A DNA stretch of 64,000 bases from Eledone cirrhosa (taxonomy: Eukaryota), in contig OZ024752.1 of assembly GCA_964016885.1 (NCBI GenBank), forward strand, positions 4,960,001 to 5,024,000. The letters are read 5' to 3'. The notes beneath the pieces are model-generated. The model ran no database searches. It worked only from the letters and a program-made list of their open reading frames with translations, and had not been told where the DNA came from. Positions within the stretch are counted from its first letter, which is position 1. Each line of letters opens with the position of its first letter. Position numbers and translations under genes: made by a program. Positions 1 through 64,000 of this stretch are shown here, piece after piece.

Positions 1-92
1 TTTTAGTGAGCTGACAGACAGACATTCTCTGTTTTAGATATATAGACTAGCAGAAAACCGCCCCCCCCCCTTCCCAGGTGGTTTTCTGCTAG

Positions 93-657
93 TCTATATA
101 TATAAAACTGAGGATATCTGTCTGTGTGTGTGTGAGTTTGAATCCCTAAAACTCGAGAAGTACCCAACCGACTTTTTCAAACTGTACATGTGTATCACTT
201 ATGTTTCAGGGAGTGTTATGCACATAAAAAAAAATCAACTTTTCATCCCCTAAAGCCTGCAGGTTTTTAGGGGTTTTTTGAGGCGTTACGTCAGACTGAT
301 TTCCTTGAAATTGTAACTATGTATTAGTCAGTCTCTTCTTCATAACGTGAGCAAAGAAAATCCAACTTTTTTATGGCCTAGGGCCCGCATTAGGTGAAAA
401 ACTTCATTTTTTTCAGTGTTACGTTTAGCCGATTTTCCCGAAATTTCAAGGCATATTGTGCACATAAAAAAAAATTATTTTCTTGATCCCCTAGGGCCTG
501 CATTTTTCCTGCTTCATCGAGGAAAATCTTAAAGATTATCCAGCCAGCAGAGTATTCAGTTTATTTAAATATTGTCCAGACATGCAGTTTTTCCACGATT
601 AGGTCTGTTGGCGGCCCGCGTTCCAAAATACCTTATCCCGTGCAACACCGGGTACCT
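93..657 (+). mobile_element. Non-autonomous Helitron-like element, copy 1
   Basis: 5' TCTATATATATAAA start, CTGT/GT microsatellite, internal CCCTAGGGCC subrepeats, 3' CCCGTGCAACACCGGG hairpin. Homologous to 48159-48783. Confidence 0.65.
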
Positions 658-892
658 GATGATTTCTTTTGAATGAAACAGTTCTAGTCCTGTAGAAGCT
701 ATTTCTATATTAAACATGATAAATATATATATATATATATCAGCAGCAGTGTTTAACATCCATTTTCCATGCTAGCAGAGGACCTTGTTTTGCTCACACA
801 GAACTGATTTTGGCTTGGTTTCTATGGTTGGATACCCCTCCTAATGCCAACCATATTTGCAGTGGGTGTGTGTGTATATATATATATATATA

Positions 893-1093
893 TAACGAAG
901 GAAGTGTGGTAAGGAATCAGGTGGACCATAACACACCAGAGTACTCAATACTTAGGGTAGTAAAGTGGGTAATAGGAAAAGAGTCAGGACCCCGACAGCT
1001 GAGCTCTGGCTGTTTCGACAGCTAGATCTGAACTAACGATCTAGCTGTTGAAATGGCCGGAGCTCATCCGTCGGGGTCCTCACTCTTTTCCTA
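893..1093 (-). mobile_element. (TA)n-embedded fold-back element, probably Penelope-like pLTR derived (family A, copy 1)
   Basis: Arms 973-1028 / 1039-1093 plus an unpaired tail. (TA)n on both sides. Homologous to 30368-30563. Confidence 0.55.
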
Positions 1094-1263
1094 TATATAT
1101 ATATAAGCAAAGAATCGTTATTTTAATAAATATTTGCTCTACGGTTCTTATATATCTGATATATATTTATCCTTATCGAGCCCTCTTTGGATTTTAGTCT
1201 TCAATTTTATTATTATTACTATATATATATATATTTGGAATATGAAAGGGCTAGGCATTCTGT

Positions 1264-1320
<57 letters not shown>

Positions 1321-2669
1321 GAAATATTTTGTTTAAAATATACTTATATAATTAATTAATATTTATATGAATTAAAATTAATTATCTATTTACATGAAGA
1401 TGAAACTTTCATTAGTATCCTTATGACTCAGTAAGTTGACTATCAGAATATAGGAATTATTAGTACTAGTATTTTATAGACTTCATGGTGCTGAAAGGTT
1501 AAAGGCAACCCTTAAATAAGACATTACAAGTGAGATAATTATATGGAATGTATAATCTAGGTTTGTTATGCTTAAACCATCTTCTCCTAACCATTGCTAG
1601 GTCTGACTGCTTGGTAAAGTGCTAATTAAATCAGTGGAATTTGCATGTGTATGTATGTATGTGTGTGTGTGTTTGCTTATGTGAGAGTGTGTGTGCTTAT
1701 ATATATGTGTTTTGTATGGTTGTGTGTGTATTTTTGTGTGAGTGTATGTGCTTATATATGTGTTTTGTATGATTGTGTGTGCTTATATATGTGTGTTTTG
1801 TATGGCTGTATGTGTGTTTGGTTAGGCAGTATAAGAAGCCCTGCCATAAAAAGGATCCACAATTGTAACCAATGAGGGTCATAATCAAATTCAATGAACA
1901 ATCATAAGCATGTGTTTGGTTGTGCTAGCAACATTTGGATGGGGCTACATAGAGCAAGTCAGTACTGAACCAACGCCCACCGATGGCCCAAACAGGCCGA
2001 GAAGGTCTGTATCCCATTTATGTCATCACACAAACTGTTGGGTCCTCCTGCATGTGTACGTAGGATTTGAAGGGTGAGGTGTGTATATAACTGTGTATGT
2101 TGATGCAATATGGCTGAATGGTTAAGAAGTTTGCTTCAGTATCATTGGATGATGGGTTCAATCCCATTGTATGACATCTTGGGCAAGTGTCATTCCTTGG
2201 GTTAACCTATGTATTATGAATTATATTGAAGTAGACAAAAATTGTTTGGAAGCCCATTAAATGGATTTTACCTGTAAGTTAAAAGATTAGCCTTGTTACA
2301 CACTGTCATGCTGAATCTCCCTGAGAGTTATGTTAAGGGTACACATGTCTGTGGAATGTTCGGCCATTTGTCCGTTAATTTCAAGAGCTGGCTGTTCTGT
2401 TGACAGATCTACTGGAACATCAGTGAAACCAACAAAGATACATTCCTTTCCTCTCTGTGTAGCTTTGTGTGTGTCTATATATTTCTGTGGGGTTGCATAA
2501 CTGTGTATATTTGGTTGTGTATATCTATGTGTGTGTGTGTGTATGTTTGGTATGTGTATATATACGTTTGTGTATGTATGTGTTGTCTATATATTTGTGT
2601 GTGTGTGTGTGTGTGGTTGCATATCTGTATGTCTGATTGAGTAGAACTGTTTGATCAACTTAGTCTTCC

Positions 2670-3730
2670 CCACTACCACTACAACCACCCCCACAACCAT
2701 AGTCACCACCACCACCACCACAACCATAGTCACCACCACCACCACCACCACAACCATAGTCACCACCAATACCATCACGGCCATCACCATCACAACCATA
2801 GTCACCACCACCACCACCACAACCACCACCACCACCACCACCACCATCACGGCCACCACCACCACGGACACCACCACCACAACCATAGTCACCACCAATA
2901 CCATCACCATCACCACAACCATAGTCACCACCACCACCACCACCACCATCACTATCACCACCACCACCACCACCACCACTATCACTATCACCACCACCAC
3001 CACCACCACCACCACCACCACCACTATCACTATCACCACCACCATCACGGCCACCACCACCACGGACACCACCACCACAACCATAGTCACCACCAATACC
3101 ATCACCATCACCACAACCATAGTCACCACCACCACCACCACCACCACCATCACCACCACCACCACCACCATCACCACTATCTCCACCACCACCTAATACA
3201 CCAACTTTCACCTCTAACCTCTGTCACTTACAGAATTAAAAACCAATTTTGTTATATCACTTTCTGGTTATAATCACTGCTGTTGTTGTTGCTACTACTA
3301 CTACTACTACTACCACCACTGCCACTACTCCTACTACTATCACTGCCACTACCACTACTACTACTGCTACCATCACCACTAACACTACTACAACCACCAC
3401 TACTATCACAACTGCTACAGCTATATGAATACTACCACTGCCACTACCACCACCACCACTACCACTGCTACCACTATATGATTAGTACCACTACAAGTGC
3501 TACTACTACTACCAGCACTGCCACCACTGCTACTACTACCACTATTACAACACTACAACCACCACCATCATCACAACTGCTACCATTATACTACCATCAC
3601 CACCACCACCACCACCAACTACTACCACGACCATTACAACTGCTACCACTATACCACCACGACTACTAATACTACTAACACTGCTATTACCACTACTACT
3701 GCTACTATTACTACTACTACTACTACTGAA
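2670..3730. repeat. (ACC)/(ACT) trinucleotide-derived low-complexity repeat
   Basis: Poly-Thr/Val/Gly ORFs in several frames. Confidence 0.9.
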
Positions 3731-3923
3731 TTCCAGTTAGTGTTGTTGTCATTAATATTTGAATGGTTGCCAATGACAACAGAAATATAAATATGTAATT
3801 TTAAAAGGGGGTTTGAAAGGTTAACATTTTCTCTAAAAACTGAAGAAAATATAAAATAAAACAAAACACAAACAAAAGGCCGTATACAACATTGATTAGT
3901 TTTATGCATTAACCTCCAACCTA

Positions 3924-6900
3924 CTACCACTCTAACTCCTGCACATGGTCCATCTACTCTTTACCTCCCATCCCACTACCACTCTAACTCCTGCACATGG
4001 TCCATCTACTCTTTACCTCCCATCCCACTACCACTCTAACTCCTGCACATGGTCCATCTACTCTTTACCTCCCACCCCACTACCACTCTAACTCCTGCAC
4101 ATGGTCCATCTACTCTTTACCTCCCATCCCACTACCACTCTAACTCCTGTACATGGTCCATCTACTCTTTACCTCCCATCCCACTACCACTCTAACTCCT
4201 GCACATGGTCCATCTACTCTTTACCTCCCACCCCATTACCACTCTAACTCCTGCACATGGTCCATCTACTCTTTACCTCCCACCCCATTACCACTCTAAC
4301 TCCTGCACATGGTCCATCTACTCTTTACCTCCCACCCCACTACCACTCTAACTCCTGCACATGGTCCATCTACTCTTTACCTCCCATCCCACTACCACTC
4401 TAACTCCTGCACATGGTCCATCTACTCTTTACCTCCCACCCCACTACCACTCTAACTCCTGCACATGGTCCATCTACTCTTTACCTCCCATCCCACTACC
4501 ACTCTAACTCCTGCACATGGTCCATCTACTCTTTACCTCCCACCCCACTACCACTCTAACTCCTGCACATGGTCCATCTACTCTTTACCTCCCACCCCAC
4601 TACCACTCTAACTCCTGCACATGGTCCATCTACTCTTTACCTCCCACCCCACTACCACTCTAACTCCTGCACATGGTCCATCTACTCTTTACCTCCCACC
4701 CCACTACCACTCTAACTCCTGCACATGGTCCATCTACTCTTTACCTCCCACCCCACTACCACTCTAACTCCTGCACATGGTCCATCTACTCTTTACCTCC
4801 CACCCCACTACCACTCTAACTCCTGCACATGGTCCATCTACTCTTTACCTCCCACCCCATTACCACTCTAACTCCTGCACATGGTCCATCTACTCTTTAC
4901 CTCCCACCCCATTACCACTCTAACTCCTGCACATGGTCCATCTACTCTTTACCTCCCACCCCACTACCACTCTAACTCCTGCACATGGTCCATCTACTCT
5001 TTACCTCCCATCCCACTACCACTCTAACTCCTGCACATGGTCCATCTACTCTTTACCTCCCACCCCACTACCACTCTAACTCCTGCACATGGTCCATCTA
5101 CTCTTTACCTCCCATCCCACTACCACTCTAACTCCTGCACATGGTCCATCTACTCTTTACCTCCCACCCCACTACCACTCTAACTCCTGCACATGGTCCA
5201 TCTACTCTTTACCTCCCACCCCACTACCACTCTAACTCCTGCACATGGTCCATCTACTCTTTACCTCCCACCCCACTACCACTCTAACTCCTGCACATGG
5301 TCCATCTACTCTTTACCTCCCACCCCACTACCACTCTAACTCCTGCACATGGTCCATCTACTCTTTACCTCCCACCCCACTACCACTCTAACTCCTGCAC
5401 ATGGTCCATCTACTCTTTACCTCCCATCCCACTACCACTCTAACTCCTGCACATGGTCCATCTACTCTTTACCTCCCATCCCACTACCACTCTAACTCCT
5501 GTACATGGTCCATCTACTCTTTACCTCCCATCCCACTACCACTCTAACTCCTGCACATGGTCCATCTACTCTTTACCTCCCATCCCACTACCACTCTAAC
5601 TCCTGCACATGGTCCATCTACTCTTTACCTCCCACCCCATTACCACTCTAACTCCTGCACATGGTCCATCTACTCTTTACCTCCCACCCCATTACCACTC
5701 TAACTCCTGCACATGGTCCATCTACTCTTTACCTCCCATCCCACTACCACTCTAACTCCTGCACATGGTCCATCTACTCTTTACCTCCCACCCCACTACC
5801 ACTCTAACTCCTGCACATGGTCCATCTACTCTTTACCTCCCATCCCACTACCACTCTAACTCCTGCACATGGTCCATCTACTCTTTACCTCCCATCCCAC
5901 TACCACTCTAACTCCTGCACATGGTCCATCTACTCTTTACCTCCCACCCCACTACCACTCTAACTCCTGCACATGGTCCATCTACTCTTTACCTCCCATC
6001 CCACTACCACTCTAACTCCTGTACATGGTCCATCTACTCTTTACCTCCCATCCCACTACCACTCTAACTCCTGCACATGGTCCATCTACTCTTTACCTCC
6101 CATCCCACTACCACTCTAACTCCTGCACATGGTCCATCTACTCTTTACCTCCCACCCCATTACCACTCTAACTCCTGCACATGGTCCATCTACTCTTTAC
6201 CTCCCACCCCATTACCACTCTAACTCCTGCACATGGTCCATCTACTCTTTACCTCCCATCCCACTACCACTCTAACTCCTGCACATGGTCCATCTACTCT
6301 TTACCTCCCACCCCACTACCACTCTAACTCCTGCACATGGTCCATCTACTCTTTACCTCCCATCCCACTACCACTCTAACTCCTGTACATGGTCCATCTA
6401 CTCTTTACCTCCCATCTCACTACCACTCTAACTCCTGCACATGGTCCATCTACTCTTTACCTCCCATCCCACTACCACTCTAACTCCTGCACATGGTCCA
6501 TCTACTCTTTACCTCCCACCCCATTACCACTCTAACTCCTGCACATGGTCCATCTACTCTTTACCTCCCACCCCATTACCACTCTAACTCCTGCACATGG
6601 TCCATCTACTCTTTACCTCCCATCCCACTACCACTCTAACTCCTGCACATGGTCCATCTACTCTTTACCTCCCACCCCACTACCACTCTAACTCCTGCAC
6701 ATGGTCCATCTACTCTTTACCTCCCACCCCACTACCACTCTAACTCCTGCACATGGTCCATCTACTCTTTACCTCCCATCCCACTACCACTCTAACTCCT
6801 GCACATGGTCCATCTACTCTTTACCTCCCATCCCACTACCACTCTAACTCCTGCACATGGTCCATCTACTCTTTACCTCCCATCCCACTACCACTCTAAC

Positions 6901-8945
6901 TCCTGCACATGGTCCATCTACTCTTTACCTCCCATCCCACTACCACTCTAACTCCTGCACATGGTCCATCTACTCTTTACCTCCCACCCCATTACCACTC
7001 TAACTCCTGCACATGGTCCATCTACTCTTTACCTCCCACCCCACTACCACTCTAACTCCTGCACATGGTCCATCTACTCTTTACCTCCCATCCCACTACC
7101 ACTCTAACTCCTGTACATGGTCCATCTACTCTTTACCTCCCATCCCATTACCACTCTAACTCCTGCACATGGTCCATCTACTCTTTACCTCCCATCCCAC
7201 TACCACTCTAACTCCTGTACATGGTCCATCTACTCTTTACCTCCCATCCCATTACCACTCTAACTCCTGCACATGGTCCATCTACTCTTTACCTCCCACC
7301 CCACTACCACTCTAACTCCTGCACATGGTCCATCTACTCTTTACCTCCCATCCCACTACCACTCTAACTCCTGTACATGGTCCATCTACTCTTTACCTCC
7401 CATCCCATTACCACTCTAACTCCTGCACATGGTCCATCTACTCTTTACCTCCCACCCCACTACCACTCTAACTCCTGCACATGGTCCATCTACTCTTTAC
7501 CTCCCATCCCACTACCACTCTAACTCCTGTACATGGTCCATCTACTCTTTACCTCCCATCCCATTACCACTCTAACTCCTGCACATGGTCCATCTACTCT
7601 TTACCTCCCACCCCATTACCACTCTAACTCCTGCACATGGTCCATCTACTCTTTACCTCCCATCCCACTACCACTCTAACTCCTGCACATGGTCCATCTA
7701 CTCTTTACCTCCCACCCCATTACCACTCTAACTCCTGCACATGGTCCATCTACTCTTTACCTCCCACCCCATTACCACTCTAACTCCTGCACATGGTCCA
7801 TCTACTCTTTACCTCCCATCCCACTACCACTCTAACTCCTGCACATGGTCCATCTACTCTTTACCTCCCACCCCACTACCACTCTAACTCCTGCACATGG
7901 TCCATCTACTCTTTACCTCCCACCCCATTACCACTCTAACTCCTGCACATGGTCCATCTACTCTTTACCTCCCATCCCACTACCACTCTAACTCCTGCAC
8001 ATGGTCCATCTACTCTTTACCTCCCATCCCACTACCACTCTAACTCCTGCACATGGTCCATCTACTCTTTACCTCCCACCCCATTACCACTCTAACTCCT
8101 GCACATGGTCCATCTACTCTTTACCTCCCACCCCACTACCACTCTAACTCCTGCACATGGTCCATCTACTCTTTACCTCCCATCCCACTACCACTCTAAC
8201 TCCTGCACATGGTCCATCTACTCTTTACCTCCCATCCCACTACCACTCTAACTCCTGCACATGGTCCATCTACTCTTTACCTCCCATCCCACTACCACTC
8301 TAACTCCTGCACATGGTCCATCTACTCTTTACCTCCCATCCCACTACCACTCTAACTCCTGCACATGGTCCATCTACTCTTTACCTCCCACCCCACTACC
8401 ACTCTAACTCCTGCACATGGTCCATCTACTCTTTACCTCCCATCCCACTACCACTCTAACTCCTGCACATGGTCCATCTACTCTTTACCTCCCACCCCAC
8501 TACCACTCTAACTCCTGCACATGGTCCATCTACTCTTTACCTCCCACCCCATTACCACTCTAACTCCTGCACATGGTCCATCTACTCTTTACCTCCCATC
8601 CCACTACCACTCTAACTCCTGCACATGGTCCATCTACTCTTTACCTCCCATCCCACTACCACTCTAACTCCTGCACATGGTCCATCTACTCTTTACCTCC
8701 CACCCCACTACCACTCTAACTCCTGCACATGGTCCATCTACTCTTTACCTCCCATCCCACTACCACTCTAACTCCTGCACATGGTCCATCTACTCTTTAC
8801 CTCCCATCCCACTACCACTCTAACTCCTGCACATGGTCCATCTACTCTTTACCTCCCACCCCACTACCACTCTAACTCCTGCACATGGTCCATCTACTCT
8901 TTACCTCCCATCCCACTACCACTCTAACTCCTGTACATGGTCCAT
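3924..8945. repeat. 52-bp minisatellite, ~96 copies
   Basis: Unit CTACCACTCTAACTCCTG(C/T)ACATGGTCCATCTACTCTTTACCTCCCA(C/T)CCCA with 52-nt periodicity (e.g. 3931 to 3983). Confidence 0.97.
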
Positions 8946-9459
8946 CCTGCATTCACTCCCACCATACTACCACTCTTAACCCTTTTGTTACCTATCTGGC
9001 CAAAACCAGTTCTGGTTCTCTCAATTAAAGTCCTTAACATCAGTATGTTTGCCCATACTGAGCAATTGAATGTATAATTATATTCTCATTTGAACAGAAA
9101 GAGGTGAGAGAATTCTGGCTGGATATGGCTGGTTTAAATACTAAAGGGTTAAATTAAAATCTTCTAATTTTATATAAGAACCTTATATTAAGTTAACTAT
9201 CTTAGTAATGAAATAATTAATAACTTTAATAAATCCCTCGAAATTCTTAATTAATTAATTGAAATAGAGTGAGTTTCATTAGAAATATAGTGTTTTTTGC
9301 TGTGGTCACTAAATAAATAAACCCTGAGTCAAAGAAAATCTGTGTATAGTTGCTTGACCTACTAGAAATATCTCCAATCTCTATATAGTTGCTTAATCTG
9401 CTAGTATAGCTGAAATTATTAAGTATTTCATTACTAAGATAGTAACTTAATGTAAGGTT

Positions 9460-9493
<34 letters not shown>

Positions 9494-9496
<3 letters not shown>

Positions 9497-9978
9497 GATA
9501 TTAAACAAATGGAAACTATATTTATAAAACCATATTTATTTCGTTATATATATTTCTGGGATATCATATTAAAAATATGGTATGCCTTCCTCAGACAAAA
9601 TACAATACATAAGCTGTTTTATAAATAATTTTTTGACATACCTTATAATAATAATGCAACTTCCATTTAAAAAGTTGATTTCAACTTCCATTTAAAAAGT
9701 TGATTTCAACTTTTTAAATGGAAGTTGCATTATTATTATAAGGTATGTCAAAAAATGATTTATAAAACAGCTTATGTATTGTATTTTGTCTGAGGAAGGC
9801 ATACCATATTTTTAATATGATATCCCAGAAATATATATAACGAAATAAATATGGTTTTATAAATATAGTTTCCATTTGTTTAATATCGTAAACCTACTCC
9901 AGAAACTGTTGAGTGCTTTTATATCAGTTATAAAATATTTACTCGTTGTAACCCAATAATTTTAAATAAAACTTTTGC
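9494..9978 (+). mobile_element. (TA)n-embedded fold-back element with hammerhead-like core (family B)
   Basis: Near-perfect ~190-bp arms 9494-9890, CTGAGGA at 9790 ... GAAA, tail ACTCC...TTGAGTGCT, flanked by (TA)n. Confidence 0.6.
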
Positions 9979-10066
<88 letters not shown>

Positions 10067-11283
10067 AGTTAAAACAATGAAATAAAAAATCAAGTCATTA
10101 GAGATATACTTCACTGCTTTACGATCGCTTCTAGGTGATGATAATACATTGTAGCTATACTCCGTTATTGATCTATATAAGGTTAGTTACAAAATATCAG
10201 ATGAAGAGAATATTTACTTACATGCATATCACCAGCTGTTTTCAAAAGCAATAATAATTTTATTTAGAATTAGTAGTATATTAGTATCATGTCCTTATTT
10301 GGAGGTAGTTGAAGAACTAACCAATCAAATTGTTTTTTTCATATGATGTTTAGATGAAAAGTAATACACTTTAGTTGAGGTCATGACCCTTTGAAAGGAA
10401 TGGTTGAATGGTGTTAATAGTAGAATTGGCATAAAAATCTATTAGGAGGAAAGGAGTTGTCAAACTGATAGTTGAATGTATCTGGTATAGTGAAGTTTAA
10501 AAGGAATGTGAAAATAAATGGTGATATATATATATATATAATTTGCCTTAAATAATTCATATATCCAACAGGCTTGCATTAGCATGTACCCAAATTCACA
10601 ATTTCACTTTGAAGACTTTGGTTAACCCAGGGCTTTGATGAGATATGTTTGCCCAAGGTTCTGTACTGAGCAATTGAATGCATAATTATATTCTTCTGAA
10701 ACAAATTTCTTTACCACACAACCATGCTTGTGGCCATAAAGAAAAATGGATAACACCCTTTGTTTTGTAATGTTTTGTTGTTAGATCATAAGTAAACTTT
10801 AGCTGCTGAAGATCATGTAAGCTGTTGCTGTGATGATGTGTCCATGTTTTGTAGTTGGCAGTGGAACGCATAAACTGAAGATGAGACTTATACTTGCTGA
10901 GACTGGAATTCTCCAAGTACAATTTCAAAGATGCAATTATTTCTTTCTCTATATCTGATACTGGCTTGTTTTTATTGTTTGTGTCTTCAGTGCCAAGCGT
11001 CACAAAAGACAAGTTGATAGAAATAGAATTACCATAGGCATGCCCCAATCTTCACTTCGCAAGATGTAATGTCCAATGTATTTTTCCAGTAACTAAGTTC
11101 AAACTTATACCAGTCAACAATCAGATTTGATATATCGTGTAATTCTGTTTCCAGAGGCATGTATTTAAGAGTCACTCTAAACTTTAATTGCTGAAGATCA
11201 TGTAAACATACGGAAGTTGAACCAAAGTTTTTTCCATTTGTTTATTTAATTTTAATCCCATGTCTCCCTTTCTTTCCATTCAG

Positions 11284-11399
11284 CACCTGCTGCTGCTCCA
11301 GATAATATTGTTATTCATTGGCTGTCAGACAGCAGTATGTCAATGCGATGGTCACCACCACCACGTCCTTACCGATATGGTGACATCAGCGGATATGTT
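11284..11399 (+). CDS. robo: Robo-family receptor exon: N-terminal half of the membrane-proximal fibronectin type III domain
   Basis: Pyrimidine tract + CAG acceptor (AG 11282-11283) and GTGAGT donor at 11400. Phase 1 to 0. Translates (A)PAAAPDNIVIHWLSDSSMSMRWSPPPRPYRYGDISGYV, a typical FN3 start (P-x-x-x-P...W.PP...G.I.GY). Confidence 0.9.
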
Positions 11400-11708
11400 G
11401 TGAGTATTCTTTGTTACTTCTTTTGTCCATTTTCATTTGACTGCTACATGTAATACAGACTGCTTCATAAATACAGGGTGTCCTGAAACCAAGAGAAATG
11501 TATTTACTGTATTTACTGAGAGAACAGCCATAATTGATAAAATGAATATTACAAAACATGGACATATCACCACAGCAACAGCTTACATGATCTTCAGCAG
11601 CTAAAGTTTACTTATGAGCACCTTTTTGTTGCAATTAGACAGGTTCTGTCTATGTTTGGCTGGTCTTTTGTAGCAGTCTTAGGTGACCATTGTAGGTTCA
11701 CATTAGAC

Positions 11709-11876
11709 CAGGGTTTCCGAAATGTTTTCAAACGTGGAACCCTTTTTGGTTCAGAAACTTTTTGGGGAACCCCAAAGTCTAATACTCTTAATATAGTTGT
11801 AAAATAAATATACTCCTCTTCCTTTTTTCATGAAATCCCAGACACTCCTTTGCAGAACCCATTTTCGGAACCACTG
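11709..11876. mobile_element. hAT-type MITE
   Basis: TIRs CAGGGTTTCCGAAA / TTTCGGAACCACTG with 8-bp target duplication CATTAGAC / CATTAGAT. Confidence 0.75.
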
Positions 11877-12302
11877 CATTAGATGAAATGGAAGAGTGAG
11901 TGAATTAGAAGATGCAGATTTACTAACCTCTTCTGGCAATAACCTGGCTGAGACAGTTGGTCCATGGTGACCAGCCTACTAAAGCCAATATTGGCTAACA
12001 GAAGTCTCAGACCAGAAGATAAACCCAAAAGTGTTGAGCTTGAATAATATTTTGAAAGATATATATATACATTATATAGAGTAGCTAGATATGTCGTGTT
12101 TAACCCTTAATTTTTTATATGTGTGACAAGCATACTAAAGCCAACATTGACTGACAGAAGTCTGAAAGAGAGAACAAAGCCAAGAGACTAGGGCTTGAAT
12201 AATAATCTGAAAGATATACATATATAAATGATATACAGTAGCTAGATATATCTTGCCCAACCCTTAATTTTTTTATATCATTTTTATTTTTCTCTACACC
12301 AG

Positions 12303-12468
12303 ATCCGTTGCTATGGAGAAGATAGAAAAGATAATTGTAGTCTTGCCACAAACTCATCAGTACGCCGAGTTCTTATTGAGCGCTTAAATCCCTCAACCAC
12401 CTACATGTTACAGATAGCAGCAGTGACAAACAAAGGCACAGGAACATGGAGCCAAAAGTTCTACATGG
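12303..12468 (+). CDS. robo: Robo-family receptor exon: C-terminal half of the FN3 domain
   Basis: tttttctctacaccAG acceptor and GTATGT donor at 12469. Phase 0 to 1. IRCYGEDRKDNCSLATNSSVRRVLIERLNPSTTYMLQIAAVTNKGTGTWSQKFYM contains the FN3 L.P.T.Y...AA.T..G.G..S motif and is in frame with the previous exon. Confidence 0.92.
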
Positions 12469-13336
12469 GTATGTATAAAGACAACACTTCTCTCCATGCT
12501 TGCAAATGTGGTTATGTATTTTTTCTATGCTACATGCATCTATTTTAACCATGTATTTTGGGATCAATAACCTCATTGGACAACATTTTACATGTAACAA
12601 GAGATTTGTGTACGTGAGCAGACAAGAATATCACTAGGGATTTTTATTCAAAATCATTAGTTTATTGATTTCCTTTTTTCAACATATATATGGTTGAGAA
12701 AATAGTACTCAATACTGAAGTAGAGTTTTAATATTCATTAAGAACTTTCTGATGACCTTGCCATAAACAGGCAAAACTCCAGAGTAACAAGACTCACTAT
12801 TTAGTCTAAATAAAATGAATGAAAACACACACACGTGTGTGTGTGTATTTATGTGAACAGTAAATGAATAAATAACACAGGGCAATGCTACAGTACAATG
12901 GAGATATGCAAAAAGTAAACAGAAACAACAAAGCAAACAATACAATGCAATGAAGAAATATATTTGTTTAATGGTTTATATAGTATATATTTCTTTGACG
13001 CTTTATATAGTACATATATATATATATATTTTATAATCTACAGTTCCCTCTACCAAAGATGAGAACAGTGATTATTGATCCTGGCTGTACTACATACACA
13101 CAAAGCATTCAACAATACTCCTACTGACATTATAATATATGGATCACACAATGAACATTACTATTTCAATTATGACAGGGTTAGAATTGAGGTAGTTTTG
13201 GTTGTAGTTTCTAGCACATTGAGTAGCTCCATATAGGCTTCCTCGTTTTCTTCATATTATAACAACTAATATTTTCTCTCTTGTTTAAAAATGCTGCTGT
13301 TGATGATAAAGACATATTTCTACTGTTTCATTTCAG

Positions 13337-13498
13337 TTCCTGAAAAACCTTCAATAATGAGACAGCCTTGGTTTATTGGCATGTTAATTGGGACAATCGG
13401 TGGAACTGTGTGGATTGCTTTATGTATAGTCAGCATTTGGTTGTGTCGTAAGAAACACACCCAGAAAAAATTAATGGAACAAAGTGGAATGTATAGCA
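13337..13498 (+). CDS. robo: Robo-family receptor transmembrane exon
   Basis: tttcatttcAG acceptor and GTAAGT donor at 13499. Phase 1 to 1. VPEKPSIMRQPWFIGMLIGTIGGTVWIALCIVSIWLCRKKHTQKKLMEQSGMYS matches the Robo TM signature (vertebrate ROBO1 recalled as [31 protein letters not shown]), directly after an FN3 domain. Confidence 0.92.
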
Positions 13499-15056
13499 GT
13501 AAGTTTTTGAAATTACTATTGCTCTCCTTACCATCATATCATCCACACTACTGACTACATGATGTATATTGATTACTCTATGTAAGGGACATCAAATACT
13601 TTTTATTAGAATATTGTTCTGATGTCTCTAAAGTTGAGAAAATTTGTTGAATTTGGCTACAGTTAGGACATTAGATACTTTTTAAAATATAGTTCTCGTT
13701 GTCAAAGGGATAAAACTAAAAATCCCAGTTATGGCCATCACTGATGACAACCCCTCCTCCAGCCATGTGGCTGGTTTTTTCATTCTTAAAGTTGTAACTT
13801 AATGTATAGTTCTTATATAAAATGTTGTTGGAAGATTGGAATTTAAAATGTGTGGTTTTCTTTCACAGTACCAGAACCAGTTTTGGCTGGGTTGGTAACT
13901 AAAGGGTTAAGATACATATAAACCCCAAATGTCAATATCTATTCATATCCCAATATTTAATCATTCCTTATTATTTAGATGTACATCAACATTTAGACAC
14001 ACTTCTCAATATCTAGACATATCTCAACATTTCAGTACTGCTCAACATTTAGGCATGACTCAATAGATATATCTCTATGGGGCTGGGAATCTTGCTGGAA
14101 GTATATGGCCCAGTGATGTCAGGGCTGAAAGCAAATGGGTGGAGTGATGTCATGTAAGGAGAAGCAGGAAGTAGCAACAGAGTCAAGGGCTTTCTCACTG
14201 TCGATCAGATGGGGAAGGAGGTTATGGTTTTTGCTCCATGCACTGGGGTTATAAGTTTATCCTTTCTGGCTAGAGGGTTATGTTGGGCTGGGAACTTACA
14301 GACATGGATATACCCCATTCTGGACAAGATAAACCAGTGAGACATCCCGCGATGTAGGTGAGCTATGTTTCGCCCTCACATGTGCTACAATTTCAACAAA
14401 TTGGTATACCTCAATATTTATGCATACCTCAGCATTTAAGCATATCTCATCATTTTGGTATATCTCGGTATTTAGACATATGTTAAAAGCTTGTCTTGCA
14501 AACTACCTAGGCGTTTATATATATTTCTAGCAATGTTATTTATTGGGATTTACATTAAGTATATAGATTTTAGTATTATTTATAAAGATATTTTTGGCTA
14601 AAAAAAAGTATACTAAATACCAAAAATAAAAACCCCAAATATAATAAAAACAAAAGTAAAAAAATGTCATGTAACAGTGTAGAAGTTTACTCCATTGCTT
14701 GTTTCTATGCATCAACACAAGTTGATGCATAGAATCAAGATGTATGGATGGATAAATTCAATCAAATAATTTGACCATGTGAACTACAACCATTTACTTA
14801 TATTATTCACTGTTTCTACCCTCTAGTCTTCATTGCCGTTCTATCTTTTGTTGGTTTCATTGATGGTATCATCATTGCTTTCATTCCAAACAGCTATCAT
14901 CTCTGAAGAGAAATGCAATAGCACTAGAAGAGGAAGTGAAAGCACTCCTTTGACCTGTCTAATGTTGCCAAATATTACTTCTCCTATCAAATACAGATTA
15001 ATGTTTGCCAATTTGATGCTGAAATGTCCATGGCAAAGAAATGCAATTAAGTTGAA

Positions 15057-15088
<32 letters not shown>

Positions 15089-15849
15089 ATATATATATAT
15101 ATATATACATATATATAAACTTATATATATGCACTTATAAACTTATATATATATGCACTTATATACTTATATATATACATATAGGCACTTATATATATAT
15201 ATATATGGGAAACGGATGTTACATGATGATGATGATGGTGAAACACTTCAGGATTATAATTTTACTGTCGTTTCATCTGTACAATCAATATATTACAAAT
15301 ATATATATATATATGTGTATATATGTATATAAATATATATATATATATAAATATATATTTATTTGTAAATATATATGTGTATATATATATATATATCAAC
15401 AAACACACAGTTCCTACCCCACCACCACTACACACATATATACACAAACATATACAAGATAAGCTGATACATAAAAAAAATCAATATATTTATAATACAA
15501 CTTATTAACTACTAAGCAACTGGAAACTTGTAGAGAATGGCACTAAAAGCATCGGAAATTATTTTGCACAGAGAAATTTTCAACAACATAGAGAACAACT
15601 ATTCACAGAATAAGGTTTTGATAACACATGCTTGGTTGTTTGTTGCTGGTTTTGTTGTTATTTTTGCCAATATTTATTCCTTTATTCATTTAGTGTTTAT
15701 TATTTTTTTGTTCACTTGGTAGTGTTAGTGGAAGGGACAATGCCCATTGCCATCACATGGTCTCTGAGAGAGATTGAAGCCATTAACATTCTGTATAAAC
15801 TGTTGCAAGTTCACGTTTTTTTTTTGTTTCTTTTTGTAAAGAAATGAAC

Positions 15850-15932
15850 TGGGAATAGGAAAGGGATTCAGGGCTATGAGTCGGAGGAAGAGGTGGATAT
15901 TTTTCCATTGTAGCATTCAGGGATGTAAGTTA

Positions 15933-15964
<32 letters not shown>

Positions 15965-16390
15965 GGGTTTAGGTCTTTCTATATTGGCATGGGTTGGACA
16001 AGGAACTGGGAATTCAGGAATGTAAATGTGTGTGTAGGGGAGGACATTCTTTCTATGTTGGCATGGGTTTGACAAGTAACTGGGAATTCAGATATGTGAG
16101 AGAAGGGGGATTTTTTCCATGCTAGCATGGGCTGACCAAGGAACTATGAATTCAGTGATGTAAGTGGGGAGGGGTCTTTCCATGGTTGGCATGGGTTGGA
16201 CAAGGAACTGGAATTCAGGATTATGAGAGGAGGTTAGATGTTTCACCATGCTAGCATGGCTTGAACAAGTAACCTATAAGATCAGGGATGTAAGTGGGGT
16301 GGAGATCTTTCCATGTTGGCATGGGTTGGACAAGGAACTGGACATTCAGGGATATGAGTGGGAGCCTCTTTCCATGCCGGCATAAGTGCC
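15850..16390. repeat. Degenerate ~65-70-bp tandem repeat
   Basis: Recurring ttccatgttggcatgggttggacaaggaactgggaattcagg, about 7 copies. Confidence 0.75.
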
Positions 16391-16904
16391 TACATTCTGT
16401 GCAGAAAGGACTGGGCATAATGGTTAGTATGGGGCTTTGAGTCAACATAGGTTTTAAGTGAAGTGCCTGAGTGAAGGTGGCATGAGACTTGCGAGCTGTG
16501 AGGAGCAGAAACCATCTTAGTAGATATAGAAGAGCTTACATTTATTGGAGAGCAGAAAATGTTTTAATCAATTATATAAACCTCTGTAATTTCTCTGGTA
16601 TTCATTTTATCAATCTCTGTTTATCAAATGCCTAAGTTCACATATTGAGTTTTTATCTCTTTGATAACTTACAGATTCTTAGGTTTAGAGAGTTATATCC
16701 CCTTAGAGAGTCACTTTCATCTAACCATAGGTCAACCTTAATCTAGCTAACCATTAATTAATCCATTATGACACATGATTAGCTATAGATAGCCATATAG
16801 GCAGACAGACAGATATATAAACATGTAGATAGATAGATAAATAGATAGCTAGGTTTGTAGATAGATAGGTTGATAAAGAAATATCCAGACAGACATAGAT
16901 AGAT

Positions 16905-17400
16905 ATATTTCTTTATTAGCCACAAGGGCGCACAAGAAAAGGGGACAATACAAAGACATGCCGGGGATTTTACATACAGTCGTGTAAAAAATATAAAAAC
17001 AAACAATTACAACAATCGAAATCTCCAATAGGGGGGAGGCGTCACAAATGGGTTGTTTAATACCCCGTCGATAGAACAACCCTCAACTCCAGGAGTGTGT
17101 TGTGCAAGTGCTCCTTTCTTCCTTTTGCTCTCTTCCTTAACCTACAAGCTTATAAACAGAGAAGGGCCAATCACTCGGGCCATTTTCACTTCATTCACCC
17201 ACCTTTCAGTAAATTTACTGGGGTGCAGTGCCTCTCTCTCCACCCTGATTCTCCTTCTAAAGTGGTACTTAAAGAAGGGAATCAATTGTTGTCCGGAGAG
17301 AAAGGCATCTGTCCTCAGTCCTCTCAATCTCGTCCACCATATAACCTCTTTCACCATAGTCACTGTACAGAGGAAAACCACCTCTCTTTCGTTTTTGAAA
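16905..17400 (-). mobile_element. 5'-truncated LINE (Tx1/L1-like) 3' end inside (GATA)n
   Basis: Minus ORF 17142-17381 (VKEVIWWTRL...ERW) resembles a Tx1 ORF2 C-terminus. A 3' UTR ending AATAAAG follows, and (TAGA)n lies on both sides. Confidence 0.45.
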
Positions 17401-17902
17401 TAGATAGATAGACAGATAGGTAGTTAGTTAGAGAGACAAATAGGAACATAGATATATAGACAGATAAATACACTAAGTAAATAGATAGATTGATAGACAG
17501 ACCAACAGATAGATAAGTATGTCAATGGATAGATGATAGGTAGATATATGATTAAGTTGACAGACATACAGACAGGGGGATAGATAGAGAGATAGATAGA
17601 CAAACTGACAGATAGACAAACAGATAAATAGACAGATAGATAGATAAGATTCCGCATTGGTGAACTGAAGACTATGGAAGAAGACATTTGTTCAAAGTGT
17701 CATGCACTGGAAGTAAACCCCAAACCCATGGTTGCATAGCAAACTCCTTAATCACACAGCCATTCCTGTACCAACAACTAATATTCTTTATCAGATATTC
17801 TATTTAATATGACACAACCATCACCTAGAAATAATATCTTTCATTCCCATCAAGTCGGTTATTTTAATTGAAATTTATTTTTTCGTTTCTTTGTTGTGGC
17901 AG

Positions 17903-17933
17903 CGCCTCTTCAAAAACAGGAAGAACAAGCTCG
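17903..17933 (+). CDS. robo: Robo juxtamembrane cytoplasmic short exon (31 nt)
   Basis: tttttcgtttctttgttgtggcAG acceptor and CG|GTAAGT donor. Phase 1 to 2 fits the TM exon. Encodes (T)PLQKQEEQA(R). Confidence 0.75.
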
Positions 17934-18041
17934 GTAAGTACAAAAAAACCGATATTTTTTCAAAGTCTTCCAATATTAAAATAACTGTTTCATAACATTT
18001 CAATGGTTGTCTTATTTTTATGTTATTTCACATTGAAATTT

Positions 18042-18113
<72 letters not shown>

Positions 18114-18167
18114 TGTGTGTGTATGTGTATACACACACGTTTACATATATATATATGTATATATGTA

Positions 18168-18233
<66 letters not shown>

Positions 18234-19127
18234 TTTACATATACATATATACATACATATGTATATATACGCACATATATATACACACATATATACATAA
18301 ATATATATACACACACACACACACACACGTATACACATATATATATATATGTATTTACATATATATATATACTTTTTTTTATGTATATAGATATATTTAT
18401 ATACTTTTTGTTACTCAGCATCTTCTGGCTTCCTCTTTGTCACTCTCTCTCTCTCCTTTTTTTCTGTACCACCAATCCCACTCTCTCTATCTTCTATCTA
18501 TCTCTGCCCTTTTTCTCTCTTTCTCTATTTCAATCAAATGCTTTTTTTTTTTTTTTTTGTCTTTCATATATTAATGAACTTGTTTATATTTAACTACAAA
18601 TAAACCTAAATTATTTGGTGTTGAAATTGTTCTTCTGTAGTTCTGAAGATACAAGACTATAAACAGAAAGTCTAAACTCTTTAAATGAAATTCTATGTCT
18701 TTGTTTTAATTCTGATGGAAATTTTGGATAAGAAGGAATCAACTTCATGACTCTTTGATAATTTGAGAAATATTAGAGAATGAATGAGAAACCTTGATTT
18801 AAATAATGAGAAATATTTTATTCCACACCTAATGACTTTACAGATTTTCTGTGTATTAAGTTATCTTTTTTTTTATTTAATTTTTATTTACAAAAATAAC
18901 AAGATATTACTACAACTACTACTATTACTACTACTACTAGCAATAATAATAATAATAATAATTGTTTCTAATTTTGGCACAAGGCCAGCAAGTACTTTAT
19001 TTTATCGACCCCATGAGGATGAAAGGCAAAGTTAACCTCGACGGGATTTGAACTCAGACCGTAAAGGGACGTAACTATGCTGGAAAGCATGGCGTCCAAC
19101 CCTCTACCGATACTGCCAATATAATAA

Positions 19128-21620
19128 TAGCATAACGCAAGAATGTACTGCGAGATGAACAAATAAAAATTAATACACAATGCCAAATCGCTTTTCCTAT
19201 GGTTAATCAGGAAGCGCGTCCCACAGGAAGGTGCCAACCTGAGATCAAAAAGTCCTCCTCTGGAACAAACTCTTCTCCAATTATCGACTTGGATGGTCAC
19301 TTGATCGGGGATTGCCGCAACTCCAGCCCTCCAGATCCACCACCCAAACCACCTCAAAAAGAAAAACCTAAAAGGATGAAATGGACCCGAGAAGAGTATA
19401 AAGAAGTAATATATGCATATTACTATGCATTAGGTAAGCCATCACAAGACAGACACACTTTAAACTCCTACAAAATCTGGAAAACTCGGAATCAAGCTAG
19501 CAGACGTGATATGGATGGAAATAAGTTGGCAAATGTAAGGAGGTATATCTTCAGAAATAATAGACTCACAGACACTGAACTAACTGCGATCAAGTAGGCT
19601 GTGGAGAATGACATAAATATAAATGATGAAAGAACTGAAGAATCTCCTGGAGATAGTAACCAGTCACAAGTCTTTACTGAAAGACCTCCATCTGACCAAA
19701 TCACAAATAGGTTTGTAGAAATGAGAAGCCCTATTGAACCCACTGAAAATAACCAGGAGAGGGACTTAGAAACAGTAATTGAAAACCAAACATCTGCTGA
19801 AGAACACAGGGAGACTATGAAGGAATTAAAGCAAAAAATACTGAATGAGCTTGCAGTAGTAAAACATTCTAGTATAAATGTTAGAGAACCACTTCAAAAA
19901 CTCCCAAATACAATCCAAAATAGAAAACAAATAATGATTGGTAATTCTGTGACAAAAGAAATCATAGAAGAACTAGAACCTGATCTTACTGAGTTAAATG
20001 AAATCATTTATGCATCTGCTAGAGTAATTGAAACAAGTTGTTTACCTCCAAAAAAACAAAAAAGTCGAACCTTTGAGGTAAACCGATTTGGAGGAGTAGA
20101 ATTGAAAAGGAGATTGACGTAATGAGAGGAGAAATATCTTTATTGAGTGAGTTAACTGCTGGAAATGATATAAGATCCAAGAAGGTAAGAAAGCTAAAGA
20201 GAAAATATGGACTGTCTTCTAGAGAAGCAATAGTTTCAACAAAAGAATCTCTGAAACAAAAAGTCCAAGTAAAAGCCCAACGAATTCGTAGATTTGACAC
20301 CAAAGTCCGTAAGCTACTGACCTGTAATAGGATGCACCACCCAAAAGCAGATGTGGATCGTCTTTACCTTCCTAGAACTCAAGGAGGCCGTGGCCTGATC
20401 CAATTTGAACTTGCTTACAAGACCACCATCATTGGACTGGCCAAATACCTTGAAACAACTAACGACTGTATGCTGAAACTTGTTGAAAAGCATGAGAGAA
20501 GTAAGAAGCTTCATTCTATCTTGAAGGAGAGCAAAAAAATATGCTACTGATCTCATGCTTGATACCCAGGCTGGACAGACTAAAGAAACTGTTGCAACTG
20601 ATGCTGCTAGCCACATAAAAGCACAGGCAAAAGCAAATGGACAAGGACAATTAGCATCAAATTGGGAGCAGAAACCTCTGCATGGCAAATAGGTGGCCCA
20701 TAGCAAACAAGCTGATGTTGACCAAAAGCACACCCATCAGTGGCTACGTAGTTCATGGCTAAAGGCGGAGAGTGAAGGCTTCATCTTAGCTGCCCAAGAT
20801 CAAAGCTTATTGACTCATAATTACCAGGCCAATGTGATGAGAAACGGAATAAACCCAATGTGCCAATTCTGCAATGCTGAGGTTGAAACACTTAGTCTCT
20901 GGATGTAAAGTTTTAGCACCAGTAGAATACAAATATAGACATGACAGAGTTGGCCAATATCTACACTGGGTAATATATCGGCATTACAAAATCAAAGCGG
21001 AAGACAAGTGGTACAATCATCACCCTGAGGCTGTAACTGAAGGAGAAAAAGTAACAATTCTCTGGGACTTTCCTGTACATAATGACAGGACCATAAAAGC
21101 AAATAGACCTGACATCATTGTAAAAGATCAACATAACAAGGTCTGTTTATTGATAGATATGAGCATCACATGTGATCACAATATCGCTGCAAAAGATTTG
21201 ACAAGCTACGAAAATATAAAGATCTGCTTATTGAAATTGAGAAAATGTGACACCTCAAGGCCGTTACAATACCAGTGATTGTGGGAGGACTGGGAATGAT
21301 CAAGAAAGGAACAGAACAGTATTTGCGAATGATTCCTGATTTACCCTCTCTGCACGAGGTGCAAAAAATTGTTTTCACTGACACTGCACACGTATTGAGA
21401 AGAGCACTATCTCTGTAAGATTGATATCCCTCCTTGTATTTACATATCCATATGCACATGTGTATATATGTATACTGGTTTTTTTTTAAATTATAATCAA
21501 TGTGCTGTATTAACTGGCTTACCAATGCACACTGTGAATTTATTTGCCCTAGGTGTCAGGAAGACACCCGGTATGTATCTCAGAAACAATAATGAAAGAA
21601 AATAAAAATGATAATAATAA
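19128..21620 (+). mobile_element. R4/Dong-like RLE non-LTR retrotransposon, internally deleted and frameshifted
   Basis: N-terminal KWTREE...YY motif, HPKADVDRLYLPR..GGRGL, CCHC knuckle CQFC....ETLKHLVSGC, RHD motif, WDF.V..DRTIKANRPDII...LLIDMS (PD-(D/E)xK nuclease). Ends in (TAA)n. No RT core. Confidence 0.85.
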
Positions 21621-22014
21621 TAATACTGTTAATACTACAACTAATTCTATTACTAATAATGATACTATAGCTAATACTAATACTGTTCTGTTTACTAACT
21701 ACTATTAATAAAATCTTAAAAACAACAGCAACAACAAAACCCATGCTGATAATATTTGTTTTTAATATAGGTACAAGAACAGCAATTTGGGGACGGGGGA
21801 GCAAAGGAGTATGTATAGTAATGGTTTCTGATTTAGGCATATGACCAATGACCAACAATTTAGGGAGAGGGGAAAGTCAATTAGATTAACCCCAGTGCAT
21901 TACTGGTACTTTATGTATTGACCCTGTAAGGATGAAAGGTAAAGCTTGGCAGGATTTGAACTCAGAACATAAAGGGCCGTAATTCTATGCCGTGAAGCAT
22001 GTTGTCCGAACATA

Positions 22015-22390
22015 ATGATAGGGATGATATTAAAGATGGTGATCGTGGTGATGGTGATGATGATCGTGGGGATGATGATGTATGATGACAATAATGATGA
22101 TAATGATAGTGATGATGTTGGTGATGTCCATGATGGTAGTGACAATAATGATGATGATGATGATCGTAATAGTGATGATGACGACGGTGATAATAATGAT
22201 GATTATGATGACTGTGATAGCAATAGTGAACATAATAATAGTGATGATGATGATTATGATGATGATGTCCATGATGATGATGACAATGGCGATAGTGAAA
22301 GTAATAGTGATGATAGTGACACTGTTGATGATGATGACAAAGCAATGATGAAGATGATGATGAGGACAATGATGATGATGGTGAAATTTG
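22015..22390. repeat. Degenerate (GAT)n repeat
   Basis: Direct observation. Confidence 0.9.
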
Positions 22391-22730
22391 GTGATGAAGC
22401 AATGAAGAATGATCAACTTACTAAAGATGAACTTACTAAAATGTTAAAGCAAGTTCATTAAAATATGTTGAATATATAAAAGGATGTGTTTTTTTTTTAT
22501 TATTAAATGTGAGCCAATCTTCTTTGAAAGTGCCACAGAACTATTTAAAGACTTTCAAGTAGCCAATCAAATTATCATTTTGTAAAATATCACTGAAATG
22601 TGCATTTTACATCATGTATGTCTTTCATAATTATGGTAACTTATTTCAGAAATATCTAACTTCCTCTCCTTTTATCTATGTATTATGTGTGTGTATACGC
22701 ATATATATATATATATATATGTGTGTGTAT

Positions 22731-22788
<58 letters not shown>

Positions 22789-22871
22789 ATGTATATATAT
22801 ATATATGTGTGTGTGTATGTATATATATGTGTGTGTGTATGTGTGTGTATATATATATATATAGGCACATG

Positions 22872-23203
22872 GAGGCACATGGCTTAGTGGTTAGAGCATT
22901 GGCCTTGCAATCGAAAGGTTGTGAGTTCAATTCTCAGACCAGGTGATGTGTTGTTTCCTTGAGCAAGACACTTTATTTCACATTGCTCCAGTTTACTCAG
23001 CTGTAGAAATGAGATGATAGGGACCCCAGTCCCTATCATTCCACTGCAAAGTGGTCGTGGAGGTGCCACGGCAAAAAAAGCACCCAGCACTCACTGTAAA
23101 TGAGGTTGGTGTTAGGAAGGGCATCCAGCTGTAGAAATCAAGCCAGAATCAGTTCCCGTCCCACCCTTGCAAGCAGGGAAAAGCGGACGTAAAATGATGA
23201 TGA

Positions 23204-23206
<3 letters not shown>
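22872..23206 (+). mobile_element. tRNA-derived SINE with RTE-type tail (near-identical copies ~33500-33846, 42628-42953, 45236-45578, 50899-51237)
   Basis: A box TGGCTTAGTGG, B box GAGTTCAATTC, conserved body, tail shared with the RTE LINE, (GAT)n end. Confidence 0.85.
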
Positions 23207-23263
<57 letters not shown>

Positions 23264-23309
23264 CCTCCTCCTCCCTACTTATTTGCCACTTCGCTGTTAT
23301 TATCATCAT

Positions 23310-23347
23310 TAGTAGTAGTAGCAGTAGTAGTAGAGCTGGTGGCAGTG

Positions 23348-23394
<47 letters not shown>

Positions 23395-23795
23395 GGTGGT
23401 GGTGGTGATGGTAGTAGTAGTAGTAGTGGTGGTGATGGTAGTTGTAGTAGTAGTAGTAGTAGTAGTGGTGGTGATGGTAGTTGTAGTAGTAGTAGTGATG
23501 GTATTGATGGTAGTAGTAGTAGTGGTGGTGATGGTAGTAGTGGTGGTGGTGGTGGTGATGGTAGTAGTAGTAGTGGTGGTGGTGGTGATGGTAGTAGTAG
23601 TAGTGGTGATGGTAGTTGTAGTAGTAGTAGTGGTGGTGATGGTAGTTGTAGTAGTAGTAGTGGTGGTGATGGTAGTAGTAGTAGTAGTAGTGGTGGTGAT
23701 GGTAGTAGTAGTAGTTGTAGTAGTAGTGATGGTAGTAGTAGTAGTAGTAGTAGTGATGGTATTGATGGTAGTAGTAGTAGTAGTAGTAGTAGTAG
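23310..23795. repeat. (GTA)/(GGT) compound microsatellite
   Basis: Direct observation. Confidence 0.9.
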
Positions 23796-23927
23796 CAACA
23801 ACAGATTGGTGGAACTTTTGGTATTTGTTCTGGTTGCTTAGTTTCTGAGTTCAAATACCACTGAAGTCATGGCTTGATCAAATCATATTGCCCCATCACC
23901 CTTATGATTTGTAGCTTTAATAATTCT

Positions 23928-24127
23928 NNNNNNNNNNNNNNNNNNNNNNNNNNNNNNNNNNNNNNNNNNNNNNNNNNNNNNNNNNNNNNNNNNNNNNNNN
24001 NNNNNNNNNNNNNNNNNNNNNNNNNNNNNNNNNNNNNNNNNNNNNNNNNNNNNNNNNNNNNNNNNNNNNNNNNNNNNNNNNNNNNNNNNNNNNNNNNNNN
24101 NNNNNNNNNNNNNNNNNNNNNNNNNNN
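23928..24127. other. Assembly gap (200 N)
   Basis: Run of N. Confidence 1.
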
Positions 24128-26639
24128 TACAAACTGGTCTCGTCTGATTTCTCAACTTGCCTCATGCCTTCTTTTTGATTTTTCTCTGTCTACTATCGCC
24201 CCCACCACCCTACATACATACTTGAGGCCACGGAGAGTACCTACTTTACACAGTCACTCGAATTGCTAGAAATACCAACAAAATTTACCTCAAATCATGT
24301 CCTATCTTCAAAAGAAGGGACACATTTAGTCATATATATATAACACTTGAAATAGCAGCAAAAGATTCTTAACGTTTCGGACACTAATCCATCAGAAGAA
24401 GATAGAGTTAGAAACTCCCTCCTCACTGTGAAGTGGTCTTGTAGGTGACATAACAAAAAGCGCCCAGCACACACTGTAAATGTGGTTGGTGTTAGGAAGG
24501 GTATCCAGCTGTAGAAACCAAGCCGAGAAACAGTTCTGTATGAGCAAGATATGGTCATCTGACCCAACTTGCCTCAAACGGGGCTAACCATCTAACCTAT
24601 GATAGCATGGAAAATAGACATTAAACAATGTTGTTGATGATGATGATGATGATATATAGGCTTAATTTATTTATCATTGACTTTTATTTTAATAATTATA
24701 TTTCTTATTGATCTTTATTTATAGATTTATCCATTAATATATGCTGAACTATGAAAAAAACAGTTAAAGTTTAGTACTTAGTTCATTGTTTTCAGAAGGT
24801 TAATTGACCATAATTAATCAATATATGGACTAATCAATAGTAGTTATGCAACTTCATATTATTAGTCTCAGTAATATGGATCCATTTCACCGTCTTCATA
24901 AGAAACAATTTATAGGTTTGAGGTCTTTTAGAAATGTTATTTTATATGTATGTCCAAGTGAAAAAGGGAGAATAGAGATTAGTTTGTGTTAACTAAAAGC
25001 AATAGCAAGGAGGGCAGTGTGTTTCAATGTGTATAGGATCCAAGACAAGCGTTTAGAGAGAACAAAACATGTATAAGCCAAGCATTAAATATATAGGCAG
25101 TGCGTAAATATCAAAGTTATAGTAAGGGGAAATACAACCTAAGTACTTGAAAAAGTGTTTATTTCTTTACAATTGTTTCAATAAATTTTAAATACATTCC
25201 AGCCAAGGAACTGGGGCCATGCTGGGGCACTGCCACCACATATATATATCTCAATATTTTTTATATTTTAGCAATCAGAAAGTATATGTTAAATATTAGT
25301 TATAACTAAATAATTTATTAGGATAATTAACAGTATCCTTTAATTACATATACCCCGGAAATGTTACCAATATAAAACAGTACATATATAATATATTAAT
25401 TGTTTCTACTATTGGCACAAGGCCAGCAATTACCCAGTACATTACTGGTACTTTATTTTATCTACTCCGTAAGGATGAAAGGCAAAGTTGAATCTCTTTT
25501 AAAATAATTTAATTATAGGTCATTTTGACATAATTCTAATAAATGGAAAAAAAAAGGAAGTAACTCTAAACTAGCGTAGGTGGGTGCAGGCATGTGTCTC
25601 TGCGTGCATGTACATTTATATAGAAGCCTCCAGTCCACACTGTTAAGTGGTTGTGTAAGTTACATGACAAAAAGCACCCAGCACACACTGCTAGGTGGTT
25701 GTGTAAGTGACCCAACAAAAAGTACCCAGTCGACACTGTTAAGTGATGGTGCAGGTGACATGGCAAAAAAGCCCAGTCGACACTGTTAAGTGGTTGTGAA
25801 GGTGACCTGACTAAAAATATCCAATCCACACTGTTAAGTTGTGGTGTAGGGGATATGGCAAAAAGGCCCAACCCACACTGTAAAGTGGTTGTGTATGTGA
25901 CATGACAAAAAGCACCCAGCCCACACTGTTAAGTGGTCGTGTAGGTGACACAACAAAAAACACCCAGAACACACTGTAAAGTGGTTGTGTAGGTGACACG
26001 ACAAAAAGCACCCAGCCCACACTATTAAGTTGTCGTGTAGGTGACCCGACAAAAAGTACCCAGTACTCACTGTAAATGAGGTTGGCACGAAGAAGGGCAT
26101 CCAGCTGTAGAAACCAAGTTTAAATCGGTTCTGTATGAGTATGTCATGGTTACTTGACCTGGCATTGATCACAACAGGATAACCCATCTAACCCATGCCA
26201 GCGTGGAAAAATGGATGTTAAACGGTGATGTTGATGATATGTGTATGTCTATGTAGATGCGCGGGGATATGGAAATACTCAGTTTGGTATCTGAGTTCAC
26301 AGTTAGCCAGCTGAGAGTGTGTGACCCTTAGTTCTTGTTTGGACTTTACTTTAGGAGAGGGAAAACTCTGATGTAAAATGCGATGGCAGCCAATGATTTT
26401 GACCTTTTCTTCTTTTTGTATACCTCTCATCATTGTTCTGAGGGTGGGATTGGTCCAGTGCAAGGTCTTTCTTCACTTAAAAATGTGTCAAGCACAGACA
26501 CCACTTGATCTAAACAATTTTCATGTGTGCAGCCTTTTCTTTTTTCTTTCATTGCAGCATATGCAGAAAGGAATCTAAGTCCTTGACAGTGCTAAAAGCT
26601 CATGTTCATGCTACCCGTCATTATATCTATATAGATATC

Positions 26640-27230
26640 TGTGTGATAGCAGGTGTGGAGGAGGGCTTCTTATTATGAAGTCTGCGGATGGTCTGCCAGA
26701 ACATTTTATTTGCTGATCTGAAGTCAGATTCCAGCTTAACCCCAAAGTGCTCCCATGTCTTAACTTTGGATGCTGCAATTCTTTGTGTACCAGAGGTGCA
26801 AGAAGGCGGACTTACTTCCAAGCCAAGATTTGTAAGTCTTCTTCTTTGATCGGATGGCATCTTTGACCTCTTGATTGAACCAAGGGGTCCTCCTGTCATC
26901 CAGCGCCACACTAAGCCTATGGTCACAAATTTTGTGTAATGACCAAAAGAATACAATCGTGAATACAAACGGCGGCCGAAATGGGATTCCTCCGAAGGGT
27001 CTTTGTAGTAATGTTACTTGATAGAGTGTGTAGCTCAGAGATCAGAGAGTCACTCCAGGTAGAGCCGTTACTTCTCTGAATTGAGAGATCACAGCTACGA
27101 TACTAAGGGCATGTGGTTAGAATGTCTCAGGAAAGAATCACTGGAGAGATTTTATGGGCAAAACCAACTGGCAAGAGACCCAGGTATAGACCCTGAGCAA
27201 GATGTTTGGATGACATCCATGAGCTTGGCT
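26640..27230. mobile_element. RTE-clade LINE fragments in inverted arrangement
   Basis: Minus: KTWEHFGVKLESDFRSANKMFWQTIRRL. Plus: AEMGFLRRV...IRESLQVEPLLL*IERSQLRY*GHVVRM...PTGKRPR. Confidence 0.65.
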
Positions 27231-27597
27231 GGCTCAAATCCCGCTAAGGTTAGCTTTGCCTTTCATCCTTACAGAGTTGGTAAAATAATGTACCAGTTTG
27301 CACTAAGGTCGATTTAATTGACATTCACCACCCCAAAGATTGTGGGCCTTGTGCCTAAATCAGAAAGCATTATTTAGGCAGTGAAGTGTCAGAATTGATA
27401 GAGCACTGGACAAGATTTTAAGGTATTTAGTTAAATATCTATTACATTCTGAGTTCAAATTATGCCAAAGTTGATTTTGCCATTTACCCATCTGAGGTTT
27501 GATGAAATAAGGTTCCAATCAAAAACTAGTGTCAATACAATTGACTGTTGCCTCAACTTATCTATATATAGATTTGAGCGACTTCTGTCTGTTCGTC

Positions 27598-27770
27598 CAT
27601 CACACACTAGAGATGACTGAGGAAGGAAGGGATGATGACATCATCACACACTAGAGATGACTGAGGAAGGAAGGGGTGATGACATCATCACACACTAGAA
27701 ATTACTGAGGAAGGAAGGGGTGATGACATCATCACACACTAGAGATGACTGAGGAAGGAAGGGATGGTGA
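27598..27770. repeat. 44-bp tandem repeat, 4 copies
   Basis: catcacacactagagatgactgaggaaggaagggatgatgacat. Confidence 0.9.
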
Positions 27771-27993
27771 CAAACTACAGAAAACAGCATCTAACATTCA
27801 CTACACTTGTGTGTACAATCTTCACATAGACACCAACACATACATATACGTGTCAGCGTGTTAGAAACTATTAATCCCTCTCCAATATTGTGACTATTTC
27901 TTGATGTCAAAAATGGTTTTCCCACAATTTCTAGAATCTCCTCTTCTCTCCAATGAAGCACCTTCCCTATTCTATCGATGGTTCTATCCCAAC

Positions 27994-28026
<33 letters not shown>

Positions 28027-28101
28027 CTCTCTCTCTCTCTATCGCTTCCTTATTAGCTTTGCCAGTTATTATCACTGTGATTTTTCCCTGTCCTTGTCCA
28101 G

Positions 28102-28134
28102 ATATGCTGTTGTACCTGCTGCCTATATGAAATG
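28102..28134 (+). CDS. robo: Robo cytoplasmic 33-nt symmetric exon
   Basis: tttttccctgtccttgtccAG acceptor and TG|GTGAGC donor. Phase 2 to 2. Encodes (R)YAVVPAAYMK(W). Confidence 0.65.
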
Positions 28135-28504
28135 GTGAGCTAAACCAGTGATCACTTGCTTTCCTTTTATTTACTATTTCAAATCACATGCTCTCCTTTG
28201 CCAACACCCTCCTCTCTACACCAACAACACCACTACCACTACACCTACCTTCCTACTTATCTTATTTCTTTGCTTGTTTTTTTTGTGTGTGTGTGTTTTT
28301 TTTTTGTTATCTATTCTTTTTCCTCGTGTCTTGTTTAATTTCAGTTTTAATTCTCATCTATATGATATTTATTTCTACCTATCTCCATCTTTTTTTAATT
28401 TCTTGGCAATTCTATTTTTTTTATATTTTCACTCCTGTATTCAATTTAAATGAAAACCAAATATTTTTCTTATTAGTTGTGTGTTTGATGGCAACAGTAT
28501 GTCC

Positions 28505-28596
28505 TCTAAGTCGCTATAGAAACTGTCTTCTAAGTCGCTATAGAAACTGTCTTCTAAGTCGCTATAGAAACTGTCTTCTGAGTCGCTATAGAAACT
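28505..28596. repeat. 24-bp tandem repeat, ~4 copies
   Basis: ctaagtcgctatagaaactgtctt. Confidence 0.9.
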
Positions 28597-28734
28597 AAAC
28601 CTGTCAGACTAGGTTTCAAATCTTCACTTACCTTACAGTCACTAATACATAAATATATATATATATATATTATATATATATTATATATATATATATATAT
28701 ATAATATATATATATATATTATATATTATATATC

Positions 28735-29055
28735 AACATATGTTAACCTTGGTCTTCCTCTCCTAGTGTGTCCATGTAGGGGCTCCCAAAGGAGCACTGA
28801 GTGCAATGTCAAATCTGGATGTCGGTGAGCATGTCCAGCCAACCTCAGTCTTCTCTGTGTCACTTTTGAGCTGACTTTTGGGATGCTCCCATACAGCTCT
28901 GAGTTTTTCATCCTCAGTGTATACTGATTAATGTTCAGAGCCATCCTCAGCATTCTGTTGGAGATGCAGGATATGGCAGCGATAATGAGGGACAGAGACC
29001 GCTGGAGAGAACTCGTCCATGGATCTCGGGAATTTTACCCGCCTTAGATAGATAT
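28735..29055. mobile_element. RTE LINE 3' end with inverted 5' segment
   Basis: 28735-28958 minus: RRLRLAGHAHRH...LWEPLHGHTRRGRPRLTYVD. 28959-29055 plus: 3' terminus with TAGA tail. Confidence 0.75.
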
Positions 29056-29384
29056 TATATATATATATATAATATATATATATATGTATATATATATATG
29101 TGTATATATATATATATATAATTATAATATATATATATAATAATAGGCACCAGGCAGTTGCCATTTTACGTCTGTAAGTATAGATTTAATATTTAAAATT
29201 CTCTAGATCGATACAGACGGACTATATGTACTTGAATTAAGGTATTTCTATCTGGCTAAAAAATTATTGTCATTTTGCAAAAAAAAACACAGTAGTGTTG
29301 ATCATATATTTTTTAATTTTTAATTTCTAAATTGTAATATATAATATTATATATATTATATATATATATATATGTTATATATAT

Positions 29385-29782
29385 ATAGTATAAAAACGAA
29401 AAATCAGCGATGCGTCTGGGCTCAGTTTATTGCGTGTTACAATTGTTTCGCCGGCAGGTAGCTCGAGACATGATCACTGTATGGATCTGGCTGATTCTAC
29501 GGCTGCAGGTTCCTCCAGACACAGGTAGTTAGTTCGGAGCTAATTTTCTCACAGAGAAAATTAGCTCCGAAGGAACCTGCAGCCATAGAATCAGCCAGAT
29601 CCATACAGTGATCATGTCTTGAGCTACCTGCCGGCGAAACAATTGTAACACGCAATAAACTGAGCCCAGATGCATCACTGATTTTTCGTTTTTATACTAT
29701 CCACACTCCACTCTGTATGAATATTGAGTGCTAATTTTGGCATACCGCCTATGGAAGCACCATAGCTACCATTATACACGAG
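29385..29782 (+). mobile_element. (TA)n-embedded fold-back element (family C)
   Basis: Arms 29385-29550 / 29554-29700, GAAAC and AATAAA in the arm, tail ACTC...ATTGAGTGCT. Confidence 0.6.
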
Positions 29783-29814
29783 TATATATATATATATTAT
29801 ATATATTATATATC

Positions 29815-30207
29815 TATCTATCTAGGGCGGGTAAAATTCCCGAGATCCAGGGACGAGTTCTCTCCAGGGGTCTCTGTCCCACATTATCGCTGCCATGTCC
29901 TGCGTCACCAACAGACCAGTGTCTGTCCTTAAGGCATCAACATACGTTAACCTTGGTCTTTCTCTGGCTTTACTGTAACACCGGCTCAGAGCAGGAGAGT
30001 TAAGGCAAAAAAGATATCAGATGCTGGATTTGTGGACGACATAGTTTTGGTAACAAATACAGTGAAGGAGGGAGAGGGGTTGATGGAGGAGGTGGAGACT
30101 GTCAATGAGTGTGGGGCTGAGAATGAATGAGACTAAAACAAAATATCTGGTAGAGAATGTTGAGAAACCAGAGGGGATCACTAATGTAGGCGGGAAGCCA
30201 CTAGAAT
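29815..30207. mobile_element. Second copy of the same RTE LINE, 3' end on minus strand plus inverted RT fragment
   Basis: 29815-29965 is the reverse complement of the 3' end. 29966-30207 plus strand reads SRRVKAKKISDAGFVDDIVLV...GLRMNETKTKYL (RT YxDD-like region). Confidence 0.75.
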
Positions 30208-30209
30208 AT

Positions 30210-30241
<32 letters not shown>

Positions 30242-30367
30242 ATATATATTATATATATATATATATTATATATATCATATATATTATATATATATTATAT
30301 ATATATATTATATATATATTACATATATAATATATATATTACATATATATATATATATTATATATAT

Positions 30368-30563
30368 AATGAAGGAAATGTGGTAAGGAACCAGGTGGAC
30401 CATAACGCACCAAAGTACTCAATACTTGAGGTAGTAGAGTGGGTAATAGGAACCAGTAAGACCCCGACAGCTGAGCTCAAGCCGTTTCGACGGCTAATTC
30501 TGGACTCCAGAATTAGCCGTCGAAACGGCTTGAGCTCAGCTGTCGGGGTCTTACTGGTTCCTA
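30368..30563 (-). mobile_element. (TA)n-embedded fold-back element (family A, copy 2)
   Basis: Perfect ~58-bp arms around GGA-C-TCC. The tail read on the minus strand has ACTC...ATTGAGTACT. Confidence 0.6.
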
Positions 30564-30811
30564 TATTATATATATATATATATTATATATATCATATATA
30601 TTATATATATTATATATATATTATATATATATTACATATATAATATATATATTACATATATATATATTATATATATATTACATATATATATATATATTAT
30701 ATATATATTATATATTAAGTGTATTGAGTTCAAATCTCAAGCATTCCTTTACAAAGCTCCAAGAAAAGAATATTTCTGAGCCGTGTAATAAATATAAATC
30801 AATATATATAT

Positions 30812-30869
<58 letters not shown>

Positions 30870-31691
30870 CAGGGTGCGGACGATATTTGTTCGCAAGATT
30901 ACTGTCTATGAAAAAATAACAGTAGTTTTATTTTTTAAGATTTATTTATCAAACTTGGGTCAGTTTGTCTTCATGACTTGTTCTTTCGATCTCACTCAAT
31001 AAGCCTGCCATTGGCTTTGATGATGGCCTCAAGGTGACCTCGGAACCGGCTTCAGGCCTTCGTCACTGTCCCCCGACTTAGGCCCCTAAAGGCACTTGTG
31101 ATCCTGGCCTTCAGATCGTCTTACATATTGCAGCTAGATCTGTTGGTGTCTCGTTCCACTGTTCCACGAAGTTCTCTGACAGCCAGGCATGGGTCTTTCG
31201 GCTGGTATGGCAGAGCGCTGAGTCTTGCTGCCACACGTACGGCCTACCTGCAGCTACCTGGTTGATCCAGGGCTTTACTACCTCGCTCAGAAGCGGATGT
31301 AGCCATCGGTGTTCAGCTTGAGGCCCTCAGGGAAGAATTGAGGTGGCATGACGTCACCTTGACTACTGACGACACCTAAGACTAATGTTGTCGCTGGACC
31401 AATATTTTGTCTGTATGACTCTGGGCACGTCTTTGGATGAGACAGCGAGCCACCTGTTGTTCTGAGAGTTGATTTTCTGGTCTTATTTGTCCTCCCGGCG
31501 CGGATTCCAAGAAGATTCCATGTCTCTTCCACAAATTTGGAGGTTCAAAATTATTCATAATCAATTATGCTGAAAATAAATAATGGAAATATAGTCACTG
31601 TTTTTATGAAGACAAGAGTGACAACGGAAGTAAAAAAAATTTGCATAAAATTAGCAGTTGAAAATTGCGAACAAATATCGTCCGCACCCTG
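30870..31691 (-). mobile_element. Tc1/mariner-superfamily transposon, internally deleted
   Basis: Perfect 27-bp TIRs CAGGGTGCGGACGATATTTGTTCGCAA (30870-30896 / 31665-31691), TA flanks, transposase remnant VLGVVSSQGDVMPPQFF..GLKLNTDGYI...PYVWQQDSA. Confidence 0.9.
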
Positions 31692-31701
31692 TATATATGT
31701 A

Positions 31702-31784
<83 letters not shown>

Positions 31785-31787
31785 GTG

Positions 31788-31833
<46 letters not shown>

Positions 31834-32659
31834 TACATATATATATATTATATATTATTTATATATATGTATATTATATATTATTTATATATATATATAT
31901 TATATATTATTTATATATATATATATATTATATATTTATATATATATATATATATTATATATTATTTATATATATATATATTATATATATATATATATTA
32001 TATATATATATATATTATATATATATATATTATATATATATTATATTATATATATATTATATTATATATATATTATATTATATATATATATATATTATAT
32101 ATATATATATATTATATATATATATATTATATATATATATTATATTATATATATTATATATATCATCATCATCAGGTTTAGCGTCCGTGTTCCACGCTTG
32201 CATGGGTTTGGACGGGGGTTTTCCCACTTGAGGCAAGAGTGGTTGTCTTGCTCGCATAGGACAGTCTGGCGGGTTTTCTACAGTTGGATGCCCTTCCTAA
32301 CACCAACCACATTTACAGTGTGGGGCTGGGAAGTTTTTACCGTGTTGCCTACACGGCCACATTACAGCGTGGACTGTCTGGCGGGTTTTCTACAGCTGGA
32401 TGCCCTTCCTAACACCAACCACATTTACAGTGTGGGGCTGGGAGGTTTTTACCGTGTTGCCTACACGGCCACATTTACAGCGTGGACTGTGTGTTTTTTG
32501 TCGTGACACCTACACGATCTCATTTGTTTCGGCCTGGATGTTGTGGGACCAACATAACTGTACATTGAAAGGGGCGGTGTGGATGGGGTGGAGGTGGTGG
32601 GACGGGGGGGTGTTTTGATAGAGATGCCTACTGACTGTAGTAGGTTTTTACTTTGTATT

Positions 32660-33090
32660 TAGGTAAGGCGGGTCTTCTCTATTACTGAGTACCGCCAAAG
32701 GTCTCGGTCCAGTGACATTGTCTTGGAGAGGTGTAAGCGTGTGAGGTCGGAATTTATCAGCTCGTCCCATGTTTTTCTGGGTCTGCCTACTCCGTGGCTA
32801 CCATCTATCTTTATTGCCCTGCACTTTGTTATACAGCTGTCGTCTTTCATGCGCATCACGTGACCGTACCAACGTAGCCTTCTCTCGAGTAAACAACATC
32901 TGATCCCTCTTATTTCTAATTTTTTCCTTAGTTCGTTTATGCTTTGCCCTTCACGTATATTACTATTGCACATCCAGCAGAGCATGCAAGCTTCGTTCCT
33001 CTCTAGTCTGCGTATATCCTCTGCACACAATGCCCAGGTCTCACTGCCATGCAGCATTGCTGTTCGTATGCAGGCATCGTATAACCTGCC
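32660..33090 (-). mobile_element. RTE/BovB-like LINE 3' fragment
   Basis: MLHGSETW...ERNE..M..WMC...RRLRWYGHVMRM...GRPRKTW. Confidence 0.8.
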
Positions 33091-34561
33091 TTTATTATAT
33101 TATATATATATTATATTATATATATATTATATTATATATATATTATATATATATATATTATATATATATTATATGTATATATTATATATATATATATATA
33201 TGCCCCCACACCCACCACCGCAAGGTGGTCGTGGAGGTGCCACGGCAAAAAAGCACCCGGCCCACACTGTAAAGTGGACGTGTAGGCGACACGAAAAAGC
33301 ACCCAGCACTCACTGTAAATGAGGTTGGTGTTAGGAAGGGCATCCAGCTGTAGAAATCAAGCCAGATCAGTTCCTGTATGAGCAAGGCATGGTCAGCCGC
33401 CCAGACACTGCCCACAACAGGACAACCCGTCTAACCCATGCTAGCGTGGAAGAATGGACGTAAAACGGTGATGATGATGATGATATATATATATATATGG
33501 AAGCACATGGCTTAGTGGTTAGAGCATTGGCCTTGCAATCAAAAGGTTGTGAGTTCAATTCTCAGACCGGGTGATGTGTTGTTTCCTTGAGCAAGACACT
33601 TTATTTCATATTGCTCCAGTTTACTCAGCTGTAGAAATGAGATGATAGGGACTGGGATCCCTATCATTCCACTGCAAAGTGGTCATGGAGGTGCCATGGC
33701 AAAAAAGCACCCAGCACTCACTGTAAATGAGGTTGGTGTTAGGAAGGGCATCCAGCTGTAGAAATCAAGCCAGAATCAGTTCCCGTCCCACCCTTGCAAG
33801 CAGGGAAAAGCGGACGTAAAATGATGATGATGATGATGATGATGATATCAAAATGACAAAACTCATTGCCATTAAAACAGCCAATTGTTGTCAAGTCCGT
33901 GATGTCCAAAAATTCCTCAGAGGACAGAGATCAGTGACCTGTGGTCAACAGAGAGACAAACCACAAGGTGGGTGACAGGCAGATGAAATATAGAAAAGAT
34001 TGTTGACCAAAGGCCACTCGTTTCTGTCATATGGGGCACTTTTGCGCATTGTTGTCTTTGACAGCATTTGGCTGTTTTAACAGCTGTTCTAGCGATCAGT
34101 TTTCTCATCTTTATATGTCTTTCACTCTCGCTTCGTCTCGATTGGAGACAACATTGTTTTTTCCATATATATACCTCCAATATAACTACCCTCCATCTTC
34201 CTCCTGTCTTTCCTCAGGAAAAGCATGAATAACTCGACTTGTCTTTCCTTCCTTTCTTTTTCTTCTTTTTTAAATAAATCTCTCATCTCATTACTTCCTA
34301 TAGCGCACACTTATTATTATTATTATTTATATTATTATACCTTATTTCTTTATCTACACCTTTCTTTTTATAGTTTTCTTGTTGAAAAGTTTCTCATACA
34401 TTGTTGTAATAGTTGTTGTAGTAATAGTAGTAGGTAGTTGTTTATTGTCATTGTAGAGGAATTTCTTCTCCCTTTAAATTTCCGTTACATTTTCTTAATA
34501 TGCCCAAACCACCACAATCACCAAAACCAATTTTTTTTTTAAATTGCTGCTCATCTGTTGA

Positions 34562-34617
<56 letters not shown>

Positions 34618-34907
34618 GTAGTTTACTTGAAGCATTGTATATGGTATAAAGAATCAAAGTTAGAAAGTCACGACAATGCAGGTTTGGATGGGGAAAATTT
34701 AAAATGTAAGAAACAGGGTTTGTTTTCTACATTCATTTATTTATATGTCCTGATATTCTGAGATTAATATCTCTTCTTCCGAGGAAAATAAAGGAATTAT
34801 TCCAGTGTCTGATGTGGCTTGCTATACCATGCTGGCTTTCCAACTTCGAATTCAAATTCTTTATACATATATATATATATATATATATATATTGAATGTA
34901 TATGTGT

Positions 34908-35305
34908 ATCATCATCATCATCGTTTAACGTCCATGTTCCACGCTTGCATGGGTTTGGACGGGAGTTTTCCCACTTGAGGCAAGAGTGGTTGTCTTGCTC
35001 GCATAGGACTGTCTGGCGGGTTTTCTACAGCTGGATGCCCTTCCTAACACCAACCACATTTACAGTGTGGACTGGGAGGTTTTTACTGTGTTGCCTACAC
35101 GGCCACATTACAGCGTGGACTGTGTGTTTTTTGTCGTGACACCTACACGATTTCATTTGTTTCGGCCTGGATGCTGTGGCACCAACATAACTTTACATTG
35201 AAAGGGGCGGTGTGGATGGGGTGGGGGTGGTGGGACGGGGGTGTGTTTTGTTAGAGATGCCTACTGACTGTAGTAGCTTTTACTTTGTATTCAGGTAAGG
35301 CGGGT
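34908..35305 (-). mobile_element. RTE-tail SINE-like repeat (copies 32163-32675-, 50585-50875+; tandem-expanded versions 25625-26240+, 37018-37370+)
   Basis: Repeated cacactgtaaatgtggttggtgttaggaagggcatccagctgtagaaa core and (GAT)n tail. Confidence 0.75.
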
Positions 35306-35339
35306 ATATATGTATATAATGTATGTATATGTGTATATG

Positions 35340-35394
<55 letters not shown>

Positions 35395-36208
35395 ATAAAT
35401 TATCGAGATTCGCATTTCGGCCCACGAAATAATGAAAAACAACCTCCGAGATGTGCGGCAAGTGCTCAATGATTCAGAAGAACCAGAGCTATAACAAACG
35501 TTAAACGCCAAACACACTGAGACGATGGTTAAACAATCATTCACGTAGCCAAAAAAACGATCAAGTAATTCGGGTATTGAAAATTTACCCGGACCCCTGG
35601 AAGGTTAGTAAAATCCAGTATATGGGTTTCTGTGGCTCCTAAATCAAGTAATGTCCGCTTACATATATAATGTCAGGCTTCTGGTAAGATGATTGAACAA
35701 GGTAGCCACTTTCTCAACAGGTTTTAGTTCAATGTTAATACAAGGACTGACTATTGCTGACCCCACGTGGGGATCAGCAAGGGAGGCAACCCCTATATCA
35801 GGTGAATATACATGTATATATATATATATACACACATATACATACATTATATATATATATAGAGACATGTGGATTGGCAGTATCGGTAGAGGGTCAGCGC
35901 TATGCTTTGACTCATAGAGTTACAGCCCTTGCCATTCTGAGTTTGAATCCCGCCGAGGTTAACCTTGCCTTTCATCCTTACGGGGTCGATAAAATAAAGT
36001 ACCAGTAATGCACTGGGTAATTGCTGGCCTTGTGCCAAAAAGTAAAAACAATTATATATATATATTTATTATATATATATGTATGTATATAATTGTTTCT
36101 ACTTTTGGCACAAGGCCAGCAATTATCCCAGTGTATTACTGGTACTTTATTTTATCGACCCTGTAAGGATGAAAGGCAAAGTTAACCTCGGCGGGATTTA
36201 AACTCAAA

Positions 36209-36720
36209 TCATATTTTGAAGCTGGCAGAGAACCTCAGCCCTACAGAGGTCAACGCTCCAAACCACCACAGTGCCACCATTGTCATCAGCGAGTTTGATG
36301 ACAATGTCATCGCGATGCCAAAGGTTGCAGAGAGCTCAGCCTGTGTGCTGCTAGAGTGACGAGAAGGCTGGTGGAAACGGAACCGGTTGACAGTATGCCA
36401 GCAAGTATCGACTAAGGAGTCGAGGGTGCTGAACCATCCAGAGCTCAGCGTCCAATGTGATTGCCAGCGACTGAGACGAGTGAAGTCATCTGTCTGTGTC
36501 GATAATGGCGTGTTGTGAAAAAAAAAAGCTTTCAGCTTTAATCAACGGAAGAACCCTTCAATATCGGCACATGTACGGAACTCGTTGCAGGTAAATGTGG
36601 TTGGTATAAACGCAAACCACAGGCGAGGAGGGAGTGCTCAGCTTGGGAGAGTGGTAGGTCCTGGGGTATGGTGACTACAGTGCAGGGACGTGAGGGAGTG
36701 AAAGGGGCAGAAGCGATAAG
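36209..36720 (-). mobile_element. Penelope-like element RT N-terminal fragment (decayed)
   Basis: Minus-strand translation gives LPLSQAEHSLLACGL and DDIVIKLADDNGGTVVVW...RAEVLCQL, resembling the PLE motifs LS..E..LL.KGL and IVIKPADKGGAVVV. Confidence 0.65.
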
Positions 36721-37477
36721 GTGGTTGGGCAAAGCATATGCTGATTCAGTGGTGGGGAGAAGAAAGGGGGTGGTAGGTGAGAGGATAGAGGGATATATAT
36801 ATCTCTGTTTTGCATGGAAAGATAAATGGTTATTGTGAACTGATTTCTAAAAATTACTTATTCATTTATTCAATCAAATAATTTCTGTGGGAGATTGGGA
36901 AAACTTTGTTTCACAATTGCTTTTTTTGATTTCATTCTTTAACTCTTTCAATCTCAACCATTCCTATTCCACCTCTGGTCAGTCTAGGATTCAAATACTT
37001 TTGTTTTAAAATATGAACTGGTTGTGTAGGTGTCATGACAAAAAGCACCCAGCTTTCACTGTAAAGTGGTTGTGTAGGGGTCACAACAAAAAGCACCCAG
37101 CCCACCCTGTAATTGGTTGTGTGGGTGTTACAACAAAAAGTGCCCATCCCACACTGTAAAGTGGTCATGTAGGTCACGACAAAAAGCACCCAGCACACAC
37201 TATAAATGTGGTTGCCGTTAGGAAGGGCATCCTGCTGTAGAAACCTAACCAGAAACAGTTCTATATGAGCAAGACACAGTCACCTGACCCAACTTGCCTC
37301 AAATAGGACAACCTGTCTAACTCATGCTAGCATGGATAGTGGATGTTAAACAAGGACGATGATGATGATGTTCAAATTTCTGAGAAGAGGAATCATCACA
37401 GTTATGCACTGGTTTATTCTGACTAGTATCTTCATGCATTCCAAACCCTAATCTTTTTTCATGTGTCTGTTATATTT

Positions 37478-37712
37478 AGCAGTGTTCTCAGGACTAAAAA
37501 CTGGTCCACCTCCCCACTGACCACTGTCGGCACAGAGTTGGCTACCTGCAAGTGTGAGCCTCATGAGTTGGAATGGCTCTTTCAACACATCTCCTTCACC
37601 GGGGAAATGCCTTCTCTATTCTATCTGCTGGGACCACAGAGTGGTCAGCATGAGGGCTCCCATTTGTATATAATAGTGAGAGATGGGGAGAGCAAGAGAC
37701 GGAGGCAGTGAG
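37478..37712 (+). mobile_element. Decayed copy of the same CRE-like 3' end
   Basis: LTTVGTELATCKCEPHELEWLFQHIS..GEMPS matches the 42960 and 59440 copies. Confidence 0.55.
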
Positions 37713-39650
37713 TGAAAGAAAACATCAATGCGCACATATACATATCGTTGGTAGCCTTAACCCTTTAGCATTTAAACTGGCTGTATCTGGCCAGAATTCT
37801 CTCACCTCTTTCTGTTCAAACAGGCTGTAACTGGCCACTCATACTTATGTTAAGAGGTATTGATGTCAAAATAAATAATATCAGAATCTCGTAGATTCAA
37901 TATTATGTGAGATAAAGCCTTTACCAGAAAAATACAATAGTAAATATAGAGTAATGGAGATGGTAAAGGGCTAATGGTACGGAAAAATAACTGACACTTG
38001 TTCAATCTATAGATTGTATTATAGTATATCATCATATATATTGCTGAATATTCTCTACATACTTGTGTCTTTAACATAATCTTCATACATAACCTACATG
38101 ACACTTTGTGTGTTGGTGTGGGTATATATGTGTGTTTGTGTGTATGTGTATATATATGTGTGTGTGTATATGTATGTGTTTGTATGTATGTATGTTTGTG
38201 TGTGTGTAAGACTATGTTGGGCCTTTGAAAACAAAAAAGGGCGATTTCTTTTGATATTCGTAAGAAAATGAGATAAATTTATTTTAAATGAATTCTTTGC
38301 TTTGCAAAGTAAAGATTTGTTACCATTACCTGTCTAAGGGTCTAGTGAATAGGTATATGCAATTTTGTGGGTGTCCATTTGCTAGTTCCTGACTTTTAGG
38401 CAGACACACAGAATCGAAAACTTGGCAAATTTCTTAACTGTACACCCACACAAACATGCCCATGTGTATGAGTGTGTGTGTGTGATTGTGTGCATCCAAT
38501 TGCAGTCATATGTCTGATGTTTAACAGTGATATAAAGTAGAAGTGAATCTCTTGTAATAGCAACAAGACTTAACTAATTAATAATTCATGTTAAAAGGTT
38601 GACAAATTAATCCTCAACAGACGAGATGAAAATTCTTACACATCTTACTTAAGTCTCTTGATTGATGTTTAAAAATACAGATATGGTTGTGTTTTCTAAA
38701 ATTAAACATCAGCCAGTGTTTATGTAGTTCAAGCTTTGCCAAATCGATTTCAATGGGATTTACTTGTAATAAACTTGCTGTGCCTCGACAATAACAACGA
38801 TAAACATTAATAACTGATTTATGTTGATTAGATGTATGATCAATATTTTTGTAAAGTGAGTGTAGTTGATTGAATAATTGTTTCTACTATTGGCACAAGG
38901 CCAGAAATTACCCAGTACATTACTGGTACTTTATTTTATCGACCTCGTAAGGATGAAAGGCAAAGTTAACCTCGGCGGGATTTGAACTCAGAATGGCAAG
39001 GGCCGTAACTCTATGTATCAAAGCATGGCGTCCGACCCTCTACCGATACTGCCAATCAATGTAAGTGTATGTTTGGAGTCCGGGTAGGGGATCAGATATT
39101 TTGGGACCAAGATATAGTTAATGATTTATTTTGGAAAAAATAGGCAATCACTATGAATTAGCGTATAAACTCAAATATAAACTGATCCAAATATAAGCAA
39201 ATATTTTATGTCAGAGAAATAGGCAAAAATCCATACTCTATTTATAAGCTGAGCAGGTAATCAACACATAATGTTTAAATGGTGTGGTTTTGTAATTCTC
39301 ATGAAGTTTTAATATTTTGATATTTAAAATGTTTTAAGATGTGTTTAGAGTATAGTTTTTGTTTCACAACTCCATTACATAATGATTCTTTTACAAATTT
39401 CCCACCGTTTTGAAGGCCATATTCATTCAAAACATATCATAAACAGTAGGAAATACATATATAAACAGACACATATGCACCCACACAGCAGTCTTCTGTA
39501 CAATTTTCATCTACTAAATTTCACTCTCACAAGGCATTGGTCAACCTATGGTTATAGTAGTAGACTTGTTACTATGCAGTGACATTGACCTGAAGTCAGG
39601 TGGTCAAATCTATTAATACCATTATTTTTATTTCTATTTAATATATAGTA

Positions 39651-39920
39651 GGGGCATGTGGCCTAGTGGTAAGGGTGTTGGATTTACGATCACAATATCG
39701 TGGGTTTGATTCCTGGGCTGGAATCTTGTGTTCTTGAACAAAACATTTCATTTCACGTTGCTCCAGTATACTCAGCTTAAAATCAATAGCAGTAATAGCT
39801 GGGGGTTTAAGCCAGGAATGGTCTGGTGTCCTGTCCAAGGGGAAGTCTTGTACTCGCAGTCACTTGATGTCATGAAACTGGAATAAGCACTGGCTTAATA
39901 AACCCTCTCACTTGAACCAG
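39651..39920 (+). mobile_element. Third tRNA-derived SINE family (second copy ~46782-47060)
   Basis: ggcatgtggcctagtggtaagggtgttgga...ggttcgattcc head, with a homologous body in both copies. Confidence 0.7.
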
Positions 39921-40029
39921 ACTTTAAACTAGACTTAGATTCAGTAGATATTTAAGTTTGTTTACTTCTATACTATTGTATGGCATTCTTGAGAATGTAT
40001 TTGGATGGTAGTGTTTGTTTCTATTTTAC

Positions 40030-41380
40030 TCATCACCATCACCATCATCATCATCATCATCTTCATCATCTTCATCTTCACCATCATCACCATCATCATC
40101 ACCACCATCACCATCATCATCATCACCATCTTCACCATCATCATCATCACCATCTTCATCATCACCATCTTCATCATCATCACCATCACCATCTTCATCA
40201 TCATCATCTTCACCATAATTATCACCATCTTCATCATCATCATCACTGTTGTTATTGTGTGTGTTTTCAGTTTAAGTCATCTGGACTATCACTGTGTATG
40301 TATGTGTCAGTGAGTGTGTGTGTGTGTGTCAGTGTGTGTCAGTGTGTGTCAGTGTGTGTGTCAGTGTGTGTCAGTGTGTGTGTGTGTGTGTCAGTGAGTG
40401 TGTGTGTGTGTCAGTGTGTGTGTGTGTCAGTGAGTGTCTGTGTGTGTCAGTGAGTGAGTGTGTGTGTGTGTCAGTCAGTGTGTGTGTGTGTGTGTCAGTG
40501 AGTGTGTGTGTGTGTCAGTGTGTGTGTGTGTATGTGTCAGTGAGTGTGTGTGTCAGTGAGTGTGTGTGTGTATCAGTGTGTGTGTGTGTGTCAGTGTGTG
40601 TGTGTGTCAGTGTATGTGTGTGTGTGTGTGTGTCAGTGTGTGTGTGTCAGTGAGTGTGTGTGTGTCAGTGAGTGTGTGTCTGTGTGTGTGTCAGTGTGTG
40701 TGTGTCAGTGAGTGTGTGTGTGTCAGTGTGTGTGTGTGTGTGTCAGTGAGTGTGTGTCTGTGTGTGTGTCAGTGTGTGTGTGTCAGTGAGTGTGTGTGTG
40801 TCAGTGTGTGTGTGTGTGTGTCAGTGAGTGTGTGTCTGTGTGTGTGTCAGTGTGTGTGTGTCAGTGAGTGTGTGTGTGTCAGTGTGTGTGTGTGTGTGTC
40901 AGTGAGTGTGTGTCTGTGTGTGTGTCAGTGTGTGTGTGTCAGTGAGTGTGTGTGTGTCAGTGTGTGTGTTTATAGTTTGTCATCTAGGCCATGGCCATGC
41001 TACAACACTGTGTGTGTGAATGTATGCGTGTGCGTTTGTGTTTTACGTGTGTCAGTCAGTGCATGAGTGTGTGCATTTGTATATGTGTGTGTGTGTGTGT
41101 GTGTCAGTGTATGTATATGTGAGTGTATGTGTGTATCAGTGTATGTGTATTTATGTATATGTATCAGTGTATGTGTGTGTGTTTATGTATATATATGTGT
41201 GTATGTGTGTGTGTTTATCTATATATATGTGTATGTGTCAGTGTATGTGTGTGTGTTTATGTATATATATATGTGTGTATGTATCAGTGTATGTGTGTGT
41301 GTTTATGTATATATATGTGTGTATGTGTCAGTGTATGCGTGTGTTTATGTATATGTATGTATGTGTGTATGTGTCAGTAA
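40030..41380. repeat. (CAT/CAC)n followed by (TG)n-TCAG and (TG/TA) compound repeats
   Basis: Direct observation. Confidence 0.9.
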
Positions 41381-41405
41381 CTGCTTTTGTTTCATTATTT
41401 TCTGG

Positions 41406-41590
41406 TGGATTGGCAGTATCGGTAGAGGGTTGGACGCCATGCTTTCTAGCACAGTTACGTCCCTTTAAAGTCTGAGTTCAAATCCCGCCGAGGTTGACTT
41501 TGCCTTTCATCCTTACGGGGGTCGATAAAATAAAGTACCAGTAATGCACTGGGTAATTGCTGGCCTTGTGCCTAAAGTAGAAACAATTAT
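41406..41590 (+). mobile_element. Second tRNA-derived SINE family with Deu/Nin-like core (copies ~18961-19119-, 35870-36052+, 36090-36208-, 38876-39057-, 49103-49250-, 53704-53883+ and fragments)
   Basis: GAGTTCAAATCC B box followed by gccgaggttgactttgcctttcatccttacggggtcgataaaataaagtaccag. Confidence 0.8.
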
Positions 41591-41961
41591 TTTCTCTGTT
41601 TATGATCTGTGAAATTTAAGATGGTGAAAAATACATTGAATGGTTCTTTAGTTTTATTTTAACATTCATAAAAAGAAATTATCTTCATCTTCTCCGTCTA
41701 CACCTTTCTCTGTCATCATCATCATTGATATCATCATTGTCATCATTATCAATCATCATTATCATCATCATCATCATCATGAATCATCCTAATGATCATC
41801 ACCATCAATATATTATCAATCATCTATATCATCATCATCAACCTCACCATATTCATCATTACCCTCGTCATCATCATCACCATCACCATCACCACCATCA
41901 TCACCTTCATCATCACCTTCATCATCATCATCATCATCACCCTCGTCATCAACTCCATTCT

Positions 41962-41996
<35 letters not shown>

Positions 41997-42059
41997 ATAC
42001 AACTTTGGTGGTAATCTTTATACACAGTTAGAAACAGTTGTCAGCTGTTTCCTTTCTAT

Positions 42060-42420
42060 TGGTGGCGGCGGCGGCGGTGGTGGTGGTGGTGGCGGCGGCG
42101 GCGGCGGCGGCGGTGGTGGTGGTGGGGGTGGGGGTAGGAGAGGGTGGTGGTGGTGGTGGTGGTGGTGGTGGTAGGAGAGGGTGGTGGTGGTGGTAGGAGA
42201 GGGTGGTAGGAGAGGGTGGTGGTGGTGGTAGGAGAGGGTGGTAGGAGAGTGTGGTGGTGGGGGTGGGGGTAGGAGAGGGTGGTGGTGGTGGTGGTGGTGG
42301 TGGGGGTAGGAGAGGGTGGTGGTGGTGGTGGTGGTGGTAGGAGAGTGTGGTGGTGGGGGTGGGGGTAGGAGAGGGTGGTGGTGGTGGTGGTAGGAGAGGG
42401 TGGTGGTGGTGGTGGTAGGA
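42060..42420 (+). repeat. G-rich (GGT/GGC)n-GGAGAGG repeat, G-quadruplex prone
   Basis: Multiple GG to GGGGG runs on the sense strand. Confidence 0.8.
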
Positions 42421-42959
42421 TTGTGTGGTAAATAGAAACCCTTGAGAACCATGACATTTATAAGAACTTTGGGGAAAAAAATGTTCCCCTTTGCAGCAAA
42501 GAAATGTGTTTTATGTACAATGAATTGTCCAATCTTTATTTGCATATGCTCAACACACACACACACATACACACATACACACACACACATACACACATAC
42601 ACACACATATATATATATACATTAATATAGTGGTTAGAGCATTAGCTCTGCAATCGAAAGGTTGTGAGTTCAATTCTCAGACCGGGTGATGTGTTGTTTC
42701 CTTGAGCAAGACACTTTATTTCACATTGCTCCAGTTTACTCAGCTGTAGAAATGAGATGATAGGACTGGGGTCCCTATCATTCCACTGCAAAGTGGTCGT
42801 GGAGGTGCCACGGCAAAAAAGCACCCAGCACTCACTGTAAATGAGGTTGGTGTTAGGAAGGGCATCCAGCTGTAGAAATCAAGCCAGAATCAGTTCCCGT
42901 CCCACCCTGGCAAGCAGGGAAAAAGCGGACGTAAAATGAAATGATGATGATGATATAAT

Positions 42960-43240
42960 ATTCTGAGGGGGCCAAACTTCTCAAATATCGCTCGCTCTCC
43001 GACAGGTTTGCGGTCGTACCCCTGGAAGTGGAGACTTCTGGTGTCCTCGGCCCCAGGGCTACCTCCTTACTCACCACTATAGGCGCTGAGCTGGCCAGCC
43101 GCAGGTGTGAGCCCCGCGAGTTGGAATGGCTTTTCTAGCGCGTCTCCCTTGCCGTCGTCCGGGGAAACGCCTTCTCCATTCTGTCCGCCGGGGCTGTGGG
43201 TGGGCCCCATCGCGTACCAATACATTAGTTAAATACCATT
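42960..43240 (+). mobile_element. CRE-like RLE non-LTR retrotransposon 3' end
   Basis: SEGAKLLKYRSLSDRFAVVPLEVETSGVLGPRATSLLTTIGAELASRRCEPRELEWLF*RVSLAVVRGNAFSILS fits the RLE C-terminal K..KY / P..VET.G / RGNA pattern. Confidence 0.65.
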
Positions 43241-43299
43241 CTTTCATCTGATATAACACCAATATATATTTTTACTTAATATATATGGATGTATGTCAT

Positions 43300-43688
43300 T
43301 ATATATATAGATGATGATGATATATATGTATACCTATGATTATGTATACATATATATGGGTGTGTGTATATTCATATATATATACATATATATGTGTGTG
43401 TGTGTGTATATATATGTGTGTGTGTGTATATATGTATGTATATATGTATGTATATATATATATGTATGTATGTATATATATATGTATGTAAATATATATA
43501 TCTATGTATATATGTAAGTATATATAAATGTATATATGTATGTATATATGTATGTGTATATATGTATGTATATATGTGTGTATATATATATATATGTATG
43601 TATATATATATATATACACATACATATATACATACATATATACATATATATATACTTACATATATGTATATATGTATATATATATATA

Positions 43689-43752
<64 letters not shown>

Positions 43753-43790
43753 TATATGTGTATATATATATATATATATATGTGTATATA

Positions 43791-43863
<73 letters not shown>

Positions 43864-43927
43864 GTATATATATACATATACATATACATATATATATATA
43901 TATATATATACATACACATACACATAT

Positions 43928-43994
<67 letters not shown>

Positions 43995-44045
43995 AATATA
44001 TATATATATATATACATACATATATATATATATATATACATACAA
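43300..44045. repeat. Long (TA)/(TG)/(CA) compound microsatellite (similar tracts at 18060-18370, 31692-32162, 44465-44890)
   Basis: Direct observation. Confidence 0.95.
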
Positions 44046-44461
44046 TTTAATTCATCTATTTTGTGCTGTAGTTAAGTTTTCATGATATTATCTTAAATTT
44101 TATAAGACTTTTCTATCATGAATTAAACAACTGATCCTTCTCAGCTTCAAAACAACTCCAAATCATCTTGTCTTGATAAATAGTTGTAGTTTTGCCATTT
44201 TCTTCTCTTCTCTTCTCTATATATTTTTGTCTTTATCACATTTTATTTTATTTTCATTTCATAGATTTCTTCATAAAGATTTTGACAATTCTTCCTTAAC
44301 GTTTATTTAACATCACGATATCAATATAACTCAGACGTGAAGTAGCATCGTATATTTTGTTGTTATTTTGGTGAATAAAGAAGAATGACGACAACATGAT
44401 TAAGTCTTTGAAAGTTTCAACTTCTTTCGTTGTTTATCTATTGGTTTATCTTATATATCTT

Positions 44462-44512
<51 letters not shown>

Positions 44513-44756
44513 CCGTGTATTTATATTTGTGTATCTATCTATATATGTATGGGTGTGTGTGTGTGTATGTTTATATTTGTGCATGTGTGCGTATATATAT
44601 GCGTATGTATATGCTTGTCTGTATATGTGTATGTATATGTGTTTATGTATATATATGCGTGCATATATATTTATATATGCACGCATATATATACATACAG
44701 ACATATACATACATACCTGTGCTTTCAATAAATACAATACATATATATATATATAT

Positions 44757-44808
<52 letters not shown>

Positions 44809-45077
44809 ATATATGTATGTGTGTCTATATATATATATATGTGTGCATATATAATTATACATACATATATATATATGTATATATATGTATTGCATGTACT
44901 GAAAGCACAGGTATGGGTTTGTAGCTAAGGAGTTTGCTCCACATCCACATTGTTTTCGGTTCACTCACAAAGTGTATCACTATATCTTTTACTATAGTCT
45001 ACTAACAACTAATGTTTAGAGAGAAAATTCAATAGATGGAAACTGGAAGGAATCAGGATTTGTATTTGTGTGTGTGT

Positions 45078-45169
<92 letters not shown>

Positions 45170-45176
45170 ATATATT

Positions 45177-45222
<46 letters not shown>

Positions 45223-47508
45223 AATTATATATAGGAGGCACATGGCTTATTGGTTAGAGCATTGGCCTTGCAATCGAAAGGTTGTGAGTTCAATTCTCAG
45301 ACCAGGAGAGTGTTGTTTCCTTGAGCAAGACACTTTATTTCACATTGCTCCAGTTTACTCAGCTGTAGAAATGAGATAATAGGGACTGGGGTCCCTATTA
45401 TTCCGCTGCAAAGTGGTCATGGAGGTGCCACGGGGAAAAAAAGGTACCCAGCACTCACTGTAAATGACGTTGGCATTAGGAAGGGCATCCAGCTGTAGAA
45501 ATCAAGCTAGAATCAATTCCCATCCCACCCTGGCAAGCAGGGAAAAAGTGGATGTAACATGATGATGATGATGATGATATTATACACATATTTATATATA
45601 TATATATATATTATATATATATAAATAGCTTAAGGCAGACTCTATGCTTTTTAGAACAATCTAACAGAAATGTTTGAATTAAAATCATTTTCAGATTTTT
45701 ACCCTTGAATGTTTTGAGTTCAAATCCCACCAAGCTCTGAAGTTTACTTGAACCTTCATTCCTTTGGGATATCAACATTTAGCTTTTTGCCTCTTTAACA
45801 TGCATAACACAAATACACATGACATATGGGAGTTGAATCAACTATACCTCAAACTTATCATTTTCTCACTATGAGCTGGTTCAATAGTAATGCTAAAGGG
45901 TTCAGGACTCTTCCCCTACAACCCTCTCAGGAATAAGTGGGCGAAGAAGAAGAAAAAGAAGAAATCCTAGAACATACAACAAAGACTAAAAGTTTTAACT
46001 AGAATTGAACACATGATCCGTGGATTCAGTGGATTCACAGACCTAGACGACCATAACCACATAGACACTACTACTATTGTTAGTATTACTACTGAAAGTA
46101 AGTTTAGAAATGCTTGCCTTTAATAGATCTCAAATGATTCAGTGTTTAGTAATGGGTGATATGATTTGTTGGGTTAATCTGCTTTCTTTGACAGTAATCT
46201 TTATAAATTGCTCCCAAATCATTGAACCAACAATTGTTTGCAACATAGCCATTACCAGTTGCAGTCTTAATGTATTCTTGTCTTTATTTTCTTATTCTTC
46301 TGTCCAAAGAAAACCATCATGCCACCTTTCCCATTACTTATGTAGTTAGTGGTTTGATAAAGGGTAGTTGGCTTGTGTTGTTGTTGTTGATGATGTTTTG
46401 TTGTTTTTTTTTCTTTTGCTTTTTTTCTTCTTTTAGTTTTGCTTATATTCTTTTATTTATTTTTTTTTTTTTTAAATAATCTTATAACAATCAGAATAAG
46501 TTATGGTGAAACTATATATATATACACTTTTTCTTCCGACATTACTAAACATTACTTTACAATAATCAAACACACAATGACTTTAAGAATTTTTTTGGTT
46601 TGTTTTTAGAATCTATTTTAAGTATCCAGTTTTTCCATTCTAACATTATTGGGAGAGTTTTAAAGAATTTGGATATATGCCCTCGGCATGGCTTCATGTA
46701 GCAAGGTGTTTGATTTTGATTAATCAATCAATTGATTCATTGATTAACTAATTTTGCTGACCACACCCAAGCACGAGTACAGGCATGTGGCCTAGTGGTA
46801 AGGGTGTTGGACTTACGATCATAATGTTGTGGGTTCGATTCCTGGGCTGCGTTGCATGTTCTGTTCTTGAGGAAAAAACAATTCATTTCATGTTGTTCCA
46901 GTATACTCAACTGAAAATGATTACCAGCAATAGCTGGGAAGTTTAAGCCTGTGATGGACTGGTGTCCTGTCCTGTCCAGGGGGGAATCTTGTGCTCTCAG
47001 TCCCTTCACACCTTGAAACTGGGATAAGCACCAGCCTAACGTACCTTCTGGCTTAAGACAGACTTTAGACACCCAAGCATGAAGTAGAGAGGCCAACAGC
47101 ATCCTGGACACATGTCTTCTACCATAGACTGCAGTTGATCCAAGCCTCCTCCTCCTTCTTCTTCCTGGATAGAAGTGATAGGTATAGATCCCAAAACACT
47201 GACACTCAAAGTGGAGATAATGAAGTAGCATGGGAAGTGAAGGGAAACTGTGCTGGAAAGGACATACCGAAGCCATGCAAACAGAAAAATGGACGTAGAA
47301 GGATGATGATGACTGTGTGTATGTGTGTATATATGTGTGTATGTGTGTGTGTGTATATATGTGTATGAGCTGGACATGGAAAAATGGACATAGAAAGATG
47401 ATGTCAATATATGTGTGGGTTTATATATGTATGTATATATATATATATATAAACCCATGCTAGCATGGAAGATAGACGTTAAACGTTGATGATGATGATA
47501 TATATAAT

Positions 47509-47822
47509 TGGTGTTGGATGATTAAAGCGTCCGTATGCGGTAGACCATTTGAGCACTCGATGCTCTCATAGAGCAGAGTAAGATATCACAGAGAAAGAGA
47601 GAATCAGTGTTGCGACGAATCTAATTTATTGGACATATTACAATCGTTTCTCTGGCAACCAGCTCTAGGCACAATCAATGTGATGATCGAACCTGACTCT
47701 GAAAATCGCAAGGTCCTCAGATACGTCTTTGATTCTACGAAGCAGATTTTCCTAGGAAACGATTGTAATATGTCCAATAAATTTGATTCGTCGCAACACC
47801 GATTCTCTTTTTTTCTGTAATA
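47509..47822 (-). mobile_element. (TA)n-embedded fold-back element with hammerhead-like core (family D)
   Basis: Arms ~47585-47650 / 47755-47822. The minus strand reads CTGAGGA...GAAAC...AATAAA...ACTC...GAGTGCT. Confidence 0.6.
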
Positions 47823-48158
47823 TATATATGTATATATATATATGTGTATGTGTGTGTGTAAATATTCTATGTGTGTCTATAAATGCGTGTGTGTGTGTGT
47901 CTCATTGATTTTAAATCTGATCTGGCTGAGACTCAGCTATTTCTGATTCTCTGATGAGAGCAAAGATCATTTATGAGTGTCATAAAAGTTACAACATCAG
48001 ATTGATTTAGTGTACATAGTCTTAGTGAATCAATGACTGGTTTATGTATCAAGTTTAGTGTCATTTTAAGGAGTGTAACATATATCTGAGCTCATATAAA
48101 ATAGCACAAATTGATCTTAGATTTCAAATATAGTCACGGGATTTTTAATATTATTTCA

Positions 48159-48783
48159 CCTATATATATAAATCTGAGGATGTGTGTGTGTGTGTGAATC
48201 CCTAAAACTCGAGAAGTACCCAACCGAATTTTTTCAAACTTTACATGTGTATTACTTATGTTTCAGGGAGTGTTATGCACACAATTTAACTTTTTCATCC
48301 CCTAGGGCCCGCATTAGGTGAAAAACTGCGTTTTTTCAGCTTTTTAGGGGTTTTTTTAGGCGCTACGTCAGACCGATTTCCTTGAAATTGTAACTATGTA
48401 TTAGTCAGTCTCTTCTTCATACCGTGAGCAAAGAAAGTCCAACTTTTTTATGGCCTAGGGCCCGCATTAGGTGAAAAACTTCATTTTTTCAGCTTTTTAG
48501 GGCTTTTTTGAGGTGTTACGTCTAGCCGATTTTCCCGAAATTTCAAGGCATATTATGCACATAAAAAAAATTCATTTTGTTGATCCCCTAGTGCCCGCAT
48601 TAGGTGAAAACCTGCATTTTTCCTGCTTTATCGAGGAAAATCTTAAAGATTATCCAGCCATCAGAGTATTCGGTTTATTTTCTTTACATATTGTCCAGAC
48701 ATGCAGTTTTTCCACGATTAGGTCTGTTGGCGGCCCGCGTTCCACATTACCTTATCCCGTGCAACGCCGGGTACCACTGCCAG
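48159..48783 (+). mobile_element. Non-autonomous Helitron-like element, copy 2
   Basis: CTATATATATAAA start, (GT)n, three CCTAGGGCCCGCATTAGGTGAAAA-type subrepeats, subterminal hairpin CCCGTGCAACGCCGGG followed by CCAG|T (CTAG-like end). Confidence 0.7.
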
Positions 48784-48894
48784 TATTATATAAATCTTAC
48801 TATATATGTGGGTGTATATGTATAGATATATATGGATGTGTGTATGTATATATAGATGAGTGTGTGTGCATTCATATACGTGTGTGTATGTATG

Positions 48895-48924
<30 letters not shown>

Positions 48925-48925
<1 letters not shown>

Positions 48926-49070
48926 AAGTAAAAGGTAAACAGAAATAACAAAACAAATGGCACAGTATATAGAAGGAATATATTAATTTAATGCTTGAAA
49001 TAGCTGGAAAAGGGTTTTAACGTTTCAGACACTAGTCCTTCATCAGGAGAAAAAGTGAGAAATTAAAGAA
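48925..49070 (-). mobile_element. Penelope-like short repeat with minimal hammerhead ribozyme motif
   Basis: Minus strand CTGATGA-AGGAC-TAGT-GTCT-GAAACGTT. Related degenerate copies at ~50330-50480 (+) and ~24335-24400 (-). Confidence 0.6.
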
Positions 49071-49300
49071 CAATATGTGTATGTATATATAATGATAATA
49101 ATAATTATTTCTACTCTTGGCCCAAGGCCAGCAATTACCCAGTGCATTACTGGTACTTTATTTTATCGACCCCGTAAGGATGAAAGGCAAAGTTAACCTC
49201 GGCGGGATTTGAACTCAAAATGGCAAGGGCCGTAACTCTATGCGTCAAGGATAAAATATTGTAGTTTGCTTGAAGTATTCTATTTTATATATAATATGGG

Positions 49301-49652
49301 AAGTGATATATGTAAGAAGGGTAAAACAATGCAAAATGGGACAGTACAACGAAGGCAATGAAAAATTTAGTAACCTGATAATCTTTGATTTGTTTTTTGT
49401 TGTTTCTTTCATCCTAATATTCCACTTTGAAATTAGATTTCAAAGTGGAATAGACTGGAAGGTTTTTTTTTTTGTTTTTGTTTTTTCTCTGAGAGTTCCT
49501 TATACTCCTCTGACAAAGGAAATTTTAAGTCCCAAAATATTGGGATAAAAGAAACAACAATGAAAAGAAAGATTACCAAGTGACTAACTTTTTTATCACC
49601 TTCAACGTACCGTCCATTTTGCATTGTCTTAGCCTTCTTATATATATCACTT
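49301..49652 (+). mobile_element. Degenerate fold-back element (family E)
   Basis: Diverged inverted arms ~49301-49420 / 49540-49652, with CTGACAAAGG...GAAAC at the right-arm boundary. Confidence 0.45.
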
Positions 49653-49654
49653 TT

Positions 49655-50175
49655 TAGGGAGCTGCTTCCTCTGTTGACAAAGAAGGGTTTCTCCCTGCGT
49701 ACGAAAAGATGGTTATATGATGCCTGTGTGAGATGCGCGATGCTGCATGGTAGTGAGACATGAGCAGCAACTGCAGAGGATGTGCAAAAGGCTGGAGAGA
49801 AATGAAGCAAATATGTTCCGTTGGATGTGCAATGTCAATGTGCATGAACGACCAAGCATAGATGAGTTGAGAAAGAAACTGGGTATAAGAGGGGTAAGTT
49901 GTGGTGTGCAGGAGAGAAGGCTGAGATGGTATGGACATGTGATGCGCATGGAAGATGACCGATGAGTGAGGAAGTGCCAGGAAGTCCCATTGGAGGGAAG
50001 ACGCAGTAGAGGAAGACCACGAAAAACATGGGCGGAGGTGGTGAGAGCTGACCTCAGATCGCTGAAACTCACCGAGGAGATGACGAAGGACCGTGACAAG
50101 TGGGAGATGCTGTGATGAATAGGACCCATCCAACCCTTGCAAGCAGGGAAAAGCGGACATAAAATGATGATGATA
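49655..50175 (+). mobile_element. RTE/BovB-like LINE 3' end with (GAT)n tail
   Basis: LERNEANMFRWMC...QERRLRWYGHVMRME...RGRPRKTW. The 3' terminus caacccttgcaagcagggaaaagcggac is shared with the SINE tails. Confidence 0.8.
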
Positions 50176-50504
50176 TATAGTGGAGGAAGCTCGTCGCCCA
50201 ATGTTCCACAAGGGACTGGAGGAACTAAGACTAAGACTAAGATGATAGATAGATATATAGATATATATATAAACCTGTTTTTTCTGAAAGAAATTATTTT
50301 CATCTCTGCCACTGCCTACTTTCCTCTATTTTTCTGTTCTTTAATTTCTCATTCTATTTTCTAATAAAGGACTAGCATCTGAAACTTTAAGACTCTTTTC
50401 CTACTACATCAAGCGTAAAACTAATATATTTCTTCATTGTACTCTGTCATTTACATTGTTATTTCTGTTTGCCTTTTGCATACATATATACAGTCACTTA
50501 TACA

Positions 50505-50555
<51 letters not shown>

Positions 50556-52689
50556 GTGTATATATATATATATACGCATATATATTGGTGCCACAACATC
50601 CAGCCCGAAACAAATGAGGTTGTGTAGGTGTCACGACAAAAAACACACAGTCCACGCTGTAATGTGGCCGTGTAGGTAACACGGTAAAAACCTCCCAGTC
50701 CACACTGTAAATGTGGTTGGGGTTAGGAAGGGCATCCAGCCGTAGAAAACCCGCCAGACAGTGCTATGCGAGCAAGACAACCACTCTTGCCTCAAGTGGG
50801 AAAACACCCGTCCAAACCCATGCAAGCGTGGAATATGGACGTTAAACGATGATGATGATGATGATGATGATGATATACGCATATATATATATATATAAGG
50901 CACATGGCTTAGTGGTTAGAGCATTGGCCTTGCAATCGAGAGGTTGTGAGTTCAATTCTCAGACCGGGTGATGTGTTGTGTCCTTGAGCAAGACACTTTA
51001 TTTCACATTGCTCCAGTTTACTCAGCTGTAGAAATGAGATGATAGGGACTGGGGTCCATATCATTCCATTGTAAAGTGGACGTGGAGGTGCCACGGCAAA
51101 AAAGCACCCACCACTCACTGTAAATGAGGTTGGTGTTAGGAAGGGCATCCAGCTGTAGAAATCAAGCCAGAATCAGTTCCCGTCCCACCCTTACAAGCAG
51201 GGAAAAGCAGACATAAAATGATGATGATGATGATGATACGTACACATATCTACATACACACATACATATAGATATTGAGGTAGAAAATCTTTGTGTTTGA
51301 ATCCCTTATGAGTAAACAATGTAATTATATAATAGTCTGTGTAGTGACATCTTTCCAAGTGTTTGTAATCAGTAGCATATATCTACAAAACTAACTTGTA
51401 AGCTATGTAATTATAGATACAATTTCTCTTTCTTATCACCTAGCTCTGTGATTGGTAATAGCGAAACTCTGCCCTTTATGCTAAAAACACTACTTACAAG
51501 ATCAAAAAACACAATAAATCTTGTAGTAACTAGATTACCTATTCAATTAACATCTCAGCTTTGTAATTATATTTACCAAATATCTCTCTCTCCAACAGTA
51601 ATACAATTTGTAACCAAAATTCTTTTAAATTATCTGATTTTCTGGTCTCTATATAGTGTGTAATTCATTGGTAATTATTCTTTATAGATTCTCCCCCCTC
51701 CCCACCAATTTAATTAGTTGTTTTTGTTGTTGTTATTCAATGACAGATCAGTTGTTATCAAACACACCTATCACCAAATGCATGCTAGCCATGACCTACC
51801 TGACCTATCCTGGTCTACATCATCTAATATATTCTTCCTTTTTAAAGACAATGAGGTGTAATTTGATTGTAATTATTGGCAGCGATTTCTAACAGTTGAG
51901 CAACCACTTAGATGTGTTATACTGTTGGCTCATATATTTCTTTGTTGCATTTGTAAAGCTGCTGGCCTTGTGCCAAAAGTAGAAACAATTATAATTATGT
52001 GGATACTAATCCTGAGAACATCTTCAGTTGCAATTCAGAGCTTGTATCTTTCTCTAGACAAATGACTTCATATTTATTTAAGAACTATAAAATCCCACAC
52101 TTAGCCTATTTCATTTGCATCCAATTTTTTTTTAATGCAAAATCGAACTCTGAAAGTAACCTCCTTTGACTCAGGATCTACATACCCTACCACTGCACAA
52201 CATATCTTCTCTCTTCTTCTTCCTTAGAGGGCTGTGGAGGTAGTCCTCACTCTTTCCAGCAAGTCCTGCCAGAAACAACTGTCTCACTCCTATAAATTCA
52301 ACACTATCTTCTGCACTTGACATCCACTACACTTCCCCACTTCATCATATCCACATCATGTAGCAGCCAATATCTTACTTCTGTATAAGAAGGCAAATAC
52401 GATATTTGTGTGTAATAAACATATATGTCTCACTATGAGGGTTTTAATCTCTGATTATATCATTGTTAATTAAACATTTCATATATTACCATTCTTTCTT
52501 AATTAGATTAATTACAGCCAATCGAAAATCCTATAACTTTACATCTATTTTATTATTATGAAGAGTTGTCTGCAATGCCAAGAGGTGAAACATTAAATCG
52601 TGATAGTAGTGACCCAGTTTGGATTAAATTTTGTACCATTATCGGCTTCGTATTTTGTACTTTACCTACTTCTCTTCTTGTTATATGAC

Positions 52690-52860
52690 ATATACTCAAT
52701 GGTTAAAGAGACAGTTCGAGATTGGTGAGCCAGACTAAGGCATCATTTGCAGTAATATGGATTGCCTCTAGGGCACCAGGAAAATGTCTGAGGGAGCAAT
52801 CCTGAACAACATGTAGCACTGTATGGTCAGGGTCTTCACAGTCACATTCTTCATTGATGG
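52690..52860 (-). mobile_element. LINE ORF2 C-terminal CCHC knuckle fragment
   Basis: CDCEDPDHTVLHVVQDC...WLTNLELSL. Confidence 0.55.
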
Positions 52861-53109
52861 AGATGATGAACCATCCCAGCACGTGCCATGTGGATCTGAC
52901 CAAAGGACACTCACTGCTAGAAGTGGTAGTCAATTTAACTAGTTTTCTTTATATTACATTAAGTTTATTACTTACTGAATATATGATCAACTTATATTTA
53001 CATATGTTCTAGTGCCGGTGTCTATGGATAATGTACCCTTACATCTCTATCCATGTAATTCTTATTGATTCAAAAATAGATATTTGGGTTTGTTGTACTT
53101 CGAGTTTAA

Positions 53110-53303
53110 CCCTTTAGCCTTTAAACTAGCCATATCAGGCCAGAATTTTCTCACCTCTCCTGTTCAAACCAGCCATAACTGTCTGCTCATACTGATGTTA
53201 ATGTATTGTTAAAAAATAAATAATATCAAAATCTCATAGATTTGATATTATGTGAGGTAAAGCCTTTACCATGAAAATATAGAGTAATGTAAATGCTAAA
53301 AGG
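53110..53303. mobile_element. piggyBac-like TTAA MITE (relatives at 8980-9148, ~37761-37975, ~61070-61200, ~63905-64000)
   Basis: TTAA|CCCTTTAGC...GCTAAAAGG|TTAA. Shared internal ccagaattctctcacctctt. Confidence 0.7.
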
Positions 53304-53506
53304 TTAAAGAATATTTCTGCAAGGAAATATGCTGAATTATATTGGATAAATAAGTATGAGGTAACTGATGAGGTTTTATTTGTCATTGTGCATCATTTAA
53401 AAATACTTGCTTCTGATTTGAAAAAAACAAAAACAACAACAAAAAAGTGGTATTTTCATCTTGACTCGCCACAATATATAGCCTCCATATAGTAAATATA
53501 CATATA

Positions 53507-53610
53507 CAGGGTGTCCCCCCAAAATGTATGCATACTTCAACAGCATTCTAATAAATATTTCCTGTACAGGTAATCAATGTATGTATACATTTTTTGGTGG
53601 TGACACCCTG
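53507..53610. mobile_element. Tc1/mariner-type MITE
   Basis: TA|CAGGGTGTC...GACACCCTG|TA with imperfect ~25-bp TIRs. Confidence 0.7.
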
Positions 53611-54130
53611 TATATGTTTGTGTGTTTAGGCTCATTAGACATAAAATCCTGTCAGTATCTATTGTGGTGAGCAGGGGTTAATACACAACATTATCAATGC
53701 GGTGAATTGGCAGTATCGGTAGAGGGTAGGATATGCTTTCCAGCATAGTTACATCCCTTTACGATCTGAGTTCAATTCTCGCCGAGGTTTACTTTGCCTT
53801 TCATCCTTACGGGGTCGATAAAATAAAGTACCAGTAATGTACTGGGATAATTGCTGGCCTTGTGGCAAAAGTAGAAACAATTATCAATTAAAGGTTGTTG
53901 GATTAGTTTCTATCAATCACATTCTTTTTCTTTTTTTTCTTTCACGTCTTTGTAACCGACATTTATATTTAGTCTCAATGCATCAGTGTGTGTGCACCTT
54001 TGTACCTCCCCTTTCTTATCCCCACCTCTACCAACACATCGATTCTGCTGTTCTAGTTTTATCTTTTACTTACCATTTCTCTATTACACAATATTACAAT
54101 TTCTATTTTTTTTCCCTTAATGCTTACCAG

Positions 54131-54145
54131 GACTTATCAATACAG
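54131..54145 (+). CDS. robo: Candidate 15-nt symmetric Robo microexon
   Basis: ttctattttttttcccttaatgcttaccAG acceptor and CAG|GTAAGA donor. Phase 2 to 2. Encodes (W)TYQY(R). Confidence 0.55.
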
Positions 54146-54679
54146 GTAAGACTTCACATCTCTACATGTTATATATAAATAATTCACTGTGTGTGTGTCT
54201 GTGTTTATGTGTGTGGGTGTGTGGGTGTGTGTACATATATATATGTATATATAAATATATACATTTAGCAAAACAAAACAAAAAACATTCAACTGTGTTA
54301 GTAGCAATTTTTATTTTTATAACAGGCTGAATGAATTGGTGGTGCATAACCTAATGAAACTTAAGTACCTGTATATGTCACTGTTGTAACTAATTATATA
54401 TATATAGTAAAATGTTCTCAGTAGATTTGGACACAGAAGGTCTTCTTGAGAAGAAATCCCCCTTATGCAAAGGTTTTTGCCCTTCTTACATTCTAAGGGG
54501 GCTTGACCCCCATCCAGGTCCTGGGTGCCTGTATGTCGACAGGATATGGAAGACTTGTGTATTCAAACCAGATACACACACACACATAACCAACTCCCCT
54601 CTCCCACCCCCCATATTCCCCCTTCCCCCTACCAAGTTCCCACCTTCCTCTCGCTCTCCCCCAAACTCCATAACTTCAG

Positions 54680-55325
54680 TCTTGACACTATCAACATTAG
54701 CACCATAAAAGGTAGATCCGGAGAGATTGTAGAGATGCTTGAATGAATGAAAGTCGATGTGTGTTGTGTACTAGAGACTAGATGGAGAGGTATGTCAGTT
54801 AGATTCCTCGTAGGAAAAAAACGTTGCTACAAATTTTTCTGGGTGAGAAATGACGATGGGCTAGGTGGAGTAGGGATTTTGGTAGCAGAAAAGTGGGTAA
54901 ACAAAGTTATTGCTGTAAATAGAGTAAATGACAGAATAATTAAACTTAGACTTGTACTAAACAGAACAACCATGACAATTATATCTACCTACACTCCTCA
55001 ATATGGATTTCCAGACATACAAAAAGACAGGTTCTATAAGTCCCTAATGCTCACTAACTCCCAAATAACCACAACTTCCTACGCATTACAGGTGACTTCA
55101 ACGGACATGTGGGACAACTCTCTGATGGCTTTGATGGGATCCATGGGGGTTACGGGTACGGTCCTAGAAACGAGGAAGGCTTCATACTACTGGAATTATG
55201 TGACACCAATAACCTATCCATCTGTAACATGAACTTGAGAAAACAAGACAGCCACCTAATCACATATAGATCAGGTGACCACACCAGCCAAATTGATTTC
55301 ATTGTTACTTGAAGATGAGACAGAG
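54680..55325 (+). mobile_element. RTE LINE AP-endonuclease fragment
   Basis: VDVCCVLETRWRG...GGVGILV...DRIIKLRL...GDFNGHVG...HGGYGYGPRNEEG...HLITYRSG..SQIDFI. Confidence 0.8.
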
Positions 55326-55354
55326 TGACATATATATACACATACATATATATA

Positions 55355-56128
55355 GTCATCAATCATAATAGCTGGTCCCTCTGTTGGGGGTAGTTTCACT
55401 CTCTCCCATTCATTCTCCACATTTATCAGTCTCTCATAGTGACATTTCCAGGCCTCCCTTTTCTGAACATCAGTAACACTAAGTACACCAGCACCATTCG
55501 AACACACTTATCTCCAACAACATCCTGATTTACACTGACACACTGCCTTGCAATGTGGAACGCCGCAAGTTTCTGATCTTCCCGACGCAGAACATTGGCA
55601 AACCTCCTAATCTCAGCCTCCCTGCATGCTAAGTACACTTGACGTCTAGCTTCTCTTTTAGCGGCTGTGTATCAGTCTCTACTCCCACCATTTTTCCACA
55701 TGTTCCATGCTAGTCTTTTGTCTTTAATGTCCCTATCTACCGTGCTGTTCCACCACCAAGTCACCCACTGTCTTGTCGGAGCTCTGCTCCAGCCACAAGT
55801 TTCTTCAGTAGCCTGCAGTAATTTGTCACATAAGAAATTCCAGTTATCATCTATGTCATACGATTCTAACTTGTCTTTTTTTTCGTCATACACATCTTGA
55901 AAGGGCTTTCCTAAATTAATATTTTATTGAAAGATCTTTTAGCCTCCACACCTTCCTATATGTCTCAATTTGTTTCTTGCTTATTTAGATGTCACTAACG
56001 ACTAATCTATGCTGGGGGGGGGGGGGGGTACATTCTTCTCTGGGGTATGCCTTAGTATTTGACACCATCTGTCTGTCTCATTGCCTAACTAGCAAGAATT
56101 TAATTTGGCTTATGTGCTCGCCTGATTG
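55355..56128 (-). mobile_element. RTE LINE endonuclease-RT linker fragment
   Basis: QHRLVVSD...VWRLKD...EETCGWS...TWWWN...WKNGGSR...WKCHYERLINVENEW. Confidence 0.75.
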
Positions 56129-57369
56129 GTGTTGCTGTGTGTGGTGTGTTGCTGTGTATGATGTGTTGCCTTGTGTGATGTGTTGTGTTGCTGTGTTTGT
56201 TGTGTTACCGTGTGTGATGTGTTGATGTGTGTGATGTGTTGCTGTGTGTGGTGTGTTGCTGTGTGTAGTGTGTTGACATGTGTGATGTGTGTGTTGCTAT
56301 GAATGTGTCTTTCATCGTTGTTGCTGTGTGTGATGTGTTGCCGTGTGTGATGTGTTGTGTTGTCGTGTGTGATGTGTTGCTGTGTGTAGTGTGTTGACGT
56401 GTGTGTTATGTTGCTGTGTGTGTTATGTTGCCATGTGTGATGCGTTGATGTGTGTGGTGTGTTGTTGTGTGTGATGTGTTGCTGTGTGTGGTGTGTTGTG
56501 TGTGGTGTGTTGATGTGTGTAGTGTGTTGACGTGTGTGATGTGTGTGTTGCTATGAATGTGTCTTTCATCGTTATTGTTGTGTGTGTGTGGGTTGTTGTA
56601 TTTGTGTTTTTTGTTACTGTTTTTACCTGTAAAATGCTGTCTTATGTTATTGTTGTGTGCTATATACGTATTGTTGTTTGCATGTTGTTGTTTGTTGTGC
56701 GAGCCTTATTTTGTGTTGTAAGTATGTTGCTGTGTGTTTTGTGTGTGTGTATTGTGTACATGTTGTGAGTGTGTTACTGTGTGTGTTCATGTTGTGTGTA
56801 CGTTGCTGAGTGTGTTGTTTGTACTGTATTGTGTGTGCGTGTGTAGCTTTGTGTGTTATTGCATGTATGCATATTATTGTTTGTATGTTGCTGAGTGTGT
56901 TGTGTGTGTGTTGTGTGCATGTTGTGTACTGTGTTGTGTGTGTGTTGCTGAGTGTATACATATTGTGTGTAGGTGGTGAGTGTGTTGTTGTGAACATATT
57001 GTGCACTCTGTTGTGTGTCAGTGTTCCTGTATGTATTGTTGTATGTATGTGTGCTGTATATTATGCTATATATATATCCATATGAATGGGGGTATGTGTG
57101 TTGTTGTTGTTTGAATTGCAGTTTTATTAGTTCTACACTACATAATAACAAGTGGCGTTGTCTGAAAAAGTAGTGTCAGATTTCAGTTGGAGGAGATGTC
57201 AACTAACGGTAGTAAAACACTTAGTGCTTAGTATTCTCTTGAGATACACACTACCGATATTGGAATCTCTGATTAAATCAATATCTCTTCTTCCTGCCGC
57301 GAACAAATAAAGAGAAGAAACTGTGGCAACAATCATAAAAGAAACACCACCAAATAACATACAACACTC

Positions 57370-58330
57370 TCAATACCAACAGTAACAAAGACACCATCAC
57401 CATCATCATCAACAGTAACAAAGACACCATCATCATCAACAGTAACAAAGACACCATCACCATCATCATCAACAGTAACAAAGACACCATCACCATCATC
57501 ACCATCATCACCATCATCAACAGTAACAAAGACACCATCACCATCACCATCAACAGTAACAAAGACACCATCACCACCATCATCAACAGTAACAAAGACA
57601 CCATCACCATCACCATCAACAGTAACAAAGACACCATCACCATCACCATCAACAGTAACAAAGACACCATCACCACCATCATCAACAGTAACAAAGACAC
57701 CATCACCATCACCATCAACAGTAACAAAGACACCATCACCATCACCATCAACAGTAACAAAGACACCATCACCATCATCATCAACAGTAACAAAGACACC
57801 ATCACCACCATCATCAACAGTAACAAAGACACCATCACCATCACCATCACCATCAACAGTAACAAAGACACCATCACCATCACCATCAACAGTAACAAAG
57901 ACACCATCACCATCACCATCAACAGTAACAAAGACACCATCACCACCATCATCAACAGTAACAAAGACACCATCACCATCACCATCACCATCAACAGTAA
58001 CAGTAACAAAGACACCATCATCATCATCAACAGTAACAAAGACACCATCACCATCACCATCAACAGTAACAAAGACACCATCACCATCACCATCAACAGT
58101 AACAAAGACACCATCACCATCACCATCACCATCACCATCAACAGTAACAGTAACAAAGACACCACCATCAACAGTAACAGTAACACAGACACCACCATCA
58201 ACAGTAACAGTAACACAGACACCACCATCAACAGTAACAGTAACACAGACACCACCATCATCAACAGTAACAAAGACACCATCACCATCATCAACATCAC
58301 CAACAACAACAAAGACACCATCATCAACAT
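57370..58330. repeat. ~30-bp variable repeat AACAGTAACAAAGACACC(ATC/ACC)n
   Basis: Constant core with variable trinucleotide spacer. Confidence 0.9.
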
Positions 58331-58549
58331 CATCATCACCAAAAAATAACAAAGACACCACCACCAACAACAACAACAACAAAGACACCATCACCATCAT
58401 CACCAACAGCAACAAAGACATCACCATCACCAACAACAAAGAGACTATCGCCATCGCCAACAACAAAGACATCACCATCACCAACAACAACAACAGCAAC
58501 AATATTACTAACCACACTATTGATAACAAACTCAATAACAGCAACAACT

Positions 58550-59625
58550 AATCCAGGCTCTGTTGCATTTTGGGCTGAGGAGGGTAAACTTTCCAAATAT
58601 CGGTCACTCCCCGGCAGTTGAGCCCGTAGTGGTGGAGACTTCTGGTGTCCTTGACCCTAGGACCACCTTCCTAGTCACCACCATCGGCACCCCGTAGTGG
58701 TGGAGACTTCTGGTATCCTTGACCCTAGGACCACCTCCCTACTCACCACCATTGGCACCCCGTAGTGGTGGAGACTTCTGGTGTCCTTGACCCTAGGACC
58801 ACCTCCCTACTCACCACCATTGGCACCCTGTAGTGGTGGAGACTTCTGGTGTCCTTGACCCTAGGACCACCTCCCTACTCACCACCATTGGCACCCTGTA
58901 GTGGTGGAGACTTCTGGTGTCCTTGACCCTAGGACCACCTTCCTAGTCACCACCATTGGCACCCCGTAGTGGTGGAGACTTCTGGTGTCCTTGACCCTAG
59001 GACCACCTCCCTACTCACCACCATCGGCACCCTGTAGTGGTGGAGACTTCTGGTGTCCTTGACCCTAGGACCACCTCCCTACTCACCACCATCGGCACCC
59101 TGTAGTGGTGGAGACTTCTGGTGTCCTTGACCCTAGGACCACCTCCCTACTCACCACCATTGGCACCCCGTAGTGGTGGAGACTTCTGGTGTCCTTGACC
59201 CTAGGACCACCTCCCTACTCACCACCATTGGCACCCCGTAGTGGTGGAGACTTCTGGTGTCCTTGACCCTAGGACCACCTCCCTACTCACCACCATTGGC
59301 ACCCCGTAGTGGTGGAGACTTCTGGTGTCCTTGACCCTAGGACCACCTCCCTACTCACCACCATTGGCACCCCGTAGTGGTGGAGACTTCTGGTGTCCTT
59401 GACCCTAGGACCACCTCCCTACTCACCACCATTGGCACAGAGATGGCTTCCTGCAGGTGTGAGCCTCGCAAGCTGGAATGGCTCTTATAGCACGTCTTCC
59501 TAACCATCTTCTGGGGAAACGCCTTCTCTATTCTGTCTCCCGAGGCCACAGACTGGTCAACACATGGGCCTCCATTTGCTCCTAATAGTGAGAGTTGGGG
59601 AGAGCAGGAGAGATGGAGGCAGTGG
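58550..59625 (+). mobile_element. CRE-like (RLE-encoding) non-LTR retrotransposon 3' fragment carrying the 68-bp expansion
   Basis: Flanks translate KYRSL...VETSGVL...TTIGTEMASCRCEPRKLEWL...GNAFSILS. Same family as 42960-43240. Confidence 0.6.
58623..59438. repeat. 68-bp minisatellite, ~12 copies, inside a LINE fragment
   Basis: Unit CCCGTAGTGGTGGAGACTTCTGGTGTCCTTGACCCTAGGACCACCTCCCTACTCACCACCATTGGCAC (58691 to 58759). Confidence 0.95.
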
Positions 59626-59766
59626 GAGTTTGGTTCCTTTGTGTTTGGACCTGGTGTATATGTATATATTTATTTACCATAGAAATGAAATAATTGTTAC
59701 TAACAACACTATTGACAACAACAACAACCACAGTAAATAAATTACAGTATTTCTTGACTTTTTCAG

Positions 59767-59831
59767 GAATACCAATGTACTATCTGCAGAACTTTCACAA
59801 AAAGAACCCCAGATGGTTGGCAACATGGCTG
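59767..59831 (+). CDS. robo: Robo cytoplasmic exon (65 nt)
   Basis: ttcttgactttttcAG acceptor and G|GTAAGA donor. Phase 2 to 1 and open in the frame required by the upstream exons: (R)NTNVLSAELSQKEPQMVGNMA. Confidence 0.7.
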
Positions 59832-62800
59832 GTAAGAAAACACTTTTTACTCCTTCTTTTTTTCCATTTCCTTCAGTCTTCTTCACATTTCTCTGTCATT
59901 TCAGTCCTCCTCCTCTTCTTCTTCTTTTCCTTCTTGGCCTTCTTCTTTGTCTTCTAATAATAATAATTATTATTATTAATAATAATAACGGGTGTAGTAC
60001 CCATCAAAAATGACAGGGTTCATTTCTGTGTCCTTTCAGTAATTCTTAAACTTTCTTCGTCAAACTTTGCTCCATTTTCTTTTTGAGTTTCATTTGATCT
60101 TCTTTCAGTCATTCTTTTTTTTTTACTTCAAGGCTTGCATCCAAATCTTTTCATTCTACTTCTCATTCTTCAGCACATCAATTTTTCTGTAGTTCATGTC
60201 AAATATTGATAATCTTCATTTTTTTTTTTTTTTTTTTTTTTGCTATTCAAAGTAAAACATTTACTCTTTGACTGAGAATTTCTTCCTCTATTTGAGTTGC
60301 AATTACCTGTTTTGTGTTAAAAATTTGTCTATCAACTTCTTTACTCTTATATTCCCGCTCTTGTTTTCCTTCATTATTCTCACTAGTCTACATGTTTCAT
60401 AATTTCTTCTCTTCCGTATGTATGCATGCATATATATATACATGGCAGCAAATTGGCAGTCATTAGATCAGAATGCTTTATGGTATTCGTTCCAGCTCTC
60501 TGCTGTTTGAGTTCAAACTTTGCCTTTCATCCTTTTGAGGTCGATAAAAAAAGTACCAGTCTAGTACTGGGGTCAATTCTTCCTCTAATATCTCTTTCTC
60601 ATTTCCTCTCTCTCACTTTCTATCTTTCTCTGGGAGAAATCTGCTGTACTCAGGCCTGGAGAGGGATGGGCTCTGCCAGGTTTAAAATGCTCTAAAACGC
60701 TGTATTGATATACGGCGCCCCTACAACTCTATCAAGAGTTACGGGACCATATATACACACTAAGCAGTGCCAAGATAAAATGCACTACACTCTGTAATGT
60801 GGTTGGTGATAGGAAAGGTATGCAACCCTAGCAAACTTGCCAAACAAAAAGGTCAAGAGGATTCTTCAGTTGTGCCTAAGCAATGACAACCTCCCTAGTT
60901 CTGGTGATATGATGAAATACATCATATAATTTGTTCTTATTTATTTCTATAAACAATAAATCCTGGATCACATTTTTTATTGTTTAATTAGGAAGGAAGG
61001 TAGTGCTCCTAGTCCTGAAAAAGTCCATAGGTATTGGTGGGGGTGAGGGAGAGAAAGAAGCTATCCTTAACCCATTAGCATTTAAACCAGCCGTATATGG
61101 CCAGAATTCTCTCACCTCTTTCGGTTCAAACCAGCTGTAAAAGCCACTCATACTGATGTTAAGGTATTGTTAATAAAATAGATGACATCGAAATCTTGTA
61201 AATTACCACAAAATACAACAGGTTGAATGGCTATATATATATTGCCTCATTGGTTTGTAGAGTATTTAGTGTTGGAGTAAGGGAGGGTAATTGTTGTTTA
61301 GTAGGGTTTATTGGGTTTATTTTGAGGGAGATTTGGCTGTTACTTCCATCAGGTTGAATGGTTTGTATACCTTTATAGTATTTAGTGGTGGTATGAGGGA
61401 CGATGATATGATATTAGTTCTGGTAGAATATTTCTCATTCCATCAACTGTTGCTCTTTTGAAACTTTAACCAGTATACCTTTCAATGTGAACTGTTATTT
61501 CTTGTGCTCTTCTCCCACTGCCCTCCTCCAACACTGATTGATTTCTGACTACAAAAATGCAATCACTTTACATCAAGAAGAGGATCTTCTGCTGTGGCCA
61601 CAGGCTACTTGAAATTAGTCATATACATTCTCTCTTTGGATCTCTTACCAAATCTAAAGATGAAATTGAACATTCCCAACTAATTATTATTTTAAGCCCA
61701 TAAATCCTACTATATACAATCTCTTAAATCTATTTGCCTAAAGCTTTATACCAAACTACAGCAACAATGAAAAAAACAACAACAAAAATACTACCACACA
61801 CACATACACATATACTACTTTATGAAGATTACATTATGTGGGGTTTTTTTTTTTGATTTTGATTGTTTTTGTTGTTTTTTTGTCTTTTTTTTTTTACTTC
61901 TCTCAAATAGTTCCTGTGTATTTTGGTGTTGTTTCTCCATATGTTTAGAAAAAAAACTTCTGCTTGCAATCATACAGATGGCTAAAATCAATACCACTAG
62001 AGAGACAAGTGAGCCCTACACAGCAAAAATAATAAATATCCCACCAGCACCACTGCCAACTCTTCATCTTAGATTTTCTTTTATGTAAGACATGATACAA
62101 CTGCATTAACTGTATGAATTAACCTAAGGGCAGAATATAAAATAACCAAGGTAGCCTTTATCGTTAATTTAATTGGTGTATTGATTTGTAAGTTTGGCAT
62201 GGCAGAGAGCTAAACGTTTAGAAAGGAAGGGTGTAGTCAATTTAAATGAACTACTCCAGTACTTAACTGGTACTCATTTTATCAACTTTAGTAGCAAGAA
62301 AAGCTAAGTCAGTATGAAATATAAAGGAAGCTGTCGATAACTAAAGATTACAAGACATTTAGTCTGAGTGCTGCTCTCTTATTCCTGACATTCTCCTGTC
62401 CTCCCATAAGTATAATGTATCCTTCTTGTTAACAGTTCCCTGGCCATAGTTTTATAGAAATACGCTGTTTATGTGCTCCAGTTGTGAAGGTGTATGACTT
62501 AGTGGTTAGAGTGATGGGCTTGCAATTGAGAGGCTGTGAGTTCGATTCTCAGACTGGGTGATGCCTTGTGTTCTTGAGCAAGACACTTTATTTCATGTTG
62601 CTCCAGTTCACTCAGCTGTAGAAATGAGTTGTGACATCACTGGTGTCAAGCTGTATCGGCCATTGCCTTTTCCTTGGACAACATCGGTGGTGTGAAGAAG
62701 GGAGACTGGTATGCATGGGCGACTGCTGGTCTTCCACAAACACACCTTGCTCAGGCTTGAGCCTCGGAGAGAAACTTTCTAGGTGCAAAACCCTGGTCAT

Positions 62801-63588
62801 TAGTGACTGATGGGGGACCTTCAAAAATGTGTTCCAGTTAATTAAAAATTTATTTAGAATTTAGAGGGATTTTTTTTCATTATTAAACTGGTGTTTGAAA
62901 ATAACTAAACAGAAACATTTCATTAAGTTATGGTGGAACGTTTTGATTTAAACATAAGCACTTTAAAGAAAGATTTGTATCTTAGAATTAGTAGCAATCT
63001 CAGACAAGTTAGTATCAAAAGGTTAAAGATGGTAAGAAGTAATTTGAGGGAGATTTTGCTACTATTTCTAATGGCACTACACACTAGATTTTATCCCAGG
63101 CTTTAACTATTTTTTCTTCACCCAAGACAGTTATCCTTATGATAGAAGACATATTAATATAACATTTTCCTAACACTGAAACACATAAAATCCCTAATTA
63201 TTTTTTTTATGTATCTAAAAATCTCAAGCAATTCATCCCACATTTGTTTAGTTTTATTATTATTGCAGTGTGTATGATTGAAGAGGAAATAAAAGCTAGG
63301 AGTTGAGGAAGTGGGTTATAAATGGGAAAGTGGGTTATAAGTGGGAAAATGGAGAAGCTTGTCATGAGACTCACAAAGCTAACCCCTACTTTAGCAGGCG
63401 AAATAGCTTTAAAACACTTTTTCTTCGTGTAGAAGTGTATAAAAGTAAATGAATCTCCATTGGTGTTCATGATGAAGGTTCTGGTTATTGGATCAATGGT
63501 ATGGGTTGACTTATTATTGTGAAGAAGGTGGCTGGGTATTCCACAGACACATGTACCTTTACCTTACATTAGTTTTCAGAGTGATTCA

Positions 63589-63676
63589 GCATAGCATAGT
63601 TTTCAGGGAGATTCAGTATGAAATAGTTCTCAGGGAGATTCAGTATGAAATAGTTCTCAGGGAGATTCAGTATGAT
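63589..63676. repeat. 27-bp tandem repeat, ~3 copies
   Basis: tagttctcagggagattcagtatgaaa. Confidence 0.85.
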
Positions 63677-64000
63677 ATAATGATATGTTGTGTATGTTGT
63701 TTTATTGAGTGAAATGTATAAATTATATGTTGCATAATAACATTGTCTGGTGATTCTGTAAAAGTGATGTTATAATACCTTATATGGTCTGTGTGTGGCT
63801 GGAGATGATGTAGAATATATGTTGTGCAGATTGTGTACTGAGTCAGTTGTGATGTGGGCAATACCTAGGAAGAGCTAGTCTTTGGACAATACAGAGGTGT
63901 TAGACCCTTTAGCATTTAAACCGGATGTATCCAGCCAGAATTCTCTCACCTCTTTCAGTTCAAACTGGTTATAACTGGCTACTCATACTGATGTTAAGGT

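Follow-up and report, generated by a model that had tools for sequence, protein, structure and literature searches.

How Penelope-like elements (PLEs), the sister group of telomerase reverse transcriptases (RTs), choose their RNA and the points at which copying starts is the question raised by a set of fold-back elements in a 64,000-nt stretch of the Eledone cirrhosa genome (the window), and it also bears on the origin of inverted, one-tailed PLE insertions. The host is an animal with a (TA)n-rich genome of 3.0 Gb. Inverted pLTRs, one-sided tails, hammerheads and (TA)n targeting have all been published already, and the elements and their architecture are in this sense known; the conserved twin hairpin described here is real, and we did not find it in print.

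Layout of the fold-back elements

An earlier note on this DNA, made from the letters alone, had claimed at least five families of long inverted repeats with one shared architecture, and the repeats proved to be real by self-BLAST, folding and a fold-back detector (Table 1). The order proposed for them, namely (TA)n, short arm, apex, long arm, unpaired tail and (TA)n, holds in four families, and tail motifs are present at the positions reported. The shared architecture covers families 893/30368 (A), 9494 (B), 29385 (C) and 47509 (D), but not 49301 (E), a fold-back of a different tail class (about 40 nt, lacking the RCTC/GAGY motif) with a decayed hammerhead core. The arms of the family A copy at 893 hold the 3' half of a hammerhead, and hairpin 1 of family C has two possible 5' strands, starting at 29705 or 29710. 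Three tail-only relics had also been put forward, near 1135, 30755 and 35460; GCTC/GAGC versions of the motif occur in all three, but in the relic at 30755 no upper stem forms across a 2-nt bulge. The match to the motif at 12352 was rejected as chance, as it sits inside a fibronectin-III exon (near 12,320-12,460); the exon suggests that a large intron-rich gene surrounds this part of the window.

Table 1. Features of the window (positions count from its first letter; hairpin 1 is the hairpin next to the arms)
Feature	Positions	Strand	Parts and basis
Family A stub, older copy	893..1094	-	arms 972-1094 (self-BLAST), tail 895-971, hairpin 1 943-966
Relic r1, 3' end of a sixth coding Hydra family	1103..1220	+	hairpin GCTC/GAGC 1136-1184
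Family B fold-back	9494..9978	+	arms 9494-9890 (self-BLAST), tail 9891-9978, hairpin 1 9896-9917
Family B type I hammerhead	core 9790-9796	+	predicted cut after 9839
Hairpin-like relic unnoticed in the earlier note	12704..12726	-	motif scan
Family C fold-back	29385..29782	+	arms 29385-29700 (self-BLAST), degenerate hammerhead, hairpin 1 29705-29732
Family A fold-back, young copy	30369..30564	-	perfect arms 30446-30564 (fold-back detector), hairpin 1 30414-30440
Relic r2	30714..30806	+	GCTC/GAGC stem without 2-nt-bulge geometry
Relic r3, 5'-truncated copy of a dispersed family	35392..35716	-	clear bulged hairpin 35461-35489
Neptune-type PLE fragment, upstream of RT core	36207..36760	-	motifs of extended copies
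Family D fold-back	47507..47823	-	arms 47583-47823 (self-BLAST), hairpin 1 47552-47579
Family D type I hammerhead	core 47714-47720	-	descriptor match
Family E, old PLE-like fold-back	49250..49652	-	arms 49301-49652 (self-BLAST), decayed hammerhead, tail of about 40 nt 49250-49295, without hairpin

Coding parents of the hairpin families

Dispersed copies were numerous at first look (660 candidates for A, 1,393 for B, 1,797 for C, 2,251 for D and 1,210 for E, with 40 scored per family), and their 3' ends were fixed at (TA)n while their 5' ends were ragged. Longer copies of A, B, C, D and r1 continue upstream into ORFs encoding an RT and a GIY-YIG endonuclease (EN), and the window copies are therefore truncated stubs of coding families. 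Judged by their sequence, these five are 5'-truncated 3' ends (pLTRs) of RT- and GIY-YIG-coding PLEs of the Hydra clade, an assignment made from diagnostic motifs against the clade definition in PMC8557442. The PLE origin proposed in the earlier note is borne out by these ORF-linked copies, and the coding PLEs that it suggested looking for were found with these ends in all five cases; its description of the elements as non-autonomous PLE-derived RNAs has to be given up for A, B, C, D and r1.

In the family A parent copy (L231) an open RT-EN frame of 427 aa is followed by 1.15 kb of UTR and then by the hammerhead. The family looks the youngest of the set and is young, since 40 of 40 among the matches listed were 100% identical over 301 bp. 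For family B the endonuclease was reached in 8 of 20 loci, and L170/L210/L004 form one contiguous RT-EN-UTR-tail parent copy. The family C parent (L017 and L270) carries an EN ORF, a 2.1-kb UTR and a tailless end, head-to-head with a short tailed copy; in family D, L203 spans EN to tail and L197 spans the tail to the ORF start; and the r1 tail adjoins the coding end in L132 (parent copies L132 and L070/L273). In a further family, L127, the fold-back has the same form, and both of its arms take in the ORF.

RT and C-terminal GIY-YIG lie in a single ORF (open frames of 722 aa in L166 and 619 aa in L167; also in L231 and L170). Protein identity rests on motifs and alignment: Pfam gave no match for two of the RT-EN proteins, for which 6 homologues were found at 38-40% identity. 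An N-terminal RWR motif was seen in families B, C, D and L127, DKT in families C and L127 (DKM in a family D copy), and a CxCX5C linker, no CCHH, and CxxC-E / N-CxH in A, B, the r1 parent and the L127 family. Family D has the C-terminal part of the Hydra motif set, and one linker cysteine is changed in a family C copy. Nematis, tried as a label for the hairpin families, was dropped for Hydra on the published clade definitions (PMC8557442).

Copies of the hairpin families are inserted in (TA)n, which forms both flanks, and they show the insertion pattern of EN+ PLEs, that is, an inverted 5'-truncated copy with a tail at one end that leads without a break into the 5' end of the following ORF. 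The marks of non-autonomous elements or retrozymes (no coding parent in cis; a fixed 5' end or tandem units) were not found in A, B, C, D and r1. Nor were the fixed symmetric terminal inverted repeats of TIR DNA transposons or MITEs, which the earlier note had named as the outcome that would overturn its reading; the ends are asymmetric and the parents encode an RT. Walking to longer copies yielded no coding parent for r2, r3 or E. A scan that started from ORFs tied Hydra ORFs to r1 and to one variant family (L131), and most other singleton Hydra ORF ends in that scan halted at a TA run ahead of any tail.

Hammerheads, AATAAA and a Neptune-type remnant

Of the hammerhead cores that had been reported, those at 9790 and 47720 belong to complete type I hammerheads, with stem I of 8 bp in family B and 7 bp in family D by descriptor, but the core in the element at 29385, CTGGAGGA, is private to that copy. 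The descriptor also recovered a variant in the left arm of family C, whose core is the non-canonical CCGAAGGA in 24 of 29 copies. Scored on sequence only, the canonical core was present in 36/38 (B), 19/21 (D) and 18/23 (L127 family) fetched copies. The 893/30368 copies are cut inside helix II, and longer copies of family A have a U3-A8 core in 22 of 23 cases, a known PLE hammerhead variant (PMC4209133). An Rfam scan of the window gave no hammerhead among the 150 of 159 matches listed; these were mostly microRNA models on microsatellites. AATAAA, claimed as a shared feature, was found no more than 60 nt ahead of the junction in 9 of 17 motif clusters, as against 6.1% of 60-mers from the background. 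The 893/30368 family lacks it, and no poly(A) was seen in the copies inspected.

The PLE RT remnant noted at 36209-36720 is indeed a PLE-family fragment, from upstream of the RT core, but it is not a partner of the hairpin families. Its own family has a CX4CxxC linker and a CCHH-type GIY-YIG, Neptune-type features that A-D do not have. As an autonomous partner it was rejected because 8 of 9 extended copies end after the hammerhead at a TA junction without the hairpin; the ninth is interrupted.

A bulged hairpin in the tails

The tail motif is a bulged hairpin of the form RCTC-stem-loop-stem-(2 nt)-GAGY-RCT, with loops of 3 to >60 nt. Its 2-nt bulge, its covarying upper stem and the existence of a second copy go beyond what the earlier note described. 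Its frequency was assessed with a motif-blind detector that demanded inverted arms, one end at TA and the other followed by 35-170 nt and TA, and that found 64 fold-backs in 78 ten-kb stretches at round coordinates. RCTC near the arm end with GAGY downstream was present in 34 of the 64, compared with a mean of 1 and a maximum of 4 in 200 dinucleotide shuffles and with 1 on the reverse strand; the descriptor was derived from the motif in the earlier note, and the test sequence was independent of it. The 30 fold-backs that failed the descriptor include false detections and tails of other classes. When all loci were counted, the descriptor was passed by 18 of 48 clusters (one a false arm match, one merging C and D). 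A strict pattern plus TA occurred 78 times in 780 kb and 7 times on the reversed sequence, which by rough extrapolation amounts to about 10^5 hairpin-bearing ends genome-wide. The hairpin is absent from three non-Hydra coding families and from E.

The upper stem covaries in the register set by the 2-nt 3' bulge, so that the lack of covariation named in advance as counting against the hairpin was not observed, and the suggestion that structure rather than sequence is conserved fits a bulged hairpin common to otherwise unrelated families. Pairing across a 2-nt bulge held for 41 of 54 pairs (15-24 for bulges of 0, 1, 3, 4 or 5), a value reached in 0 of 20,000 strand permutations, and in a hand-picked set at least 2 upper pairs formed in 17 of 26 hairpins (3-4 in other registers; permutation mean 10.2, with 17 reached in 7 of 20,000), all permutation values overstating independence because the families are related. 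Of the 9 hairpins with fewer than 2 upper pairs at this bulge, a 1-nt bulge suits three and a 3-nt bulge one, two have 1 pair, and the last three fit none of these clearly. Upper pairs include T-A, C-G, G-C, A-T and G-T. Pairing of the base stem was a selection criterion for the 26 hairpins and is not counted as evidence; in a set unselected for pairing, base-stem position 1 was A-T in 13 cases, G-C in 3 and A-C in 2, and two families have a GTTC/GAAC base stem.

Two hairpins and two end points

In five families (A, B, C, D and L127), read-through copies contain a second hairpin 68-92 nt after the first. It was seen in one diverged copy of A, in 15/15 loci of B and about 11/15 of D (both fetched with a hairpin-containing query), in 4/4 matches of C (to a pattern that demanded the first four letters of hairpin 2 and not its 3' half) and in two copies of L127; the read-through copies are L290-L293 for C and L197 for D. 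In B, C and D the second hairpin has no more than 1-2 upper pairs, and an ATG follows it after 14-20 nt; in the L127 family it carries an insert of about 100 nt. Minimum-energy folds of the whole leader did not always form both hairpins.

End points were bimodal in the six families with both arms sampled. When 343 TA-joined ends were aligned to read-through references of about 200 nt, 335 fell at most 14 nt 5' of one hairpin or the other and 8 elsewhere. The gap between end and hairpin had modes of 3-5 nt; hairpin 2 modes of 0 (A) and 2 (L127 family) reflect BLAST extension through one mismatch, and exact matching gives 3 and 5. A short TA stretch (TA microhomology) lies at each end point examined. 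Furthermore, 110 of 114 classifiable inverted pairs joined one tailed to one untailed arm (130 pairs in total, 16 unclassed), a rule of one-of-each that held in 65 of 68 pairs once loci were dropped that had been retrieved by a query from their own family containing the tail. Six of these pairs come from a family that lacks the hairpin.

The hairpin in published Hydra-clade elements

By eye, a clear hairpin is present in three of the six published Hydra consensi in File S7 of PMC8557442, and it occurs in coral and sea-cucumber elements. It is clear in Hydra-2_Amil and Hydra-2_Ajap, twinned before the ATG in Hydra-1_Ajap, imperfect in Hydra-1_Amil and Hydra-1_Crog and absent from Hydra-1_Obim. 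Searching the whole PMC8557442 supplement for six 9-mers taken from the 3' half gave 7 occurrences, a count that line breaks may have lowered; 4 fall in the hairpins above and the other 3 in the far larger Naiad and Chlamys files. The words 'hairpin' and 'stem-loop' do not occur in the main text of that paper, which names no tail hairpin, and no published description was found in a search whose coverage lay outside subscription journals and Repbase notes.

Possible roles of the twin hairpin

Coding parents, two sharp ends per family, a hairpin 3' of each, a covarying upper stem and one arm per end are established. On this geometry we consider it probable that the fold-backs are truncated head-to-head Hydra-clade ends, stopping 3-5 nt before one of two hairpins that likely bind the RT-endonuclease and set both RT starts; the hairpin would then be a likely candidate for the binding site that positions reverse transcription, in line with the earlier note, which had put it forward as a possible RT-recognition signal. 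The template may be an uncut or circular RNA in the order hammerhead, site 1, hairpin 1, site 2, hairpin 2 and ATG. Each hairpin would be occupied by one of two RT-EN units, perhaps a dimer, which would nick one strand each in a (TA)n run, opposite to one another, with priming at the UA bases immediately 5' of the hairpin; the two cDNAs would extend upstream, often abort early, and be joined at their truncated ends into a fold-back, with the one-sided 'tail' corresponding to the stretch between site 1 and site 2. Priming of Poseidon_Ac without target homology (PMC11167929) counts against the TA annealing proposed here.

The main rival to recognition as RNA is that the motif acts as DNA, the GIY-YIG endonuclease cutting cDNA or donor DNA a few bases 5' of it and the ends being points of resolution. 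PMC8557442 ascribes the tail to EN-mediated resolution, the D. virilis tail is needed for EN cleavage (as cited in PMC11167929), and the ends fall in TA, the preferred sequence of the nuclease. We nevertheless regard this as unlikely, since the upper stems have 11 G-T/T-G against 4 A-C/C-A pairs on the sense strand, which RNA fits better, the loops range so widely in length, and the genomic ends of Poseidon_Ac coincide with its measured RT starts (PMC11167929). Somewhat less likely again is a role of the hairpins in expression or packaging (translational control or RNP assembly), with starts set only by UA stretches annealing to nicked (TA)n. That a hairpin keeps its place ahead of the ATG in B, C, D and Hydra-1_Ajap would suit such a role, as would the microhomology at the end points, yet the AT-rich leaders are rich in other TA stretches while so few ends lie away from a hairpin, and the gap is near-constant across unrelated families.

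The reading of the earlier note, with diverse RNAs that derive from PLEs and are non-autonomous, would make these elements retrozyme- or SINE-like and dependent on mobilisation in trans; it now seems very improbable. Most copies of the size seen in the window have no ORF, parents of r2, r3 and E were not found, and such PLE derivatives are known (PMC8557442; bioRxiv 10.64898/2026.07.22.740005), but the continuation of five families into RT-EN ORFs refutes it for these, and the ragged 5' ends and a tail that runs on to the ATG of the next ORF speak against it as well. TIR DNA transposons or MITEs inserting at TA would account for long inverted repeats at TA sites and have almost no probability left: arm length ranges from about 25 nt to >1 kb, the arms may extend into the ORF (as in L127), the ends lack symmetry, a single arm is present in many copies, and the RT-EN linkage refutes this origin.

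Returning to paired priming at the two hairpins, the one-of-each rule was also obeyed by all 6 classifiable pairs of a non-Hydra family that lacks the hairpin, so that the hairpin is at most the Hydra-clade version of the signal. A wider form of the proposal is that the Hydra clade, in corals, molluscs and echinoderms alike, has conserved a duplicated RNA recognition element on which two telomerase-related RT units dock and prime opposite (TA)n strands by short template annealing, and for this we see roughly even chances. If true, PLE reverse transcription would have a defined cis-signal, and inverted one-tailed insertion would be programmed double priming. The hairpin, at a fixed register of 3-5 nt from both ends, offers a precise target for an existing in vitro assay and is a structural marker for Hydra-clade ends, whose stubs may easily be annotated as MITEs or as unclassified repeats.

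Relation to known systems

The closest relatives are the Hydra-clade elements of Craig et al. 2021 (PMC8557442), which share RWK-type, DKT and CxCX5C motifs, the lack of CCHH, canonical hammerheads, (TA)n insertion and the inversion of a 5'-truncated copy whose tail is on one side. In our elements the tails measure 62-92 nt, vs 30-40 in the published clade, and at least 6 coding families with ends in the rough order given above compare with one octopus Hydra family in that paper. Poseidon_Ac (Frangieh et al. 2024, PMC11167929) resembles our elements in that two internal RT starts bracket and define the tail in vitro, both target strands are nicked and extended and the target is AT-rich; a dimer is predicted, and hammerhead cleavage is dispensable. 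However, it belongs to another clade, its starts lie in an AC-rich stem-loop inside the ORF, and no duplicated motif conserved across families is among the features taken from that account.

The hammerheads agree with those of other PLEs (Cervera and de la Pena 2014, PMC4209133) in being type I with a short palindromic helix III, in forming opposite-strand pairs 100-700 bp apart and in the family A core variant, whereas the long helix II inserts of C and D and the non-canonical C core differ; downstream hairpins are not among the PLE hammerhead features taken from that paper. Animal non-LTR retrozymes (bioRxiv 10.64898/2026.07.22.740005) are likewise short, PLE-derived and equipped with a type I hammerhead, but they are tandem non-coding units, whereas the elements here are dispersed inverted stubs of coding families.

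Tail hairpins and possibly related signals

Family A, a group of fold-back stubs of Penelope-like elements (PLEs) of the Hydra clade (window 30369-30564; fetched stretches L230-L249), is very young, with 301 bp identical in 40 of the 40 matches listed. Its RT-EN reading frame is open, the U3-A8 hammerhead core is present in 22 of 23 copies, and the family is possibly still active. The (TA)n runs flanking stubs hold nested stubs from other families, giving clusters at many loci (e.g., L037, L093, L105, L186, and L225).

A GTTC/GAAC form of the bulged RCTC/GAGY hairpin that lies just 3' of element end points occurs at L171:598-640 and L093:9056-9101, keeping the bulge and upper stem while the base stem carries a double change. 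The coding PLE family represented by L132:6880-7003 and its copies falls outside the Hydra clade. It ends sharply at two points, and its tail measures 60 nt; an RCTC/GAGY-type hairpin is absent from these copies, and the family is useful as a control for the hairpin.

The tail of the PLE-like fold-back family E (window 49250-49295, minus strand) has the short motif TGCTTCAAG followed by an AC-rich run, an arrangement common to two further fold-back clusters (L279:9266-9307 and L281:8148-8212); by their shared motif, the three constitute a second tail class. Tails beginning ACTC-GTGT (L132:3101-3166, L122:4337-4380, and L220:2610-2701) make up a third, in which the upper stem is present and the GAGY partner absent, and which may be a signal related to the hairpin.

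Genomic setting of the window elements

The window elements are probably intronic, lying within a large receptor gene. The non-LTR pieces bear no relation to the hairpin and fold-back finding. The SINE-like repeat has many copies across the window.

Host exon and other repeats in the window
Feature	Position	Strand	Details
Fibronectin type III exon	12324-12461	+	Pfam fn3, E 3.6e-6
52-bp tandem array, homogeneous	3909-8976		about 97 units, about 97% identity
Two ~185-bp dispersed repeat copies, SINE-like	35938-36206		inverted, joined at TA run
Decayed non-LTR retrotransposon ORF fragments	19136-21278

What the first reader, a model, noticed from the sequence alone, without database searches (positions are those of the whole stretch)
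17903..59831. Robo juxtamembrane tail assembled from tiny exons over 42 kb, two of them frame-neutral
Seen: after the TM exon the frame continues through 31-, 33-, 15- and 65-nt exons with compatible phases (1-2, 2-2, 2-2, 2-1), giving ...GMYS-TPLQKQEEQA-RYAVVPAAYMK-WTYQY-RNTNVLSAELSQKEPQMVGNMA. The two symmetric exons can be skipped independently without frameshift and carry four tyrosines (YAVV, AAYM, TYQY). Known: vertebrate Robo1/2 signalling is tuned by microexon splicing. Inference: combinatorial splicing could add or remove phosphotyrosine or sorting motifs. Automated annotation easily misses such exons.
Basis: partly seen in the sequence, partly recalled or inferred. Interest (0 to 1): 0.7.

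Follow-up and report, generated by a model that had tools for sequence, protein, structure and literature searches.

The report
Octopus Robo tail microexons, TG acceptor
The tiny exons in this octopus nerve-guidance receptor gene are real and already annotated in relatives, and the one unusual feature is that the first of them is likely spliced at a rare 'TG' site as well as the normal 'AG', which would change the sequence next to a conserved tyrosine.

Summary
The four small exons exist at 17903-17933, 28102-28134, 54131-54145 and 59767-59831 with the stated phases. They belong to one Robo gene spanning over 520 kb. They are not missed by annotation: 13 of 13 listed full-length Octopus RefSeq models contain all four.

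The 15-nt exon behaves as a cassette: near-identical cuttlefish-like assemblies occur with and without it. The 33-nt exon is in 14 of 14 octopus models and 0 of 10 decapod-type proteins, so its skipping within a species is not shown.

Most relatives' transcripts extend the 31-nt exon by 9 nt upstream (S-IVAA-P instead of S-T-P). In this genome that extension follows TG, not AG, and the intron offers no other source for it. This fits the rare class of TG-AG tandem acceptors known from human RYK and DLG4. It changes a mollusc-conserved juxtamembrane tyrosine from YSTP to YSIV.

TG use in this species, TG in relatives' DNA, tissue specificity and any signalling effect are unshown. Verdict: an ordinary annotated exon cluster with one modestly interesting splicing twist.

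The parts
12303..12468 (+). Exon for the end of the third FN3 domain
   Evidence: AG/GT ends and translation; its 3' end matches the letters joined in front of the TM exon in contigs of 3 runs
13337..13498 (+). Transmembrane exon (162 nt), ends in ...GMYS plus 1 nt; GT donor shared by both acceptors
   Evidence: 100% identical to O. sinensis Robo over 53 aa; one contig in each of 4 of 4 laid runs covers exactly 13336-13498
17864..17893 (+). Branch-point-like TTAAT (17864-17868), pyrimidine tract, and TG dinucleotide at 17892-17893: the inferred non-canonical acceptor
   Evidence: 12 of 14 pyrimidines before the TG against 10 of 14 before the AG; use of the TG is inferred, not shown, in this species
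17894..17902 (+). 9-nt optional extension of the 31-nt exon (gives S-IVAA-P instead of S-T-P), ending in the canonical AG
   Evidence: Same 9 letters joined to the TM exon in contigs of X1 and X5; IVAA in 11 of 14 octopus and 2 of 10 decapod-type proteins; no other source in the intron
17903..17933 (+). 31-nt exon, phase 1-2, not skippable in frame; peptide conserved across molluscs
   Evidence: present in 24 of 24 cephalopod proteins counted
28102..28134 (+). 33-nt symmetric exon (YAVVPAAYMKW); likely octopod-specific; skipping within a species not seen
   Evidence: 14 of 14 octopus models, 0 of 10 decapod-type proteins
54131..54145 (+). 15-nt symmetric cassette microexon (TYQYR); creates Y-R-N at the junction with the next exon; UGC at -10 and 76-nt AG-free zone upstream
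   Evidence: 13 of 14 octopus, 2 of 10 decapod-type; P0004 vs P0034 and P0031 vs P0033 differ only by it
59767..59831 (+). 65-nt exon, phase 2-1
   Evidence: matching peptide in all 24 cephalopod proteins with the tail anchor

Best explanation
These are real exons of an octopod Robo gene, in which the 15-nt exon is likely an alternatively spliced microexon, the 33-nt exon is likely an octopod-specific and normally included exon, and the 31-nt exon likely has two acceptors 9 nt apart: a non-canonical TG and the canonical AG. Mechanism by analogy with the model in PMC2374985 (inferred): the intron is defined on the downstream AG, and exon ligation can then occur at the upstream TG, where the pyrimidine tract ends. 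The choice changes the residue three after the conserved juxtamembrane tyrosine from P (YSTP) to V (YSIV); that is shown from sequence. Including the 15-nt exon adds a Y-R-N; also shown. These would switch between an Abl/Crk-type YxxP site and an AP-2-type YxxPhi site, and add a Grb2-type YxN site (motif meanings recalled, except YxxPhi/AP-2 from PMC4559387; no binding tested).
For: Exons and phases. Same peptides in RefSeq. Collinear whole gene on G000:C12:4,754,097-5,281,350. All four combinations of IVA and the 15-nt exon occur in four near-identical assemblies (0-2 aligned mismatches). Of 4 laid runs, the downstream junction was displayed for 2 (X1, X5) and both go from 13498 into the 9-nt extension. 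The 4.4-kb intron has no N and only two IVA-coding 9-mers, neither preceded by AG; one is the extension itself. The pyrimidine tract abuts the TG, with a pyrimidine at -3 and a branch-like motif 30 nt upstream. PMC2374985: six human TG-AG tandems at 9 nt with TG use of 0.06-0.77, and no case of an orthologous AG replacing a TG. The tyrosine is conserved in scallops and oyster (YSVP) and two gastropods (YSAV).
Against: The downstream junction of the contig identical to this window (X19) was not displayed, so TG use is not shown in this species. No relative's genomic DNA at this acceptor was obtained, so TG conservation is inferred. The base after the TG is T, whereas TG sites prefer a purine there. 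RefSeq isoform models are not independent observations (3 species), and 14 of 29 members of the octopus cluster were not listed. No octopus RNA evidence of 15-nt exon skipping was seen; the O. vulgaris model may simply miss it. The UGC plus long AG-free zone occurs in 14 of 342 pseudo-acceptors, weak support for 1 of 5 exons examined. No tissue data. Two freshwater-mussel Robos differ at this place: one reads RYYTGEP and one has no tyrosine there.
Confidence: 0.68

Rival explanations
1. Relatives have an ordinary AG-AG tandem acceptor, and this lineage (or this haplotype or assembly) changed the upstream AG to TG, so the IVA isoform is not made here.
For: No relative's DNA was seen at the site; this species' own junction was not displayed. 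AG-AG tandems are far commoner than TG-AG ones (TG sites about 0.02% of introns).
Against: It needs loss of an acceptor used in 11 of 14 octopus models and also in cuttlefish-like assemblies. The 9 nt are identical to those in RNA contigs of two other organisms. PMC2374985 found no TG/AG interchange among orthologs.
Confidence: 0.15
2. One reading: both the 33-nt and 15-nt exons are independently regulated neural cassettes in octopus, giving four tyrosine-motif isoforms.
For: All four combinations keep the frame. RefSeq lists only some isoforms and 14 of 29 cluster members were not shown. Decapod-type proteins lacking the 33-nt exon could reflect skipping rather than absence.
Against: The 33-nt exon is in 14 of 14 octopus models and 0 of 10 decapod-type proteins. 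It has no UGC near its acceptor and only a 38-nt AG-free zone.
Confidence: 0.25
3. The splice variation is real but nearly neutral: short in-frame insertions in a poorly conserved, probably disordered linker, with no effect on signalling.
For: The region between TM and CC1 varies widely in length and sequence across Robos. Octopods carry several lineage-specific in-frame exons in the tail. Short tyrosine motifs arise often by chance.
Against: IVA and the 15-nt exon peptide (TYQYR/NYQYR) are kept between octopods and cuttlefish. Scallops also have Y-R-N at this place. Efficiently used TG sites correlate with conservation in mammals.
Confidence: 0.35

Closest known systems
TG-AG tandem 3' splice sites (Szafranski et al. 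2007, PMC2374985: RYK intron 7, DLG4 intron 5, SMARCA4 intron 29; 23 GT-TG introns in Drosophila, PMC4528330)
   Same: TG 9 nt upstream of a canonical AG, GT donor, pyrimidine at -3, in-frame 3-aa insertion, both forms occur in relatives.
   Different: Mollusc gene; +1 base is T, not a purine; use in this species and TG conservation are not shown; no report for cephalopods appeared in my searches.
Mammalian Robo1/2 microexon 6b (Johnson et al. 2019, PMC6687390)
   Same: Few-residue splice insertions in a Robo receptor.
   Different: 6b is an extracellular Ig3-Ig4 linker repressed by NOVA; the exons here are cytoplasmic and not homologous. The Ig3/Ig4 intron exists here, but 0 of 24 cephalopod proteins have an insert.
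Mouse Robo1 alternative exon 18 (primer table of PMC6687390)
   Same: Alternative exon in the cytoplasmic juxtamembrane region: the primers translate to KKRNGLT and SSGGRP, similar to the peptides around the TM of Arapaima Robo1.
   Different: No sequence similarity or homology shown; the passages read give neither its length nor its function.
eMIC/Srrm234-dependent neural microexons (Torres-Mendez et al. 2022, PMC8797185)
   Same: The 15-nt exon is symmetric, has UGC near the acceptor and a long AG-free zone.
   Different: Neural specificity and eMIC dependence not tested; the 33-nt exon lacks these features.
Drosophila Robo1 AP-2 motifs YLQY and YQAGL (Chance and Bashaw 2015, PMC4559387)
   Same: Tyrosine-based endocytic motifs control Robo signalling.
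   Different: They lie at residues 1090 and 1233, far into the tail rather than next to the membrane; the resemblance of YQY to YLQY is not homology.

Membership tests
Robo receptor | Five Ig plus three FN3 domains | tested here: met
   Pfam on the ortholog P0003: 5 I-set and 3 fn3 stretches; best PDB match human ROBO2 ectodomain, E 1.6e-181; own genome has collinear exons for the ectodomain
Robo receptor | Single transmembrane segment | tested here: met
   Exon 13337-13498
Robo receptor | Cytoplasmic CC motifs | tested here: inconclusive
   PYATTTL and NWAELLPPPP found in the O. sinensis ortholog, and PYATTTL in own genome; their labels CC1 and CC2 are recalled; CC0 and CC3 were not assigned
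Robo receptor | Slit binding through Ig1 | not testable with these tools
   No binding test made
TG-AG tandem acceptor | Genomic TG directly before the extended exon, with an AG within 28 nt and a GT donor | tested here: met
   TG 17892-17893, AG 17901-17902, donor GTAAGT at 13499
TG-AG tandem acceptor | No alternative canonical source of the inserted bases | tested here: met
   the window's only N run lies outside this intron
TG-AG tandem acceptor | Transcripts of the same species use the TG | tested here: inconclusive
   Junction shown for two other organisms (X1, X5), not displayed for X19
TG-AG tandem acceptor | TG confirmed in genomic reads and conserved in orthologs | not tested
   No genomic reads or relative's DNA at this site obtained; metagenome pattern scan empty
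Neural (eMIC-type) microexon, 15-nt exon | Short, symmetric, alternatively included | tested here: met
   alternative inclusion shown in cuttlefish-like assemblies, not in this species
Neural (eMIC-type) microexon, 15-nt exon | UGC near acceptor and long AG exclusion zone | tested here: met
   background 14 of 342 pseudo-acceptors have both
Neural (eMIC-type) microexon, 15-nt exon | Neural-specific inclusion dependent on Srrm234/eMIC | not testable with these tools
   Runs carry no tissue labels and are contigs
Cassette exon, 33-nt exon | Both inclusion and skipping within one species | tested here: not met
   14 of 14 octopus models include it, 0 of 10 decapod-type proteins do; the sample is limited
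Robo microexon 6b homolog | Insertion between Ig3 and Ig4 | tested here: not met
   Exons here are cytoplasmic; 0 of 24 proteins have an Ig3-Ig4 insert

The most novel reading that the evidence does not exclude
A non-canonical TG acceptor has been kept in Robo from octopods to cuttlefish and works as a regulated signalling switch. It turns the mollusc-conserved juxtamembrane tyrosine from a YxxP site (fixed form in scallops and oyster) into a YxxV site (fixed form in two gastropods), and combines with a neural microexon that adds a Y-x-N site.
Probability: 0.2. Interest if true: 0.7.

Novelty: new member of a known kind. Interest (0 to 1): 0.38.

Why it matters
TG acceptors are about 0.02% of human introns and need unknown cis signals (PMC2374985). 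A heavily used one in an axon-guidance receptor, kept across coleoids, would give a comparative test case outside vertebrates and flies. It would also link a 3-residue splice choice to a specific tyrosine motif that can be assayed. The exon cluster itself is already in public annotation and adds little.

Tried and rejected
No run was on record as RNA in the run search; the kinds of X1, X5, X11 and X19 are guesses, supported by exon-only coverage. Reads could be laid only on the TM exon region, so junctions at the 31-, 33- and 15-nt exons were not viewed directly.

A separate 9-nt microexon coding IVA was sought and rejected. A degenerate pattern for the 31-nt exon found nothing in metagenome contigs. 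Two further homolog searches gave no new isoform cluster; the one new hit was an unspliced ORF of a downstream exon. The ESM Atlas gave only low-score unrelated hits. Four look-ups of earlier findings showed nothing.

A 6b-like microexon in the Ig3-Ig4 intron: 3 weak candidates, none supported by proteins. The 1-aa isoform pairs of Gigantopelta and 3-aa pairs of scallops are not at this acceptor. Homology of YQY with fly YLQY was rejected by position. Human ROBO1 Y932 was looked up as a possible equivalent tyrosine; the passage read does not place or characterise it enough. No fold or complex was predicted, as the region is a short, probably disordered tail.

Full report
Observation. The window is repeat-rich animal DNA with a few short exons on the + strand. 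The TM exon is 13337-13498. It is followed by exons of 31 nt (17903-17933), 33 nt (28102-28134), 15 nt (54131-54145) and 65 nt (59767-59831), across introns of 4.4, 10.2, 26.0 and 5.6 kb. The 33- and 15-nt exons can be dropped in any combination without frameshift; the 31-nt exon cannot. A scan of the 42 kb for symmetric, open exons with good splice signals found 2 candidates at the stricter setting (these two) against 1 on the reverse strand, so the signals alone are modest evidence.

Gene identity. The TM exon peptide is 100% identical to Octopus sinensis 'roundabout homolog' and 74% to scallop Robos. The ortholog has 5 Ig and 3 FN3 domains and its best solved relative is human ROBO2. Exons for the whole protein lie in order on G000:C12 from 4,754,097 to 5,281,350. 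This is an octopod Robo; its tail differs from the three named Octopus species at a few residues.

Which exons are used. I counted 24 cephalopod proteins that reach the tail: 14 octopus models from 3 species (13 RefSeq, 1 O. vulgaris) and 10 decapod-type proteins (2 named Sepia pharaonis, 8 unnamed assemblies assigned by similarity). Dropped before counting were 4 unspliced read-through ORFs and 6 fragments without the tail anchor. Only 15 of 29 and 15 of 17 cluster members were listed, and models from one genome are not independent. The 31- and 65-nt exons are in 24 of 24. The 33-nt exon is in 14 of 14 octopus and 0 of 10 decapod-type proteins. The 15-nt exon is in 13 of 14 and 2 of 10. P0004 and P0034 differ only by the 15-nt exon, as do P0031 and P0033, which makes it a cassette in a cuttlefish-like species. 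So annotation has not missed these exons, and only one of the two symmetric exons shows skipping within a species.

The unexpected part. The intron has no gap and no other AG-flanked source for these codons. In 4 of 4 laid runs one contig covers exactly the TM exon. The downstream letters were displayed for 2 of the 4 (X1, X5; 4 and 8 differences from the window), and both continue with the 9-nt extension. They were not displayed for X11 or for X19, the contig identical to the window. Four near-identical assemblies show all four combinations of this extension and the 15-nt exon. The pyrimidine tract ends at the TG, with a branch-like TTAAT 30 nt upstream.

How it most likely works. PMC2374985 (read: parts 1-4 of 6 of the main text) describes TG acceptors that occur only beside an AG within 28 nt. 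It lists six at 9 nt, several heavily used (RYK 0.77, DLG4 0.62). It proposes that the AG defines the intron and TG is chosen at the second step, and it found no ortholog with AG in place of TG. PMC4528330 (passages) lists 23 GT-TG introns in Drosophila, 22 with a similar alternative splice. The site here fits in spacing and -3 base, not in the +1 base. I judge it about 80% likely that the TG is used in this species; that is inference, since neither its own junction nor a relative's DNA was seen.

Protein consequence. Shown: the tyrosine before the junction reads YSTP or YSIV depending on the acceptor, and the 15-nt exon adds YQYR and YRN. Scallops and an oyster have YSVP, two gastropods YSAV, and scallops have YRN nearby; two freshwater-mussel proteins deviate. 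Inferred: YxxP is an Abl/Crk-type site and YxN a Grb2-type site (recalled, from no call), and YxxPhi an AP-2 site, as for fly Robo (PMC4559387, passages). No binding was tested, and a neutral reading stays open.

Comparison with known Robo splicing. Mammalian microexon 6b is extracellular and NOVA-regulated (PMC6687390, passages and section 6) and has no counterpart in 24 of 24 cephalopod proteins. The same paper's primer table shows an alternative mouse Robo1 exon 18 in the juxtamembrane region, a closer positional parallel. C. elegans sax-3 has a 15-nt alternative splice site affecting the intracellular domain (PMC12084653, passages). Short optional segments in Robo tails are thus a recurring theme. 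The 15-nt exon has UGC at -10 and a 76-nt AG-free zone, features of eMIC-dependent exons (PMC8797185, passages); 14 of 342 pseudo-acceptors share both, so this is weak support. Reviews PMC10084454 and PMC12308364 (passages) were used for family features; PMC7644594 (passages) did not help. No supplements were read; supplementary microexon tables of comparative studies could list the 15-nt exon.

Novelty. Searches listed no paper on cephalopod Robo splicing or a cephalopod TG acceptor; the library lacks most subscription journals. The exons and the IVA isoform are in RefSeq models. What seems unremarked is that the IVA form needs a TG acceptor in this genome. This is a new member of a known kind; interest 0.38.

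Noticed in passing
G000:C12:5024200-5024250 (200 bases past the window end; L006): A further symmetric 51-nt exon (EYHENTLRLCHDPIYQK), present in 14 of 14 octopus models and 0 of 10 decapod-type proteins, with a 71-nt AG-free zone.
   Followed up: partly
window 11312-11464 and G000:C4 near 322,564,200-322,564,360 (L005): A 153-bp piece covering part of a Robo FN3 exon and its downstream intron is duplicated on another contig at 98.7% identity.
   Followed up: partly
Octopus Robo proteins P0013 vs P0010, P0014, P0018, P0019, P0021, P0003: Further in-frame optional segments (16, 17, 34, 35, 50, 64 aa) deeper in the tail vary between RefSeq isoforms; the annotated alternative splicing lies mostly there.
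   Followed up: no
window 3912-8946: A 52-bp tandem repeat of about 97 copies at 98% identity in a Robo intron.
   Followed up: no
window 58623-59438: A 68-bp tandem repeat of 12 copies at 97% identity, about 330 bases upstream of the 65-nt exon.
   Followed up: no
window 19136-21278: Broken reading frames that look like a LINE-type retrotransposon in the intron after the 31-nt exon (resemblance recalled, not tested).
   Followed up: no
scallop Robo isoforms P0045/P0006, P0041/P0042, P0044/P0043: A 3-aa optional insert (GKY) before the proline-rich motif occurs in three scallop species.
   Followed up: no
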